A stretch of 57,939 nucleotides of DNA. Source: Klebsormidium nitens. Lineage: Eukaryota; Plantae; Klebsormidiophyceae. Within the stretch, counting starts at the first letter, position 1. Each line of letters begins with the position of its first letter. Of this stretch, positions 1 to 57,939 are shown piece by piece. The notes below the pieces were generated by a model. It ran no database searches. It was given only the letters and a program-made list of their open reading frames with translations, and was not told the DNA's origin. The position numbers were made by a program, and so were the translations under genes. The stretch is taken from positions 1 through 57,939 of the forward strand of contig DF237510.1 in assembly GCA_000708835.1 (NCBI GenBank). The letters are read 5' to 3'.

Positions 1-303
1 CGCAACCTAAATGACCTTGGTGTGGGTTCTTATCGCGCTGCAGTGTTGGCTGTTGGTAGAAATATTCGATGAGAAGATAGCGGGAACTCCAGCAGGCCTT
101 GGCCTGAGATCCTGCGCTTAAGCGACTGCCTCGCCTGTGCCGCCCATCTTTCCAGGGGATGAAAACATCATCCTTGCAAGAGACAAGTCGGACAAGGGGA
201 CAAAAGCATTGAAAATGGTCTGAACCCCGATTAGTCCCTGAAAGCCAGAGGACTCGAGTCTTAGATACAGATTTTCCAACCGACACCGTGCAAGCAAGCT
301 CAC

Positions 304-3300
304 CTGAAGTCCAGATCTGCAAAGAGCCCGGTGTCAGCGGGCACCTCGACCTTTTCCGCTGGAGCTGCAGGCTCGTCAGCGTAGTTACCAGCATACGCTC
401 GGGCGCGACCCCACTCGGCGACAGCCCGGCAGGCGGCATGCAGGGCGGGGCGAGACTCTGAGCGGAGGATGTACTCAAGCCTGGGGGACATAAGAAAACT
501 GATTTAGTGCAGAAGAAATCTTTCCATAGACGGCACAACTCAGTACAAAAAACATTTCCCAACCACGAGAAATTGGGTGTTTCAAGACATGTTCAGAGGC
601 ACGGTCAGGGAGATTTGTCAACCAGTTGATCTGAACAAGAGAAGCACCGTCTCCAAGCGCCTCGATCTCGGATGGATGGAACAAGACATCATGCCGCATT
701 GTGCTGCTAAAGGGCAACCTATTATAGTTGCAGTGGTCCTGAGCCGTCTCCCGAACACCCTAATACGCGTCACTTTTCAAAGCTTCCAAAACATCCGTCG
801 GGTTTTCAGACGCTTTCCAAACCTTCCGAACTGTTTCACGCTCATCGTTGACCGCCACCAAGAGCACCGGTTCAACGGTCGTCGCTGCCGGCGCCGCCAC
901 TACTAGCGCCCTTTCTCGGCTTTGCCACTATACTTGAAACTTTTAGGGCCCATTTGAAGATCAACCCCATTATTTTCTCGATTTTATACTGAACAATGAA
1001 GTAATCTTCGCAGGCTCCTTACAGTTTCTCAACGTCCCCCGTGCCCTCACCTTTGGGCCGCGACCGAGAGCACCGGTTCAACGGTCTTCACCGTCGGCGC
1101 TGCCGCTGCAGCGCCCTTCTTCGGCTTCGGCTCTTCGCCCCCGTTCTCGACCACCATCGAGGCCTTTTGAAGAAGCATCCAGGCGTGGGCGCGAGCGTCG
1201 GGGGATCCCTCGCCGTTGATGCTGCCCACCATGCAGTTGATGGCTTCGAGCGACACCTGTCGGAAGCGCAAAAGTCGGCTTTGAACTCGATCATAGAAAC
1301 AACTTTCGCCTACTTGAGAATGGCAGACGGGCATGGGAAGGGAAGAGAAGGTAACTACTTGCCAAACGTGGCATTACAGTAATTTGAAATCTCGTCCAGA
1401 TGCCAATAGATCCAGACGCTGAATGGTAGCTCTGCATGCGGAAGCACGGCAATATGGTTGCGACAGGCCAGGCCACTCGTAATAGGTACAAATCGGGAAT
1501 ACCAGCTTGCCAGGACAATCAATAAGGTGATGATAGTACTGTCAGAGGATGCAGATAAGTAGAGAGAGAGAGTCGTACCTTTGTGCTGGGATCCAGGATG
1601 AGCTTGAAGAGTAGCGCGCCAAACTGCGACTGCAGGTCGGGCCGGGCCAGCGAGGGGGCGAACAGGAGGATGGAGCTGAGCCGGGCGAGGTAGACGCGCG
1701 CGAACACGTCGGGGCATTGGACTTGCTCGCCAAGGGAGATCGAACCTGGCACGGATAGCGGACGATTTCAGGATTCTGGTTGACGAGTCAGACCATGAAG
1801 GGCCTGCTTTTTGGGTGAGCTCGCATTGATATTTTGAGAAGTAGCACTGAGATTGCTTTCGAACAGAGACCGAACCTGGCACGAATCCACGAGTTCTCGG
1901 AAGAACCCCAGCGAACTTGGTCGGCAAGGAAGTGACAGAGTCTCTCCATACATTTCAGCCGTTTGAAGGGGAATGCCGGCGACACTAAGCTTTGTCCAGT
2001 AGACACGCACAGCCTACGCCCCCACTCTCCAGGCACGACGTATCTTCCGGCGTTAATCAGTGCCTCCTCCATGCATTTCCGTTATTGGATCAGTGTCTTC
2101 GGCATGTACGTACCACACGCCGTACCTTCAGCGGAACCCGTCCCCATGACTCTCAAAGCCCCAAAACCCGCAAGTGGCTTGCTGCCGCGTTGATCCTCGA
2201 ATGCTATGAACTCAACACCAAATTGTTCCAGGGAGTCGTAAACCGCAAACGAGCGAGCACCGACACCCAAAAGAAGCCCAAGCAGATAGAAACCGAAACT
2301 TTGTACTACCGTTTGAGACATCCGGCTGGCCAGCCACGCTTGAAGCGAAACCTATCAGACAAGAATATGGGTACATCCGCAGAGCTCAACGTTTTTGTAC
2401 ATAAGAGTCCCTAGAGACGCACCATCTTTGGACATCTTTGAGAGAGCCGAGGCGACGCCAGTTGGGTTTGCAATGGCCAGCGTGCAGAGGATCGCAAGCG
2501 CATGCCTTGCAGCGACCGGGTCAGCTGCACCAACTCCCTGCAGATCAAAACGAGAAGATTCGCTCAGATCCTCGATTGAGTGTAAGCCGTCATCCGATTG
2601 TCGTCGATACGTAATCGGGACGCCAATGCTCAACCACAGTCCTTCAACGATCGAGCTCGGTCTTCGCTTCGAGGCACATGCCCACTTTGACTCAATCACT
2701 CAAGTAAAGCGCAAAAATCTCGACCTTCTAAGCAAAAGGCCTGTTTAAAAAGAGATATAATGATTCCTGTTCTGATGGACAAGTACCAGGCAATGTTCTT
2801 GACGGACGAAGTCCATCTTTCGTACCGGGAGCATCAACCCCAAGGCGGTTCTATCAAAAGATCATATCGTTCCCCTTGAAAAGAGTGGTCGTCATTCACC
2901 TGCGCAGAGTAGTTGAGGAGCTGCTGATTCCCAGGGTCTGCCGGCAGCCTCCGGAGAGCCGCCAGGGCCGCGTACTGCAGGTTCGCTCGAAGCGCAGTTT
3001 CCTTGTCGATTGAGGATCTTCCAAAGATCCCCCGCTTGGCGCGTTTCAGTTTGGACCCATCATTTACCTGACAAGTAGACCGTGAGTCAGGTTCTGCTAC
3101 TGTTGTGAAGAAACCTTTTCGAGATAGCAGTCTGTTGTCAGGGATGCGACAACTTCCTCAATATGAGATACTATGCCACCCGTTCCTGCACTCGGTCAAT
3201 GATGCACCAGAAGAGATCGACAAGTCAAAGATTGAATTCGGGACTGTAGGACGCACGACGCTTTTCTGACGTTCTCCGAACAGCGTTCATCTGCTGCTCG

Positions 3301-6300
3301 AATCGCTGAAGAATGAACCAAACACAGGATAGAAGCAAGAGCAAGTAAGCTACAAGGGAACACAATATCAGAACCTTCGGTGACATGCCTGGCCGTTTGC
3401 CGATTCCCTCTTCGACATCATTACGACAAAGTTCCAAAAGCAACCTTCCGTCTCGCTGGCAACCATCATTCTGCCAAGCCACGAACCTGTGCCAGCATCT
3501 CAAACGCCGCCTGCGCCAGCTTGCGCATGGCGCCCTCCAGGAACGGCGGCGCGTGGGCCAGAGCGCTCAAAGCAGCCACCCGCCGCCCATGAGATGCGGG
3601 ATCCTTCTTCCCGGCCTCCTCCGCCAGCTTGTTAACCACCTGGTCAAAAGAGAGGTTAAGTACGAAACCTGGGGCAGTTATAAGATTCAAGATCGGTTGA
3701 GACATCGCAAAACGTGCTGCATGTTCAGCATGAGATCAGATTGTTGCCTCGATGCAAAAGCCAGGTCGACTTGGACACACTGCTAAACGTCTTGAAACAT
3801 GTCCAATTGTAAAACATACACCGACGCGGCTCCTAAGTAGAGGTCTGTTCTGTAGGAGGGGTGCTACAGTTGAACATCTTGTCCGCCAGATATCAACAAC
3901 TTCAAGAAACCATCCGCGCCCGAAGTGAAGATGAAATCAGATTCTTTGAAGAGGTTACAACGATTATCAGCTTTACTAAGTATTGGGTCTCCCTCACCTG
4001 GTTGATCAGCTCGGTTTTGTCTCCAGCGGTTGGAGTCGACGAACCCCCTAGAGCTTCCCAGTTCGGACCAGCGGTGCCAGGCGTTTGCGGGGCGCTTTTA
4101 GAGGTCCCGACCTCTCCCAGGATGCGGCCCAGGTAGTAGAAGACATACCGAAGGGTCGCGCGGTCTTCAACTTGGAGGAGCTGCGGGGAATGCACATGTT
4201 CTTTTAGATGCTGGAAACACTGATAATACGCCAAAACGTTTGTCATAAAGCGTCCGGGCTCAGCTTAGCTAATCCCTTCAGCTTGCTCTAGATCGTAGTC
4301 ATTCTCGCAACTGGTACTGATCCGAAGCACCAACTGGCGGATCAGACTCCCGCTCGGTCTTGTCAGGATACTTTCTGCAGAAAAGCATAATTTATGAGGA
4401 ACTGAAGCGAAGGGAAAAGTCAAATAGTACAGAGAGAAGTTGTGAGTCGTGCTACTTGCAAGGACTACGGAGATTAGAAAGCCAATACGTCAATCTTTGA
4501 AAGGTGGATAACCCGCGATTGGAGACAAGCAGAGCCTTAAGTAGTTTGATGCTCGGCTGTACCTACATGGGGCAAAGGCCACTCATCTGTAAGCAACAAA
4601 GTGCATGCGCTGCGTGAATTCAAAAGAGCATGATTGCTAGAGAGGAAAAAGACAAGAGAAAGCTCACCTTCAAGAAAGCAGGCACCAGTTGTATGTCCAC
4701 TGTGCTGAAGACGGAAAGCTTGGGGAAGATGCTGCTCACAAGCTGCTTCTGAGTGGTTTTCTGCATTTTGCCATGATATTGTCTCAGTTGGAGGAAAATC
4801 CACTCAAATGTGAACGGTTTCAACGTTCAGCTGTTTGGCAGGCAACACCTGACAAGTGTTTTTTCACGATTTCATGATGGGATCTGTATACCTCCTCGAC
4901 TCAGCGCTGACCATGACAACAACCTCGGCCGGGGAATCTGGACATGCTATGCTAACAGCTGATTCCCCTGGCGACCCCTTGACCTGATGATTAGTGCACC
5001 TGAAGCTAAGCTGAGGATCTGAGCCGCGTTATTGTTAGTTAGGAGAAGGCATAAAGGGTTCCAGTACGCCCTGACTTTTGTTATTTCCTCATGTTTTCTT
5101 GATTATCCGTACTGCGTGCAACCAAGGTCCTATGACTTGCCAGGTGGACGGCATCGTGGTTCCCCCTTCTGCCAGAGCGACTTGTATTGTCAAATTCCGC
5201 CAACAATATCATAGCACTTCCATTCAGGTCTTACCTGATCCCCACTGGCCGCCAGTTCGATGACTGACTTCGCCAGCTGTCCGTAAGAGATAGGCTGCAC
5301 ATAGCAACATTCACATAAGTCAGCATAGCATGACATTCCCAGCAAAGTTGAAATCACCTGATTGGCACTGCATCTATGATACTCACATCATTGCAGGTAA
5401 CAAGGAGGGGCCGAGGAGCGTCAGCTCCAATTATGAGTGAAGCTGTGGGCCTTGCTTTGTAACTTAAAAATCATGATTGAGAAAAAGCCCAGAGCAGCTT
5501 CCAACGGGGCATTAAATATTCGACCAGAATCGACTGCAGTCTTTTAAAGTGGCTCCCAAGTACACAAACCGAAATCACAAGTACAAAGCGCTGGCCAATG
5601 CCAGATGCCTGTTTACTGAAATCATCTGAATTGGAGGCAAAACAGGCATGATTGTGACAGAATGATCGCTTGCAATGGACAATTCTCACCACCGGTGTCT
5701 CAACAAGCAGTGGAAGCTCAGCCACTTCAGTTTGAGCAAGTCGGTAGAACGATTAGTGAAGTGTCGACAACCACCAGCTCATTCAATGATCGTAGGAAAT
5801 ATTTAGGCAACAACCAAAGCCTTTCATCTAAGCGCACATATCACCAATCACAATTATCAATTGAATGGCATTCTAGGGGCAAAATCCCCGTTAGTAACCT
5901 CGTCACATTGTAGTGCAACTGCCAGCGGAAGATTCCCGAACGCATGCCAAACCAGATTGTTGACAAACTCCATATGCAAATATGCTGCTCAATTGTGCAA
6001 CGGAGATTGGCTGCACATTGATGATTGCTGGTGCACTCAAACTGATCAGCGGCAAAAGTGCATTTCATGTTGACCCTTGGTGGTTTCCAGATAGTAGCTC
6101 GATCAACCCACTCTCATTAGTCCAGAACTTCCCGCGCAACTTGAACAGAATTCGTTTATTGGATTACCACAACAGGTCGCAAAGTTCCCAGGAAGCATGC
6201 AACTTAGGCAGAACCTTCAAACATACGCACAAATGCAATTGCACCATACCTTCTTCTTCTTCGCGTCTGCAGGGGGCGCTTGCGCCTTGCTGGCTTGGGG

Positions 6301-6435
6301 CGGCACTCCATCAACCGGGAGGCCAGAAGAAGACGCACCCTTCTTTGAGCTCTTCTCCGCTTTCTTGCCTGATTGCGCAGGGGTGTGATCCATAAGATCC
6401 ATGAGGTTCCCCGGCGCCCCTCCATTTGCAGCCAT
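304..6435 (-). CDS. TASH3: TASH3 (TPLATE/TSET complex large subunit), 5' ten exons; gene presumably continues past the left edge
   Basis: GT-AG exons with consistent phases: 6435-6250, 5294-5235, 4760-4668, 4180-3998, 3639-3487, 3067-2900, 2537-2423, 1745-1579, 1256-1051, 480-304. The spliced peptide contains PISYGQLAKSVIELAA, KQLVSSIFPKLSVF, EDRATLRYVFYYLGRIL, RANLQYAALAALRRLPADPGN, ADPVAARHAL, DVFARVYLARL, RLEYILRSESRPALHAA. I recognise these as matching Arabidopsis TASH3 from memory. No stop codon is reached, and the SH3-bearing C-terminus is not in the window. Confidence 0.87.
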
Positions 6436-7348
6436 TATCTCTGTGGGTCCTCTTCAGAGCCTCTTGTTTGAATAGCTAATGACCCAGGTGGTCAGTTTAC
6501 AGCACTACGAATTCTGACGTCCAATTGTCATAACATTCCATCAACTCGACGCAAGTGTCCATGCCTCAGATTGTCTCAAAAGTGTTGGCTGGCCAGTGGT
6601 CACCCCCTCAGTAGCGACCATAGCGCCGCCCCTTGCATTTCTGGTGATTGTTCCACAGTCGAGCACTTGCTGGTTGCTTCGTGCAGGATGTCTCGTCCAG
6701 GAACACTTGTGTTAGAACTTAAAGTTAGAAGTTTGAACACCATTCCTTGAATACTGGGGGACATCGCTGCTGATATTCACTGCAGATGTCCAACCCGGGG
6801 AAGAAACAAACCAAGCCCTTAACCTGAAACGATGACGCCCTGCGTACAACGTATTGGCCTTAAACCCCCGGACTAACCCTACTCGTCCCCGGGATCTGAT
6901 CAGCACCGCCCTCCGTGAACCGAAATCCTTGACTCAGTGAAGCCAAAGACGGAATGTAAACTCTGGACGGCTGGGATTGCTGTTGGCTAGACGGTGGGTT
7001 TCATCGGAGCGCTCAAAGTTCTCCATGCACCTGGAGGCTGGAAATTCGGCATCCACTGAAGGCTGAAGCTCCTGGAGCTGCTGGACAGAGGAAAGAATTT
7101 CCAGGTCGAGCTGAGCCTGTGGCATTGTCAAGTTCCAGTACGTGGTCATTGAACAGGATTCAGAAGAGATCCATCACTGCCAGCAGCAGGCGATCCAAGA
7201 TCTTGTATGCCTGAGTGACAACTTTCTTCGTCCAAAGGATCCTTCAAAGACGCATTGCGAACACAAGTAGCTTTTGTTTCTGGTTGCAAACCCCATTCGA
7301 CACCATCAAAAGCAGATTCAGCCTTCGCCATTGCGGTGAATCGCAAGC
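6436..7348. promoter_or_regulatory. Divergent (bidirectional) promoter/5'UTR interval between TASH3 and GBSS
   Basis: Only 913 bp separate the TASH3 ATG (6435, -) and the GBSS ATG (7349, +). Inferred from position; no specific motif called. Confidence 0.5.
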
Positions 7349-10300
7349 ATGGCATCAGCGCTTGCACGGAGCAGCCTTCCGCTTCAGCCCCGACTTGCTG
7401 CGCAGCATTCTGCTCCCGAAAAGAGATCACAGTCGAGCACCCCCATCAGATCTAGCTCACCAGGGCACGCGCGGTGTACTCAAACCCGTGCATTCAAAGG
7501 TTTCAATGGTCTGCGGGCTTCTTCTCTGGTTTCCAGTGGATCTGCACAAAATGTGAATACGCTCTTCAAAGATAAGGTGGCTGCTGCAGCTCTGCCTGGC
7601 GCCCATTCAGGAAGGGGCAGGAGGGGCCAGATTGTCTGTGGCGATGGCATGAAGCTCGTCTTTGTTAGTGCTGAGGTTGCGCCTTGGTCGAAGGTGAGGT
7701 GTTGATCTGCAGTTAGTGGTTCTACAAAATGATTCTTTCATGAGTCGAGAACAACTTTTGGTTGCTTTGTTGGAGCGTGAGCTAGGGATCCTCTCAAGAA
7801 GAAGCCTGCGCAATGCATTCTGCACTGTTGACAGTGGCGCCATTGTGTGCTGAATCGGGATACTTGTGCTGCTCAGCAGCTGGTCAGCACTTAGAGATAA
7901 TCAGATATTGACTCTTGGAAACCTGGATAGAAGGTATAACCAAGTTCCTGCATTGTCCTATTGCAGACTGGCGGCCTTGGCGATGTGCTTGGAGGGCTAC
8001 CACCGGCGCTTGCTGTAAGTCAACAATATTGCAAACATGCTTTCAATATCGAAGTCATGCTTTTGAGAACTCCACTTCAGAATCTCTGCTTTGATCAGTC
8101 CTTGTTCTAAAACAGATTGTTGTCCAACTGGACAGGTGACTGTCAGCGGATACCCTTCAACCTGTCATGGCGCTTGTAAGAGTTTCTCAGATGATGGATG
8201 TTGAACCATGCTTGAAACCTTGCCATGCTTGAATCAGTGAGCAAGTGAACTTTGCACACCAAAGTAGTGGTTGGAGTGTGACACTCATGTTATTTTCGCA
8301 CTGTTTTTTGGGGGTTCGTGGGGTTTCTGCCACCATGTTGCAATGTTCAGGCATCTTGAAGATCTTGATGCAATCCACTTCATGACGATGATAGGGTCGC
8401 TATTCCCCTTCCCCTGGATGGCGTTAGTGAGATGAATTGAGTTCAGCTCTATAAGCAATGCCGCCGCGGCTGTCACTTCGAAGCAATGCATCAAGAGAAT
8501 CATTATTGCTTGGTTATGCGGTTTGAGAACCAGAGAGATAGGCAAATGTCTCACTTTCTTGACATACCTTAAGTGCTCTCATCCTTCTAAATCGTACAGG
8601 CACGTGGACACCGGGTTATGACGGTTTCCCCTCGGTATGACCAGTACAAGGATGCCTGGGACACTGATTGCACTGTGGACGTAAGTTGGTCAGACGAAGC
8701 TTTCCAGGGTGATTAGAAGTCAGAAATTCAAGGCTTCGTTACTGAATGTTGTCCTAGGAATGCTTTTCTCCATCAGAACCGTCACCTTTGATTATGCGCC
8801 TAATGGGGGTTCAATCGAGCAATCCTGACAAAGTGTTTAAAAATTGCACCACGCTAAAGCAACAAGCTGCAGGACCAAAACAGTGTAGCACTGCTACACA
8901 AGCCTCTGTAGCAAATCCACAAGAAGGGAAGCAGACAATGATCCCCAGCTGGTTGACAGACGAGTGTTCTCATTGCGAGTGGCATGGTTGGAATGCAAAA
9001 AATGCATTAGATGCGCGCGTGAAGTGGCACGGTTCAGATGGCGCCGACATCCAGGGTTGCTTGTACCATGAGTGCGAAGAGTCTTTCAAGGGCTTTTATT
9101 AGTTGCGAAACTCAACGAGAGGAGACTGAATCACTTTCCGCCTCGTGGTGTGGTTCGAATTCCAAATGGCTCGACTATAATAAGATGCTCAGAATGTTTA
9201 GTGTTTGAGTAAGAACCTTATGACGGACTCCTGTCCAACCTGCATTTTTCTAGACCGATAAATGCCTTGGGTCGTCAAATTCCTATTTTACTTCACTGTT
9301 CTGGACCACGGACATTACCTTCTGGAGATGGGAACAGAATCTCACGAAGCAGAGTCTTCCTTTTCTTTACAGCTGAAGGTTGGGGACAAGATGGAGACGG
9401 TGCGCTTCTTCCATTGTTACAAGCGAGGTGTCGACCGTGTGTTTGTGGATCACCCTCTCTTCTTGGCAAAGGTAAGAAACCCCACTAAAGGTGCAACCGC
9501 AGCGGCAAAGCATCAGAAAACATCCCGAGCTTCACAGCCTGAACAGTGCCATACGTCCAAACAACAGAGGTTGGATGGAGACCCTTCTCGAATAACATTC
9601 GAAGCTTAGATTCCAGACATGTGCATTGGAAGAGGTAATGTGAAGTGATCACAGAGCCGTACAGATATAGCATAATTGGGTATGCGGTTGTCATTCACGA
9701 GTAGTACAGACAAATCTCAATTCTCGACTGACTTAAAACGCCATTCAAGTGGGGATATATCATGCTTTCTTGTAAAGATGAAGGCCGCTTTTGGCACATT
9801 ACAGGCCTTCGTTTCTTCGAAAAATAAACAGATAAAAATCAAGGTGTGAAAAGTAAAGCCATTAGTTTTACTCGAGCAATTTCAATTCTCAGGTGTGGGG
9901 CAAGACTGGCGGCAAGATCTACGGGAACAAGACTGGCGAGGATTTTGAGGACAATCAGCTGCGGTTCAGCCTCTTCGCTCAGGCGGCCATTGAAGCCCCC
10001 CGTGTGCTCAACCTGACAAATAGCCCCCACTATGACCGGCCGTACGGTGAGCTGAGGACAGACAATGTTTGACAATCTTCGGAATCTTCAGCAAGTGCTC
10101 TTCCCCCCTGCTTCCCTTTCTACAAGGATCCGCTGGCGCGTTATGAATTGGTTGACTAACCGGGCTCTGGTCTATTTGTTCGGCTTGTTCTGTCGAAACC
10201 ACTTATGTCGCTGCCCTAGACCGTTGGAACGGAGTTCGAGTGCCATGTTCGTGGTAGCAGCTAAGAGTTGCACCAATGCCAGACGAAGCGCTTTGAACTT

Positions 10301-13300
10301 CAATGTTGTGACCCTGTTTCAAGCAGAGTAGATCGCGATGGCTTGCTAGAAAGCTGAAGTGTGTTCGTTTAACAAGTCGCAAACCTACTGAAGCACAGGG
10401 TAATCGACTTCTTGCCCCGGCTCTTGGCTCAGAAGTCTCAATTTCTAGAGCCCTGTCCCCAAAAATGACTTCGTAAGTTACTTCGTTTCTCCCCCAGGCG
10501 AGGACGTCGTGTTTGTTGCGAACGACTGGCACACTGCCCTCCTTCCCTGCTACCTCAAGTCGCAGTACCAGCCGAATGGTCACTTCACCAGCGCTAAGGT
10601 GGGTGTCATGGTCAGCGTGCAAGTGAAGCAGGCATACTGTTCAAATCTTCTAGCGTGAATTTCTTCCATCTTTTGTCCGCAGATGTCCTTCGAGACAACC
10701 TGCTGACTCCATGGATCCGCCAAAAGGATGCCTTGGGTGGTTTGATAGTAGTCAACATCGCTGTCCCGTTGCCGCCTCGAGATGCAGACGAAGGTGTTGG
10801 CAATTTGAGATACGCTTGTGCTTGTACAAAGCCCTACACCGCTCATTCGATGACGTCACCCGTGAGTCCGCCCCCGCCCTGACCTCATGCTGACGTCACG
10901 CAGGTCGCCTACTGTGTCCACAACATCGCCTACCAGGGCCGCTTCGCCCCCACCGATTTTGCCAGGCTCAACCTGCCCGACTCTTTCAGAGACTCTTTCG
11001 ACTTTTGGGACGGGTGAGCAATTCTCCTGATAGTCTGGGTAGATGCAGCACGGAGCTTCTTACTCTGTTGTGCTGTTCGGTGCAATCACTTTGGAATCAA
11101 GCGCAGATGGTCGACACAAATCATATTTAGAGACACAGACTCATCTTTAGAGCAAGGGCCAGGATTGAGCTTCTTTCTTTGTTCGGGAAAAGGTAAAATT
11201 GGCAGAGAATGTAGAGTTGGTAGCGGTGAGGAGGTTCCAATGTGTTCCTGGCATCCGTTGAACTCATACGTCAGTACCAACTACCGAGAGCGACCTGCAC
11301 TTTTTAAGCTGAGAGCAAAATTGGAACGATCTTGCAAACTTTCTACCTGTTTAGCAAAGCACGGTTCCGGCAAGAAGATCAAAAGGAAGAGGGCCGCATT
11401 CGTGGAGTCTATCTACTTCTTCCCGTCAGACCTGACGACCGCGCTCCATTTGCTCCGTAAATGGAGCAAATGGAGCATTCAAAAGCTGAACTTACTAACA
11501 CAACGTGCAATCTGTTCAGGTACTCAAAGCCCGTGGCTGGCAAGAAGATCAACTGGATGAAGGCCGCGTTCCTGGAGTCCGATCTAGTTCTCACCGTGAG
11601 CCCCAACTACGCGAGCGAGCTGGTGTCCGGCCCCGACAAGGGCGTCGAGTTGGACGATATCGCCAAGAAAGTGGGCGTCAAGGGGATCGTCAACGGAATG
11701 GACGTGGCGGAATGGGACCCGGCGAGCGACAAGTACCTGGACCAGACGTATGACCTGGACACAGTAAGTTTCAGAATCACTTATGGTGTGTTTGGCTACT
11801 GGGCTTCAATCGCGGAGGGTGTCAGTCGACGTATAGGAAGAGCTAAGCGTCAAAGGGAACGTGATCAAAATGGATGTTACCGAGTAGGATCCAGCAAGTA
11901 GAGTTACCTGGACCGATAGTACAACCGGATACGGTGAGCATTTGGATGCTTTACAAAGAGCCTATTTCTTCCATTATCTTGGTGGAAGTTCCAAAAGTTT
12001 GGGGGGAGTGAAAATCTACTTCAACGGCTTTCATCGACGGACTGGATGGTTTGGGAATCGACCTGGTGAGCGTTTACCTGGGTCTACGAAACGACTTGGG
12101 AGGCGGTGAGTCTGTTGGAACCTAAAAATCTGTACCATTTGTGCCAACGTACACAAAACGATTGGGGTGAAGCAAAAAAATTTACCAAGATCAGTCAACA
12201 GCATTGCTGGAACCGCCTCTTTCGGACCAATTTACATCCGGCATCTGTTCCTCTGTCATGATCGTTGCGCACAAATAGGGCGCGCTCAAAAGCCGAATGA
12301 ACCTCGTTCCTGGCCCAGAACGGACTCTTCTTCTGCACTAGTTCAGTATTCACCCGGATTCCGTTCCCTTTTCACCAACGGAACCCGGTTTCTCTCGCAG
12401 GTTCTGGAGACGAAGCCCATCCTGAAGGAGGCCCTGCAAGCGGAGGTCGGGCTGCCGGTCGACCCCTCCAAGCCGTTGATCGGCTTCATCGGACGGCTGG
12501 AAGAGCAGAAGGGGTCGGACATTCTGGCGGGGGCCGTGGGCGACATCGTGAAGGCAGGGGCGCAGCTGGTGGTCTTGGTAGGTCGCAAATCATTCACACT
12601 GACCTCAATCTGCAGCTTTGTGGTTGGTCTGTCTTGCTTGAAGGTTTATGACGTTGCGCTTGTTCTGCTTCGCCAGCGAGCCGAAGGAACAGCTTGCGGA
12701 CAGCTCAGCGTCAAGAGAGACGCACTGAGTAGCACTTTGCACGCAGCATCAGTGCGCATGTCTTCTCGAGCTTGAACCTGTCAGACCCTCAACCGCAGCG
12801 AGGGGCGGCTTTCTATGTCTGTCCGGGTCCCAAATACTTGTGTACGAGCAGAGTAGGGGTGTCAATATGCTGTCCAGGTCAAGAAGATGATAGATCTCGG
12901 GAAAGCAGTCAGGGTACTCGTACACATCATTTGGCCTGCATGACCGCTATGCTCACATGCTGACATGCTTTACTGTTAAGATGAAATACAACGAGGAAAC
13001 ACGAAAAAGAAACTGACATCTCTGGTTAACCCGGGGCTTTCTCTCGAGCAGGGCACGGGCAAAAAGTACCTAGAGAAGCAGCTGGACGAGCTGGACGCCA
13101 AGTTCCCCGATGGGGCCCGGGGCATCGTCAAGTTCAACGTGCCGCTTGCTCACCTGATCATTGCGGGTAAGGAGGCGCTTGAAGTTTTCGCGGGGCTGTT
13201 TCGGGTAGTGGATGGATTGCAGCTTTCAGATTTGATGTGTGCTTCAAAGTGGAGGGTCTTGAAAAAAATGATCACTCATCATTCTTCCGTTTCGGGCTCT

Positions 13301-15707
13301 TGAAAGAAATGTTTGGAGAGAACATTTTTGGAAAGTATCTTCTGATCTCAGATTCTGTCCACAAGTGCCGGGCCCGGCGTGTTTCGACTCACCGACCTGA
13401 CAGTTATGATCTTTGTTGCTGCCCAAAGCAGAACAAGGCTCGTCTTTCTTCTCGTTGAAAATGTCTTCCAGTTGGCTGACGTCGCATGCCTTGCCCGCAT
13501 GCTGTGATGAAGTCTCAGGCGTTGACTATCAGACGGTTCCGGCCGCTTGGAAGACTGGCATCCTGACTTGCGATTTTTTTCTGACCGACTTTGACGTTCC
13601 TCGGGAAAACCCTCTAATCCTGAGCTTACTTATGTCTTCCTTCTGCTGACGTCACTCTGTGCGCTGACGTGACATGCGCCCACTGCCTGGTGATCCTCAA
13701 CCGCTTCGAGCCTTGTCTCGCCTGACTCAAAAGGGCACCGTTCCGATTGTCGCTTCCACAAAGGGGCTCTTTGACACTATCCAATTTGCTGCTGACCTCC
13801 TTGAATCCGCTGACGTCACAGGCGCGGACTACCTCGTTGTTCCGAGCCGCTTCGAGCCTTGCGGTTTGATCCAGCTGCAAGCAATGCGCTACGGCACCGT
13901 TCCGATTGTCGCTTCCACTGGCGGACTGGTCGACACCGTTACCGAGGGCGTGACCGGTTTCCACATGGGAGAGATGGACGTCGACTGTGAAGAGACCAAG
14001 CCAGAAGACGTGAAGAAGGTGAGTCGTTGACGTGTTAGAAGCTCAGTGTCAACTTATTGCGGGCCTCTACCAAGAGAGCAGCGGATTCTTTTAGCGTGGA
14101 CGCAATCAATTCGTCGAAGAAACCTGACGTCGTCAGGTAAGGACGCCAGCGTGTCTCCCGATGTCACTGCTCGCCCGTGTCAAGATTGTTGGGTTGCAAA
14201 GGGCGGTCGTTTTTTCCTACCGCTGGAATGAGTGTCCATCGTGTAGCCACCGCTTCTCATACCTGAAGAAGGTGCGGAGCTGCTTCTTTGAACTACAAAT
14301 CAGACCGTGGCCACCGTTGCTAGAGGTGGAATTGGACCCAATACTCGATCAACAACAGGTTCACCTGACCGCCAACCTGACATATAACCTACCTGTAGCA
14401 ATTTGGCTCCGATTCTCTCTCAGGTTAGGCGGGTCGAAGTTAATTCCCGGTTTCGGTCCTTACCCCCTTTTGATGGGTCGGTCGGTCCGGGAAAAACACT
14501 ACTTGGTTTTATGCTACCATGTGCAGAAAATAGGATATTGTTGGGCCTAAATCCTACTTTTTGCCCCAGGTGTCACAGTTTTCGGATTGCCATGACCCAG
14601 AATCGCCAAAATTAGGTTCAATAGTTGACAGTGTTGATATAATGTTCTGCACAATTTTGGGATTCTGGATCAGTCGAAGACCGGAAACCGGGACTTGACT
14701 TCGGATGGCCTTAGGAGACACTCAAAAAGAAGGGATAACCCATTGGTTGCTTCACTGCAGGTCGCGGAGGGCGTGACGAAGGCGCTCGAAGTGTACGGGA
14801 CGCCCCAGTTCGACGAGATGATCAAGGCGTGCATGCAGCTGAACCTGTCGTGGGAGGTGAGCCACGTCTACTTTACTTTAGGTGCTGCGGTTCGCAACTG
14901 TGATTTTAATCCATCATTGAAATAGCAATGCCCTCTCAGGGCGGTTTCGTCAGGTCGAACGGCTTGGCAAAACCGTCCAATGTTGGTGCGCCAGATCTGA
15001 GAGAATGGTCGAGGCGGTATGCAGTTGAACCTGTCGTGAGAGGTGAGCGTTCGTGTCTGTTTTTCCTGGTTGCTGCATCTCAGAGTTTGCGTTGAAGCAG
15101 ACGGTGTACCATTTTACGTTGCGGCGGCAGAGTTGCGGAGATATTTGGTACGTCACAGTTGACCAGCAATCAAGGCTTTTTGTTGGAGGTGGGCTTCTAT
15201 CCGACTGTCTGCGGGTGTTGTAACTTTAGTTCTCCCGTCATTGTTTGCTATTAAAGCATCTTTGGAATTGAATGACTGTCTCCGGGTTTTGTCTCTTCGT
15301 GGTTCAAGCACGCTCTGCGGGTGACGGACCTCCGGTTCTCGCATTTGGCAAAAAGGGGCTTGCTGTGCACCCGGCGAGAAGTGTGCAGACGTATGCAACG
15401 AAGGCAACCCTTGCCCGCATATCAAACAGTTGTCAAGCAAGGCTTGTCCGTTCGTTACAGTATGTTAAAGCCCAACCCCCAATTCTGAAGTCTGGATGCA
15501 GAATGAAGGGTAGGTGAAGAGTCGTGGAGAAGGCTGCGTTATGGTATGACTGAGAGTGACGGGTCTGTGGACACCTGATATTTGCTGCAGAACCCGGCCA
15601 AGGAGTGGGAAGCCGAGCTGCTGAAGTTGGGCGTCGCCTACAGCGAGCCTGGCAAGGAGGGCGTTGAGCTGTACCCCAAGACGAAGGAAAATGTCGCCAC
15701 TCCCTAA
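7349..15707 (+). CDS. GBSS1: Granule-bound starch synthase (GT5, waxy/GBSS), plastid-targeted, 13 exons, 627 aa
   Basis: Exons 7349-7693, 7967-8014, 8600-8680, 9373-9471, 9893-10046, 10498-10598, 10904-11013, 11520-11763, 12401-12577, 13052-13166, 13822-14018, 14761-14856, 15591-15707. All are GT-AG with matching phases, total 1884 nt. Motifs: Ser/Ala-rich transit peptide, [60 protein letters not shown], and the GBSS-type C-terminus KENVATP*. Confidence 0.97.
14954..15042 (+). other. Pseudo-exon: decayed tandem copy of GBSS exon 12 with intact AG and GT
   Basis: CAG|GTCG at 14951-14957 mirrors the true acceptor at 14758. Positions 15019-15048 match 14833-14862 at 28/30, including the GTGAGC donor. 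It is 89 nt long, so not a multiple of 3. Confidence 0.8.
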
Positions 15708-17215
15708 GCGTAACGGAGTGGTTGAAGCCACGTGTTCGTCTTCGGGCGCGCCACCTGTGTCTGCGTGTTTCATAGTGCGACTCAACTCGCAAGTGCTAAG
15801 GTAGAGAACGTTGACAATCCAGCTTTGACCCAAATCGGGAAGCGAGCGGAGAGCACGGTTTTGTAGACACGCCAAGAGAAGGGCGTTTGAAGCGCATGTC
15901 CTTGCGTGTGGTCAGCGTCAGTACTTTGAGCTCAAATCAACCTGAGCATCGAGCGAAAGGTCGTAGTTGACAGCTCAAGCGGAAGAGAATCGATCGTTAG
16001 TCCGCGGAGCTTGAGAGTGGATAAGAGCAAGTAAGTCAAGAATCGTACTATTGATTAATGACCTTCAGAGAGTGATTACCTTCCAATGCACAAACGTCTG
16101 ACCCAAGACGGCCCCCAAAACTTGAGCATTATGTGCTTTGTCAACGGCAAGGAGCGTCAAAAGGATTCTAGCTGGAACTATCATTCATTTCCATAATAGC
16201 TACTTAATCGAGTCTTTGTAAGGTCTGAAGGACGTTCAAGGTTGATGGTCAGGTCATGCAATGTGCGGCTCCCAAGTCACAGCTCTAAAGCCTGCAATGT
16301 CGGACTCACGACTCAGACGAGATTCCCGAGGCGCACCTCAAGCAAGAGTGGCATCTATAAGCAACTTGAACACGTCAGCTAGATGTGTGATTCTTGATAC
16401 GATCACAACAATGCATGCCATGAGTTGCCAAGTTGTTGTACGCATGCTACACAGATTAGCATTGCCCATGCGTGCAGCAAGTTCGGACTGCGGGAGGGCC
16501 AGGATCTCCAAGCCACATCATTGCGCATGCCAAGACGTGCCACAGTGGGGGATGCAGCCGGTCTGAGTCGATATATCACTCGACCTCGGTCGGCCTATTG
16601 AAACCAGGATGCGGCCCCTGCTTGCGAGTAGAGTTGTATCATAGCTATTATCGATCATTTCAACCTGCACAAAATATATGCAATTACTTAATATGGATTC
16701 ATGCCGTCGTCAAAACTTCGGAGCTCGTGTAGAAACTTTCATTGCCATGCATGCAGCCAGATCGAGCTGAGCATGCCGTGATAAACTTTAACGAGTGCCA
16801 GCTAGCACCCTCTCATGCAATCAACTTCATGTGCGTGTCGGTGTTCTTCTACACCGGCATGATTCTATAGTGATCAGTGCATGCCAGAATATATATCTGT
16901 CACTTAATTGCGTTCGATCGCGCCTAGTCTGGCCCGCACCAATAGGTTGAGTCGCGGTTTTAATATGCGGCGCGCCGGGCCTGCAGGCGCCCAGGGGCTC
17001 ATTCGATCGGTACCAAAGTAAGCTCTTGAGTGCAATCCGTTTTTAAAAGTGCAGGCTGGGGAAAGAAACCACGGTCCAGTCGCCGGCTTCATTGTATTTC
17101 GCAGAGATGCACGTACCAGGCCCGGGCCGTCCGTGCGTGCGCCGGCACTCAGTGTAAGCCGGGAGCCCCATACTCGTGCATAAGTCGAGCTTTGCAATTG
17201 CATGAAGGTGTTCAA

Positions 17216-17263
17216 ATAAGAAATCAAACTTCATAAGAAATCAAAGTTCATAAGAGATCAAAG
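17216..17263. repeat. Tandem 17-mer repeat (ATAAGAAATCAAA[C/G]TTC x ~2.8)
   Basis: Units start at 17216, 17233 and 17250. Confidence 0.85.
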
Positions 17264-18184
17264 ACGGTTAGCGATCAGATCGGACCGCGACGTCAAACAC
17301 TGTTGTTTCGACGACATCATTTGAGTCCAAAGCTTCGCTCTCTGATCAAGTCTGGTGTACGTCGAAACAATACTAGAACAATCGGTAATGATCCTCATTC
17401 CAAATGAATGCTGTGTCCGTACATATGCACCCGAGTCGTGTTCAACGCTTTAGTATGCAATGCAATGCAGATTTGGCTGACTGTGAAGAGGAGTGGCCAG
17501 CTCTATGGCTCCACTTAGCCTTATCTGGAAGTCGGGATCATAATGTCAGAATTACGGCTTATACTGAAAGCTACTTCATGTTCTGCAAGCGTTTATAGAA
17601 GCCGTTCTTGAAGCAGACTATACGTATTCAAAAGTTTGCACGAGCTCAGTGCACATCTTTTGCTTCTATCGGTTGCCGCGGCAAGGCCTATGTCTGTATC
17701 CTTTTGCGGATGTTTTGCTTTATACCATTGAAGTTCATCTGCGCTGCATCGAAAGAAGTCACGTCTGACACGTGGCAGCTTCCATCCTCTCGCTAAGTGT
17801 TGCTGGAGACGGAGCTCAGACTCCTTGCGCCCAGTCCTCTTAACGACAACCGACGTTTATAACTTAGTATCTTTGCGGCGATACCTACAGTTACAATAGT
17901 GTTTTGCTCGTATGACAGGAGACCTACACCGACGGCTCAGCCGTTTATCAGTGTTTATCAGACTACCTCATCTAGTGGAGCAGGCTGAACGCGCGCGTTC
18001 CAGCGTGTGCTTCACTTTGACTACAAAGCTAACCTCGTTTTTCAAAGCCGGACCTTTTGACAAAGTCAAAGCTCGTCCTTATCCGAAAGAACTCGTCACT
18101 TTTATAGAAGCAGAGGCCCACCTAAGCTGCACGCTCAGTGCCATGACCGCCCGCCACAGCCTAGCTATAACCGATGCATCGGGC

Positions 18185-19174
18185 CCATAGCTTATCACCA
18201 ACCTCCATAGCTTATCACCACACCTCCCAGCTTCCGCCCGATAGCTCCTGCCATATACTCTTCCCCCCGTGCGCCTCTATTCTCCTGACGCCCTGCCACC
18301 ACTGTGCGATCACCCCCGCCTCCCGGTTCCCCTGATCATGCCCCCCCCGGCGCTGCGCCCATCGCTTATTAAGCTCGCTCACCTTATCGAGCACCATATC
18401 CCAGTGGCATTTGATACGCCAGTCGGAGACCACCGCGCTTATTGGCCGCCTTTGCAGCTCCGCATGCATCTTCGCTCGCGTGCTGACTAGCGACATGAAG
18501 GGGATGCTCGCCCCCCTCCGCAAAACACCCCCCACCAGAGGCGACTCCGAGTTTGCCCCGCAGGGGGAGTGCCCGAGTTGCTTGGAATCCATCTCCGCCA
18601 CACCGCTTGGCCGGTCTGACTGAACTCTTCCCCCCCCGGATACTGGCCACACCCCCGTTCCAAACTGACCCTCTCGCGATCGCTCGCTTGTAAAACGCGC
18701 CCCACTCAACCCCAAACCTGCCTCATACACACCTTCCCGGCAATCAAATTCACGTTCTCCCACCTTATAAGCAACTTCAAAGCTACTCCTTCTATGATCT
18801 GACCCAGACTCCGGTCTCCGGCAGTTACCCGCAGATCCCCCCTTTTTGCCTTCTGGACTTTTCCCCTCTCCTTGACACCCGCGCTTAAGCTCCCCCCCCC
18901 AGTATTCACTCTCAGAGCAGTCCCCATCTGAAACCTCTTGCCAGCTGTCATAGGCCCCCCCCTGCGCATGTGGGCTGTTCACCGAGTCTTGCGAGTGTGA
19001 CACGTCAACCTTACCAAACCAGGATTCCGGCCATTCTAAAACCAGTCCCGGCAGAGGTGTAACTGAGCTTGCGGTGGTCGTGACGCTAGTGGAAAGGAAC
19101 GCATCAGGCGTCACGCGACTAGGAAACTCCAACCGGGGGGAGTGCTCTATAGGAATCTCTAGGCTGGTTTCCAT
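18185..19174 (-). mobile_element. Possible degenerate non-LTR (LINE-like) ORF2 3' fragment
   Basis: A purine/G-rich 319-codon open frame with Trp-rich C-terminal segments (e.g. QAVWRRW...LWWG in an overlapping frame; SDWRIKCHW), reminiscent of L1-clade ORF2 ends. It ends in a 16-nt tandem duplication (CCATAGCTTATCACCA at 18185 and 18205). No RT YADD motif seen. Confidence 0.3.
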
Positions 19175-22100
19175 CCCGCCAAAAGCTCAGCTTTGAGCTA
19201 CGCGAGTGAGCAATAGAGCATAGCACAGAGGCAAGATGCCCAATAACAGCTGGCAAGTTCCGATTCTATTTGGGCACTCCAATTTGTACAGGAGACGCCA
19301 AACTTACAGTGGCTGGAACCAGATGCTCTCCCTTGAAAACTTTTCTCTCGCTGCGCAACTCGACGATAGGAAGCCTCAAGGCTGCTCTCAATTACCAGCT
19401 GTCAACGCGTGCATGGACGTTGGTCGTAGTACTGCTGATGCTATCAGTGCAAGTGCTGATGTATGATGGTGCAAAGCCCAGCAGTCCAGCTTGTTGAGAA
19501 CTTTTGGAACAGCGCTCGTCTGGCAATGTCGGTGAAAGGCTCCTTGTATGAAGAGGGTCCGCATTCTGAGCGGATGATCTGGCTCGAACCCTCGGTTGTC
19601 CTGAGTGTCTAAAGTGAGAGCTACGTCGAGAATCCGCACTCCCCTTCTTCTTCAGATCTTTTACTACCAGCAGATCCTATTGCAGTGCCTCAGATGCTCA
19701 GTGAGTAATCTCGAAATTAATCCTAGGCGCATAACAAGGAACCCACTTCGCGCCGCAGCTTTGCATCGCAGCTGTCTACCAGCGGCACTTGTTAGCCGAA
19801 CTAAGACGCTGCTAGTGCTAGCTCGATCGTAAGGCTTGATTCATCTACAGTTCCACATGGCATGAGTTGTGCGGTGTGGGTTGATCACACAAAAACTGTG
19901 CGGCTGTCAAGGCCCAGGCAAATCTATAAAGTAAAGCTTGCATTTTTTGAGTGAGCAGCACTGCAACAGTACACGAAGTCTTATAAAAGCTCTGAAGTCT
20001 AGCCTGTGGGTAGTTCAGATCTCGAAAAGCTGGCGACCGTTCGCGCTCCAACAGTCGCCGACAAGCAACAAGAGTGATACGGGCAGAATCACAATCGCTG
20101 CATGCGATCGACCGTACTGTCAGACGAGAGAGTTGCAGCGCTCCGCTTATGAGCACCGACGTCGCCCTCTTGCTTGGGTTACGCTTTCCAACTTTAACTG
20201 ATGTGTCCAAATCCCCAACTAGGTAGGACGTACTTCTATCGTTCAGTTGGTTATTGATATTAACAAGAGTACTGACAGCGACACTGACAAAACGCAAAAG
20301 ATAGCTTACAGGGAGCGAATGTTCCAAAGCACAGGTCTGTATCGGATCGGCGATCTGACCGAGTGCATATGGAGATCAGAAGTGATTGCGCCGTACGACG
20401 GGATCCCGCAACGGTTCCCGAGCGGTTGCGTGTTCGATTTTCATTTGCTTCTCTGACCGAGTGAACGTGATTGCCCACGTTGGCCTCGTCAGCCTCACTT
20501 CGAAGTGCGTCAGCCCAGACTCATGCCCGAGCCGGCACGCCGTGTAGTCCTGTGCCTGAAGACCGGTACCGTAGTGTTCCACGGTGAGTTGCGGCAGACT
20601 CAGTCCACTCTAAATAAATCATGACAGACGTGACGGGCCAGTGCCGGTTCCACAGGCTTGACAGCGCAACACGCTTGTCTGACCGAAGCCCATAGGGTTG
20701 GATTGGCAGCTAGCTAGATAAAGTATAGCCTGCGGCAAACCTGCCGCAGAGCAAGCGCAGAGCTAGCTGGCACTGCATCATTCAATGACATTCATTGGTG
20801 CATGGCATATCGGATCTATTGGAACGTCGGATACCGTAGTAAGCGCCACTGCCAAGGAACACCAGCTCGTCGGATCAATTATAGCATCCATGATTCCATG
20901 CGCTGAGTCTTACATGGGTGATGACTCACAAACAGTCATATGCAAGCATCCGCTTATTGCGCAACAGTACGGCACAAATATCATGTGGGATATTGGATAT
21001 CGATGTAAGGTCAAATGCACGCATTGGCCTAGCTCCTACAATTCTTAGTACCAGCCCTGTACATGCACATTTTCATCATAGGCATACAGACAAATGTGTA
21101 ACTTAGATTAAAGCAACGAAAGTATAGAAACTCCTATAAGTCTCAGAATATACAAATCCAATCATCATGCAACATCTTCTGGAAAAATGCGGAACGGTGG
21201 ATTGGACGGTTGCATGTCGGCAATGCATTCAAGATTGCCACGATATCAAGACATCAAGCATGAAGTTGCTCTCATGATGCGCCCGTGGTCACTCCCAATC
21301 GGGTTGGGATCTGGCGAGACATAGTCGACTCTGCTTTTGAGCGGCTCATACTTCGGATTGACTCCAAACTTATACTTAATACTTACACTTTGACCGTTGC
21401 CAACTTTTGCTTCTTGGCTGCGCCGCGGTCCACATATCGGTGCAGTTTGAGATTCCATGCACGCAGCATCAACTGTCTACCCTAGTCGCTTGCTGCGCCG
21501 ACAAACTTGCGCGCATGAAACATGACACCCATAAGAAGCTTATCAACATGCGCAATCAAATACGCGCGACTATAGGCCACGCATTCACCTTGTCCTCTAT
21601 GCTTTACCTCAACCAGCCTCCGTGACTTTTTCTATTCTTGCACGAATCATGTCGATTCAAATAATCATTGTATCCGTCGGCTTGAAGGTAGTCGACACTA
21701 AAGTTCTGCCGTTGCAGAACTCTGAAATGTTGAAGCTGGCACTCCTCTCCTGAAAAGCAAGGAAGTAAACAATCAATTACACACATAAAGCTGAAATTGA
21801 GAGATTGAACTCATCTTAACAGATTGATATGGTCGAGGAACGCACTTTTACTAGGACCCCGTAACTGCTAAGACAGAGCATCTGCAAGAGAGTTCTAATG
21901 CAAGGACATTCGTATCCATCGTCCGGAAAGGAGAGGAGAGCCTACCCATGAAACCAACTTATGCAAGGAGATCGCCTCAAACTTTGTTGCCTTGAATTGA
22001 ATCGGGCTCACGCATCAGGCAGCACCCGAATAGTCTGCGTTTCCATTTCACTACGTTGTTTAGAATTGGATGGGTCGACGATGACTACGGATAACATTCC

Positions 22101-23493
22101 TTCCAGCGAAAGGCAACCAGTCCTACCACAACAAGAACCAACTTAGGAGGGTAAACACCGCCCCGCTTACTTTCAGGCTTTTAAGTACAGTCCTGAGTCT
22201 AACCGAAAAGAAATTGTTGCCGCTACTTCGTTATTAAGAATCTTCGAACTTTGCTGTCAGAATCGACAGCATGAAATCTGTTGGTTAGCTGACTTTTCTA
22301 AACGCTTCCTCTCGTAAAAACGTCCTATGCCACGTTGCCATTTCAAAAACAAATCAGGCTCAAACGAAAGGGGAACGACAAACAGCCTTTCTAGCCCCAA
22401 CAACACTCTCAGCAAGAGTCCGGCTTCGCAAGCTTGTAAGCGGTCTTGGTTATAAATACAACTTTTCGTTTTTACTAATTAAAAACACGGGTATGGAATA
22501 TTCTCAAGTGCGCGACGTATTAACAGATTGGTCTCTGCATGCGGTGCCATGTTGCTCGAGAAATCCGGCCATGACGTCTGATGAATGATGTCAGACCGAC
22601 TCTGACAACGAAGTCAGCGCACAGGAATGGACACTGCGCGCATCGATCAGCAGTATAACACTCTGCATAACAAAACAAATCGCCGCTTCAAATAAGATAC
22701 GGGAAGAGCGCTCTGGAAATCTGTCAGGGGCATTCGAGGGTCAAACTTGCAGACCCAGAAGGCGTTTAAAAGGACTCTCTACCAGCGTTCTGTCCTACGC
22801 TTAATCTCACTATGCCAAGATGCGGCAAGCTGCCCAAAACGGTATTATAGAAGGTGGCAAACGCCTAAGAAATCGAAGTACAGAATCGATCTTCCAGGAT
22901 GAAGTTTGTCATTCAAACTTTTCGACGGTCTCAGGAAGCTTTCGGATTATGAGCTCAGCGGTGGCGCCCCCAGCCAATGAAACCAACAGATGGGGAACGA
23001 CAGAAAGAGTTGTGCTTTTAAGGAGTCCCCAGGCGAAAATCCGAAAAGCAATTGTGTGGTCAAGCACAGTTGTCAGCTATCTTTGCTCTCAGTAACTCAA
23101 AGCTTCACGATTCTGCTGGGCTGAAACACATGACAACAGGCATTCTCTTTGTGATGGGACAGTGGTCCAACATACGAAGCCAAACAACGTCTTAAGTAGG
23201 TCAGGAGATAAAAAGCCCCTTCTCAGAAGATGCCTGCGGAGCACAGGCAAATAGTGATTGCTCAGATCCAGTATGCGCACCTGAAGCAAGGGAGTTGCCT
23301 GCGGCTTGATTATAACAGAGACCGCGCGTCTCTGTAGAAGCGAAGCAGGAGTGTGGCAACCTGAGAAATCTGAACCTTGTGATCTGCTATTTCAAGCTAC
23401 CTTGTTCTTTTTTTAGAGTTTATACCTAAAGGCTATGCCAATTGGCTGCAATAACTGCTGACCACCGTCGTAACGAACTGATTGAAAGGCACC

Positions 23494-23898
23494 TTATGTG
23501 CCGCTTTGATCCGCCGCTTGCGTGATCAGCACAAGCACAAATGCTGCAATAAATGCCGCCAGCGATGGCAGCGCCACGAGCAGCAACGCCGGCCCGGCCG
23601 CCGGGTACCTGTTCTCCTGTAGCCTTATCTTCACCTGCGCATACCTGTATAAGCCGATGCTCACAAACCACATACCCAGGAAGACCATGCAAGACCCCAG
23701 GACTTTAGAGAAGACTGGGGTGTTGGTGTTCTGGATCGAGAAGCGCGCCAGCGCCACTCCCAAGGCTGAGACTGTGAGGCCTGTGCGCAGCCAGGCTAAG
23801 AAGGTGCGCTCATTTGCGAGGTGGTCTCGCGCGGTGGTACCTTCGTTTGGGTAGACGGAGCTGTCGAAGAAGGCCTTTGCAACCTTCTTAGGTTGCAT
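23494..23898 (-). CDS. DUF202 / YidH-family membrane protein (134 aa, single coding exon)
   Basis: Signature ARDHLANERTFLAWLRTG followed by three hydrophobic helices. ATG at 23898 lies just after an acceptor (AG at 23905-23904), so a 5' exon is possible. Confidence 0.88.
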   Translation of the reverse strand: MQPKKVAKAFFDSSVYPNEGTTARDHLANERTFLAWLRTGLTVSALGVALARFSIQNTNTPVFSKVLGSCMVFLGMWFVSIGLYRYAQVKIRLQENRYPAAGPALLLVALPSLAAFIAAFVLVLITQAADQSGT

Positions 23899-24963
23899 GC
23901 TCGCTGCAGAAAACAGAGTCCTCAATACTGAGGGATGATGTGCGCACTGCCGAAGAGAGGTAGGAGGCCGGCCAGAAAGAATTTGGAAGACTTCTAAGTT
24001 CTGATTCTAGCTGTCCTGCCTCTACCTCCTGCCTGCCCACACCTTGCCTGCCGCGGGCGCCACCGCGCGCGGGCTAGCTAGCGCGATTCAGGGAGATGTT
24101 GTCCGACCATCTTGCCATTCTTGGCCCGTGACCTCAACCTTTTCGAATGGTGTCGTCGAAAGTACAAAATAAAGGGATTAGAACCGGCCGGCATCAAAAG
24201 CGGGTCCAATTCCGAATACGTGTCTTACCCCTCGGTCTGGCAATGAACCGTCTTGCCGCCCGTCCGGTTCTGCAATGCCCGGAAGTTCGACGGCGTGTCT
24301 ACGTATTGAACACGGAGAAACCTTTGCCAATTTGGCGCCATTTGGCGCGAACTTGGTGTCCGACGGCGAGAGCAGCTAGAGGGCCAGAATTTGAAGGTCT
24401 CTTGAATTGGCATTCTTGAATCTTGGCTTCTCTAGCTTGAAGAGTCTCACACCAGAGCAGGCAATCTGTTTCATGCAAATTTTGCGTGTGCACGCTGCGC
24501 GTCTGCTATTCTGCATCAAAGTCCACCCCTGGCTAGCTACCCTTGTGAAGCTCCTCTTTGCTTGAGGCGATTGAAGGGATTGCAAGATCTACTCGTGAGC
24601 ACACGTTCAGTGGATCAGTGTTCATCCACTAGAGCTATCGTTCAGCAGCACGAGTGCAGCAAATTGCCATTTTGCTTTCCAAGCCAAAGCGATTGCTATC
24701 TATATACTGCTATACCGCAGGTCCAGCTCAACCGCACCAGCCTGCTGACCCCTTGGCTCCAGCAGTCAGGTCACATTCTGGTGAATAGATTAGGAATGCA
24801 TCACCTCTCACAAATCTAGTTCGAAGTTCTCTGATCAGGCATCGACGGACCGTGACGATTACAAGGTGCACACCTCACCCGTTTTTATCTCCACTGAACT
24901 ACTTGATCCAGCCCCTCCAGAGCCGCCCGGGGCAGAGACAGATTCTGATGAAGATTCCGCCCT

Positions 24964-27900
24964 GTGCCAACTAGTTCAGCCGCTTCAGGTGTGTCCGCTG
25001 GAGAGCCAGCGCAACCCCCTCACGAAGTACTCCAGAGAGTCAGCTTTCACTTCCGTCTCTTTGTGCATCAACACTCTCCGAGTTCCATAAACTACTGGCT
25101 CGCACACTCTTGCCCCCAGCTTGTAGGTTTCCACAACATAGACATTCAGGTCTCTGACGCTGGCCTCGATGAAAGCCAGACCGGCAGACACTGGGAGGTG
25201 GGAATCTACAATGACGACTGCCGGTATCTGGACGCTTCTGATGGGGGCCCGGACTTTACGGCCCCCGTTCTACAAGATGTGAAGGCCTGCCCAGCCACAC
25301 TGCAGAAAAGCGGAGACTTTGCGTACAATTCTCAAAACATGACGCCGCTGTCTGCCAAGATCAGCCCATACAGTGAGGACTGGGAGTCGCCAACAGAATA
25401 CTTCGGGGTTGTTAAGGACAGTAAGTACACGGTGATTGGGGTCACTCTGAGCACTGAACGGAGGGTCTCCAAGAGGGAGTGGGGGGCGCTGCAATGTGAA
25501 AGGGCGCCAGCACCAAAGAGTGCACTGTTGAAGTCAGCAGCTCGAACAGGGGACATCATTCTTGTCGGTGGGGTGAGTTCTCGTGTGCAGTCTTATCCTT
25601 GTCCTTATCTTAGTACTTCTGAAATGATTTGTGATTGTATTTACAATGCAGATTTGTAATGAAGTACGTGACAGAGCCTGCATCTAGTGACGAATAGGGG
25701 CAAAATTCCAATTTCTGCTCTGGGCTAGAGGGTGAAGAGTCGTCTCACTGGGATCTAACCAGCCAAGTCGTTTTTTCATAATCTTCCAGGACCCTGATTC
25801 ATAAGAATATCCCATTTTTTTATGTCATGCTTCTCCCTCTCACTATAGCCTGCACTTGTGGGCCGAAACGTGTGGACCCTTGGCCTTGTTTGTCTGCTTG
25901 TTGTTAGTTCAAGAGGCCTGTACTCCGCAAGCTCTGGGTTACTCAGTCTTCCAGGCCACCACTGTCTTGTCACCTTTCCCAAACCGGAGACGACCGTTTG
26001 AAAGAAGGAGCGCATGGCGATAACCATGGGGCATCGTCAAAAACGATTCGCAGAGCAGGACTGAATGTTTTGGCCAGTGCCTTGCAGTCCCTCTTGCAGA
26101 ATGATGACGAAGTTGCTCCCACTTTCCCTCTCATATCTGTCTTCTGAAGATATTCGAATATAGGATCTGAAAATCAGCTGCTCAATGCAGCTCTTTCCTT
26201 TACTCCATGTCTGAGAAGCTCATCTGCTGCCACCTCTGGTTGGCGTGTCCACCTGCGGTTTGAAGCTAAGAAGAAGCCGAGTCCAACACAATCCAAAATC
26301 ATGACTGCATCTGTGATCCAGACTGAGCTACGATTTTGAAAGCATGGGGCGGCCTTTGCTCCTTCGTCAGAGCCACATCACAAGTTGCAACAGGTTGCTG
26401 GATTTTTTTCCCACCGCATGATACACAACTCCTGACTCACCCGATGGCTGCAGATCTCTAAAGAAGCGTCAACTTTGGTAGGAGAGGAGTCCAAAACACA
26501 TGTGAACTGCTTCTCCGTCTCCCCGACCACTAATTGGTGCCACTGCAGGAGAAGGTGAAGGCCGCCGTGCACCTTGCCGTTCTGGTCTATGCGCCCTATT
26601 TCGAGGTTAAATTGCGGGAGAAGTACTCAGGACAACAGACTCAAAATTTGCGCACCAAGGGACGCCTTCGTTTGCCATGTGACGTCAGCAAAGAGCGCAT
26701 GTCTCTGCTTGCAGGAGGGAGTGGAAGTCGCCGCGCACTCCGCCGTCCTGGTCGACGTGCCCGACACCGAAGTCAAAACCGAACGAGGAGAGGTCCTTCA
26801 CAAATGTAACAAGCTGCGCCTTTGTCTACAAAGTGACGTCAGCAAACAAAGCATACTTCTGCTTGCAACAGGGCGTGGAGGCTGCAGCGCACTACGCACT
26901 ACTGCTCGACGTGCCTTACTTCGGAGCATAAATGTGCGAAATGTAATCGGGGACAACAGCCCTAACCTTGCACAACAAGCCACACCCGCGCCTGCCAAAG
27001 TGACGTCAGCTAAGAAAGTATGTCTCTGCTTGCAGGATAGCGTCCAGGCCGCCGCGCTCACCACCTTCCTGGTCGATGTGCCCTACTTCGAGTCGAACTT
27101 GCGGGAAAAGTAATCAGGGACCAGAGCCTTATATTCTGCGTATCAAGGCACGCCTTCGTTTGCTATGTGACGTCAACATTGAAAGTATACTTTCGCTTGC
27201 AGGAGGGCGTGGAAGCCCCCGCGCACTCCGCCGTTCTGGTCGACGTGCCTTCCTTCGAAGCCAAGTTGCGGGATGCATTGTTGGGGACCACCGCCCGAAA
27301 GTTGCATCACAAGCTGCACCTTTGTCGGCCATGTGACGTCAGCAATGAAATCATGTCTCTGCTTTCAGGAGGGGGTGGAAGTTGCCACGCACTCTGCTGT
27401 CCTGGAAAACGTGCCCTACTTCGAAGCAAAGTTACAGAAGGAGTGGCCTTAACAAATGCATCAAGCTGCGCCTCTGGCTACCATCTGATGTCAGCTAAGA
27501 ACGTACATTTTTTGCTTGCAGGAGGGAGTGGAAGCCGCCGCGCACTCCGCTGTTTTGGTCGACGTGCCCTACTTCGAAGCGAAACTGAGGGAAGAGTGGT
27601 CGGGGACCACCGGGTGGAATCTGCACAACAAGCTGCGCCTGCGCTTGCCGTGCGCCGTCGACCAGAAAACCCTCAAGCTCTTCCTGCGGTGCATATACGG
27701 GGACGTCAAGCCGCTGTACAAGGTCGAGCCGACCAGCCTTTTGCTCCAGGTACGTCCTCGATCTAGTTTTTCTTTCACCAGGTATGTTGTCAGTCTGCTT
27801 AAACGAAAGTGTTGTCAAACTGGAACCAGGAAGCTTTTTCGTGTCGCAAGCACTTCTGATTGAAACTTTGAATTTGACTGGTTTCACTTGTTGGGTTCCG

Positions 27901-29827
27901 TCAGTCTCTGATGACAAGAAAGAGCGAGGGTCGCGGGGTGCCTGGCCGACTGGTATCTTTTGGTGCTTCACCGCCCTGCAAGGTTAAGGTTGCTGCCTGG
28001 TAAAGAGCAGTTTGGTGCTCGGTTGAGAGCGATGAGAAAGGCCCTGGCAAAGTCGCCATCTACAGATGCCTTGAAGATTCTGTCACGATTGCTAATCGAT
28101 TCTCCAGAGGCGCGCTTTTGATTCATACAAGGAAAGGACATGCTTCAGGACCCGAAATCGACCGGAACAAGGATTACACTAAGCAATTGTCAGCGTCATT
28201 TTGGGCCAAAAACCAGCGGGATATTATTTTGATGTACTGTGATTATCTGGGTCCTACTCCAAAGTACCTTTCCGTGCATGCCGTGGCTGGCAGTCCGTCC
28301 GAGGAACAGACCTTCGAACCACTGCTTTGAGGGGAAATAGTAACTTGTCTTGAGATCAAGTTTGTGTCTGAGGATCTCTCGCGAAGCCAACAAAGTGTCG
28401 CCTCATGATCTGTCCGTTCTCGTTCTCACCTCTGCTCGACTGGTCCTGTACTAATGGCTGCTCTCCTTATTTCGAAAGACTTTATTTCTGTGTCCGAGAC
28501 TGCCGTTTGTGAGTCGTTAAACGAGCTTGCCCGAACTGGCAGGATCTCCTCTTGCTCGCAGACACCTGCAACATTCCCGGTGTCTACGTGACGTCATCCT
28601 TGTATTAGACTTCCATTCAAGGATTCAAAGTATCCATACTCTTCTTCCTGCCGTGCTTATAGCGACCTCGAACCTCGTCTCGCCCTAGCTCTTTCACTAA
28701 ACCAGCATGCCCCACTGACAGGAGGTGCTTGCGCTCGCGGACGCCTGCAACATACCCGACGTGTGCGCTGACGTAATCCGCGTGGTGGAGGTGACGTCAG
28801 AGAACGTCAACTCGTGGCTAGAGTGGCTGCTGAAGGAGCACGGGGCGGACGCCGAGCCCATTCAGCAGCAGGTGGTAAAGGTGAGAACAAGTTTCGGTGA
28901 GGGGTTTGGCGATAAACAAACCGGGTTTGGCGATAACCAGAGCCGATCCTCGTTAAGAAGACTTTCCGCGCTGATTTTGGGTGGACTGCGAAACGTGACA
29001 CGCAGGAATATGGATAAGTTCCAGCGTCGTAGAGAGAGCAACTATCGTGTTGTGGGATCGGAGACGTCACTCGGCATGGTGTATGACGTGGCAGGAGCTG
29101 GTGCGCGGCAGAATGACGAAAATACTGCTCTGTTCTCGCTCTCTCCGCACGGCACGTTTCAGCAATTCCTCTTCCAACCGTCTTGCTGTGTGGCGACACA
29201 TCTCGGGACTGGAGATCGACTTTCCCTGCTTCAGCCAGGTTGTGGCATTTGCGCAGCCTCAGTGGTGCGCTTCGTAAGCCTTTGAAACAGACCTAGGAAG
29301 GAGACGTTCTCTAGTGTTCATCTGCTTCCAATGATCTAAAACTGCTTGACTGTTTGTGGAGTCGTCGGGAGAAAGAAGGCTGCGGCAGCAAGCATCTTCC
29401 GTGAGCTCCGGGGAAGTCCACGTTCGGGAAGGATGCGGGGTCAAACCTGAGAAAACTTGCAGAGGACGGATCCGGATAAAGGTTTTTGTAGGAGTCCTCT
29501 CCAACTACTGTGGCCCCATAGTCTGTACAGGAGTAACAGCATCGTGTCTCGCCCTCTTACCAGGATTCTGAGAACGTCAACTCTTCTCTTCCAACGGTCC
29601 TTTTTGTGTTTACTCCCACATTTTGTGCCTTAAGGATTCATGAGACTTGCGGGATGCGCACATTGCTTGACGGGCGACTAACGAGGGCTCTCCTACCGCT
29701 TCGCTATTTGCAGGTCATGCGAGACCAGTTACAAAGCGCATTGGAACGGCAGAAGCTCACGGTAGAGCAGCTTGCCGCTATGTCGAGGTTCTTGGCCGGA
29801 AGTGACTCCTTACAAGTTGCTCCATAG
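24964..29827 (+). CDS. BTB/POZ-domain protein, paralog A (5' end uncertain, possibly disrupted)
   Basis: Exons (?)-25572, 27522-27749 (228 nt), 28722-28880 (159), 29714-29827 (114), all phase 0. The splice gives GDIILVGG|EGVEAAAHSAVLVDVPYFEAKLREEWS...LKLFLRCIY...VLALADACNIPDVC, a BTB-like D-x-x-L...AH-x-x-VL...YF pattern. Confidence 0.72.
26500..27640 (+). repeat. Seven-copy ~153-167 bp tandem array of (intron 3' end + acceptor + first ~120 nt of BTB-A exon 2)
   Basis: Acceptor-equivalent positions 26546, 26712, 26866, 27033, 27200, 27366, 27519. Most units contain TGACGTCA...TTGCAG|GAGGGNGTGGAAG-CGCCGC-CACTCCGC-GT-CTGGTCGACGTGCC. Only the last copy continues into the full exon. Confidence 0.93.
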
Positions 29828-30995
29828 TCAAAGATTGTCGGGCGAGATGTTGAATGAATTGGAGCTGACCCGGGAAAGTTGGCCGCGGTCGAGCTTATTA
29901 TGGAGTGTACCCAGTATGCTAGATTAGAATCGTTTGCAACTCCAAACCTGTGAGTCCGAGATCAGCAGATTCTACAGTTGCTCTAAGCCTGGAGCAGCGA
30001 CTTGTGTAAGCAAGCAAATCAAAGGTGACGCTCGGCGGCTGCTCAGGCCACGACGCCTGGCCATGGCAGACGTGGCAGGCACTGGCAGCTTGCTATGTGG
30101 TACGGCCTTGAGTGCGTTTTGTCTGCATGCTTATGGAACCTTTGTAGTCACGCATACGCGTAGGCGGCTCACTTGCAGGCACAATTCGGGCTGAGTGTCA
30201 CGAATTTGTCCCATGTACGCTGGCGCTCTAGAACATGGTGCTGATGACATGGTTACGTGAATGAGTACGCATTCATTGAATGATTGAATGGTGTTCATTC
30301 CACTTGGAGATTTATGCATATGGCCGCGCACAAGTGTACGGCCCGAGCATGATCTCGGAAGCACTGAGGGTTCAGGCTGCCCCAGTGCATGCCAAAACCG
30401 GCCGGGCCCTGCGCCAGCTCGCGTGGCACCTATCAAAACTGGCTAATAGCATACATGCCGGGAATCGGATATAGTATAGCTATAGATTCGACAAACCTAG
30501 CTAGACCCATGAGGAGTCGTCTCGGACGTGATTGGACGGTCGACTGCTCATGCATGCAGTCGGCTGCACGTTTTGTGTCCATAGTACAATAAATAGAAAA
30601 GCGTCAACGCAACCGGCCGGGTTGTCGTTGAAAGTGCCATGACGGTACGGTGGCCATGCAATGTGCTAAAGATTATCGGTTCTGAAGAGGGCAGATATTG
30701 CCAGCCAAGGAGTTTTCTTTGAAATTCAATACTCTAGATCCATAAAGTATGCCGGCCGACTAACGCAGCTTGGCTCTGGCTCTTCTTATCGGTCGACGAT
30801 ATCCTCAGATGGTGCGGAAGACCAGGCCGCCTGCAATGATGGGTGTTCTGCAAGATCTGGCAACTATTTGAAATTGAATGTCGATCACATATCCTATTTT
30901 TTTGATAACGTTCGCAAGAGCTTACTCTCGGAGGGACTGTAGCATGTTAGGACGTTGTTCCTGCAGGAAGTGTAGACGTACTAAATTTCAACCCA

Positions 30996-31091
30996 CTAAG
31001 CTGTCCTAGCATGTACCCTATTCCGAGCCTGGAGAACTAACGCTTGTATCTCGTCTTTCACGCGCTGGTCGAGCAGACGCCTGGCCGCTTT
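30996..31091 (-). pseudogene. 3' remnant of host gene C split by the transposon
   Basis: Reads (K)AARRLLDQRVKDEIQALVLQARNRVHARTA*. It joins in frame with ...LYFSNVEEADK at 50677 once the element and one TTT are removed. Confidence 0.8.
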
Positions 31092-31117
31092 CACAGGGCG
31101 GATTCCCGTTTCCCCGG
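31092..31117 (+). repeat. Left TIR CACAGGGCGGATTCCCGTTTCCCCGG
   Basis: Exact reverse complement of 50651-50676. Confidence 0.95.
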
Positions 31118-31330
31118 AGGTCGGGGAACCTCCGGGCAGCACCCCGGGGAGCGCGTTCCCCGGCCATTTGCCCGGACTTGGGCCATGTCCGGAATAGTTG
31201 TCAGGTCCCCGGGGTTTGCCCGGCCATCGGGCAATAAGTCCGGGCAATCAACCCCGGGCAACAAGGTCGGGCAACAGCAAACACATGTCCGGGCAACAAC
31301 AGTGCAGTGCAACCCCGGGCAAACAGCGGG
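31118..31330 (+). repeat. Left subterminal repeat region (multiple CCGGGCAA / CCCCGG motifs)
   Basis: About five or more (C/T)CGGGCAA copies plus CCCCGG/CCGGGG motifs, mirrored by TTGCCCGG at the right end. Confidence 0.8.
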
Positions 31331-33986
31331 GAATGATAGGGGAAAGAGAACGGCAATTATTCATGCATTTAACGCAACTGGCTCACAGCCTGTCTGAGAA
31401 AAGGTCAATAAAGAGGACGTTACAGTCAGTCTGGTTGCTTCTAGGTAGCGATCAAGCAACACGCTCGGACTGTAGCAGCCAAGCTTTGATGTTTCTCAGC
31501 TAAGAAGTGTTTCCCGACGAAAGCGGTAGTCTTAGCGAAGCCTCTCTGACTTGAAGTACACTGCACAACTCCAAACCGTGGACTACATTCTAAGAAAGGT
31601 TCCAGTCCCGTTCCAGTGCCAGTCTGTTTTTCAACTCTAACAAACCCGGCTCGATTGCAAGTTATTGATCTACCAGCTGCCAGGCAAAGCTCCCGAGCCT
31701 TGCGGCCCCGTTCCTCGTCACCATGCCCTGATTGCTTGTCTTCTGCACAAGCGAAGAGAACTGCCTCAGATTATGTAGTGAATTTATGCACGCAAACACG
31801 ATCCTGAAAGTTGTTGCGGGGGAACGCGTCTTGGCGGTTTCAAAAGTAAGCTGTCGTCGAAGAAGCGATTCAAAGTCTCACGTAATCAAACAGCTTGGAA
31901 TAGAACGAGATTTCTTCCTCAAAAAGCGTGGGCTATCAAATTACATTTTTCCGATTATTCTCACTTCAATAATGATCCGATGTGTTCCGTTTCTTGCCGA
32001 TGACTCAAAAACGGGAAGCTTTAGCGAACAGTATGAATGCAGACTGCAAGTTCTGCAAATCGAATTCAGCTTAACTGACTAGATTCTCTTCAGAGCTGCG
32101 CTCTTACTACGCACCTTCCTGCGGAAGAGGATTCAACGACTTGTCAGTTCGCGTTCCGTTTGGGTGCAATTGGGCATGATTGTTTCTGGCATTCGAGCGC
32201 CGCAGAGCTTCCGACGATGCAACTTGCTTTGCACGTCGTCTTGTATCCAAGAGTTTCGGAAGCGCAGCAAAAATCATACGCGTTTCGAGTTCATCGCTAT
32301 GAAGGCCTGGTTCAGCGACAGTTCATTACGCCCGATCGAACCTTTGATGGATCGAGATACAAAGCACGTCGCGACGTACTTGAGATGAGATTGAATGATT
32401 AAAGAGAGGCGCCGCCTTAGACTGCTCACCTGGACTTTACAGGAATAACTGAACTTTCTGTATGTCATCAGCCTGAAAGGAGATGTACGTAACCGTGTCA
32501 GTCACACAACGTATAAGCTAGAAAAATTCACATCAGCTTTGAAGGAGTCTCGGGACCTTGCATTCAAGCCAGTCACAGACTGTTTGACTCTGACCAGCAG
32601 CATGACCAGCAAGCAGCTGCTTTCACGCGCCAATTCCGTTCAAAGACAGCTCACGTCGCAGATTCCGGACGAAGTGTTCTTTAGAAAGAGGCTGAGCCTG
32701 CTCACCTCAACTATGCAGACGTGAAAGAAACTTCATTTGTTGACCCGAAAGCAGAAAATAGTGTCAGACGTACGTAGGCCGCGAGCGCAAGCATGCGTCT
32801 GCGCGATGAACGCCGGCCTCTTCGATATAAGGCGCGCCAACTATCGCGCGACATAACTTCTTACCAAAGCCGATCTGCGCTTGTTTGGAGGCGAAAAACT
32901 TCTGCGCCGAAACTGACGGCCGCTCTGATCTGCTCATGGTGCTTCGGTTCAGCGCACTAAACCCTAAAAACCCGTAGTACAGTTTTTCGAATCCCTGATA
33001 CTCAAAACCCTTGACGCCCTGACGCCTGGCATTCCAACCAGTCTTGTCGGTGCCCCGTTCAAGCACCGCTCTCCCTCTAAGCCAGCCGTCGTTCTTGCAG
33101 ATTTCAAACCGATTTCTTTAACCGCGCCCACTCCGACATCCACGATGCCAGTCGTGCAGGGAGAAGAGCTTCAAGTTCCTGAAAGGCGGTCACTTAACCC
33201 GCGCCCGCTAAACCCGCCTATTCTGATGATTATGATGCTTCCAAAGTCCGATTCCTATTAAAACACCGCCCTTTCCAACATTCACAATTCTTGTCCAGTA
33301 GGGCGGAAAGCTCCAATTTTCTGAACCCAGATCCTTAGCATCGCCCAGTCCGACAATCACGGTCGCTGTCCTGCAGGGAATCCTGAAACCCCATAGTCTT
33401 GAACCCCGATCCCTAAATCCTAACTTAAATTTCGAACCCAACCATTTCAAACCCCGTTTTCCAAATCCCGCCCACGTTTACATTCTCTCTGAAAGCTTCG
33501 ACCCCGATCGGTGGCTCCCAGGAGGTGAAGCCAAGCCACCGAAACACAACGAGGCGTACTGGCCATACGGTACCGGGCCGCGGGTGCATGCGCATTGGCA
33601 AAGGGTTTGCGATGATCAAAAGCAATCTGCTTAGCAAAACCCGAGCAGTTTCTTAACGCTGGAATCGGCTACAGCCGCTTCCGAGCATCCTGCCAGTCTC
33701 AGTTACAGAGGAGCGTTTCAGTTGCTTCTCAGACTTTCGCCTGAATGCTGATCTTAAGATACCAACTCTTGTGCGGGCTCCGAACTCAGAAGCGTGCTTA
33801 AGACGATGTTTCTGCTTAGAGCCGATGCTCTGGACTCGTGGGGGCTCCGACCCACTTTGAAATACATTCAGAAAGCCCCTCAAGGTACTGTACAGATGCT
33901 TCGATTCTGTCCCTCGGTCGGAACCCTGTAGGCTCGGAGTGCTTAAGCAGTGCCCTTGGAGAAATTCTCAGATGCAGAGTATTTAC

Positions 33987-36900
33987 CTAAGAGATGAAGA
34001 CCTCGTTCGGGCTCAGCTTCGCCCCGTCGTCGCGCCACTTCTTGTTGGCGATGTAAACGCGGCTTTCTTCGATGGCGCCTTCGCTGAGCAGCTTGAGCAG
34101 GTACGGCAGATCGAAGTCCTCCAACTCTGGCGACTTCGAGATGTTGTCAAGCTTGAGGCTATTGATTGCCTTGATGACTTCCTTCCGAGAGACCTACGCG
34201 GAAAATGAAGGCAGGAGCGAAGCATTTAGAAAGTTGTGTATGCAGACAAAGGGCAATTCTGGTTTTGAAGTGAAAGCCCATCCAATGACTGCATTCGATC
34301 TGCTTCCGTGATTCCAGGCGAAGAGGCTCAGGCGGGGGGCTCTTTGCAGCTGATCCGGTCTGCTCCTTTGTGGTCTTTCTGAACCTCAATCCAAGTTACG
34401 AAACTTTGCCAGACGGCACGTCGCTGTCAAAGGCATGATCGAAGCTTGCGAACTCTTTCCAAACTCCATACAAGTCCGAGGAAGATTAACGGCCAGACTT
34501 CAAGAGGGCACGACGACCGGAGTTTCTCTCGGTGCGCGCGCGTGTCCGCGTGCTGCCGGTCAAGCACCTGCGGAAAACGGAACGGAACCGGAACGGAATA
34601 CTACAGGAACGGACTGAAACGTGAAGGAAAACCCGAAAAGAAAAAGACCGCTCCTAGCAAGGGGGTTTCTCCCGGTGCACGCGCGCGCCCGCGTCTTGCT
34701 GGTCCTAATCCGGCGGAACGGAAGCGGAACGGAACCGGAACGGAAAGCTACCGGAACGACATTGAAGCGCCACGACCAGACTTCAAGGGCGCAAAACGGC
34801 GAGACTTCAACAGACAATAACGGTCAGATTTCAAGGGAGAATAGCAGCCAGACTTCAAGGGGGCACAACGACCATAGTCTCTCCCCGTGCGCGTGCGCGT
34901 GGCCGCGTGCTGCCGGCCAAGCCTCAGTGAAACGGAAAAAACGGAATCGGAACGGAAAGCTTTAGGAACAAACTCAAAAGGGAAGGGGATTCAAAAGGAA
35001 AAGACCGCTGCGCGCAAGGGGGGTTCTCTTGGTGCTCGCGCGTGTCCAAGAGAACTAGGATTGCAGTAAGCAGAGTGGTAACCAGGATGTTTCAGATCAC
35101 AAACCGCAGCAAGCAAACTGCGGTTTTCTCTTGCAACGGAATTTTTAAATCAGACTTTCAGTTCGGATCTCAGCAAACATCATCGGCTTCTGTACTCAAA
35201 TCTCAAAAGATTCGGTCACCCACACTCCATTTCCTGCGAGTTTTGGGTTGAACGATCTTTTTCCATTACAGAAAAGACAATCAAGTTTGAAGCAGTTTGG
35301 AAGCGGCTCTAGTCTCACCCTGTCGCACCAATTGCGTCATTGCCGAAACTAATCCTGGGAAAGAACGAAAGGACGAAGTTTCGCTCACTAGCTAGGGAAC
35401 TCTCAATGAAGGCCCCACGCACCTTCACATCTTCCTTACCTGGTATATGTACTTCACGCGCAGGTACTTCATGGCGATTATCTCGTAGTTGAAGACCATA
35501 TGTTTGTCGATCTTCTCGCCCTTGTCCTCAAATGTGCCCCCCATTGGCAGGTCGCAAACCGGGTCTTCGTCCGAATCCGGATCTGACGACTCGATGACGT
35601 CACCCGCAAGGTCCAGTTCCTCCTCGCTACATTCGGGGTCGCCCTTCTTTTGTCGCTGGGACTTTGGTCCGGCCGTTCCGTTTCTGCCCCGCTTTCTTCC
35701 ATCTGCACCCTTCGCCCGTTTTTCCGCAGCTTCCCCCGCTTCCCCAGCAAGCCCAAACTCGCACTCGCAACCCAGTGCCTTGCAAAGTCTCGGTTCGTGG
35801 ATCTTTCGCTGCTTCACAGCGTTCCGTTTTGGGCGCGCGGCGATTTCGTCTTCGTTTTTTCCGTTCCCGGCTCCGCTTTCTTCTTGGGGTTCGGTTGCGT
35901 TCTTTTCCGGGTCCTTCCTTTCAGCTTGCTCTAGGTGAAGTCCAGCCCCTTGATTTTTGTTTGTGGCCCCTTCTTCTTCCCCACTGGCTCCGCGGCTTTT
36001 CGTCTCGTCCTTTCTGCTATCAGCGTTCTCCCGTTCAATCTCCGAGTTCTTACCGTTCTGGTTTTCTTTGGGTTTGCTCGGCTTCGTACTTGGCCCGTCG
36101 CTCTTTGATTTTTTCTTTGAAGACTTGTCACCGCCTTTCCCTTTTCCGCTTCCGCTCTCTTCCGTCCGTTCCTCTCGAATCCGCTTCCCCTTTCCGCTTC
36201 CCTTCTCCTCGTTTCGTTCTTTTGGTACGTGCAGACTGCCCTTGGCGTCCCGCTGTGGCTGCTCCTCTAGGCCTTTGTTTGGCTCTGCTTGCTTTTCGGA
36301 TTTGCTTTCCGGACTGCCAGACAAGCCTGAGGGGGGATGATCGGCGGCCGGAGTTGCTGTCGGCACTGCAGCTTCCCAGACAGGCGCCGAACCGCTCGCC
36401 TTGCTGGCGGGAGTGAACGAGGTTGCCTCCCGGCTCCCTCCAACCTGGAAACATAGACAAAACTAGCGTCAAGTTCAGTTGAGCGTGGGAAATAAGCAAA
36501 CGGTTGGACTTTGCAAAGGCCAGGGTGCGTGCGTGCGCGTATGCTGCGCGCGATGTTACCTGCTATTGAGCTTGCTGATCAAAAGTTGTCTAACATTGTT
36601 GTCGCACCTAAAGGTGATTGGAAAAAGAAAGCGTTTGATAAGTGTTTGGAATCAGTCATCAAAGCGCGCAGCACACGAGGGACTTGGAACGAAACGGGTT
36701 CACAGAATACCCGGGTTAAACACCAGTTCAAGCCCTTCACATGCAAAACCGTTGTGCACAAGCAAACGCTGTTTTGGGAACGCTGCAGATAATCTATTCG
36801 TCAACGTCTGCCGTGCAACATCCAAAAGCAAGGGACTGAAAGTTGTCCTCTGAGATTCTATCCACCTTCAAAATGCGGCCCAGTCTGGCGCTAAAGCACG

Positions 36901-39900
36901 CGCGAAACAAGCTGAAATTGAATTAACCCAAAGTTCCACTCAGGAGGGCAGTCTGATGTGTTTACGCTCAATCAGATCTGGTGTGAAGACCTATCATGAC
37001 CAATCAAATGATTCAGAAGCTCTTACCGGGGTTTTGGCTAGTGCCGGACGTTCAAGGGGTCTGTTATGAATGGAGCCACGAATTCGCTTGTCGAAGTTGG
37101 ACCAAGCAGAAGTAAACCAAGAAGAAGTAGACGTGATTGCTTCATCTTTATCACGTAAAAAGTATGTCTATCAGTAAGGCATGACAAAGTGGCACCAACG
37201 CATTCTTCAAGCGGCATATCAAGAGTCGTCACGTTGATGAACCCTTTCGTTGCGGTTGGCTAGCCTGCTCCATTACAGTTACACTTTGAGTCAATAAGAA
37301 GGGCAGTCTTGTACAGATGCCGATCTTCAACTCAAATACTTGCATGCAAAATCTTCAAGCAGTCCAGATTCGAGACACCAGGCTCTCTTTTCAATCAGAT
37401 CCCTAACTCCGAAAACACCAAAACCGAACACATTCAAATCCTTGAGCGATCAGCGACCACTTTGAGACTCTTCGCTTAGTCAAAGGATCCAGCGAAGGGC
37501 GCAAGAGTTTATCAAGCAGACTTCAATTCTTTTGTAGCCCCATATACTGGTTCACTGAGCCTGGTAAAAGTTGTGAAACTGTGGCAGTTTTTCCAGTAAG
37601 GGCCCGTAGACGTACCTTTGTCAATCCTGAGCTGGCAGCGTGTGCTTCGCAGAAGAAATTCTCCCCATCGTACTCCTTGACGCCGAAGAGGTCGTTCATC
37701 ATCTTCTGGAGGCACAAGTTGTGAACCGGCTTCTGGCAAACGTGACACATATGGACTGGCCGACCGGTGTTTACCGAGCAGAAGCTCATGACGCAGCGGC
37801 TTTGAGCTGACTCTTCCACTTGTTCGTTCCCCTGCACATGAGGTGGCAAACGAGTTTGTCAAAAGCTTTGCACGATTCCTTACTACTATTGTCCAGGTTA
37901 CGGCAATTGCTTTGCCAGGTAGTTTTGATTTCAAAGCGGGTCCTACTCCGAGTGGTGAAAGTACCGGGTTTAATCTGTTGCTCACTACGTGTTTGCTGCA
38001 ACGAAGAGACATGTCACTCTTCCTGCAAGGCATTAGTAGTACCGCAAGATTTTCTCGATGCCGTACTGAAAGTGTGCTCTGATTCTTAAGACCATATATG
38101 GACCATATATGGATCTGGCTTTTTGCTCGATGAGCCGTTGCAGGTATCAAAAGATGCAATAATGATGAATCAGTAGACACTTTCCAGGGAAGAGGAGCAA
38201 GGTACCAGGAGCCTAATAGCATATGCCAAGATTGTTTGCTTGAGGCCCACGTTTGATCGCACCTGACCAATCGCTCCCTCTTCGCAAGAAGCCACCTGCA
38301 TTCCCTCAGTCCGGTTGGACGCGGCTGAATCTCTGGATTTTGATGACTGATGTCGGACGCCTTCGTCTCCCATGTCGTTCTGCAATAAGAAAGAGTCTTG
38401 ATATGATGTCCAAGGAACTGCAACTTGAAGTAACTGTACATCTAAGAGGACTTCCAAGTGAATGGTTGTTTTGACTCCGGAGCCTGGCTTGTCGAGTCTG
38501 CAAAGATTTGGACGGTATGCTACAAGCAATACGATACCAAGAACTCTAAGGACCATGCTTCTAGAAAGATGAAAGAACGCGAAACTGCTCATTGAAGCAT
38601 TGCGGTACCTATTATAGATTACAAACCCGATTATGGAGATTTGGATGGACGAGACCGTACTTGATTTTGGGGCTGGGTGAACCTTGCAGTTGAGCCCTCG
38701 TCTGCTGGCTTGGTCTGGCCGCCGCTTGCTTGGGTTGTGGACATGTCCTCATCCGCTCTTCTGCTGCCATTTGCCTACAGAAAAGGGCACTCACTTACAA
38801 TCAAAGGTGTGCAAATGATTGACCTGGGAAGTGCAACATCAATCAGCTCAGCTCAAAATCAGACACAAGAAGGTTGAGCAATGCCTCAGCAGCCTGAGTT
38901 ATACCGCAAGCTCCACATCATCCAGTACTTGCATGAACGTCTGTCACGTGACCAATTGCCTCTTAGTACTGACAGGTGACCAGTCATGCTCAAACTTCAC
39001 CGTACCTGCTTCTTTGAAGCTTTATACTTGGTAGCCTTCTTTGCCTGCTGTGCGGCGTATCGTTCAGGATGCAGTTTGACCTTCTTGAGCTGTTCCACAA
39101 TCTGTGAAAAGGTTCTGTTGAAAGACTCTGCAAACAAAAGCGTATTTTATAACATCAGCAAGCTTACTCAAAGTATCTCCGGATAAATACGCCAGAGTGT
39201 TTCCTTTGGTGCTGAATTCTTGAAAAGATCTTGACTTCTTCTTTGACCTGTTTGCTGGTTGAAATGCACGCCAAGCTGCATCCAAACTTTTGTGTACCGA
39301 CCGCAGCTTTTAGATTCAGCCTCACCAATGAGCTGTTTCAAAGTTCTAACCTAGTTCAATCTATTTCATATCACGAGCAGACCAGAAGCTGTTCAATTGA
39401 TCTTAGCATTCTGTCATGTTACCTGCTGGGTGCATTTTCAGCAGAAACAAGGTCATGTTCGAGCAGATTTTCATTTGGTAGATGGCTAGATTCTGCTGAA
39501 TCAACTCCTAGCCAGTGCTCAACAACAATTTTGTCAGGTAGCTAAATGGTCAGAAGCTTTGAAAAGTCAGAACATAACAGCATTCATCCAGAGCAGTCTC
39601 ACCTGCAGGCCACTTGTAGGATCTGTCACCCTTGACCAAAAGCACCCCACCATCAGTATCGTCCATAGTTTCTTTGAAAAGTGACTCTCTCCATTCGACA
39701 TCTTCTCTCCTCACTTTGAAGTTCATCCCTTTCAGCCTCTCATTTGTCAATCCATCTAGCGCATTTTCAATCCTGTCCTTTAGATCCTTGTACCATCTTC
39801 GCAGTGTGCGCACGGCAGGTTTTCCAATGATCTCCTCGTAGGCTCCACTGTGCACCATGTGAGAAAAGAGATCATCAGCCTGTATAACTCCACCAGCAGA

Positions 39901-40305
39901 AACCTTGTCATCCTTGCGTTGCTTCGAGTCTTCCTTGGCTGCCGGTTGTGCATTGACATCTTGTACTGTGGACTCCTCAACCTGTCCTTTCCCAACTGGT
40001 TCTCGAGATGCGCTACATGACTTCTCCTTTGATGATGCTCCAGCACCTTGCTCAGTGCTTTCCTGCCATTCAGCTTTCATCTGCTTCAAAATGGCAGAGT
40101 GACCAAGCTTAATTTTCACACCCGTTTCCAGCTCAACGATAGAATCAATTGCTTCATCTTTCAATGCCATGAATGCTTTGCCGGTCACGCAGCCATCGAC
40201 CAGGTACGTGCTGTATTTGGATGTCCCTAACGCTTCAGCAATGACACCAGCCAATTCCTCTTCTGTTAATCTGGTCACATTTTCAAGCACGGAGTTGGCA
40301 GCCAT
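33987..40305 (-). CDS. Transposon-borne multi-exon gene D: N-terminal SAM-like domain, PHD-like Zn finger, long K/E/S-rich region, small C-terminal globular domain
   Basis: Exons: 40305-~39604 (LTEEELAGVIAEALGTSKYSTYLVDGCVTGKAFMAL...KLGHSAILKQMK, SAM-like), 39127-39006, 38774-38661, 38379-38263, 37831-37616 (CVMSFC...HMCHVCQKPVHNLC...FFCEAH), 36444-35440, possibly 34567-34472, and 34193-33987 (stop). From 38774 downward all junctions are phase 0 with GT-AG. Connectivity between 39.1 and 39.6 kb is not resolved, so this could be two genes. Confidence 0.55.
34480..35070 (-). repeat. Degenerate 4-copy repeat (143/212/145-bp spacing) in a gene D intron, echoing the 34567 acceptor region
   Basis: TCTC(T/C)CGGTGCGCGCG-like blocks at 34525, 34668, 34880, 35025 with GGAACGGAACCGGAACGGAA tracts. 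CCAGACTTCAAG occurs at 34493 and 34848. Confidence 0.85.
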
Positions 40306-41454
40306 AGTTGCCAAGAATTGGTCACGCCACTCTCAACTCGTCTGCATTTGAGCGAACCAAGCAGTTGCCAGATCTAGACGTCAAGGCTGGACCGTATGGT
40401 TATGGCGATTGGCGCGCTGTGTGCCTCTACCTCCTCAGCTATTTTGCAGCTCCATTTTTGCATCTATCAAAGCTGAGCTGATTCCATGCCAGAGCTGATC
40501 AACCAGCTCCACTGGCCGGGTACTGATTACTGCTCATACTCAGAGTGGTTCCCAGCAGATGATTAGGCCCGGAGTTTCCGGCCAGAGGTGCCCCTATCTT
40601 ATCGACGGTTCGAAAAGGCAGTGAGAGGCAAATCGACGGACATCATACCAGGATTTCTGTGCGCGATCTCTAAAGTCCTGCAGACCCTAAATTCAAGATA
40701 GCAATTTGAGAGGGACAGGCTCCAAGGGGCAGAACTTCACCGAGACTTCACGTTTCAAAAGCACTTCGATCTGAAAGCTCGAAGTTGTCCAGCTAGGGCA
40801 CTGCCAGTGGTTAGATCAAGGCAGCAGCAGGCGGCCAGACTCTGATCTGAAGCTTAAAGAACTCTCGAAGTTATGGAGATCGATCTCTGTACCCAGCTTG
40901 CAGAAAGGAGCTGGAGAGTATTCGTTTGTGTTATATGGTATGTTCCAGCCTGAGGGAGGTGGTGCAAAACAAAGGAGCCTATGGTTTCAAGCTTTTGGTG
41001 CACTCGGTCTGCTGCCTGTAAACGAATGCACAACAACCTCAGGACGTAAGCGCCTTTGAACATGCAGACAAGTTTGACAAGATTAAGAGACGTTGGAAGA
41101 GACCAAGCTTCAGTCCAGGTTGTGACTTCAAATTTGTGCAATTTGCTGCAAGTTGAAGAGCACTGAGGGAGGGTGACTCGAGGAAGGTAAGTTGAATTGA
41201 CATCTTTTTTGACATTCATGTTTTTAACTGGATGTATGATGCCGTTTTTAGGTGCATTTCTAAGCTGGAAGTGCTGGCCAGGCAAAGTCTATGCAAAGGG
41301 TACTGTACATATGCATGGTATGCTCTGCTTAAAAGTCAGTGCTGTGTTGTGCAACGTCAATTGGATCCATCATCAGCATGACCACCTTAAATGAGACTAA
41401 GCTTCTGTGCTTTAAGACTGTAATATTGCCTCTTTCTTTGAACTTCTCAACCTT

Positions 41455-44400
41455 GTGGCCCCATGCATCTGCGACAACATTATTGCTTACGCATGGTCTC
41501 CTCCATCATGCAGCGTATCCAGACAGCCTCCTGTCAATGAGAACGGCCTTGAGCTTTGCACCTGCGTCTTTCAAGGCTGTGGCAAGAAGGACGGCCGGTT
41601 TATCCCGAGAACAACACGCTTGCATCAAGAGAAGAAAGACAGGGAAGTAATAGAGGCAGCAGAAGTAGTTCGCATCCCAGATGGCAACGGCGTTGAGATC
41701 AGAGAAGCAAACAATCAGCAACAGAATGCTGATCAGGCTCAGCCGGCCGGAGGTGCTGGTGGAAACGCTGTTTGGCAAGGGCTTGCAAACCTCCTGGACA
41801 TTGATGACAATGAGGCGCCAGACTTGAATCCAACAGAAGCTGAGGAAGCAGATTCAATGGAGGATTCGCTGCTCTCAGGAACAGGAGGGAGGTTTCTTGA
41901 CAAAGTTCTGGACTTAGTGAAAAAGGGCGACGAGGCTGGCTTTAGCAATGCCGACCTCGACTGGATCTTGAAGTGGGGTTTTGGTCAGAAGGACTCAATT
42001 GCAGAGGCACTGGATCCGGACTGGCGCGCCACAATGAAGGAGCTCAACGTTATGGATTCGCACGACCAGGTTAGCTTACATTTGTGCTTCGTAATTTCAT
42101 TGTCACCTTCTTCGTTTGACTTTAGATTCTGAAAGGTACTTCTGAGGCTTAAAATTATAGTCTGCATGAGTCCAGGTATATAGCTTAGCTGAGTCTTTTG
42201 TCCCTGCTCAATCTTTGGAAAGAGTCATTGGCTCCAATTCACCTTTTAGTGCAAACAACTTGGTTGATTGCTTGAAGAACAGACTTTGCATGAAGCTAAG
42301 GGGCTTGGAATCATAATATTAATCTGCATGAGTCCAGGTATACAGGTCAGCTGAGTGCTTTGTTTCTTCTCAATCTTTGGAAAGAGTCATTGGCAAAACT
42401 TGTCTTGGGTTCACCTTTTAGCTTAAAATGTTTTAAACAAGATGTCTGGCTGATTGTTTGAATAGCAGACTTTGCAGTGAAGCAAGCGATTCACATTTTG
42501 TATGCAAAACCATTTCACTTCGGATCGTCATCGTTGGTTACAGTTAATCACTTCAAGCTCCGTCCCCCTTTTGCCAACAGGTGCAAAGTTTCCTCATGCG
42601 CGTGTCGCGCCTGCTCGGTGAGCCTCAGATGTGGCGGTTTCACGAAGGAGCCAACGGCAGCTGGCACCTTTTCAGACCGAGCGCGGAAGACGGAAACCTG
42701 CCCTGCCCCCACTGCCCCGAAGGGCCCAGCCGGCCAAAGTGGCGCGACTGCTCCGCGCATCAGGAGCGGAGCGAATGCGGCTTCCTCCGGCGGGACGCGC
42801 TAGAGCTGCCCTACATCGGGCTGGAGCCGTACGTGCGGGCGAAGCTGACAACCGAAGCCGGCTGCCAGGACATGCTCGGGGCTTGGCGAGAAAGAGACAG
42901 GTGGCTGAATCAGCCCCCCGACAGTGTCCCGGAGCCGCAGCTGGAATACTGGGACGGGAAGCGCTTCAGGGAGCGGTCTAGTTTCCTCGACCCCAACGGC
43001 ACGTGGCTGCTCCCCCTCGCTTGCGCAAACTGCTGCCGTCCGCGCCCCGTGTACTGCTCTGAAAACCTAGAGCTTCCCTCCTACGTTCGTCCAACTCAAG
43101 CCATGTGGAATGCAACCACCGGAAGTTTTGAGACGGAGTGCCCCCTGTGCCGGCAGCCAATAAGCGCGAAGAGGGAGGAGCTGGAAATCTCGGGGGACCC
43201 AAGAAACGTGATCTTTGGTTGCCACGTAGATGGCTTTCCTTCCTCGCGCACGACAAACAAGAGCAGCTGCATCCTAGACGCAACCCCCCTGGTCGTCTCA
43301 AAACGGTTGCGCTACCGGGCCTGCGAAGGGTGGCTCTGGCCCCTTTGTTTTCCCCCGGAAGAGAAACTGAAAAGCGGGCCGGAAGCGTACGACCCGTTCA
43401 TCCTCCTTCTGGTCCTAGATTCGGTTCGGCTTTTTGTAGAGGGGATCTTGGTAAACTACGCCCTAGATCCTGCAAAAGTGAGCCCCGACGTTCCCCCCCG
43501 ACACGGACAGCCTGTGCGCATCCGGATGATAATGTCCTGCTTCTTCGCCGATCTGCCAGCCCTTGCTGACGTGGCGAAATTCAAAAGGGGGGGGTGGCAC
43601 GTGTCGCGGCGGTGTCCGCAGCTGGCTGTCCGAAACGGAGATCGGTTGGTGTACGCGAATGGGCGGCGGCTTGTGCGTGATGGCTGCGGAAGCAAGAAGA
43701 TGAAGGACGTGGTCGCGGCGATGCTGGAGCACCTGGGGGCAAGAACCAAAGCGGAGCGCGACGAGATCGGCGCGAGAACCGGGGTTGTTGGGTTCAGCAT
43801 GCTGGCCATTCTGGGGGGCGTGTACAGCTTGGACCTGGTGCTGGACATGTGCGGGGACTGGCTGCACAAGGGCTCGGAGAACCAGGTGAAGCACCACGTA
43901 AGAGACACCCTGCTTCCGGTCACCAGAAAGGAAGGCGGCCTCCTGGTGCAAGAAGCCCCCCCCCGGATCAACATCAAGGATTTCGGAAAGCGGCTGCAGG
44001 CGATAAAGCCGACGCGCAAGCTTGCAGACGGCCGGTGGGTCAAGGACCCGGAAGAGCGCCCCCTCGGGTTCTGGAAAGCGGAGGAGCACGAGAAGGTCGC
44101 GCTCTACTGCCTGCCGACTGCGTACGCGGGGCTCATTGACGAGGAAGGGTATGCCATTACCCAGCTCGTCGCGTGCATTCAGCAAGCAGTATTCATTGTC
44201 GGATCGCGGGAAGGCTGGACGCCGCAAAAGCGAGCGGTGTTTGACCAGCTGTGCAGAGCCAAGTTTGCGCGCGCCGAGGAGTACTTCGGCTCCAAGCTCC
44301 GCCCCCTGGAGCACGAGACCTGCCTTCACACCCTTTCTGATATCCTGAACCACGGGCCTCCGGACAGCCTGTGGTGCTATCTGTGCGAAAGGCACATCCG

Positions 44401-46328
44401 CAAGCTCATCAACACCCCGAGCAACGGAAAGGAATACGAAAAGACGTTGTTCAAGCGGGCATTGAGTGCTTTGGTTGGCGGATGGCTGCAACAGCGGAGA
44501 AAGGAAGCGGCGCTGTGGCGGACGCGGCAGTTCGCGGGAGATGAGCTGTGGGCCGAGGCAAGGGAGGGGTTTGAGGGCGGGATTCTGTTCGCCTCTTCTC
44601 AGAAAAGGGCCGTCGCGTTTGTCGAGGGCCTTGAAAGGTGGCCCCCAAGCAACCGGCAGCCGTCGGACGTCGACCTGCTCAACAGCGTCCAAGCAAACGG
44701 GGTCGCCGTTGGGAGTGTGCCACGAACCTGGGGTTTCCGTACGTTCAAGACCCTCAAATCCCCCCAGCGAATCGGCGTAGAGAGGTGCCTAGCCCGCGCA
44801 CCAAACGCAGCCGCAAGGGGCCTCCAGCTGGATCCGAAGACCGTAGTGAACCTGAAGAGCCTGCAAAGCGGGGAGCATAACTTTGCCCCAAAGGACTTCG
44901 TGGTCGTGCGGGGGGGTGCGCCGGGCGGGGAAGCGGCGGACGAGCAGTTCGGACGGCTGGAGAGCATCTTCTGTGTCGCGAATAGGCGAGGCGCGAGGCA
45001 CGTGTTTCTGGATGTGAGATTCTTCCCGGTTCAGATGGAAGGAGGCGAGCCAGCGGGGGGGCAGTGGCACAATTGCCTCTTGCTCGGCACTTTGAAATCT
45101 CTGGCGGCAGACCGCGTGCGCCCGGCAAGCAGCCTGCTGCGCCACTTCATTCCGTTCGCCGAGCCAGGCGAGACCGTGTTCACGAGCGCCGCGAACCACG
45201 TCATCGAGGTCTGCCCCACCGGCTTCGGTTTTGCAGCGCACGACGTATGGGTCCCGGTCTTTCCCAGGGTAAGTTCGGCCGGCCTTGAATCTATTTTAAC
45301 TGCCCGCATCGACGGAGTCGAAAATCTTCTCAAGGGTTGCCAGAACTGGAAGTAGAATAAGCAGCAAAGCGGTCGAACCAACGCGCAGACTCCTTGCTTT
45401 GTTTGCTTCACGAGTTGAGCTTGTAACGTTCGAAATCCGCAAACAGCCAGTCGGTGCGCGCGCACGTCGATTATGTTGACCCAGATCTCAGTCAACCAGC
45501 GCTTCAAACTGCAATGAGTCATTGCGCTTCAAGCCTCGTCTGTGATGAAGCCTCAAAATCCATTAACAAAAGGTTATAGCGCACTCAGTTCTACGCTCTG
45601 CAGCTGGATAGATTTGCCACGTCAGCGGGTAAGGCGCCGGGTTAGAGCGCGGTTAAGTATTGGTCAAGGCCGCGCTCGCCTCGACCCCTGATTCTACTGC
45701 GGTCTGCAGTTTTTAAACTCCCTTCCCTCCACGGACGCTCTATTACAGCACGCGAAGAGAAACGATTGGCGCGCTCAAGTTTTGACTCTCCTCTCTTCAA
45801 CAGGTTGGCGACGTCGTCCGGCTGCCGGTGGTGGAGCCTCCGGACGTCGTCCCGGAAGGGGTAGCGGGCAAGTGGGGCTACGGAGTGCCCGTTTCTGTAC
45901 TCAAGTCGGTGCGGCCGGGGCAGTCGGTGGCGTACGCTCTCGTCCGGCAAGTGAACGAGGACGGCAAGCTGGTGGACGTGCAATGGTTGAAGCGGGCTCC
46001 GGGCGAGAGGGCGCTTCCGGACGGCAGCAAAGCCGGCGTCTGGGGTTTGTGGCCGGTTAGCATGCGAAGAAACCGGAACGGCACTCTGGTCGAGGAGGTG
46101 GAGGGAGACTCTGCGAGCGACTCGGAAGAAGACGGGGAAAGAGGTCGGCGTCAAAGGGGCGGGGCAGCAAGGCCGCAAGGGGGGTTCGCCTTGAAGCGCG
46201 CGCCTTGGAACGCTCTCCTCGACCGTGTCGAGGGCGTTGTCAAAGCGGAGAGAGATGCAAACGGACGTGCTTTGGACGGAGGGCCACTTTTCAGTTTCAA
46301 AGAGCTCCCCCCGGTGCGGCGCAGATGA
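41455..46328 (+). CDS. CMC-EnSpm/CACTA-type DDE transposase (Tnp2/Transposase_21-like with DUF4218-like region), about 1250 aa, at least 3 exons, start codon unresolved
   Basis: Exons <=41514-42069, 42581-45268 (896 codons without a stop), 45804-46328, phase 0. Motifs: YWDG, RNVIFGCHVDGF (D1), FFADLPA (D2), SRRC (C2C position), GDWLHK, WKAEE, HETCLH (H-x4-H), HGP..LWCYLCERH (E). Confidence 0.88.
42150..42480 (+). repeat. ~162-bp tandem duplication inside transposase intron 1
   Basis: TCTGCATGAGTCCAGGTATA at 42161 and 42323; CTCAATCTTTGGAAAGAGTCATTGGC at 42207 and 42369. Confidence 0.9.
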
Positions 46329-47722
46329 GCGGGGCTTAGAATAGTAAGGGTAGAAAGGTGGGGCCCTAAAAACGGAAGCACGGAGAGCGTGTCACTTGCA
46401 TACAGAACCAGATTGATGTGGAATTGAGAAAGTGCATTGAGTACGGGCAGACAATCACCCGCTCATCTTTTCGTTTCTGGTGGATGGTTTGGACGGAACG
46501 GAATCCGAACGGCAGCAGAGTGGCTGGGAAAGCGGAAATTGGCGCCCGGTGGGGGCAGTCGGGCAGGTCACTGGTGGAAGCAAGGGTTCGGACAGCTCTC
46601 GAGCAGAGATTGGCACCTGGTAAGAGCAGCCGGGCACGCCCAGAGTGGAGTCGGGGTCGGCAAGGGGCGTCGGGCAGCCCCAAAACGGATCGGAGGCATC
46701 GAGGAGGGGACTTCGAAGAACTTTCCCCGGGTGCGGCGCATGATCAGGGGTATATCAGGTGCGTTCGACATTCGATCTCTATACTCTGTTAGATCAAGCG
46801 CAGTCATGATATGGCAAAGCTATCAAACTGCTTTTGCTTTGAGGTAGCAGATAAGGCGCACGCGCGAGTTCCCGGGCGATCCTGCTTTCTTCGCCCTTCT
46901 TCATGTGCTCAAGAGTTTCGCTTTGAACCTACTCGGAAAGCCTGGCAATCGTACGTTGCAAAGCTGGAAGATAAATCTCTTCAAGTTCGTGTTTCTTTTA
47001 AAGTTCCAGCTTGTCCCCGGATGATGGCGAACTTTCGGATGGTCCCTCGAAATTCTAATGGACAGACAATGTTTTGGTAGAGGGCTATCAATTGTGAAGT
47101 GCCGCCCGACGAGTGCCCATTTCAAAAAGAAAGCGAAGAATGTTTTCTTGCGGCTTGAGGTCAGGCGAATCCGTAATTTCATATGAACGGAGCTCCGTTG
47201 AGCTGGTCAAACGCTCTAACGGAGCGCGAACTAGCATGGCGGGAGAAAAATTCAAGGTTAAGGATTAACCCGAATCTCAGTTAGCTGACCAAATTTGCAG
47301 AACCCAGCAGGAAAAGGTACTTTGTGATCAGCTTAGCAAGGCGCATCCGAATCAGACCTAAAAGCTTATAGCACATGTACTTTCCGTAACCTGCGGAAGC
47401 TCAAGACCGCCACGTGTCCGGGTTAGGCCGGGTTATCGCGCGAAAATGCAATTCGATCGAAAATACCGTTTCAGCGCAGAGTTTAGAATAGACGTCTTGC
47501 CTGCTGATTTGCTTGCGCAGACTCGACGAGATTGCTGATGCGCCTGTTGTATGTTGCACGTTTCTTTCAACTTTTAACCAACTTCCGTGAACTTTCACTT
47601 AACTCTTCTAACCTACGCGTAGATTCTTAATGACTGGCGCCGCTCGAAGGCCCTCGAGGGGGATCCGATCCAATTCAAAGGAAGTTTTGCTGTTTCGGGT
47701 TTGCCGGTTGTTTCACTTTTCG

Positions 47723-47759
47723 ACCTTCCGTAACCTTCCGTAACCTTCCGTAACCTCCG
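47723..47759. repeat. Tandem decamer (ACCTTCCGTA)x3 + partial
   Basis: Read directly from the sequence. Confidence 0.85.
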
Positions 47760-50354
47760 CGCAGATCCGGAACGAGTGGCGCTGGCCCGATGCCCTCGAG
47801 GGAGATCCCCCCGTCTGGCGCGCCACGTCAGAGGGACCCCGCTCGACCGCCAGTTCCGCTTTGTCTTTTACACGTGGCGCGCCGGACACACGGCGCCAGC
47901 CAGCATGCGGACAGAGGGGCGCTGACGTCAGCCCGTGTGGACAGGGCGGTGCTGGCGTCAGCCCGGACCAGGCCCCGCTATTGCTGCTTCAGCAGACAAG
48001 GCAGCAGTTGAGCACGGAAGAAGTTGCACGGTGAGAATTTTGGTGACGTGGCTGAACGGGTGCGGTTACTGGGTGGCATGGCCACCAATGAAACGGCAAA
48101 ACCTGGTGCGGTCACCGGCTGTGAGAAAGGTCTCGGAAGCTGTGGTTTTTGAGAAAGCGCGCCGAGACACTTTGCACCTTCGTCTTGCTGTTTTGGGTGT
48201 TGGCTTTCAAGGGGTCTCGAGGTTGTCCCGTTGCTCGTTTGTCCTGCTCTCTAAGTTTTGGGTTTCGAAGGTTTGGAGGGGTGGAACGGATCAGTGCAAT
48301 TTCTAGATGGGGCCATTGTTGCGTGGAACCTGCGGTTCAACATCAAGAAAGCTTGGCGGAGGCGCTGATATAAGTCGCGCGCTTTTTGGACGATGTGGCT
48401 TCATTTTGGCCAGACTACGGCACGCTTGTACGGAGTCTTTTGGCGATGTTTTGATATGGAAAGCGACTTACCTGCAAGATGTTTTCGAAGACGTCCGAGC
48501 GCCTTGCTAGAGGCTGAGGCCGCCTCATGGCTGAGAAGTATGTACAGTAAACCATCTTCATTGTGAAACCTCAAAAGCACGTGTTTAGTATGCTGGGGCT
48601 TTCAGCTGGGCTTGTGGCCGTCCGCTCGGAATGAAGGACTGTTCTGGTGTTCTAAAATGAGAAAGAGCAAAACTCAGTCGTCGAGGGAACTTTCAAAAGC
48701 CTTTCGAAGTCAAGCTCTTTCAAGTCGGAACTTGGACTACCAACCATGGGGGGAAGAGACATGATAATCAGTGACCAAGAGCGGGTGCGTACGTGGAGCT
48801 CGCGCAAAACGAGGTAAGGTCCTGCTGCAACTTGAAGATCATTTGCCTGCCTTCTGCTGCAGCTTGTCCACGGTTTCCCGATCGAATATTGTCGAACGCA
48901 GATCTATGTGCCGTTCGTACTGGCATCGGTCTCTTCTCAGTCTTACCGTATTCAGATATGTAAGTCACTAAGGATTTCTAGTTCTCCAGCATTCAATGGT
49001 TTTAGCAAAGACTTCTCTTCGAAGTGTATCTTTGGCAGTACATCTTTGCAACGGTTTTGATTGTGAGATGAGATAGACCACCATAAGCGTTGCAAGAAGA
49101 AGAATTGCCTACTAATTGATTCTGACCAACTGCTCCAGTTGATCTCGTTTGCTTCATCGCTAAGCTTTCGACGTCTGATTATGTTAGAACATGTTGATTT
49201 ACACCATCTGCTACATGAATATCTCAATTCGATCCCTGATGACGAATCTCGACTTCGACTCCAGTGATTCGTCTCATCGGAGTTTTCAGTGAGAAATTGA
49301 AGTCGCCACCATCGTTTTCCAACCATTCACGATTCGAAACCAGGTTACACCTAGTTATTTCTATCCGGGGTGGCTCCGGGGTACATCTGGACCTTTCAAT
49401 ACACGATACATCTCAATTTCGTAAGACCTTTCGAAACAGGACACGTGTGAACTTTCTTAACCAGGGTGCATCAGCGGTAGATTCTAAGCAGGACCCCTGA
49501 AACAGGTTGTCGGTTCGATTTTGTCTCTGCATCCAAGTTCTGGTGTTGTCTTGCTACTACGTCTCCAGATGCGACAGTCGAGTCCGATGTTTTCATGTCG
49601 AACTGTGCCGCTCTTCGTTTTGGCCCAGCCCTGGTCAGGCTTACGTGGTTCTCTTGTTTGACATATGATAAAGCTTTTGAGTCGGAGCTCCAATTCGAAA
49701 ATGGTAGACGGCCAGGCCAATCCAACATGAAAAAGAGTGGAGTCCGGGAATACAAGAAATACAAGAGAGGATAGTTGCGAATGCCTGACGGAAGAACCTG
49801 AACCGTACGTATCCACGCTTTGTGGATACATATGCAGATATCTGGAGTACAGAACAGCAGAGCGCTCAGTGAGCACATCAAATATAGCTAAAGTTGCTTC
49901 AAGCCCAGTCATGTGTGCTCTTCTGGAGTCATGTATTTCAGAAAATACTTTGTCTTCGGGACCAGTTTTGCCCGGACCCGATCGACTGGCCCGTTCATAT
50001 CAGATACATACATACACACATGGCGTCTTTCTCATGCAGGATCAAGGGATGACTGGAGCTCGGAGCTGCATTGAGGCCGAAGCGGGGTCACACGAGGCGA
50101 TGGATTGTTGCAGACATAGATATCAGGTTGCACCGGATCGAATCTTGTAGTGGAGAGGATATATGTATATCAGAGGTTACTTCGGATCAGGCTTGCAGAA
50201 ACATTACAACTGCAACGAGACACAAGTTTTGGTACACATATATACTTATTTCGAAACTGTTTTCACAAGCCCGGCTGTCCGGGCTGTCAATCAAGACACT
50301 GCTGATTCGCTTTTCGAACACGCTGGAATCTGGAACGCGGCTAAGTAAACTCCT

Positions 50355-50650
50355 CCCCGGGGTTCCGTCCGCTGCCCGGACTTGCTTGCCCGGACTTGTT
50401 TCTTGTGTTCCCCGAGCATGCGCGTTCCCCGGTGTATCAGCTTTTGCCCGGACTTCGTTGCCCGGAGTTTGCCTTCGTATTCCCCGGACATGTCTGTTCC
50501 CCGGGCTTCCTTACCCCGGGCAGCAGCTCGGGGAGTCATTTCCCCGGCCTTATCTCCGGGGAACCCTTGCCCAGGGATCCTCCAACCCCGGGCAAATCAT
50601 CCGCCAGCCCGTTGCCCGGCCTCAGGCCGGGGAAACCCCGGGCAGTAAGC
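50355..50650 (-). repeat. Right subterminal repeat region (multiple TTGCCCGG / CCCCGG motifs)
   Basis: Inverted counterparts of the left-end CCGGGCAA motifs. Confidence 0.8.
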
Positions 50651-50676
50651 CCGGGGAAACGGGAATCCGCCCTGTG
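50651..50676 (-). repeat. Right TIR
   Basis: CCGGGGAAACGGGAATCCGCCCTGTG, followed by TTT. Confidence 0.95.
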
Positions 50677-52627
50677 TTTGTCCGCCTCCTCGACATTCGA
50701 GAAATACAGATAGCGAAGCGGCCCGTCGAGCTGAGGACCGGAAGGATCCACAACCACAGCGCCCTTATGCAAAAGCGGACAAGGCACTTCGTGACTTATG
50801 CGAAAGATCGACACCTCAAACCGAAGAATCGGCCGCGGCCCCTCCGCAAACGAAGCTGGAAAAGTGAGCACGACTGCCGCCCCTTCTTTCAGGTCCGTAT
50901 CCGGCAAGTGCCGTACCCTCTCCTCCGGCAAAAGCGTTGGCGTATAAAACGCCGTTCCATCCTCTGGCGGCCACGTCTTGTGTCCAATTGCCTGGCACGA
51001 GATCGTGACGTACACCGGAAGACGTCCGTACGTTTGCAGGTGGAGCCGGACGCCCGTTTGGGTGACGTCAGAGATCCGGACCTCGAGGAACTCGAAGGGG
51101 CCCCAGGAAAAGGACCGGCTGACGTCAGAAATGAGGCACGCTGGCGTGTGCACCTGCATCTGCACTTTGCAAAGCGAGTCAGAAAAGAGGCCCGAGATGA
51201 CGGGGCTGCCGCGTACGTAATATTAACCGGAGAGTCATCGTTTAGGTTATCTGATGTGCTTCCGATCCGGGACGGGAAAAGGTGACACGTTTTGAAGTAC
51301 GCAGCTCGTGACACTGACCAGACGAAAGCTCGTGATTAGTCACAGCAGGACTACTATCACAGCAAGCACAATATAGACCTTCTCATGATTAACATAAATT
51401 TTGACCCGCGCACGTTTCAAGCCTTTCGTCAGCCTCGGGCCTTTTGATCCCTGTTGGAGGTTTGAAAAGGTGTCGGGTAATCTGCGTACTCGCCTTTTAA
51501 AAAACATCAATCTGACGTAGCTGGATTACGTCTTCATCAGAAAAGAACAGCAAGATTATGCCTCTCTTGCAATAGGTAAAGCATCAGTAAAACCGGCGTC
51601 CTTCCAGCAGCTACACCTTTGAACATTTTCATTGGAGGAAAGAACGTGCAGAATTCAGACCCTGGCTTAGTTGAGCAGGTTCAAGTTAACAGCTTCTTGC
51701 TGTAGAAGCCAGCGTAAAAGATGCTCTTAGAAGGTGACGGACAAACTTAGGGATTCCTGCGAACAAACCTGTCATTACTCATCTTCTGAATCGCCTGAAA
51801 GTTCACCCTCAAACAGCCGTAATCAAAGTTGTTTAATCTCTTCAGAACGTTTCCGTTTCCGGGACAACGGAGCTTGGCTCGGACCACGGCACGTCCAGAT
51901 CACTAGCACAGGAACAGATCAGCATTAACCAAGTTTGAAGTTGGTTGCGTGCCCATCTACCAAGAGAACGCAATTTATGTCTGGTTCGATGCTCTTTCAC
52001 CATTTGACAATAGGGGCAAAAGCTTCAACGTCTTGTGTGCAGATCAACCTTGCTTCATAATCGAGGATGCTCTTAAAATTTGAACAAAGCCTCTCACCTC
52101 ACTCGAAGCGTTTTGTTCACCGTCCCCCATTTGCAATCCTGGCTCACAACAGCTCTCAGAACCCTCAGGTTCAGGATAATCATCATGAGAGTGCCGTGCC
52201 GGGGAAATCATGTAAATGGCGAAGTAGACACCCCGCATGTAACACCGGAGTGTGGCCGCCACATGCACGTCAAACGCCAGGATGTGGTCGCCGTAAAACT
52301 CCCTCAAGAACGCCAGACTATCCTTCCGAGCTCTTTCCAAACTGTTGTGCGTCAGTTGGCCGGAGATCACGGTTGGATTGCCCGCGTGCACTACTGTCGT
52401 GCCTCCATAATAGCTAAAGCCGACGTCAGCGACCAGGACGGTGACCAGCTGTTTCTGCAATTCCGGTGTCCATTCGGAGGCCGGAAGGGAAGATGTGAGC
52501 AGAAAGGTTACTTGGGGAGATGTTCCGAATGGATGGACCTCGAACGGGTCGACGTACTTCAGGCTGGTTGTGGGGCTTGTCGCCGGAAATTGAAATACGA
52601 ACTCACTTGAGTGTAGGAAAGTCGCCA
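50677..52627 (-). pseudogene. 5' part of host gene C (unknown function), interrupted by the transposon
   Basis: Open frames 52627-52049 (MATFLHSSEF..., GT donor at 52048) and ~51165-50677 (...SRSFSWGPFEFLEVRISD...LYFSNVEEADK). Exact splicing between them is unresolved. The beta-rich segment may be MATH-like (weak). Confidence 0.6.
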
Positions 52628-54183
52628 TCGTTCTCAAATGTTGGCCAGGAAACAAAGCCAAAGCACCTGTCGCAGCCCCCAAACTAGTGGGTGTCAAGCT
52701 CAATGGACGGTGGACGGTCCCTATAATCAAAATCGGGCGTGATCGACTTGATCGAAAGACAGCGGCTAGCGGCAGGCGCCCGCAACCGCGCGGCCGCCGG
52801 TCGGACTCGGTTTCGGGTGCGGCCGCGTGCCCGCGCGGCGCGATAATGGCCCGTCCAGGTGGGCCACTCCCCGCCGGGTTCCAACCCTTTCGAAGCTGCT
52901 ACCGTCGAACTAGTCAGGGTTGACGACTCTTCAAACCATTGGAACCCGGCAAATTTGCCGGCCGTCGATGCAGCTATACGACTGATTAATACGGCAACCC
53001 TGTAGCAACGCCTGACAGGCCAAGCTTTGAACCGGTTTTGCCGCTCAAGCCCTCGCCGGTGGCGACGAGAGCGCTTTTCGGGGCCCGGGGTCAGCTAGCC
53101 AGGGCCTCTGCACAGCTCGACTTTTCGCGGCAAGAAGGGTCGCGAGGGAGACGATTGAAGGGGGAAGAATCCTTCATGCAAGGCTTGCTTTGTGCATGCC
53201 CCTGGCATATAATCAAAGGCATTGTGGAACAGAATTAATGGGTTTGCTTTTCGATCGATCGTCCGATGAAGACGCGCAAGCTATAATGACCTTCTTCCGA
53301 CCATCTTGTGGCCTACTTGAGCTGCCACGTCGGTACAGAAGCCGCCGCTTTTCGAAAGCACAAAGATCGACGGTGGGGTTGCCAACAGAACTTTCAATTA
53401 AAGTTTGGTGGCCTCGGGCACTTGGTGCAGTGCACGAGTTCAATGTTTTTTGAAAGCGCTAGGTTTTCTTATATGTATAAGCATCGGGCAGAAGCGCTTG
53501 TTAACGGCTCCGGCGAGGCCGCCTCAAACACGATACGCGCCGGGATGCATGGTTGAGTTGAAGAATGACAGAAGACTGATTCTTGCCAAGAACACCTTGC
53601 ATGTATCAATGAACGGGGTTCAAGCAGTCGCGTGGCGGCGCGCGTGAGTTATTTCAAGTTTGGATTTTCTATCTGGCGCGCACCGCGTGGTGCATGCTGT
53701 TGCACTGCACAGTGGCCATGATGCACTTCGATCGAGTCCACTCAGTTGAATCTGATCGCGATCATCATGTATGCTCGGAGCCGCCACGACTGGAAGTGGC
53801 GGAACGTAAACATATCAACCATCGCATGAAGATGTCAGCCATGGTGGGTCCGGGGACTAGCTTCGTTTCAATGTAATGTTTAAACGACGGGCGCCATATA
53901 GATGGTTGCAATAATGTCTCTTGCCAGCCGCAGGCTAGCATTCAACGGGAATGGTTCAGATAATGCCGACTTGCTTGGCGCACGCATCTCTGAACACCTC
54001 GTATATATGCAATACAGGCACACGAAGATCCAACATGCGGTTGACCTGTTCCTGACGTCGTTAGCAATGTATATGCATGCCAACCACTTATTCTGATTTC
54101 TGATTGTAGTGGACAACTCAGAAACAGCTTCCGCTCAAAATAATCGGCCTCAATATTCCGACAGTACCTTGGCTACAATGGAA

Positions 54184-57100
54184 TCAAGAAGCAATTTGAG
54201 GCATTGTCCGTCGGGGCAGCACCCTCGAAATGGTGGCGAGCTGTTCGACTGAGAGCGGGTCCTGTTGCAAGGCATCCCGAAGTTGGGCTCGCATGACCTG
54301 CAGCCAGGCAAAGACGCTCTTCAGACATAATTCGCATAACACTGCAAGAACGAGATGATTAATCTGAACTTACTGAAACCCCAAATCGCTCGGACTGCTT
54401 TCAATTGTCAGCACGTGACCGGCAGACACTAAGCACCGACTAAGACATGCAGAAGCCTGCTTCAGACCTTAGTGGACGATGTTTTGGATGGGGACTGATC
54501 ATTACACCAGGCGGTGTGCGCAGCGATGAATCTTTCAAGAATCAGTGCTCTTTCAAACCTGGCGGTGGAAGAACGGGTCGAAAGGGCGTAAACGTCCAAT
54601 CGTGCCTAAACGGACCTTAGCGTCTTGACTGTTTGACACGCAGCCTGTTCTTGGCCGTTTAGCAGCTACTAGGGAACTAGAAATTCAAGCGGAATAAACG
54701 TCGAGCCGATGGGGATCACCGGACACGACTAAAGTCGTTGCCGGTGTGGCAGACTACTGTGCAAAGGCAAGACGCTCGCTCTCCAACGTACAGCAGAAGA
54801 CAAGTTTTTTTTGGCCACTGCCAGCAAGCAACGCCACGGAAAGCGTGGACGTTCACCGACACGATAAAGAAACTTCGACCTTCGTGAAAATCAAGTAGAT
54901 TTGCGAAATATCGAAGTTGAATGAAGACAAGAACAATCCGGCAAATCTGCTCGCTACGAATTGAAGCCGCAAGGCTGGAATCCGACCGATGATATGAAGG
55001 AACCTTCCGTCTGGAACGCTGAAACGGCAATAACGCTCTCCCAAAACTAGAACAGATAAACTGAATCAAGGAGACTCTGACGGCTTGTATGGTCAAACCC
55101 TCATCCCGCTTCGAGGGTAACAACAGGTAAAAGTTCGTAAATCTGCACGATCAGCTTTTTGAGGACGAGTAGCCTTTTGCGATGACGAGAGGCCTTTGGA
55201 TTAGCAGCTCCGATCTGAACGCCTTCTCAGTATTCGCCACCCGCTCAATTGCTCTCACAAAGAAACCTTTTCTGTCCGCCAAAGCTCAATCGACACATGT
55301 CACTACGTGCTTACCTGCACGACCTGCTCTCGGATCGGTTCGGCGTCTGCCCCGTGGTCCACGAGCAGCCACTCCAGCCAAGAGTCGACGTTGGCTGACG
55401 TCACCTCCACGAGCTGGATGACGTCAGCGCACAGGCCCGGGACGCCGCATGCGTCAGCGAGCGAGAGGACCTCCTGAAGACACAACAGGGCGTGACAGTC
55501 ATTGTACTGAACGTAACTCGGATCAGATGTGAGCATCTCAATATGCGGGCGCATAAAGGATGTGGTCACTCCTTCCAAAATCGTGCGCTCGACGGCCTGG
55601 AAGTAACAAGGATCCCGAGCAGGCTGGCCGAGGAACATCGAGAAGCGCTCCAGCATCGAGCGAGAAAGATGAATCCAAGCACAGAGCCAATGTCAATAAG
55701 TTGACCCGCGGATTAGTGTCCAGATGTTCAGCGATTTACAGTCTGAGCTGTCCAGACCTAGGGTACTCTGGGCCTTTACCTCCAACTTGGATCAACCTCA
55801 AGGTCTAAACTTTGCCCTGGGTTGTAAAGGAAGTAACCCATGTGACTGCTTATGGGAAGGTCCCATTATACGCTCGTACTTTCTTTGGATGCCTCCGATT
55901 AGGTACGGATACGCAACATTTCAACAGCAGAGCGCTTCCAAGGCCACAATATCAGAGGTGTGCTGCCGAGTCCCGTCGGTATGCTTCTAATGCTCAGGAA
56001 CTCGACGCCAAGCACCAAGAAACATACGATGAAGGGGTCAAAAGCCATCCTTCTGACTGTACGGGGAATACGAACTTCACCGTGAAAAAGGGACGGTCAC
56101 TGGAGTTGATTGGATAACGTCAGCACCCAAGCGAGACACCGCCGAACCTGAAATGCCAGTAAGAAACGCACCTGGAGCAACAGACTTTCTGGATTCACTT
56201 CGTACAACGACCGAAGGTCCCCATACAGGCCTTGCAGGAAGAGTTTGAGCGACTCTGCTCCGGCGGGGCAAGGCAGGCGCAGGCGCAGTTTGTTGTGCAG
56301 GTTCCAGGTGGTCGTCCCCGACCACTCCTCTCGCAACTTCGCCTCAAAGTAGGGCACGTCGATCAGGACGGCGGAGTGTGCCGCAGCCTCTATGCTATCC
56401 TACGAGCAAAAACAGGATTCGTTTAGGAAGAAAAGCAGAGGGCAAGCAGCGAAAGCTTGTTCAAGTACTCACTTGGCGCCATGACGCTCTGAACGAAATT
56501 GCAGATGATCAAGGGGTGTTAACGACGGCTTTTGTAATGGATACAGGCTCCTCTGCAGAACGTTGTTGTGGACTTTTCAGACCTCTACATGTGCCAATTG
56601 TTTGCTACCACTTCAAGCTCCGTTCCTTACAGCCCTCGTATTGCGCTTGCCCCAGGAAAGGGCCAAAAGAAGGAAAACATGTTCCTCCTACCTGCGATTA
56701 TTGCACACTGATCAATCTCTGGAGTGCGCAGAACATTCGACATACGATCTTCGAGAAGCAGGGAGTCATATTCGATGCTTGTTGAAAGAAGTGACTTCTT
56801 CTCCTGGCTTGCAACTGCAGACAAGCGCAAGTATTCTCTTAACAGACTTTTGGGGAAGCACCGCATGCTTTTGCATGCTGTCAGCAAAGAACTGGATAGA
56901 GGGGTCAGATAACCACTCACCCCACATACAAGAACAGTGTCTCCTGTCCGATCTGCTGTTTCTAGCAACGCGCTCTTTGTCTCAGGCGCTTTCTTGCAGC
57001 GTAGCCGAGTCCAGTCCGGCTTAGGCATCCTCCGTGACACAGAGAGATTGAAGTGAAACATCATATAATCACCTCTCGTCGTGAACCTCAAAAGTCCAGC

Positions 57101-57626
57101 GCTTGCAAACCTCGTCTGACCGCCCACTAGGAGCATTAACCAACTTCAGGATTCCGGGATCAAAAGTGGAAGCGTCGCCATTGAGCTCCCGAGCGTTGCA
57201 CACTTCAAGACCTGCTAGAACTGGCAGGCAGAAGTGTGGGCCTCCATCCGCTGCAGTTATAGTCAAGCACCTTGTTGGATCAAAATATACCATCCAAAGC
57301 TTTGGGTCGCCAGTATACGCAGCACCTCTTGTTTGAGTCACACTTAAATCTGCACTATGAAAGGCAAAGCAATCCTGCAACGAGAAGCCTAGCACATAGT
57401 GCTTTCTTTCAAGACATGCTATGTTTTGGCGCACGAAGACTTTGAAGCACATCTTGACCTCTCGGAGAACCTCCCTGGGTGCTGTGCTTGACGCAGGGGA
57501 TTGCTCAGCGCATGCATTGGCGCATGGTGGTAGGTTTCCAGGTGCCTCTGAGAACCCCGCCAATGATGGAGCAGGGTCGATAATATTGACAGAAGTGGAG
57601 TACGGCGTGCACAACAAATTGCTCAT
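54184..57626 (-). CDS. BTB/POZ-domain protein, paralog B (one apparent +1 frameshift near 57072; possible pseudogene)
   Basis: Exons 57626-56921, 56399-56172 (228 nt), 55473-55315 (159), 54297-54184 (114). The last three sizes and all phases are identical to paralog A. Peptides PYFEAKLREEWSGTT-WNLHNKLRLRLPC and ADAC..P.LCADVI..VEVTS.NV.SWLEWLL are shared with A. Confidence 0.72.
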
Positions 57627-57939
57627 GGTTATGATCCCCCTGTAATACTTGCAGCAAAGTCCACTTAGCTGCCACTAGCTTGTAGATACCAGGTGATTTG
57701 TTGTGGTGTAGGCGGGCTACTGTATCCAATCAGAAGAGCAGACATAGGATCAGACAAGACACTACAATGCAGACAAATATGGTTGCATCACAAGCTCTCT
57801 TCACTTATCAAATCCTGACCAAGTTGGATTCTTTATGCAGGTTAACCCTAGCTTCCTCCGTGCAGCTCCACTTCCAATAATGCCCACTGCTCCGCCAATG
57901 CTGCCTATAATTAAACTTAAAGGGTAAGGTCAGTCACAC

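Follow-up and report, generated by a model that had tools for sequence, protein, structure and literature searches.

Head-to-tail arrays of units of about 150-180 bp, which change in copy number and develop higher-order periods, are typical of satellite and minisatellite DNA. Tandem duplication of exons, treated by Letunic, Copley and Bork in 2002, reportedly gives rise to mutually exclusive exons in animal genes; whole exons with both splice sites are said to be copied, often in frame and used. In the tandem genomic duplication model of intron gain, or internal gene duplication (Rogers 1989; Gao & Lynch 2009; Hellsten et al. 2011; potato RdRp case, PMC4974935; review, PMC3443670), a short tandem duplication within a gene does no harm, since splicing at the duplicated signal removes the extra copy. 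Introners are transposon-derived introns in Micromonas, Aureococcus and others, for which passages of PMC9860276 and its reference 12 propose a link with nucleosome spacing, i.e., insertion into the linker DNA between nucleosomes.

The window, i.e., the whole stretch of 57,939 nt of Klebsormidium nitens DNA that was analyzed, contains copies of exon edges within the adjoining introns, which are largely real, local, same-direction duplicates of splice junctions. As in the tandem genomic duplication model, the copies are adjacent, and the new intronic DNA was derived from the neighboring exon and intron. In contrast to that model, existing introns were lengthened and no intron creation was demonstrated: every copy sits in an existing intron, and no new intron from a duplicated AGGT in exon sequence was found. 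Also unlike it, there were many events per gene, ladders of up to 7 units, a narrow size mode of about 166 bp, and recurrence at the same junctions in a sister species. With introners the copies share the addition of intronic DNA at a genomic scale in algae, but introners occur as multi-copy families scattered over the genome, bear terminal repeats or target-site duplications, and make new introns, whereas the copies described here are single-locus and were made from the neighboring exon within existing introns. As in tandem exon duplication, same-direction exon copies lie in the flanking intron and often go unannotated, but here only one exon edge was copied, and its copies undergo neutral decay and remain unused; neither coding constraint (codon mismatches) nor transcript inclusion (RNA contigs of four runs) was found. 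Satellites likewise change in copy number and show higher-order periods, which in the BTB-A array (see below) are 320-334 and 654 bp, but the arrays here have 2-7 units, lie inside genes, are built from their own local sequence, and are tied to a functional exon, which serves as the slowly changing master. In the literature searched, no published description of this pattern was found, and no report at such a density.

An unbiased self-comparison of the whole window revealed same-direction repeats at 14 independent places, with offsets of 122-217 bp, a median period of 166 bp, and quartiles of 152-176 bp. Apart from two borderline matches, no primary periods of 220-800 bp were detected. Scores of at least 30 at offsets of 80-800 were reached by 65 of 1427 comparison windows, in contrast to 0 of 1352 against sequence 3 kb away and 3 in the reverse-complement control. 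Dozens of matches were found at 110-240 nt, versus 0-6 in distance-matched controls, and block-shuffled sequence gave no repeat segments. Given flat offsets over 80-800, the probability that all 14 places lie inside 122-217 is p ~5e-13. In-band matches per 1000 comparison windows numbered 22 in the window and 31 in the contig of a related species, and 4-8 in three loci from other eukaryotes that contain a GBSS homologue and served as controls. Tandem Repeats Finder reported no period above 30 nt and missed every repeat of this type here.

At eight of the 14 places (four in GBSS, two in TASH3, two in BTB-A) an exon edge together with its splice site was copied into the adjoining intron. All eight matches contain the splice site and stop 5-32 nt past it. 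The junction was not centered in the unit, its position ranging from about a quarter along to nearly the full length, and the unit lengths were not multiples of three. The preliminary description had claimed such copies in five genes, which held for these three genes, but neither for a BTB-B copy at 153 nt nor for an exon-edge origin of the repeats in gene D. The polarity it had noted, with acceptor copies upstream and donor copies downstream, was confirmed, and it follows necessarily from any junction-spanning duplication. The enrichment at junctions was not significant in the window (8/14 places, p 0.05-0.4 by null model); for GBSS alone p was 0.03-0.18.

The first example is the GBSS gene. 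Its label is backed by Pfam (starch synthase domain), and its exon limits were set by RNA contigs from four runs (four studies). The exon edges match their own adjoining intron only. The features are:

11519..11763, plus strand: GBSS exon d, with copies on both sides (RNA contigs of four runs; Pfam starch synthase domain)
11355..11432, plus strand: exon d acceptor-side copy 1, 170 nt upstream (vs 11525-11603; score 66)
11244..11297, plus strand: exon d acceptor-side copy 2, 324 nt upstream, far more decayed (score 30; shuffle maximum 26)
11847..11938, plus strand: exon d donor-side copy, 172 nt downstream, GT kept (vs 11675-11768; alignment)
13821..14016, plus strand: GBSS exon g (RNA contigs; Pfam)
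13643..13781, plus strand: exon g acceptor-side copy, offset 146-159 (vs 13789-13940; alignment)
14759..14856, plus strand: GBSS exon h (RNA contigs)
14988..15048, plus strand: exon h donor-side copy, 186 nt downstream (vs 14802-14862; alignment)

In GBSS, copies proposed before were recovered at offsets of 170, 172, 146-159 and 186, together with the second exon d copy at 324 nt. Exon d copy 1 scored 66, whereas non-adjacent introns and shuffles reached 22-26 at most. At exon g the source comprises the last 32 nt of the intron and the first 120 nt of the exon, the whole unit of 146-159 nt was duplicated, and the AG is now TG. The exon h copy carries an intact AG/GTGAGC that was unused by the RNA contigs; an extension of this copy over the whole exon was not supported (z 1.4). 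Two copies are present in RNA contigs, independent of the genome assembly: an unspliced contig (X1 record 2) spans 11847-11938 with zero differences, and 14988-15048 lies within two contigs (X1 record 5 and X5 record 10), again with zero differences and with no loose end. A joint 10534-13845, seen in all runs, was rejected as a splice; it represents a paralogous starch synthase transcript that maps to two conserved motifs.

The next example is the TASH3-like gene. The names TASH3, BTB and transposase are those of the preliminary description, and Pfam gave no support for any of them (single exons, 935-aa ORF). The exon boundaries of the TASH3-like and BTB-A genes were read by eye from the sequence alone. 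The features are:

1046..1127, minus strand: source, last ~76 nt of a TASH3 exon and ~5 nt of donor (boundary CCCAAAG/GTGAGG, read from sequence)
841..922, minus strand: donor-side copy, 205/206 nt downstream on the minus strand, donor GT lost (score 78, 84% identity)
1714..1756, minus strand: source, acceptor and start of the second TASH3-like exon (alignment)
1844..1886, minus strand: acceptor-side copy, 130 nt upstream on the minus strand, AG kept (score 34)

Of the three offsets suggested for this gene, 206 and 130 were retrieved and 181 was not found. The third example, BTB-A, contains the longest ladder:

26480..27521, plus strand: array of six decayed units (153-167 nt) of acceptor and exon start, upstream of BTB-A exon x
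27522..27750, plus strand: BTB-A exon x, intact, comprising the seventh, functional unit and the rest of the exon (paralogue of BTB-B 56399-56171)
28521..28599, plus strand: exon y acceptor-side copy, 180 nt upstream, AG kept (vs 28701-28779; alignment)
28722-28880, plus strand: BTB-A exon y (read from sequence)

The spacings in the array are 166/154/167/167/166/153, as had been reported, and the copy at exon y was also recovered. The 5' part of every unit stems from exon sequence 27621-27683, and some units retain an open reading frame. The working acceptor tail is exon-derived and unit 1 retains a different, original tail, and thus the intron is older than its exon-derived acceptor tail. An exon upstream of the array was looked for and not found. 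The introns of BTB-A and BTB-B could not be aligned, hence they give no view of what was inserted. For the start of the BTB-B exon the offset of 153 was absent, and the best match was 694 nt upstream (p ~0.007). The proposed growth of introns was borne out: exon-edge copies account for about 0.8-1.2 kb of the GBSS intron sequence examined (4.3 kb) and for about 1 kb upstream of one BTB-A exon.

Repeats of the same size were also found away from recognized exons:

42140..42488, plus strand: two-copy tandem duplication, no exon origin (units 162 and 186 nt, ~82% identity over the whole unit)
34479..35053, strand not assigned: array of ~4 units of 143-147 nt, no recognizable exon origin (self-comparison)
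47554..47810, strand not assigned: two-copy repeat, period 141-147 nt, no recognized exon (self-comparison)
33107..33382, strand not assigned: two-copy repeat, offset 217 nt, no recognized exon (self-comparison)

The first of these is the 162-bp intronic duplication described before. The repeats in gene D (34479-35053, with unit sizes of 143-147 and 212-223, and 33107 with offset 217) are real, but no tie to any exon edge was found; one unit of the array is swollen by a 24-nt minisatellite. Because non-exonic repeats of the same size exist, the unit size is a property of the mutation process and not of the junctions. The whole unit is present twice, head to tail, in GBSS g, the BTB-A array and the 42140 repeat, and whole-unit tandem copies in the same size range also occur at 34479 and 47554; in six other places the exon-derived part alone is recognizable.

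The decay of the copies was analyzed in alignments with their exons. Mismatches at codon positions 1, 2 and 3 amounted to 17%, 18% and 30%, respectively (~1020 aligned nt; chi-square p 2e-5), there were 17 gaps per ~1020 nt, and indels disrupt the reading frames. The mismatch pattern is that of a neutrally decaying, non-coding copy compared with an exon in which only silent sites are free to change. About 9-10 of 13 copied AG/GT dinucleotides were intact, near the fraction of ~0.67 expected from neutral decay, and thus splice-site look-alikes were indeed left behind. No joint or loose end at a copied GBSS splice site was present in the RNA contigs of the four runs, which may miss rare isoforms; only true junctions were joined, and the mature GBSS mRNA is unchanged.

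The genomic contig of the related species (L002) has exons 87-92% identical to those of K. nitens GBSS, and it bears repeat ladders at the same three GBSS junctions, with about a dozen junction sides covered. Few intron segments can still be aligned between the two species, and the copies belong to these. At the donor side of exon d the region is collinear, both copies share GTGAGCAT after the junction, and both copies keep GATACG, a state since altered in the K. nitens exon. The donor copy is orthologous, i.e., one inherited copy, and GATACG is the ancestral exon state. The ladder at exon g has at least three units in the related species versus 1-2 in K. nitens, and the intron is longer than 1027 nt versus 655 nt. 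In the case of exon d copy 1, the related species differs from the inferred ancestral exon at ~4/68 positions and K. nitens at ~15/68, and the introns hardly differ in length (498 vs 506); the copy was therefore more likely overwritten from the exon than added as a new unit. The exon d ladder of the related species therefore looks as if it had been re-copied from the exon after the split, and the process recurs, as had been supposed. The similarity of the related copy exceeds expectation with strong significance only for a neutral divergence of ~0.2 per lineage, a value estimated from one orthologous copy; the third-codon-position divergence of 0.20 underestimates the neutral divergence between the two species.

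The copies are probably the leftovers of small tandem duplications that spanned a splice junction and later underwent unequal exchange and gene conversion. A head-to-tail duplication of ~120-220 bp (median ~166 bp) would by chance span a splice junction. The copy still joined to the rest of the exon would supply its own splice site, so that the mRNA stays unchanged, and the duplication would be tolerated because one copy keeps splicing intact. The other copy would be stranded in the intron, which becomes longer, and would decay as non-coding DNA. Once two copies are present, unequal exchange could add or remove units of the array, and gene conversion from the slowly evolving exon could overwrite a copy anew. 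We infer the duplication mechanism itself and conversion as the cause of the often exon-only recognizable part; chromatin or Okazaki-fragment length may have a role in the unit size. A splice site within every match is predicted by junction-spanning tandem duplication, but not by random copying of patches, in which an end during repair or replication would jump about one nucleosome length, copy 45-105 nt and return, leaving a short insert only. Such patch copying would fit the varying lengths of patch and spacer, the sum of which stays at 130-205, and also the confinement of similarity to the patch in six of the eight places and in the exon d ladder of the related species. In these six places the non-exon remainder of the period (50-125 nt) is unlike its expected partner (pooled Stouffer z 1.07), as it is in that ladder, and in simulations a whole unit of the implied age (per-lineage divergence 0.10-0.19) remained visible in 57-100% of cases. 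This visibility is expected yet mostly missing, so that under tandem duplication conversion or ascertainment bias must be invoked; a run-length/permutation test for conversion tracts (longest identical run) was not significant (best p 0.03 of 10 tests). No very young copies (>90% identity over the whole unit) are present in the window and the copies are too decayed for reading of their ends; because of the lack of young copies no duplication breakpoint is directly readable. However, every patch holds the junction and ends just past it, whereas random sources would do so in less than half of the cases each (~0.002 for 8/8), tandem copies of entire units were found in this size class (GBSS g, BTB-A, 42140, 34479), and the acceptor tail of GBSS d alone retains weak similarity (z 2.6; p 0.02-0.03 across species). 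Patch copying is quite improbable.

A process targeted to junctions by transcription, splicing or positioned nucleosomes, which makes or renews copies beyond random duplication plus selection, seems unlikely. The same three GBSS junctions are laddered in both species, two of the three ladders underwent renewal or expansion in the related species once the lineages had separated, the copies stand out as alignable intron segments, and 8/14 places are at junctions. But when introns measure ~500 nt and units ~165 nt, a junction would be spanned by 40-65% of tolerated intronic events in any case, the enrichment has the p values given above, the junction is not centered, same-size repeats occur away from recognizable exons, and the sharing between species is partly inheritance. 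It is very improbable that the copies are functional, as decoy or regulatory splice elements or as alternative or mutually exclusive exons. The many intact AG/GT dinucleotides, the conservation between the species above that of the surrounding intron, and the open reading frame kept in some BTB-A units could be cited for a function; on the other hand, codon positions 1 and 2 change at the rate of neutral DNA, indels break the frame, the unit lengths are not divisible by three, splice dinucleotides persist about as often as under neutrality, none of the RNA contigs is spliced at a copy, and exon d copy 2 is nearly gone in K. nitens while the related species' copy is fresh, so that there is no steady conservation. 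An artefact or chance, i.e., assembly duplication, similarity by codon bias, or a dispersed transposon or introner family, can practically be dismissed: two of the copies also occur in independent RNA-derived contigs, a second species shows such copies too, the controls (other distances, other introns, opposite strand, shuffles) gave nothing, the 42140 unit was found a single time in the 104-Mb genome, and each of the remaining copies comes from its own neighboring exon.

Returning to junction-spanning tandem duplication, it is conceivable, if rather doubtful, that a hitherto undescribed Klebsormidium mutation process on the chromatin or replication scale makes duplications of nucleosome or Okazaki length and repeatedly re-copies exon edges into the adjoining intron at particular junctions. 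The basis for the nucleosome link is size alone (median 166 bp), and the related species also has a 50-nt junction ladder. If true, this process would be a main route of intron growth in the lineage, leaving fossils of ancestral exons. Intron growth and the source of intron sequence are known from only a handful of proven cases, and here some introns have a quarter or more of their sequence attributable to their own exon boundary. The sharp size preference and the activity at the same junctions in two species offer many dated events, which can be used to study how tandem duplication lengthens introns, how splicing ignores nearby intact look-alikes, and whether the size of small duplications is determined by chromatin or by replication. 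Earlier exon states are also preserved in the copies. In the annotation of the K. nitens genome, gene models are likely to go wrong at intact decoy sites and exon-like patches.

Identity in the aligned columns of global intron alignments was uninformative, because unrelated introns also reach ~0.7. A second protein search did not recover the contig of the related species with exons g-h.

RNA contigs from four public runs were placed on positions 9500-15400 to set the GBSS exon limits, and eight exons with GT..AG introns were revealed; exons d and g contain starch synthase domains (Pfam). Each exon edge was then compared with its own intron, with other introns and with shuffles. A clear copy, i.e., a worn same-direction duplicate of the exon edge and its splice site in the adjacent intron, was present at 4 of the 15 junction sides (scores 37-70, versus at most 25 in the controls), which confirms GBSS junction copies claimed in the preliminary description.

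9891-10045, GBSS exon
10497-10596, GBSS exon
10902-11012, GBSS exon
11519-11763 (+), GBSS exon d; acceptor copy at -170, weaker second acceptor copy at -324, donor copy at +172
12401-12576, GBSS exon
13051-13165, GBSS exon
13821-14016 (+), GBSS exon g; acceptor copy at -146 to -159
14759-14856 (+), GBSS exon h; donor copy at +186

The use of the copied splice sites, which had also been considered, was not seen in RNA: no GBSS contig of the four runs joined or ended at one of them. The copies at 11847-11938 and 14988-15048 were present without any difference in low-depth unspliced RNA contigs from independent studies, and, therefore, an assembly artefact as their source was ruled out. One contig found in all four runs matched only the conserved motifs 10509-10534 and 13845-13900 and differed otherwise; most likely it is a paralogous starch synthase transcript and not a splice product of GBSS.

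The repeats were quantified across the window, which has an even G+C content of about 51%. Tandem Repeats Finder reported no period above 30 nt over the window; the copies are thus too worn for this program. A search for repeats within 400 nt revealed same-direction repeats with a spacing of 130-217 nt at most of the places named in the preliminary description. An ungapped scan at every offset from 30 to 1000 yielded 47 segments, and none in three block shuffles. In a gapped scan, 65 of 1427 80-nt windows scored at least 30 against the next 80-800 nt, compared to 0 of 1352 against sequence 3 kb away and 3 on the reverse complement. After removal of array multiples, 14 independent places remained; their primary periods ranged from 122 to 217 nt (median 166-168). 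Between 220 and 800 nt there were only two marginal hits, and repeats with periods below 75 nt formed a separate class. With a flat offset distribution, the chance of finding all 14 places in that range would be about 5e-13.

Repeats of the same size were also found at places without a recognisable exon:

33107, repeat
34479-35053, repeat
42140-42488, repeat, present once only in the genome
47554-47810, repeat

The preferred unit size is, therefore, set by the mutation process. The repeat at 42140-42488 is the purely intronic duplication that had been described for a transposase intron; it is real, and it was unique in the genome assembly searched (104.2 Mb, 1814 contigs). The "transposase" itself is an intronless 935-aa ORF (42548-45352, +, 62% G+C) for which Pfam gave no match at E ≤ 0.01. 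A 24-nt minisatellite (about four copies, 34772-34874) has expanded inside one unit of a 143-147-nt array.

For TASH3 and the BTB genes the exon boundaries were read from the sequence, and the following copies were found:

TASH3, two exons (-), one donor-side copy at 205 nt and one acceptor-side copy at 130 nt
26480-27521, array of decayed units upstream of BTB-A exon x
27522-27750 (+), BTB-A exon x, seventh and last unit (unit length 153-167 nt)
28722-28880 (+), BTB-A exon y, acceptor-side copy at 180 nt

Thus, copies proposed for BTB-A were found again, and for TASH3 two of the proposed offsets were retrieved (206, now 205, and 130), while 181 was not confirmed, nor was the offset of 153 in BTB-B. 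In gene D the repeats are real, but an exon origin is not recognisable. The start of BTB-B exon y (56110-56142, -) has a weak match 694 nt upstream (p about 0.007), in the same intron and just within its 5' end.

In the BTB-A array the 5' part of every unit matches exon sequence 27621-27683 and now serves as branch site and acceptor tail; therefore, the first duplication took almost only exon. Its upstream end would then have been only a few bases away from the former acceptor, and a CTGC common to both ends may point to microhomology. Later multi-unit duplications are shown by higher-order periods of 320-334 and 654 nt.

The decay of the copies was analyzed over about 1020 nt in 13 alignments of an exon with its copy. 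At codon positions 1, 2 and 3, 17%, 18% and 30% of the sites were mismatched, as expected if a neutral copy is compared with an exon that changes at silent sites only, and gaps were common. The copied AG or GT was intact in about 9-10 of the 13 cases (alignments read by eye), close to the 0.67 or so expected under neutrality; one intact decoy site is 15042/15043. In these cases there was no sign of selection for keeping or destroying the dinucleotides. The copies are non-functional remnants.

The ORF around exon d, used as query in a protein search, led to a 7.3-kb genomic contig of a related species covering GBSS (L002, run SRR23617307). Its exons are 87-92% identical to those of the window; in the introns, apart from the copies, one short island and the acceptor tails, hardly anything can be aligned. 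Three GBSS junctions that have copies in the window carry same-direction repeats in L002 as well:

L002, exon d acceptor, copies at -153 and -325
L002, exon d donor, copy at +187
L002, exon g acceptor, three or more whole units, each 145-170 nt long

In addition, a ladder of three units, repeated every 50 nt, starts at the exon f donor (L002:6305-6420) and is absent from K. nitens; therefore, junction ladders are not always nucleosome-sized. The exon d donor copies of both species lie in a collinear region with a common GTGAGCAT after the junction, and both have kept GATACG (window 11925-11938, L002 4860-4875), where the K. nitens exon now has GACACA. Judged from these sequences, the two copies are orthologous and older than the species split, and they serve as fossils of an earlier exon sequence. 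At exon g the intron is longer than 1027 nt in L002 versus 655 nt in K. nitens, and either units were added to the ladder in the related species or K. nitens has lost some. At the exon d acceptor the intron lengths are nearly equal (498 versus 506 nt), and the L002 copies differ from K. nitens exon d by 9% and 16%, the K. nitens copies by 25% and 44%. The orthologous donor copy puts neutral divergence per lineage at about 0.2; on this estimate, the nearer L002 acceptor copy, with about 4 changes in 68 sites, appears too fresh for untouched survival since the split. The simplest reading would be that this copy was overwritten from the exon, and its freshness speaks for repeated activity at these junctions, in line with the recurrent process proposed earlier.

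At six of the eight exon-anchored places, recognisable copying is limited to the exon edge and 5-30 nt past the splice site, and the rest of the period, 50-125 nt, is unlike the expected partner (combined z 1.07; the GBSS d acceptor tail alone reaches 2.6). Simulation indicated that a whole unit of the copy-implied age should usually remain visible. Random insertion of patches into the intron is argued against by the fact that every copy contains the splice junction and ends just past it, which argues for a junction-spanning duplication, the unconstrained half of which was lost. This missing half needs renewed copying from the exon or an ascertainment bias, and overwriting from the exon offers an explanation why only the exon-derived part stays recognisable. 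Whether such duplications are tied to splice junctions, or occur randomly and are then filtered by selection, was weighed by their positions. At an intron length of about 500 nt and a unit length of about 165 nt, 40-65% of the tolerated intronic events are expected to span a junction anyway, and a tie to junctions was not significant in the window, neither for all places (8 of 14 at junctions, p 0.05-0.4) nor for GBSS alone (4 of 4, p 0.03-0.18). Moreover, the position of the junction within the unit varies from about a quarter to nearly the whole of its length.

Taken together, the pattern is real and recurrent, and its best explanation is that tandem duplication across a splice junction would make the copy, and that array turnover and re-copying from the exon would follow. 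The nucleosome explanation of the unit size is, at present, a size coincidence. A small control sample consisted of 20-kb loci with a GBSS homologue from three other eukaryotic assemblies; in these, 4-8 of 1000 windows had hits in the 120-230-nt band (one control signal was merely a 63-nt minisatellite), compared to 22 in the window and 31 in L002; therefore, the size mode looks specific to this lineage. No description of dense junction ladders of about 165 bp was found in the literature searches, for Klebsormidium or elsewhere.

The palindrome TGACGTCA occurs 17 times in the window, versus about one expected occurrence:

10891, 13811, 26680, 26834, 27001, 27168, 27334, 28589 and others, palindrome

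It often precedes a 3' splice site by 5-15 nt and may overlap the branch-site consensus of the alga, CTGAC.

Follow-up and report, generated by a model that had tools for sequence, protein, structure and literature searches.

Perfect inverted repeats enclose 19.6 kb of a Klebsormidium nitens scaffold, a segment in which the original prediction saw a giant and young transposon of the CMC/CACTA type with non-canonical ends. Is this segment a single mobile element, to which lineage does it belong, and has it moved recently? We conclude that it is very probably a single DNA transposon of autonomous type, structurally complete and belonging to the EnSpm/CACTA lineage (CMC/CMCT), in this streptophyte alga, with its parts arranged as listed in Table 1.

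Table 1. Coordinates of the element and its features
Feature	Position	Strand	Remarks
Transposon	31092-50676		19,585 bp; Klebsormidium nitens scaffold
Left TSD	31089..31091		TTT; matches TTT at 50677-50679
Left TIR	31092..31117	+	starts CACAGGG; 26/26 complementary to 50651-50676
Left subterminal array	31118..31330		CCGGG[C/G]AA motifs, mostly forward
Partner gene, K/E/G-rich exon	36462-35428	-	probably disordered
Partner gene, Cys/His exon	37858-37526	-	PHD-like
Partner gene, start	ATG at 40305	-	head-to-head with transposase; exon translations
Open frame upstream of annotated start	41455..41856	+	Cys-rich segment LELCTCVFQGCGKK
Transposase exon 1	41857..42069	+	aa 1-71 of KFL_005610060; GT donor at 42070
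Transposase exon 2	42581..45268	+	896 codons; RAG1-like catalytic core and BAH-like domain
D288 (in HVDGF)	43229-43231	+	exon 2
D395 (in FADLPA)	43550-43552	+	exon 2
H411/S413/C416	43598-43615	+	exon 2
H649-x4-H654 (HETCLH, residues 649-654)	44312-44329	+	exon 2
E674 (in WCYLCER)	44387-44389	+	exon 2
BAH-like domain, aa 775-942	44690-45193	+	exon 2
Transposase exon 3	45804..46328	+	small beta-barrel of SH3/Tudor/BAH type, then acidic disordered tail (predicted)
Internal sequence, ~4 kb	46329..50339		no ORF >=150 aa, no Pfam matches
Right subterminal array	50340..50650		CCGGG[C/G]AA motifs, mostly reverse
Right TIR	50651..50676	-	ends CCCTGTG; 26/26 complementary to 31092-31117
Right TSD	50677..50679		TTT

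The boundaries proved to be as predicted. The terminal inverted repeats (TIRs) are complementary at all 26 positions, the 26-mer is absent elsewhere in the window (the whole 57.9-kb stretch of DNA analysed) with up to 3 mismatches allowed, and sequence shuffles yielded 0 matches to it. The target-site duplication (TSD) is exactly 3 bp long, since an extension to 4 bp is blocked by a C before the left TTT and a G after the right one; it is evidence from a single insertion, and the chance of such a 3-bp match alone is 1/64. Inside the TIRs lie the mirrored subterminal repeats, with the majority orientation of the motif CCGGG[C/G]AA at one end opposite to that at the other. Counting both strands, CCGGGCAA occurs 12 times in the window, 11 of them within the terminal ~330 bp of the element, while 9 of the 15 occurrences of CCGGGGAA fall in the element ends. 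In the left array, which contains a TRF tandem array at 31228-31276, CCGGGCAA is found forward at 31240, 31254, 31289, and 31315 and reverse at 31168 and 31216; the right array carries TTGCCCGG at 50386, 50444, 50458, and 50612. These observations leave next to no probability to the view that nothing here is mobile and that the inverted repeat flanking two host genes is structural or arose by chance. The one argument for that view is the absence of a second copy, and against it stand the failure of the shuffles to reproduce the 26-mer, the confinement of the repeat arrays to the two ends, the location of a transposase gene between the inverted repeats, and the TSD in the flanks. The open frame that runs across the restored empty site had neither a Pfam match nor protein relatives in the range of 100-317 aa, an Rfam search of the window returned no match, and the ~4-kb interior downstream of the transposase contains tandem repeats at 47723-47756 and 47909-47965.

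The ends are less unusual than was first proposed. Their terminal pentamer is indeed CACAG and not the textbook CACTA or CACTG, differing at position 4, but EnSpm elements are classified by 5'-CAC...GTG-3' ends together with a 3-bp TSD (PMC12730594), and CACAGGG...CCCTGTG conforms to this pattern. CACTG ends, moreover, are an accepted variant, known from a fungal CACTA element (PMC12810828). As the CAC...GTG ends and the 3-bp duplication fit EnSpm, the CACAG ends are only a minor variant within it.

The transposase corresponds to the annotated NCBI protein KFL_005610060, with an equal gene model and a 100% match. It is encoded by a spliced gene of three exons (1141 aa) with GT-AG introns, and all three annotated exons are open. 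The uninterrupted exon of the original prediction has exactly the expected length and sits within a 924-codon ORF. The gene makes up 23-25% of the element's 19,585 bp, leaving about three quarters outside it, again as predicted. The size itself hardly merits the word giant, although 19.6 kb is correct: 15-23 kb is a known length for CACTA elements in plants. Of the motifs that had been named, D/D/E, H-x4-H, and WKAEE (residues 569-573) are all present. The motif spacing is nearly that of RAG1, and on this reading the catalytic glutamate would be E674 and not the Glu of WKAEE. The D-to-D distance is 107 residues, compared to 108 in RAG1, the C(2)C positions follow the second D at 18/21 residues, compared to 19/22 in RAG1, the H-x4-H is common to both proteins, and the last His is 20 residues from the Glu in both (RAG1 residues from PMC4914335), a near-identical spacing of the aspartates, zinc-ligand pairs, and glutamate. 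Among the relatives, D288 is conserved in 83/87, D395 in 86/90, and E674 in 46/49 sequences, and of the 20 sequences spanning all three residues, 17 have the complete D-D-E. In the clade of the K. nitens transposase, Ser takes the place of the first Cys of C(2)C, giving S413-x2-C416 with H411; more distant relatives have C-R-R-C.

The predicted structure pointed in the same direction as the spacing. An AF2 model of the transposase (pLDDT 87.5, pTM 0.88) had RAG1 (E 4.5e-8), BbRAGL, HzTransib, and the P element transposase as its top Foldseek matches, and VIA-align superposed residues 8-716 on RAG1 459-1008 (Z 15.9, 476 aligned, rmsd 5.2), so that the likeness to the RAG1/Transib/ProtoRAG (BbRAGL) core extends over about 480 residues of predicted fold. 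The ends of the element begin with CAC, as do those of the RAG1/Transib/ProtoRAG systems. Beyond the core, residues 775-942 resemble a BAH domain in structure alignment, and the domain encoded by exon 3, when modelled separately, matched SH3, Tudor, chromo, and BAH folds too weakly to be assigned to any of them (Z<=5.1, pLDDT 65.8). We rejected the notion of a "plant RAG", because the RAG1-like features are known across the whole EnSpm-Mirage-Chapaev-Transib (CMCT) clade, to which the literature ascribes these motifs in common; the CMCT set of D288, D395, H649-x4-H654, and E674 is present here. In contrast to RAG1 and ProtoRAG, the K. nitens element has no RAG2-like partner, and its transposase family had no match to RAG1 or Transib at the level of sequence in the PDB. 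Membership in Transib was likewise rejected: HzTransib resembles the protein by fold only (Z 14.0), and the TSD is 3 bp, not the 5 bp of Transib.

Could the element nonetheless be not EnSpm proper but another or a new CMCT lineage, be it Transib-like, Chapaev3-like, or a separate streptophyte one, that merely resembles CACTA? RAG1 and Transib are the best solved-structure matches, and the RSS heptamer (CACAGTG) likewise starts with CACAG. The ranking of the structures may, however, reflect the lack of a closer one, as a search of PDB sequences with the family profile returned only spurious repeat-protein matches and no transposase, CMC or other; the motifs are shared by the whole clade; and the TSD of 3 bp differs from the 5 bp of Transib, within a CMCT range given in the literature as 2-5 bp. 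The absence of a direct match to PF02992 (Transposase_21, the CACTA Tnp2 family) also speaks for such a lineage. Searches with PF02992 did not match the K. nitens transposase even at E<=10, DUF4218, DUF4216, and Transpos_assoc did not recognise it, and neither KFL_005610060 nor six close relatives (P0002-P0007) had any direct Pfam match. Pfam scans of the transposase, the 30-odd other element ORFs, and the flanks found nothing above threshold, and when the family alignment was used for a word-based protein search, only the family itself came back.

The relatives of the transposase argue the other way. A profile search at a threshold of E<=1e-3 found 784 of them, the named ones being from one liverwort and one fern, and 25 of the 75 scanned matched PF02992, while 0 matched other transposase families. 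One of the 75, P0017, lies above the Pfam cut-off (35.6 vs 28.6 bits for PF02992), and its match to the family profile reaches 3e-80; P0008 aligned at E 1e-41 over 574 columns. From these sequence comparisons, we judge the core to be homologous to Tnp2/Transposase_21 proteins through intermediates. In a quick tree built from in-group sequences only, a Klebsormidium-like clade was sister to the liverwort/fern clade (SH-aLRT 93), and both were set apart from the clade that holds the PF02992-passing P0017, a topology that would suit a separate lineage. The placement in CMC derives from how the relatives match Pfam, from a TSD of 3 bp, and from the distribution in plants. On balance, we consider a lineage outside EnSpm proper improbable, and the CMC/CACTA assignment of the original prediction holds: it agrees with the Transposase_21 link via relatives, the fold, the motif spacing, the ends, the TSD, and the subterminal repeats.

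The partner gene provides leads only. Searched exon by exon, it matched no Pfam family and hence none of TnpA type. Its N-terminus is SAM-like by an Atlas score of 0.88 with mixed matches, without a Pfam match, and its Cys/His exon is PHD-like by an Atlas score of 0.91, with PHD in 10/10 best matches and sub-threshold Pfam matches to PHD (E 0.13) and zf-HC5HC2H (E 0.062).

Whether the family has been active recently is a separate matter, and here the claim of a young, recently active family outran the data. In a protein collection of 5.8 billion, the K. nitens proteome included, the only 100% match was the window's own KFL_005610060, and the nearest paralogue was 85% identical, followed by a match of 52%. 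No close copy appeared in viral, prokaryotic, and metagenome scans, nor any match in a TIR search of genome contigs and a protein scan of viral contigs; the metagenome scan returned 13 distant loci of 22-43% identity on short contigs, and two 9-kb metagenome loci had no clear TIRs. By simple arithmetic, the 52 identical TIR bases set an upper limit on divergence of about 6% (95% confidence), and the 26/26 identity bounds the age only loosely. The Cys-rich frame LELCTCVFQGCGKK, which may bind DNA, shares 65% identity with the N-terminus of the paralogue P0002 and has no in-frame ATG in this copy. It is quite possible, if a little short of an even chance, that we are looking at an immobile relic, that is, a single old insertion with ends undamaged by chance, a transposase that is N-terminally truncated or silenced, and a family without recent activity. 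The identity values, the missing start codon, and the loose age bound speak for such a relic; the open annotated exons, the full set of catalytic and zinc-site residues, the perfect TIRs, and the intact TSD speak against it, and the missing start could come from a proposed 5' intron at 41188-41513. The element looks well kept, and its recent activity is unproven because only one copy is visible.

An autonomous-type EnSpm/CACTA element of this kind would be expected to move as follows. The transposase would bind the CAC-ended TIRs, possibly assisted by a partner protein acting, TnpA-like, on the CCGGG[C/G]AA repeats; the paired ends would then be excised by DDE chemistry and reinserted at a 3-bp staggered cut, producing the TTT duplication. 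The element shares with the EnSpm/CACTA elements of plants (En/Spm, Tam1; Transposase_21 = Tnp2/TnpD) its CAC...GTG termini, 3-bp TSD, and mirrored subterminal arrays, its large multi-gene make-up, a transposase linked by sequence to PF02992 through intermediates, and relatives in liverwort and fern. It departs from them in the CACAG pentamer, in a transposase missed by PF02992, DUF4218, DUF4216, and Transpos_assoc that bears a BAH-like domain, and in a second gene that looks SAM-like plus PHD-like and whose exons have no match to a TnpA-type Pfam family. CNIRT6, an active CACTA element of the fungus Cryptococcus neoformans, likewise departs from the CACTA pentamer, with CACTG ends, and has 3-bp TSDs and a transposase of the CMC/CACTA type (PMC12810828); CNIRT6 was shown to move, whereas the K. 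nitens element is known from sequence alone, and the accessory domains of the two differ.

The K. nitens element, then, belongs to a known kind and not to a new one, and it offers a clean reference, bounded at both ends, for the EnSpm/CACTA lineage in a charophyte alga. Its liverwort and fern relatives suggest a streptophyte branch of long standing that escapes the standard Pfam models, and the confident model brings out in detail how a CMC transposase resembles RAG1 in its architecture, with a D/D/E triad and zinc-site spacing near-identical to RAG1. It is a conjecture that the reaction may be tied to chromatin by two parts, a BAH-like domain in the transposase and a PHD-like finger in its partner, and both can be tested as candidates for chromatin targeting. 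That the Klebsormidium-like EnSpm branch is chromatin-guided as a whole, with the BAH-like domain on a RAG1-fold transposase and the SAM/PHD-like partner directing the insertion site or shielding the element from silencing, is a speculation that we hold to be rather unlikely; if true, it would give DNA transposons a counterpart to the chromodomain integrases that chromoviruses carry.

The ends of the element are sharply defined. As the original prediction had it, the terminal inverted repeats (TIRs; 31092-31117 and 50651-50676) are perfect, with complementarity at 26/26 positions, and TTT flanks them on both sides (31089-31091 and 50677-50679), forming a target-site duplication (TSD) that is not readable as 4 bp. 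Further matches to the TIR 26-mer were found neither in the window at ≤3 mismatches nor in 100 shuffles. Of the 12 copies of the motif CCGGGCAA that the window contains on its two strands, 11 lie within the element's outer ~330 bp, mostly forward at the left end and mostly reverse at the right, which bears out the mirrored subterminal repeats that had been described; the related CCGGGGAA, also within the TIR, has 9 of its 15 occurrences in the element ends. Since plants have CACTA elements of 15-23 kb, the length of 19.6 kb, previously called giant, is large yet unexceptional. The ends were also described as non-canonical, and they literally are, reading CACAG, but this carries little weight: EnSpm elements are assigned by 5'-CAC..GTG-3' termini and 3-bp TSDs, with the 'CMCT' clade mostly having 5'-CA..TG-3' ends and TSDs of 2-5 bp (PMC12730594), and an active fungal CACTA element ends in CACTG (PMC12810828). 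CACAG is thus a minor, fourth-base variant of a terminal pentamer for which variation had been described before.

The product of the long open reading frame is 100% identical to the NCBI protein KFL_005610060 of Klebsormidium nitens, a charophyte (streptophyte) green alga. Its gene has three exons with GT-AG introns, the middle one being exactly the 896-codon exon predicted, and it takes up only 23-25% of the element, so that about three quarters indeed lie outside it. Upstream of the annotated Met, a Cys-rich open frame shows 65% identity to the N-terminus of the paralogue P0002, Cys-rich motif included, and contains no in-frame ATG (the one at 41508 lies in another frame). A candidate 5' intron (41188-41513) has a strong donor and an acceptor at its ends; this donor yields no in-frame start, whereas weaker donors do. 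The start-less frame is one visible blemish of the copy. Intron 1 contains an 80-nt direct repeat (42153-42232 and 42315-42394; 86% identity, spacing 162 nt), and the same ~160-170-nt period occurs in exon-flanking duplications at 26.5-27.6, 11.3-11.6, and 13.6-13.9 kb of the window.

Coordinates of the element and its coding features
Feature	Position	Strand	Detail
Whole element	31092-50676		19,585 bp
Cys-rich open frame upstream of annotated Met	41455-41856		134 codons
Transposase exon 1	41857-42069
Transposase exon 2	42581-45268		896 codons
BAH-like region of transposase	44690-45193		residues 775-942
Transposase exon 3	45804-46328
Partner gene	ATG at 40305	minus	head-to-head with transposase
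Partner gene, PHD-like exon	37858-37526	minus	C-x4-C...C-x2-C-x4-H-x2-C...C-x2-H
Partner gene, K/E/G-rich long exon	36462-35428	minus	looks disordered

Assignment of the transposase to a family required a sensitive search. Neither the protein nor any of the six sequences closest to it (P0002-P0007) gave a Pfam hit, even with the threshold relaxed to E≤10, and a word-based search yielded K. nitens paralogues at 85% and 52% identity and one match outside K. nitens (P0008; 26% identity, E 1e-41 over 574 columns) with a sub-threshold Transposase_21 match. One member of the 52% group (P0006, KFL_004010040) is a broken copy, having lost the D288 region and ~aa 520-800 to large internal deletions. 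Because the word-based search left the family undecided, we ran an exhaustive profile search, in which 784 relatives scored E≤1e-3, 72 of them E≤1e-30. Of the 75 scanned relatives that exceeded 330 aa in length, 25 matched PF02992 (Transposase_21, the family of the CACTA protein Tnp2) and none matched another transposase family. The relative P0017 matched the Klebsormidium profile at 3e-80 and PF02992 with 35.6 bits, above the curated Pfam cut-off of 28.6, and another, P0045, carries a weak Transpos_assoc match too. Every relative with a name belongs to either the liverwort Riccia sorocarpa or the fern Adiantum nelumboides, and a quick, unrooted core tree without labelled outgroups, which speaks to in-group structure only, placed the Klebsormidium-like clade (SH-aLRT 100) as sister (93) to a clade (99) that includes the Riccia and Adiantum sequences. 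Together with the CAC..GTG ends and the 3-bp TSD, the PF02992 matches uphold the proposed CMC/CACTA type.

An AlphaFold2 model built with a 150-sequence alignment was confident (pLDDT 87.5, pTM 0.88), and its best Foldseek matches in the PDB were RAG1 core structures (E 4.5e-8), followed by BbRAGL, HzTransib, and P element transposase. VIA-align superposed residues 8-716 on RAG1 459-1008 with a Z of 15.9 (476 residues aligned, rmsd 5.2 Å). Mouse RAG1 uses D600, D708, and E962 and coordinates zinc through C727/C730 and H937/H942 (PMC4914335), and the spacing in the transposase is nearly equal: 107 residues from first to second Asp (108 in RAG1), C(2)C sites located 18 and 21 residues past the second Asp (19 and 22), an H-x4-H pair in both, and 20 residues from the last His to the Glu in both. 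D288 (83/87), D395 (86/90), and E674 (46/49) are conserved among relatives, and of the 20 sequences spanning all three sites, 17 carry D-D-E. Given this RAG1-like spacing and conservation, E674 is the most likely catalytic Glu, situated within WCYLCER on helix 671-681; E572, the Glu of WKAEE, is conserved but lies within a helical insertion. The first C(2)C Cys is replaced by Ser in the Klebsormidium-like clade (H-V-S-R-R-C, aa 411-416, 43598-43615), which has a conserved His two residues upstream of that Ser, while more distant relatives keep C-R-R-C. Despite the RAG1-like fold and spacing, we rejected a reading of the element as a plant RAG, since such features are known from the CMCT clade as a whole (EnSpm, Mirage, Chapaev, Transib, and RAG1; PMC12730594). 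A sequence search of the PDB turned up no CMC transposase of known structure, so RAG1 may rank first simply because nothing closer has been solved.

Beyond the catalytic core, the element encodes accessory domains that are interesting but putative in function. The BAH-like region matched DNMT1 BAH1 (Z 8.6, 112 aligned, rmsd 3.3; VIA-align) and the BAH domains of ZMET2, ORC1, BAHCC1, and TNRC18 (Z 7.5-8.3), matches that are mutually consistent, though barely above the Z level that VIA-align calls common; Pfam found nothing in this region. The exon-3 domain is not assignable: folded alone, it was modelled with low confidence as a small beta-barrel, and its only matches, to Tudor, chromo, and BAH domains, were weak (Z≤5.1). 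In the partner gene, searched exon by exon, a SAM-like exon 1 is a lead only, whereas the PHD-like exon had PHD fingers as 10/10 best Atlas neighbours (score 0.91), with sub-threshold Pfam matches to PHD and zf-HC5HC2H. No assignable function was found in the left ~2.9 kb (31.1-34.0 kb) or the right 4.3 kb (46.3-50.7 kb). The palindrome TGACGTCA, the CRE/bZIP-type core, lies in short repeats both inside the element (47909-47965) and in a host region (13643-13715).

Joining the flanks with one TTT produced stop-free frames of 212 codons on the minus strand (30999-31091 + 50680-51222) and 218 codons on the plus strand; searches of Pfam and for related proteins returned nothing for either frame. 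The element may sit in an unannotated exon or an older repeat, and it may have disrupted a host exon. The suggestion of a young, recently active element went unsupported: the nearest paralogue protein is only 85% identical, so that the element looks single-copy among annotated genes, the window holds no second TIR copy, and the identity of all 52 TIR bases limits divergence only to below roughly 6%. Close relatives were not found in viral, prokaryotic, or metagenome collections. Overall, every part of the observation as such was confirmed, and the element is a real, well-bounded, and structurally complete transposon of a known kind. It adds a further member to the known EnSpm/CACTA lineage.

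Follow-up and report, generated by a model that had tools for sequence, protein, structure and literature searches.

The window analysed here, 57,939 nucleotides in length, is a whole scaffold of Klebsormidium nitens and carries a 19,585-bp (19.6 kb) element of the CACTA type (Table 1). Its terminal inverted repeats (TIRs) form a perfect 26-bp pair that starts with CACAG, a one-base variant of CACTA, and has 2 matches in the whole window against 0 expected; a 3-bp target-site duplication, TTT, is present on both sides. Subterminal arrays of CCGGGSAA motifs lie at both ends. The window has 12 copies of the motif version CCGGGCAA, where about 2 are expected, and every one lies within 31168-31322 or 49968-50619. 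A further version is CCGGGGAA; the outermost 700 bp at the two element ends contain 11 copies of CCGGGCAA and nine of CCGGGGAA. The TIRs, the TTT duplication and the CCGGGCAA repeats at the element ends are all confirmed. Full-length CACTA elements are defined as carrying a transposase plus a second gene, ORF2 (PMC4158355), and two genes are found here as well. The carrier is a CACTA/EnSpm-like (CMC) DNA transposon.

Table 1. Coordinates of the element, its two divergent genes and the alternative exons of the public model
Feature	Position	Strand	Basis or remark
Target-site duplication TTT, left	31089..31091	.	Read directly; identical TTT after right TIR
Left TIR, CACAGGGCGGATTCCCGTTTCCCCGG	31092..31117	+	26/26 complementary to 50651-50676
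Left subterminal array, CCGGGSAA motifs	31110..31330	.	CCGGGCAA copies and variant CCGGGGAA
Partner exon 6: 68-aa terminal domain and stop codon	33987..34193	-	Acceptor ttttccgcgtag, phase 0
Extra exon of public model KFL_005610050, doubtful	34436..34570	-	Adds 32 aa inside conserved C-terminal module
Partner exon 5: K/E/G/S-rich linker with basic clusters, and start of conserved C-terminal module (DLPMGGTFEDK...YIYQ)	35440..36444	-	P0010 homology
Partner exon 4: single C4HC2H PHD-like zinc finger	37616..37831	-	67-70% identical to P0010
Alternative in-frame linker exon, public model	38263..38379	-	Canonical splice sites
Partner exon 3: linker, from the originally predicted chain	38661..38774	-	Canonical splice sites, phase 0
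Partner exon 2: basic helix, extends conserved helical domain	39006..39127	-	Paralog homology; split codon G/AG restores frame
Partner exon 1: SAM domain (aa ~9-86), then a variable linker and the conserved helical domain (aa ~140-234)	39603..40305	-	Donor CAG/GTGAGA
Divergent intergenic region, presumed bidirectional promoter	40306..41517	.	Position alone
Transposase KFL_005610060, first coding exon, ends approximate	41518..42129	+	tblastn of P0001 and P0002
Transposase main exon, distantly tnp2/TnpD-like	42578..45271	+	100% identical to P0001
Transposase last exon, C-terminal extra domain	45801..46328	+	Homology; weak SH3-like Pfam matches
Right subterminal array, CCGGGSAA motifs	49968..50650	.	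Motif counts
Right TIR	50651..50676	-	Pairs perfectly with left TIR
Target-site duplication TTT, right	50677..50679	.	Same letters as left TTT

The two genes of the element, the transposase KFL_005610060 and a partner, KFL_005610050, are arranged head-to-head, with 1,212 bp separating the ATG of the partner (40305) from the point where transposase homology begins (41518). The transposase open reading frame is intact. Its link to the tnp2/TnpD proteins runs through a relative, P0008, with which it shares 26% identity over 574 aa (E 1e-41); P0008 reaches 27.0 bits against Pfam Transposase_21 (PF02992), below the cut-off of 28.6, and the transposase itself has no direct match to PF02992.

The partner gene occupies 33987-40305 on the minus strand, and its six exons give 788 codons with zero internal stops. 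Each of the five introns has GT-AG borders and a pyrimidine-rich acceptor, and the phases are consistent. The original prediction of a phase-consistent chain of minus-strand exons inside the TIRs, about 1.2 kb from the transposase in divergent orientation, is thus borne out. Searches were run exon by exon, with whole-protein work carried out on public proteins (P0010, P0023 and others). Five of the six exons (1, 2, 4, 5 and 6) are each matched in tblastn by proteins of K. nitens paralogs. Exon 3 has a marginal similarity to the linker of P0010 (its score is attained by 12 of 300 shuffles), and the alternative linker exon at 38263-38379 does not resemble the paralog linker.

The public model KFL_005610050 starts at Met76 (position 40080), omits the SAM domain and splices differently. 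The open frame has its first ATG at 40305, and the SAM-coding part is open from there; as read from the genomic sequence, the full-length reading corrects the N-terminus of the public model and adds the SAM domain. The extra exon of that model at 34436-34570 is missing from the paralogs and sits in a repeat-rich intron. The 68-aa terminal domain of exon 6 is real and conserved, as judged by sequence comparison, being 81% identical to KFL_001010310 (P0010) and 37-51% identical to P0015, P0016 and P0022. The domain had been predicted from the outset, although as one absent from the ORF track; the public model does include it.

Could the copy in the window be a relic, in which a gene that functions in the family no longer expresses its full protein, the open frame being left over from a fairly recent insertion? 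The start of the public model at Met76 without the SAM domain, together with an exon that breaks the C-terminal module, would fit such a history, as would the presence in the assembly of a single close relative, with a transposase 83% identical. Against this stand the 788 codons in six exons without a stop or frameshift, the canonical splice sites, TIRs that match at 26 of 26 positions, the intact duplication, the intact transposase frame and a SAM part open from the first ATG in an exon 54% identical to P0009. We regard a relic as improbable.

Diversification together with the transposase

The partner could also be captured cargo, an ordinary host gene that was picked up by the element and has no role in transposition. 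Large CACTA elements capture host fragments, and one partner homolog, KFL_003620090, has no transposase neighbour among the transposase matches listed. By locus-tag numbering alone, however, five of the six K. nitens partner homologs adjoin a transposase homolog, with consecutive partner/transposase tags at five loci (KFL_005610050/060, KFL_001010310/320, KFL_004030030/040, KFL_004010030/040 and KFL_004530120/130). For a JGI partner homolog, P0011, and likewise for the transposase homolog P0005, the source is a contig of 61,847 bp.

The two genes sort into the same two subfamilies. Transposase identity is 83% within the group formed by s561 (the scaffold of the window) and s101, 86-89% within the group of s403, s453 and s401, and about 51% between the groups; the corresponding partner identities are 46-81% per exon, 63-68% and about 25-50%. 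Compared with its closest copy, the partner is most similar in exon 6 (81%), followed by E1b and exons 2 and 4 (about 70%) and by the exon 5 linker (46%), so that the domain-coding exons are conserved and the linker is not. The same division appears in exon 2, which shares 69-70% of its residues with P0010 and 42-47% with the other subfamily. For the whole of exon 1, identity to P0009, a homolog from another sample, is 54%. These comparisons show, at the level of sequence, that partner and transposase have been passed on together as the family diversified.

When exon 1 was searched exhaustively with HMMER against 1.84 billion representative proteins, 11 representatives were recovered, all from this family and none from outside it. 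Metagenome scans with P0011 and with the transposase alignment gave no matches. The check that had been proposed, whether homologs are confined to copies of the element, points that way in the locus-tag pairs and in the lack of homologs outside the family in the exon 1 search.

The capture of a host gene, one of the two options left open by the original prediction, is rejected because the partner co-diverges with the transposase, down to about 51% transposase identity, and because relatives outside the family, including any of host type, are absent among the 1.84 billion representatives; in addition, the gene is a whole multi-exon unit with its own divergent upstream region rather than a fragment. 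On these sequence grounds simple capture is very unlikely. The other option, a dedicated second transposon gene rather than a chance chain of open reading frames, agrees with the conservation of the partner alongside the transposase, and the partner is, with high probability, a real and family-specific element gene.

Domains of the partner protein

The predicted partner protein of about 790 aa comprises a SAM domain, a conserved helical domain, a C4HC2H finger of cross-brace type, a long disordered linker with basic clusters resembling nuclear localization signals and a conserved C-terminal module of about 105 aa. An AF2 model of the N-terminus has a five-helix fold of about 70 residues (pLDDT 75-88). 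In a VIA comparison this model aligned to the SAM domain of L3MBTL3 (8y76) with Z 10.2 and an rmsd of 1.5 Å over 70 of 70 residues, and the best 50 VIA matches were SAM/PNT-type domains or SAM-containing proteins except for one or two low-ranked entries. The best Foldseek matches were likewise SAM domains (target-normalised TM <=0.81). The Polycomb-type and related polymerising SAMs (L3MBTL3, Ph/PHC3, Scm, SAMD1) share the fold over the whole domain, with Z values of 10.2-9.2 and rmsd values of 1.5-2.1 Å; LEAFY (4ude), through its SAM-like oligomerisation domain, aligns at Z 6.0. Known SAMs differ from that of the partner in sequence, with 10-20% identity, and in context, which here is a transposon gene.

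When the family profile was compared with PDB sequences, the SAM domain of L3MBTL3 was matched at E 0.0047 and 0.0066 and that of Polyhomeotic at E 0.34; Pfam SAM_1 and SAM_2 gave nothing at E<=1 with the exons or paralogs. The assignment of the exon 1 N-terminus as a SAM domain, which the original prediction had made in the form of a SAM-like N-terminus, is well supported by the modelled fold (Z 10.2) and by the profile match (E 0.0047). Of the profile matches that had been anticipated, that for SAM was obtained with the family profile, and neither SAM nor PHD reached the Pfam threshold.

The finger of exon 4 has the ligands C-x4-C-x(9-11)-C-x2-C-x4-H-x2-C-x21-C-x2-H, which are invariant in all eight family fingers, and none of 2000 shuffles of the protein shows a match to the pattern. 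The pattern originally described is thereby retained, apart from the histidine of its 'H-x-C' segment, which is not conserved. The members of the other subfamily have two tandem fingers and the window copy has one; a second, decayed finger in the window copy was ruled out, there being neither a Cys/His pattern nor a tblastn match between exons 2 and 4.

Is this a PHD finger? PHD and extended-PHD (zf-HC5HC2H) fingers resemble it in their eight zinc ligands, in the central C-x2-C-x4-H-x2-C core and in the long loop before the final pair, and the closing C-x2-H is like the second half of an ePHD; unlike the C4HC3 pattern of PHD, the first pair is widely spaced (C-x4-C) and the last ligand is His instead of Cys. 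The scores all fall short of significance. Against Pfam PHD (PF00628) the window finger reaches 12.9 bits and that of P0015 15.7 bits, with a cut-off of 24 (E 0.016-0.12), and against zf-HC5HC2H the window finger reaches 13.2 bits, with a cut-off of 29.1 (E 0.11). PDB PHD fingers match the finger at E 0.5-5, and the modelled finger of a paralog (pLDDT 61-87) aligns to PHD fingers at Z 2.1-2.8 and rmsd 3.6-4.5 Å over 50-55 residues (Foldseek E 3-9). All of the weak matches are nevertheless to PHD fingers (PHF24, DPF3, ASH1L, PHF2, UHRF1, BAZ2B and Pygopus). The PHD-like label of the original prediction is weakly supported, in that the ligand spacing and the consistent sub-threshold matches point to it and the Pfam and fold scores do not reach their thresholds.

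Exon 5 encodes 335 aa (K 12%, E 13%, G 12%, S 9%), in good agreement with the K/E-rich linker of about 330 aa that had been noticed originally, and is 57% identical to P0010 over 209 aa. Exon 6 alone had zero matches among PDB sequences, and the whole-family profile gave only noise there. The best VIA match of the P0010 model, at Z 7.2, falls on the helical domain, which is the noise level for helices; a wide VIA search with a 665-aa paralog model was taken up by this domain and hardly reached the finger or the C-terminal module. The best structural match of the C-terminal module has Z 3.6, and an Atlas lead stays below 0.9. This lead, to ParB/DndB-like proteins (Atlas 0.82-0.86, few shared features, TM 0.44), is retained as no more than a lead. 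Pfam gave nothing at threshold over every exon, the paralogs and the public model. No partner domain matched a known DNA-binding fold in structure and profile searches that barely sampled the finger and the C-terminal module.

These domains raise the alternative that the partner is directed at chromatin and does not bind the element ends, with the finger reading histone tails and the SAM domain polymerising, either to anchor the transpososome to a chromatin state or to counter silencing in the manner of VANC. Structurally, the SAM domain comes closest to chromatin SAMs of Polycomb type (L3MBTL3, Scm/Sfmbt, PHC3 and SAMD1), the weak matches of the finger are exclusively to PHD fingers, the tandem fingers of the other subfamily recall many chromatin readers, and the extra C-terminal domain of the transposase has weak SH3-like Pfam matches. 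On the other hand, every PHD match is sub-significant (12.9-15.7 bits against 24; Z 2.1-2.8), the finger departs from PHD in its last ligand and in its first pair, the common SAM fold says nothing about binding partners, and the family and profile scans gave no homology to VANC or known readers. We consider such a factor unlikely.

Accessory genes that act epigenetically, as thought or shown, are kept by other families of DNA transposons, namely VANC in the Arabidopsis VANDAL MULE and TET/JBP genes in fungi, the latter being carried by DNA transposons (PMC12730594). Their carriers belong to a different superfamily, however, and they are not homologous to the partner. The stronger proposal, that this family, from the lineage that led to land plants, encodes a polymerising, Polycomb-like SAM protein with PHD-like readers that acts on chromatin or repeat arrays for site choice or as a shield against silencing, is less likely still. 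If it were true, the SAM/PHD-like chromatin module would be a transposon-borne kind not described for CACTA elements, and if the finger reads histones it would provide a new example of a transposon with its own chromatin module.

A candidate helper protein

Besides the transposase, CACTA elements depend on a fast-evolving helper protein, and TnpA is known to dimerise; to our knowledge, the biochemistry of such helpers has been worked out in only a few plant CACTA elements. The preferred reading makes the partner an analogue, without homology, of the ORF2/TnpA helper of CACTA elements. Its gene lies within the element and is conserved alongside it, as befits a TnpA/TNP1-type accessory protein, and it evolves faster than the transposase, which fits the pattern of TNPA and TNP1 relative to their transposases: TNPA binds subterminal repeats and is needed for transposition, and TNPA and TNP1 are mutually non-homologous while the transposases are conserved (PMC2613891). 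By analogy, the 'candidate TnpA analogue' of the original prediction is the best available reading.

How might such a protein act? One conserved domain of the partner would recognise the element, most plausibly at the CCGGGSAA subterminal arrays, and self-association through the SAM domain would then allow cooperative binding and the pairing of the two element ends for the transposase; perhaps the partner also regulates the element. This TnpA-like mechanism is offered tentatively, as one that may well be wrong, and we lean slightly towards the overall explanation, which blends it with a family-specific gene. If SAM does drive cooperative binding at the arrays, a clear and testable model of repeat reading and end pairing would follow.

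Literature searches found no SAM or PHD-like domains tied to TnpA/ORF2 proteins, nor any CACTA element, or element of Klebsormidium, whose helper gene encodes a SAM or PHD domain. In this streptophyte alga, then, the helper slot would be filled by a protein with a recognisable SAM domain, a PHD-like finger and two conserved domains without known relatives.

The likeness to maize En/Spm TnpA, Antirrhinum Tam1 TNP1 and CACTA ORF2 is that of a second element-encoded protein, in an element with subterminal arrays, that evolves much faster than the transposase and that, from its modelled SAM domain, would be expected to self-associate. It does not extend to sequence or domains, and no exon or paralog matched TnpA-type families such as Pfam Transposase_24 at E<=1. 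Gene organization differs as well: maize tnpA is a splice variant of a single transcription unit, whereas the partner is a separate, divergently transcribed gene.

The carrier element and its two genes

The element carrying the gene pair is 19,585 bp long and of the CACTA/EnSpm type, an assignment made from its CACAG-beginning terminal inverted repeats (TIRs), 3-bp duplication, end arrays and distantly tnp2-like transposase taken together. The target duplication, TTT, lies on either side, and arrays of CCGGGCAA/CCGGGGAA occupy the outer ~320-700 bp at both ends; all 12 window copies of CCGGGCAA fall within these arrays, where about 2 would be expected in the window. Two stretches inside the element, of ~2.9 and 4.3 kb, hold no recognisable gene, judged by short ORFs.

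Features of the element and of its two genes
Feature	Position	Strand	Description
Left TIR	31092-31117		26 bp, perfect, starts CACAG
Left stretch	31118-33986		~2.9 kb
E6	34193-33987	-	terminal domain and stop
Public added exon	34570-34436	-	32 aa
Tandem repeats	34713-34874		periods 11 and 24
E5	36444-35440	-	K/E/G/S-rich linker, start of C-terminal module
E4	37831-37616	-	zinc finger
Public linker exon	38379-38263	-	linker
E3	38774-38661	-	linker
E2	39127-39006	-	basic helix
E1	40305-39603	-	SAM domain, variable linker, helical domain
Transposase ORF	42581-45355		
Last transposase exon	45801-46328		additional C-terminal domain
Right stretch	46329-50650		4.3 kb
Right TIR	50651-50676		26 bp, perfect match to left inverted repeat

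The transposase ORF matches KFL_005610060 of Klebsormidium nitens (a charophyte alga) at 100% identity, and the gene has three coding exons. The transposase has no direct Pfam match, and is linked to tnp2 through an intermediate protein (26% identity over 574 residues, E 1e-41) that itself falls just below the Transposase_21/tnp2 threshold. The additional domain in its last exon is 44-79% conserved among paralogs and has weak SH3-like Pfam matches only (UBE2O SH3-B, KIF2A-like).

The phase-consistent minus-strand exon chain of the original prediction was found again for the partner gene, with six exons and 788 codons that contain no internal stops. Phases were verified per exon, and searches used single exons. 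All five introns are GT-AG (donors, in order, GTGAGA, GTACGG, GTACGG, GTACGT and GTAAGG) with pyrimidine-rich acceptors, and the sole split codon, G/AG, restores the frame. E1, E2, E4, E5 and E6 can each be aligned to K. nitens paralogs. The public version of the gene (KFL_005610050, 746 aa) begins at Met76 (40080) and hence lacks the SAM domain; it has a different, in-frame linker exon in place of E3, and adds an exon from the repeat-rich intron, so breaking up a C-terminal module that is uninterrupted in paralogs. Homology gives convincing support to neither linker exon, and one or both may be used, since each has a length divisible by three. The tandem repeats lie in the last partner intron.

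Domains of the partner protein

In an AlphaFold model of E1, based on an alignment of 14 family sequences, two regions are confident: residues 1-86 (pLDDT 75-88) and 140-234 (pLDDT ~90). The first is a SAM fold in the predicted model, and the SAM-like N-terminus proposed from sequence is thus borne out by both fold and family profile, the latter matching the L3MBTL3 SAM domain (E 0.0047); Pfam made no SAM detection in E1. The top structural match is again the L3MBTL3 SAM (Z 10.2, rmsd 1.5 A, 70/70 residues), ahead of Scm/Sfmbt, CNK, DGK-delta, PHC3 and SAMD1; the best 50 rows are nearly all SAM/PNT-type domains or SAM-containing proteins, and Foldseek concurs. The helical domain (residues 140-234; motifs IGKxGVRxL, RLxxMNFK and YKWP) forms, with E2, the best-conserved region of the family, and its structure search gave nothing above helical noise (Z <= 7.2).

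The finger pattern C-x4-C-x9-11-C-x2-C-x4-H-x2-C-x21-C-x2-H is kept in 8/8 family fingers. Its weak matches are all PHD fingers, none significant (Pfam PHD, E 0.016-0.12; PDB sequences, E 0.5-5; Foldseek, E 3-9; fold comparison, Z 2.1-2.8), and the earlier label "PHD-like" is a fair description, short of demonstrated PHD membership. This weak resemblance, and the Polycomb-type nearest neighbours of the SAM domain, are what a less likely role as chromatin reader or anti-silencing factor would draw on. The studied copy and its closest paralog, KFL_001010310, have one finger, and the second subfamily has two in tandem. Tandem C4HC2H fingers occur in the K. nitens paralogs P0015, P0016 and P0022, and the lone finger of the studied copy resembles their second (PVHNLC, C-x2-H-A).

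The expected K/E-rich linker is present in E5, which is K/E/G/S-rich with basic clusters. The end of E5 and E6 form a conserved C-terminal module of ~105 aa (pLDDT 71-88 in a paralog model). Atlas look-alikes of KFL_001010310 residues 555-665, corresponding to window 35440-35560 and 33990-34193, were ParB-like DndB, GmrSD_N and DUF6551 (scores 0.82-0.86, TM 0.44), a resemblance too weak for a ParB-like (DndB/GmrSD_N) identity to be used.

Element gene or captured cargo

Is the partner a gene of the element, or host cargo captured by it? An exhaustive HMMER search of 1.84 billion representatives with E1 returned 11 proteins (4 K. nitens, 2 JGI and 5 Logan-assembly), all of the partner family and none outside it; the same clusters add one JGI and one Logan member. 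Metagenome scans for family loci gave no matches. With extra word-search matches included, the K. nitens count of partner genes comes to six, of which five are numbered immediately before a transposase homolog (005610050/060, 001010310/320, 004030030/040, 004010030/040 and 004530120/130), adjacency at the other loci being locus-tag order only. Within the {s561, s101} scaffold group, which includes the studied copy, transposase identity is 83% and partner identity 46-81% per exon; within {s403, s453, s401} the values are 86-89% and 63-68%, and between the groups ~51% and ~25-50%. The two identity matrices are congruent, and therefore, as judged from sequence, partner and transposase have travelled together since before the subfamilies split, with the partner evolving faster. 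Its conservation is highest in domain exons (E6, 81%; E1b, E2 and E4, ~70%; linker, 46%). Considering this co-divergence and the confinement of E1 homologs to the family, capture of host cargo is very unlikely.

The sixth homolog, KFL_003620090 (P0015), is full-length at 827 aa and has no neighbouring-tag transposase homolog among the matches listed; possible explanations are a solo copy, a domesticated one, or an element whose transposase has decayed.

A proposed fit to the ORF2/TnpA slot

Besides a transposase, full-length CACTA elements contain an ORF2 (PMC4158355). The second En/Spm protein, TNPA, binds subterminal repeats and is needed for transposition, and it has no similarity to TNP1 of Tam1 although the transposases are similar (PMC2613891). 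By analogy, the partner most likely fits this slot, because it lies inside the element, is family-specific and fast-evolving, sits beside short-motif arrays and has an oligomerisation domain. One of its conserved domains would bind the element, most plausibly at the CCGGGSAA arrays, and SAM self-association could make array binding cooperative and help the two element ends to pair. These features uphold the proposed TnpA analogy in part; against it, structure and profile searches identified no DNA-binding fold among the partner domains. In the literature searched, SAM or PHD-like domains are not described for any CACTA helper protein, nor is this Klebsormidium family, and the slot would here be taken by an unrelated protein with recognisable domains. 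Gene structure also differs: En/Spm TnpA is a splice variant, whereas the Klebsormidium partner is a separate, divergently transcribed unit.
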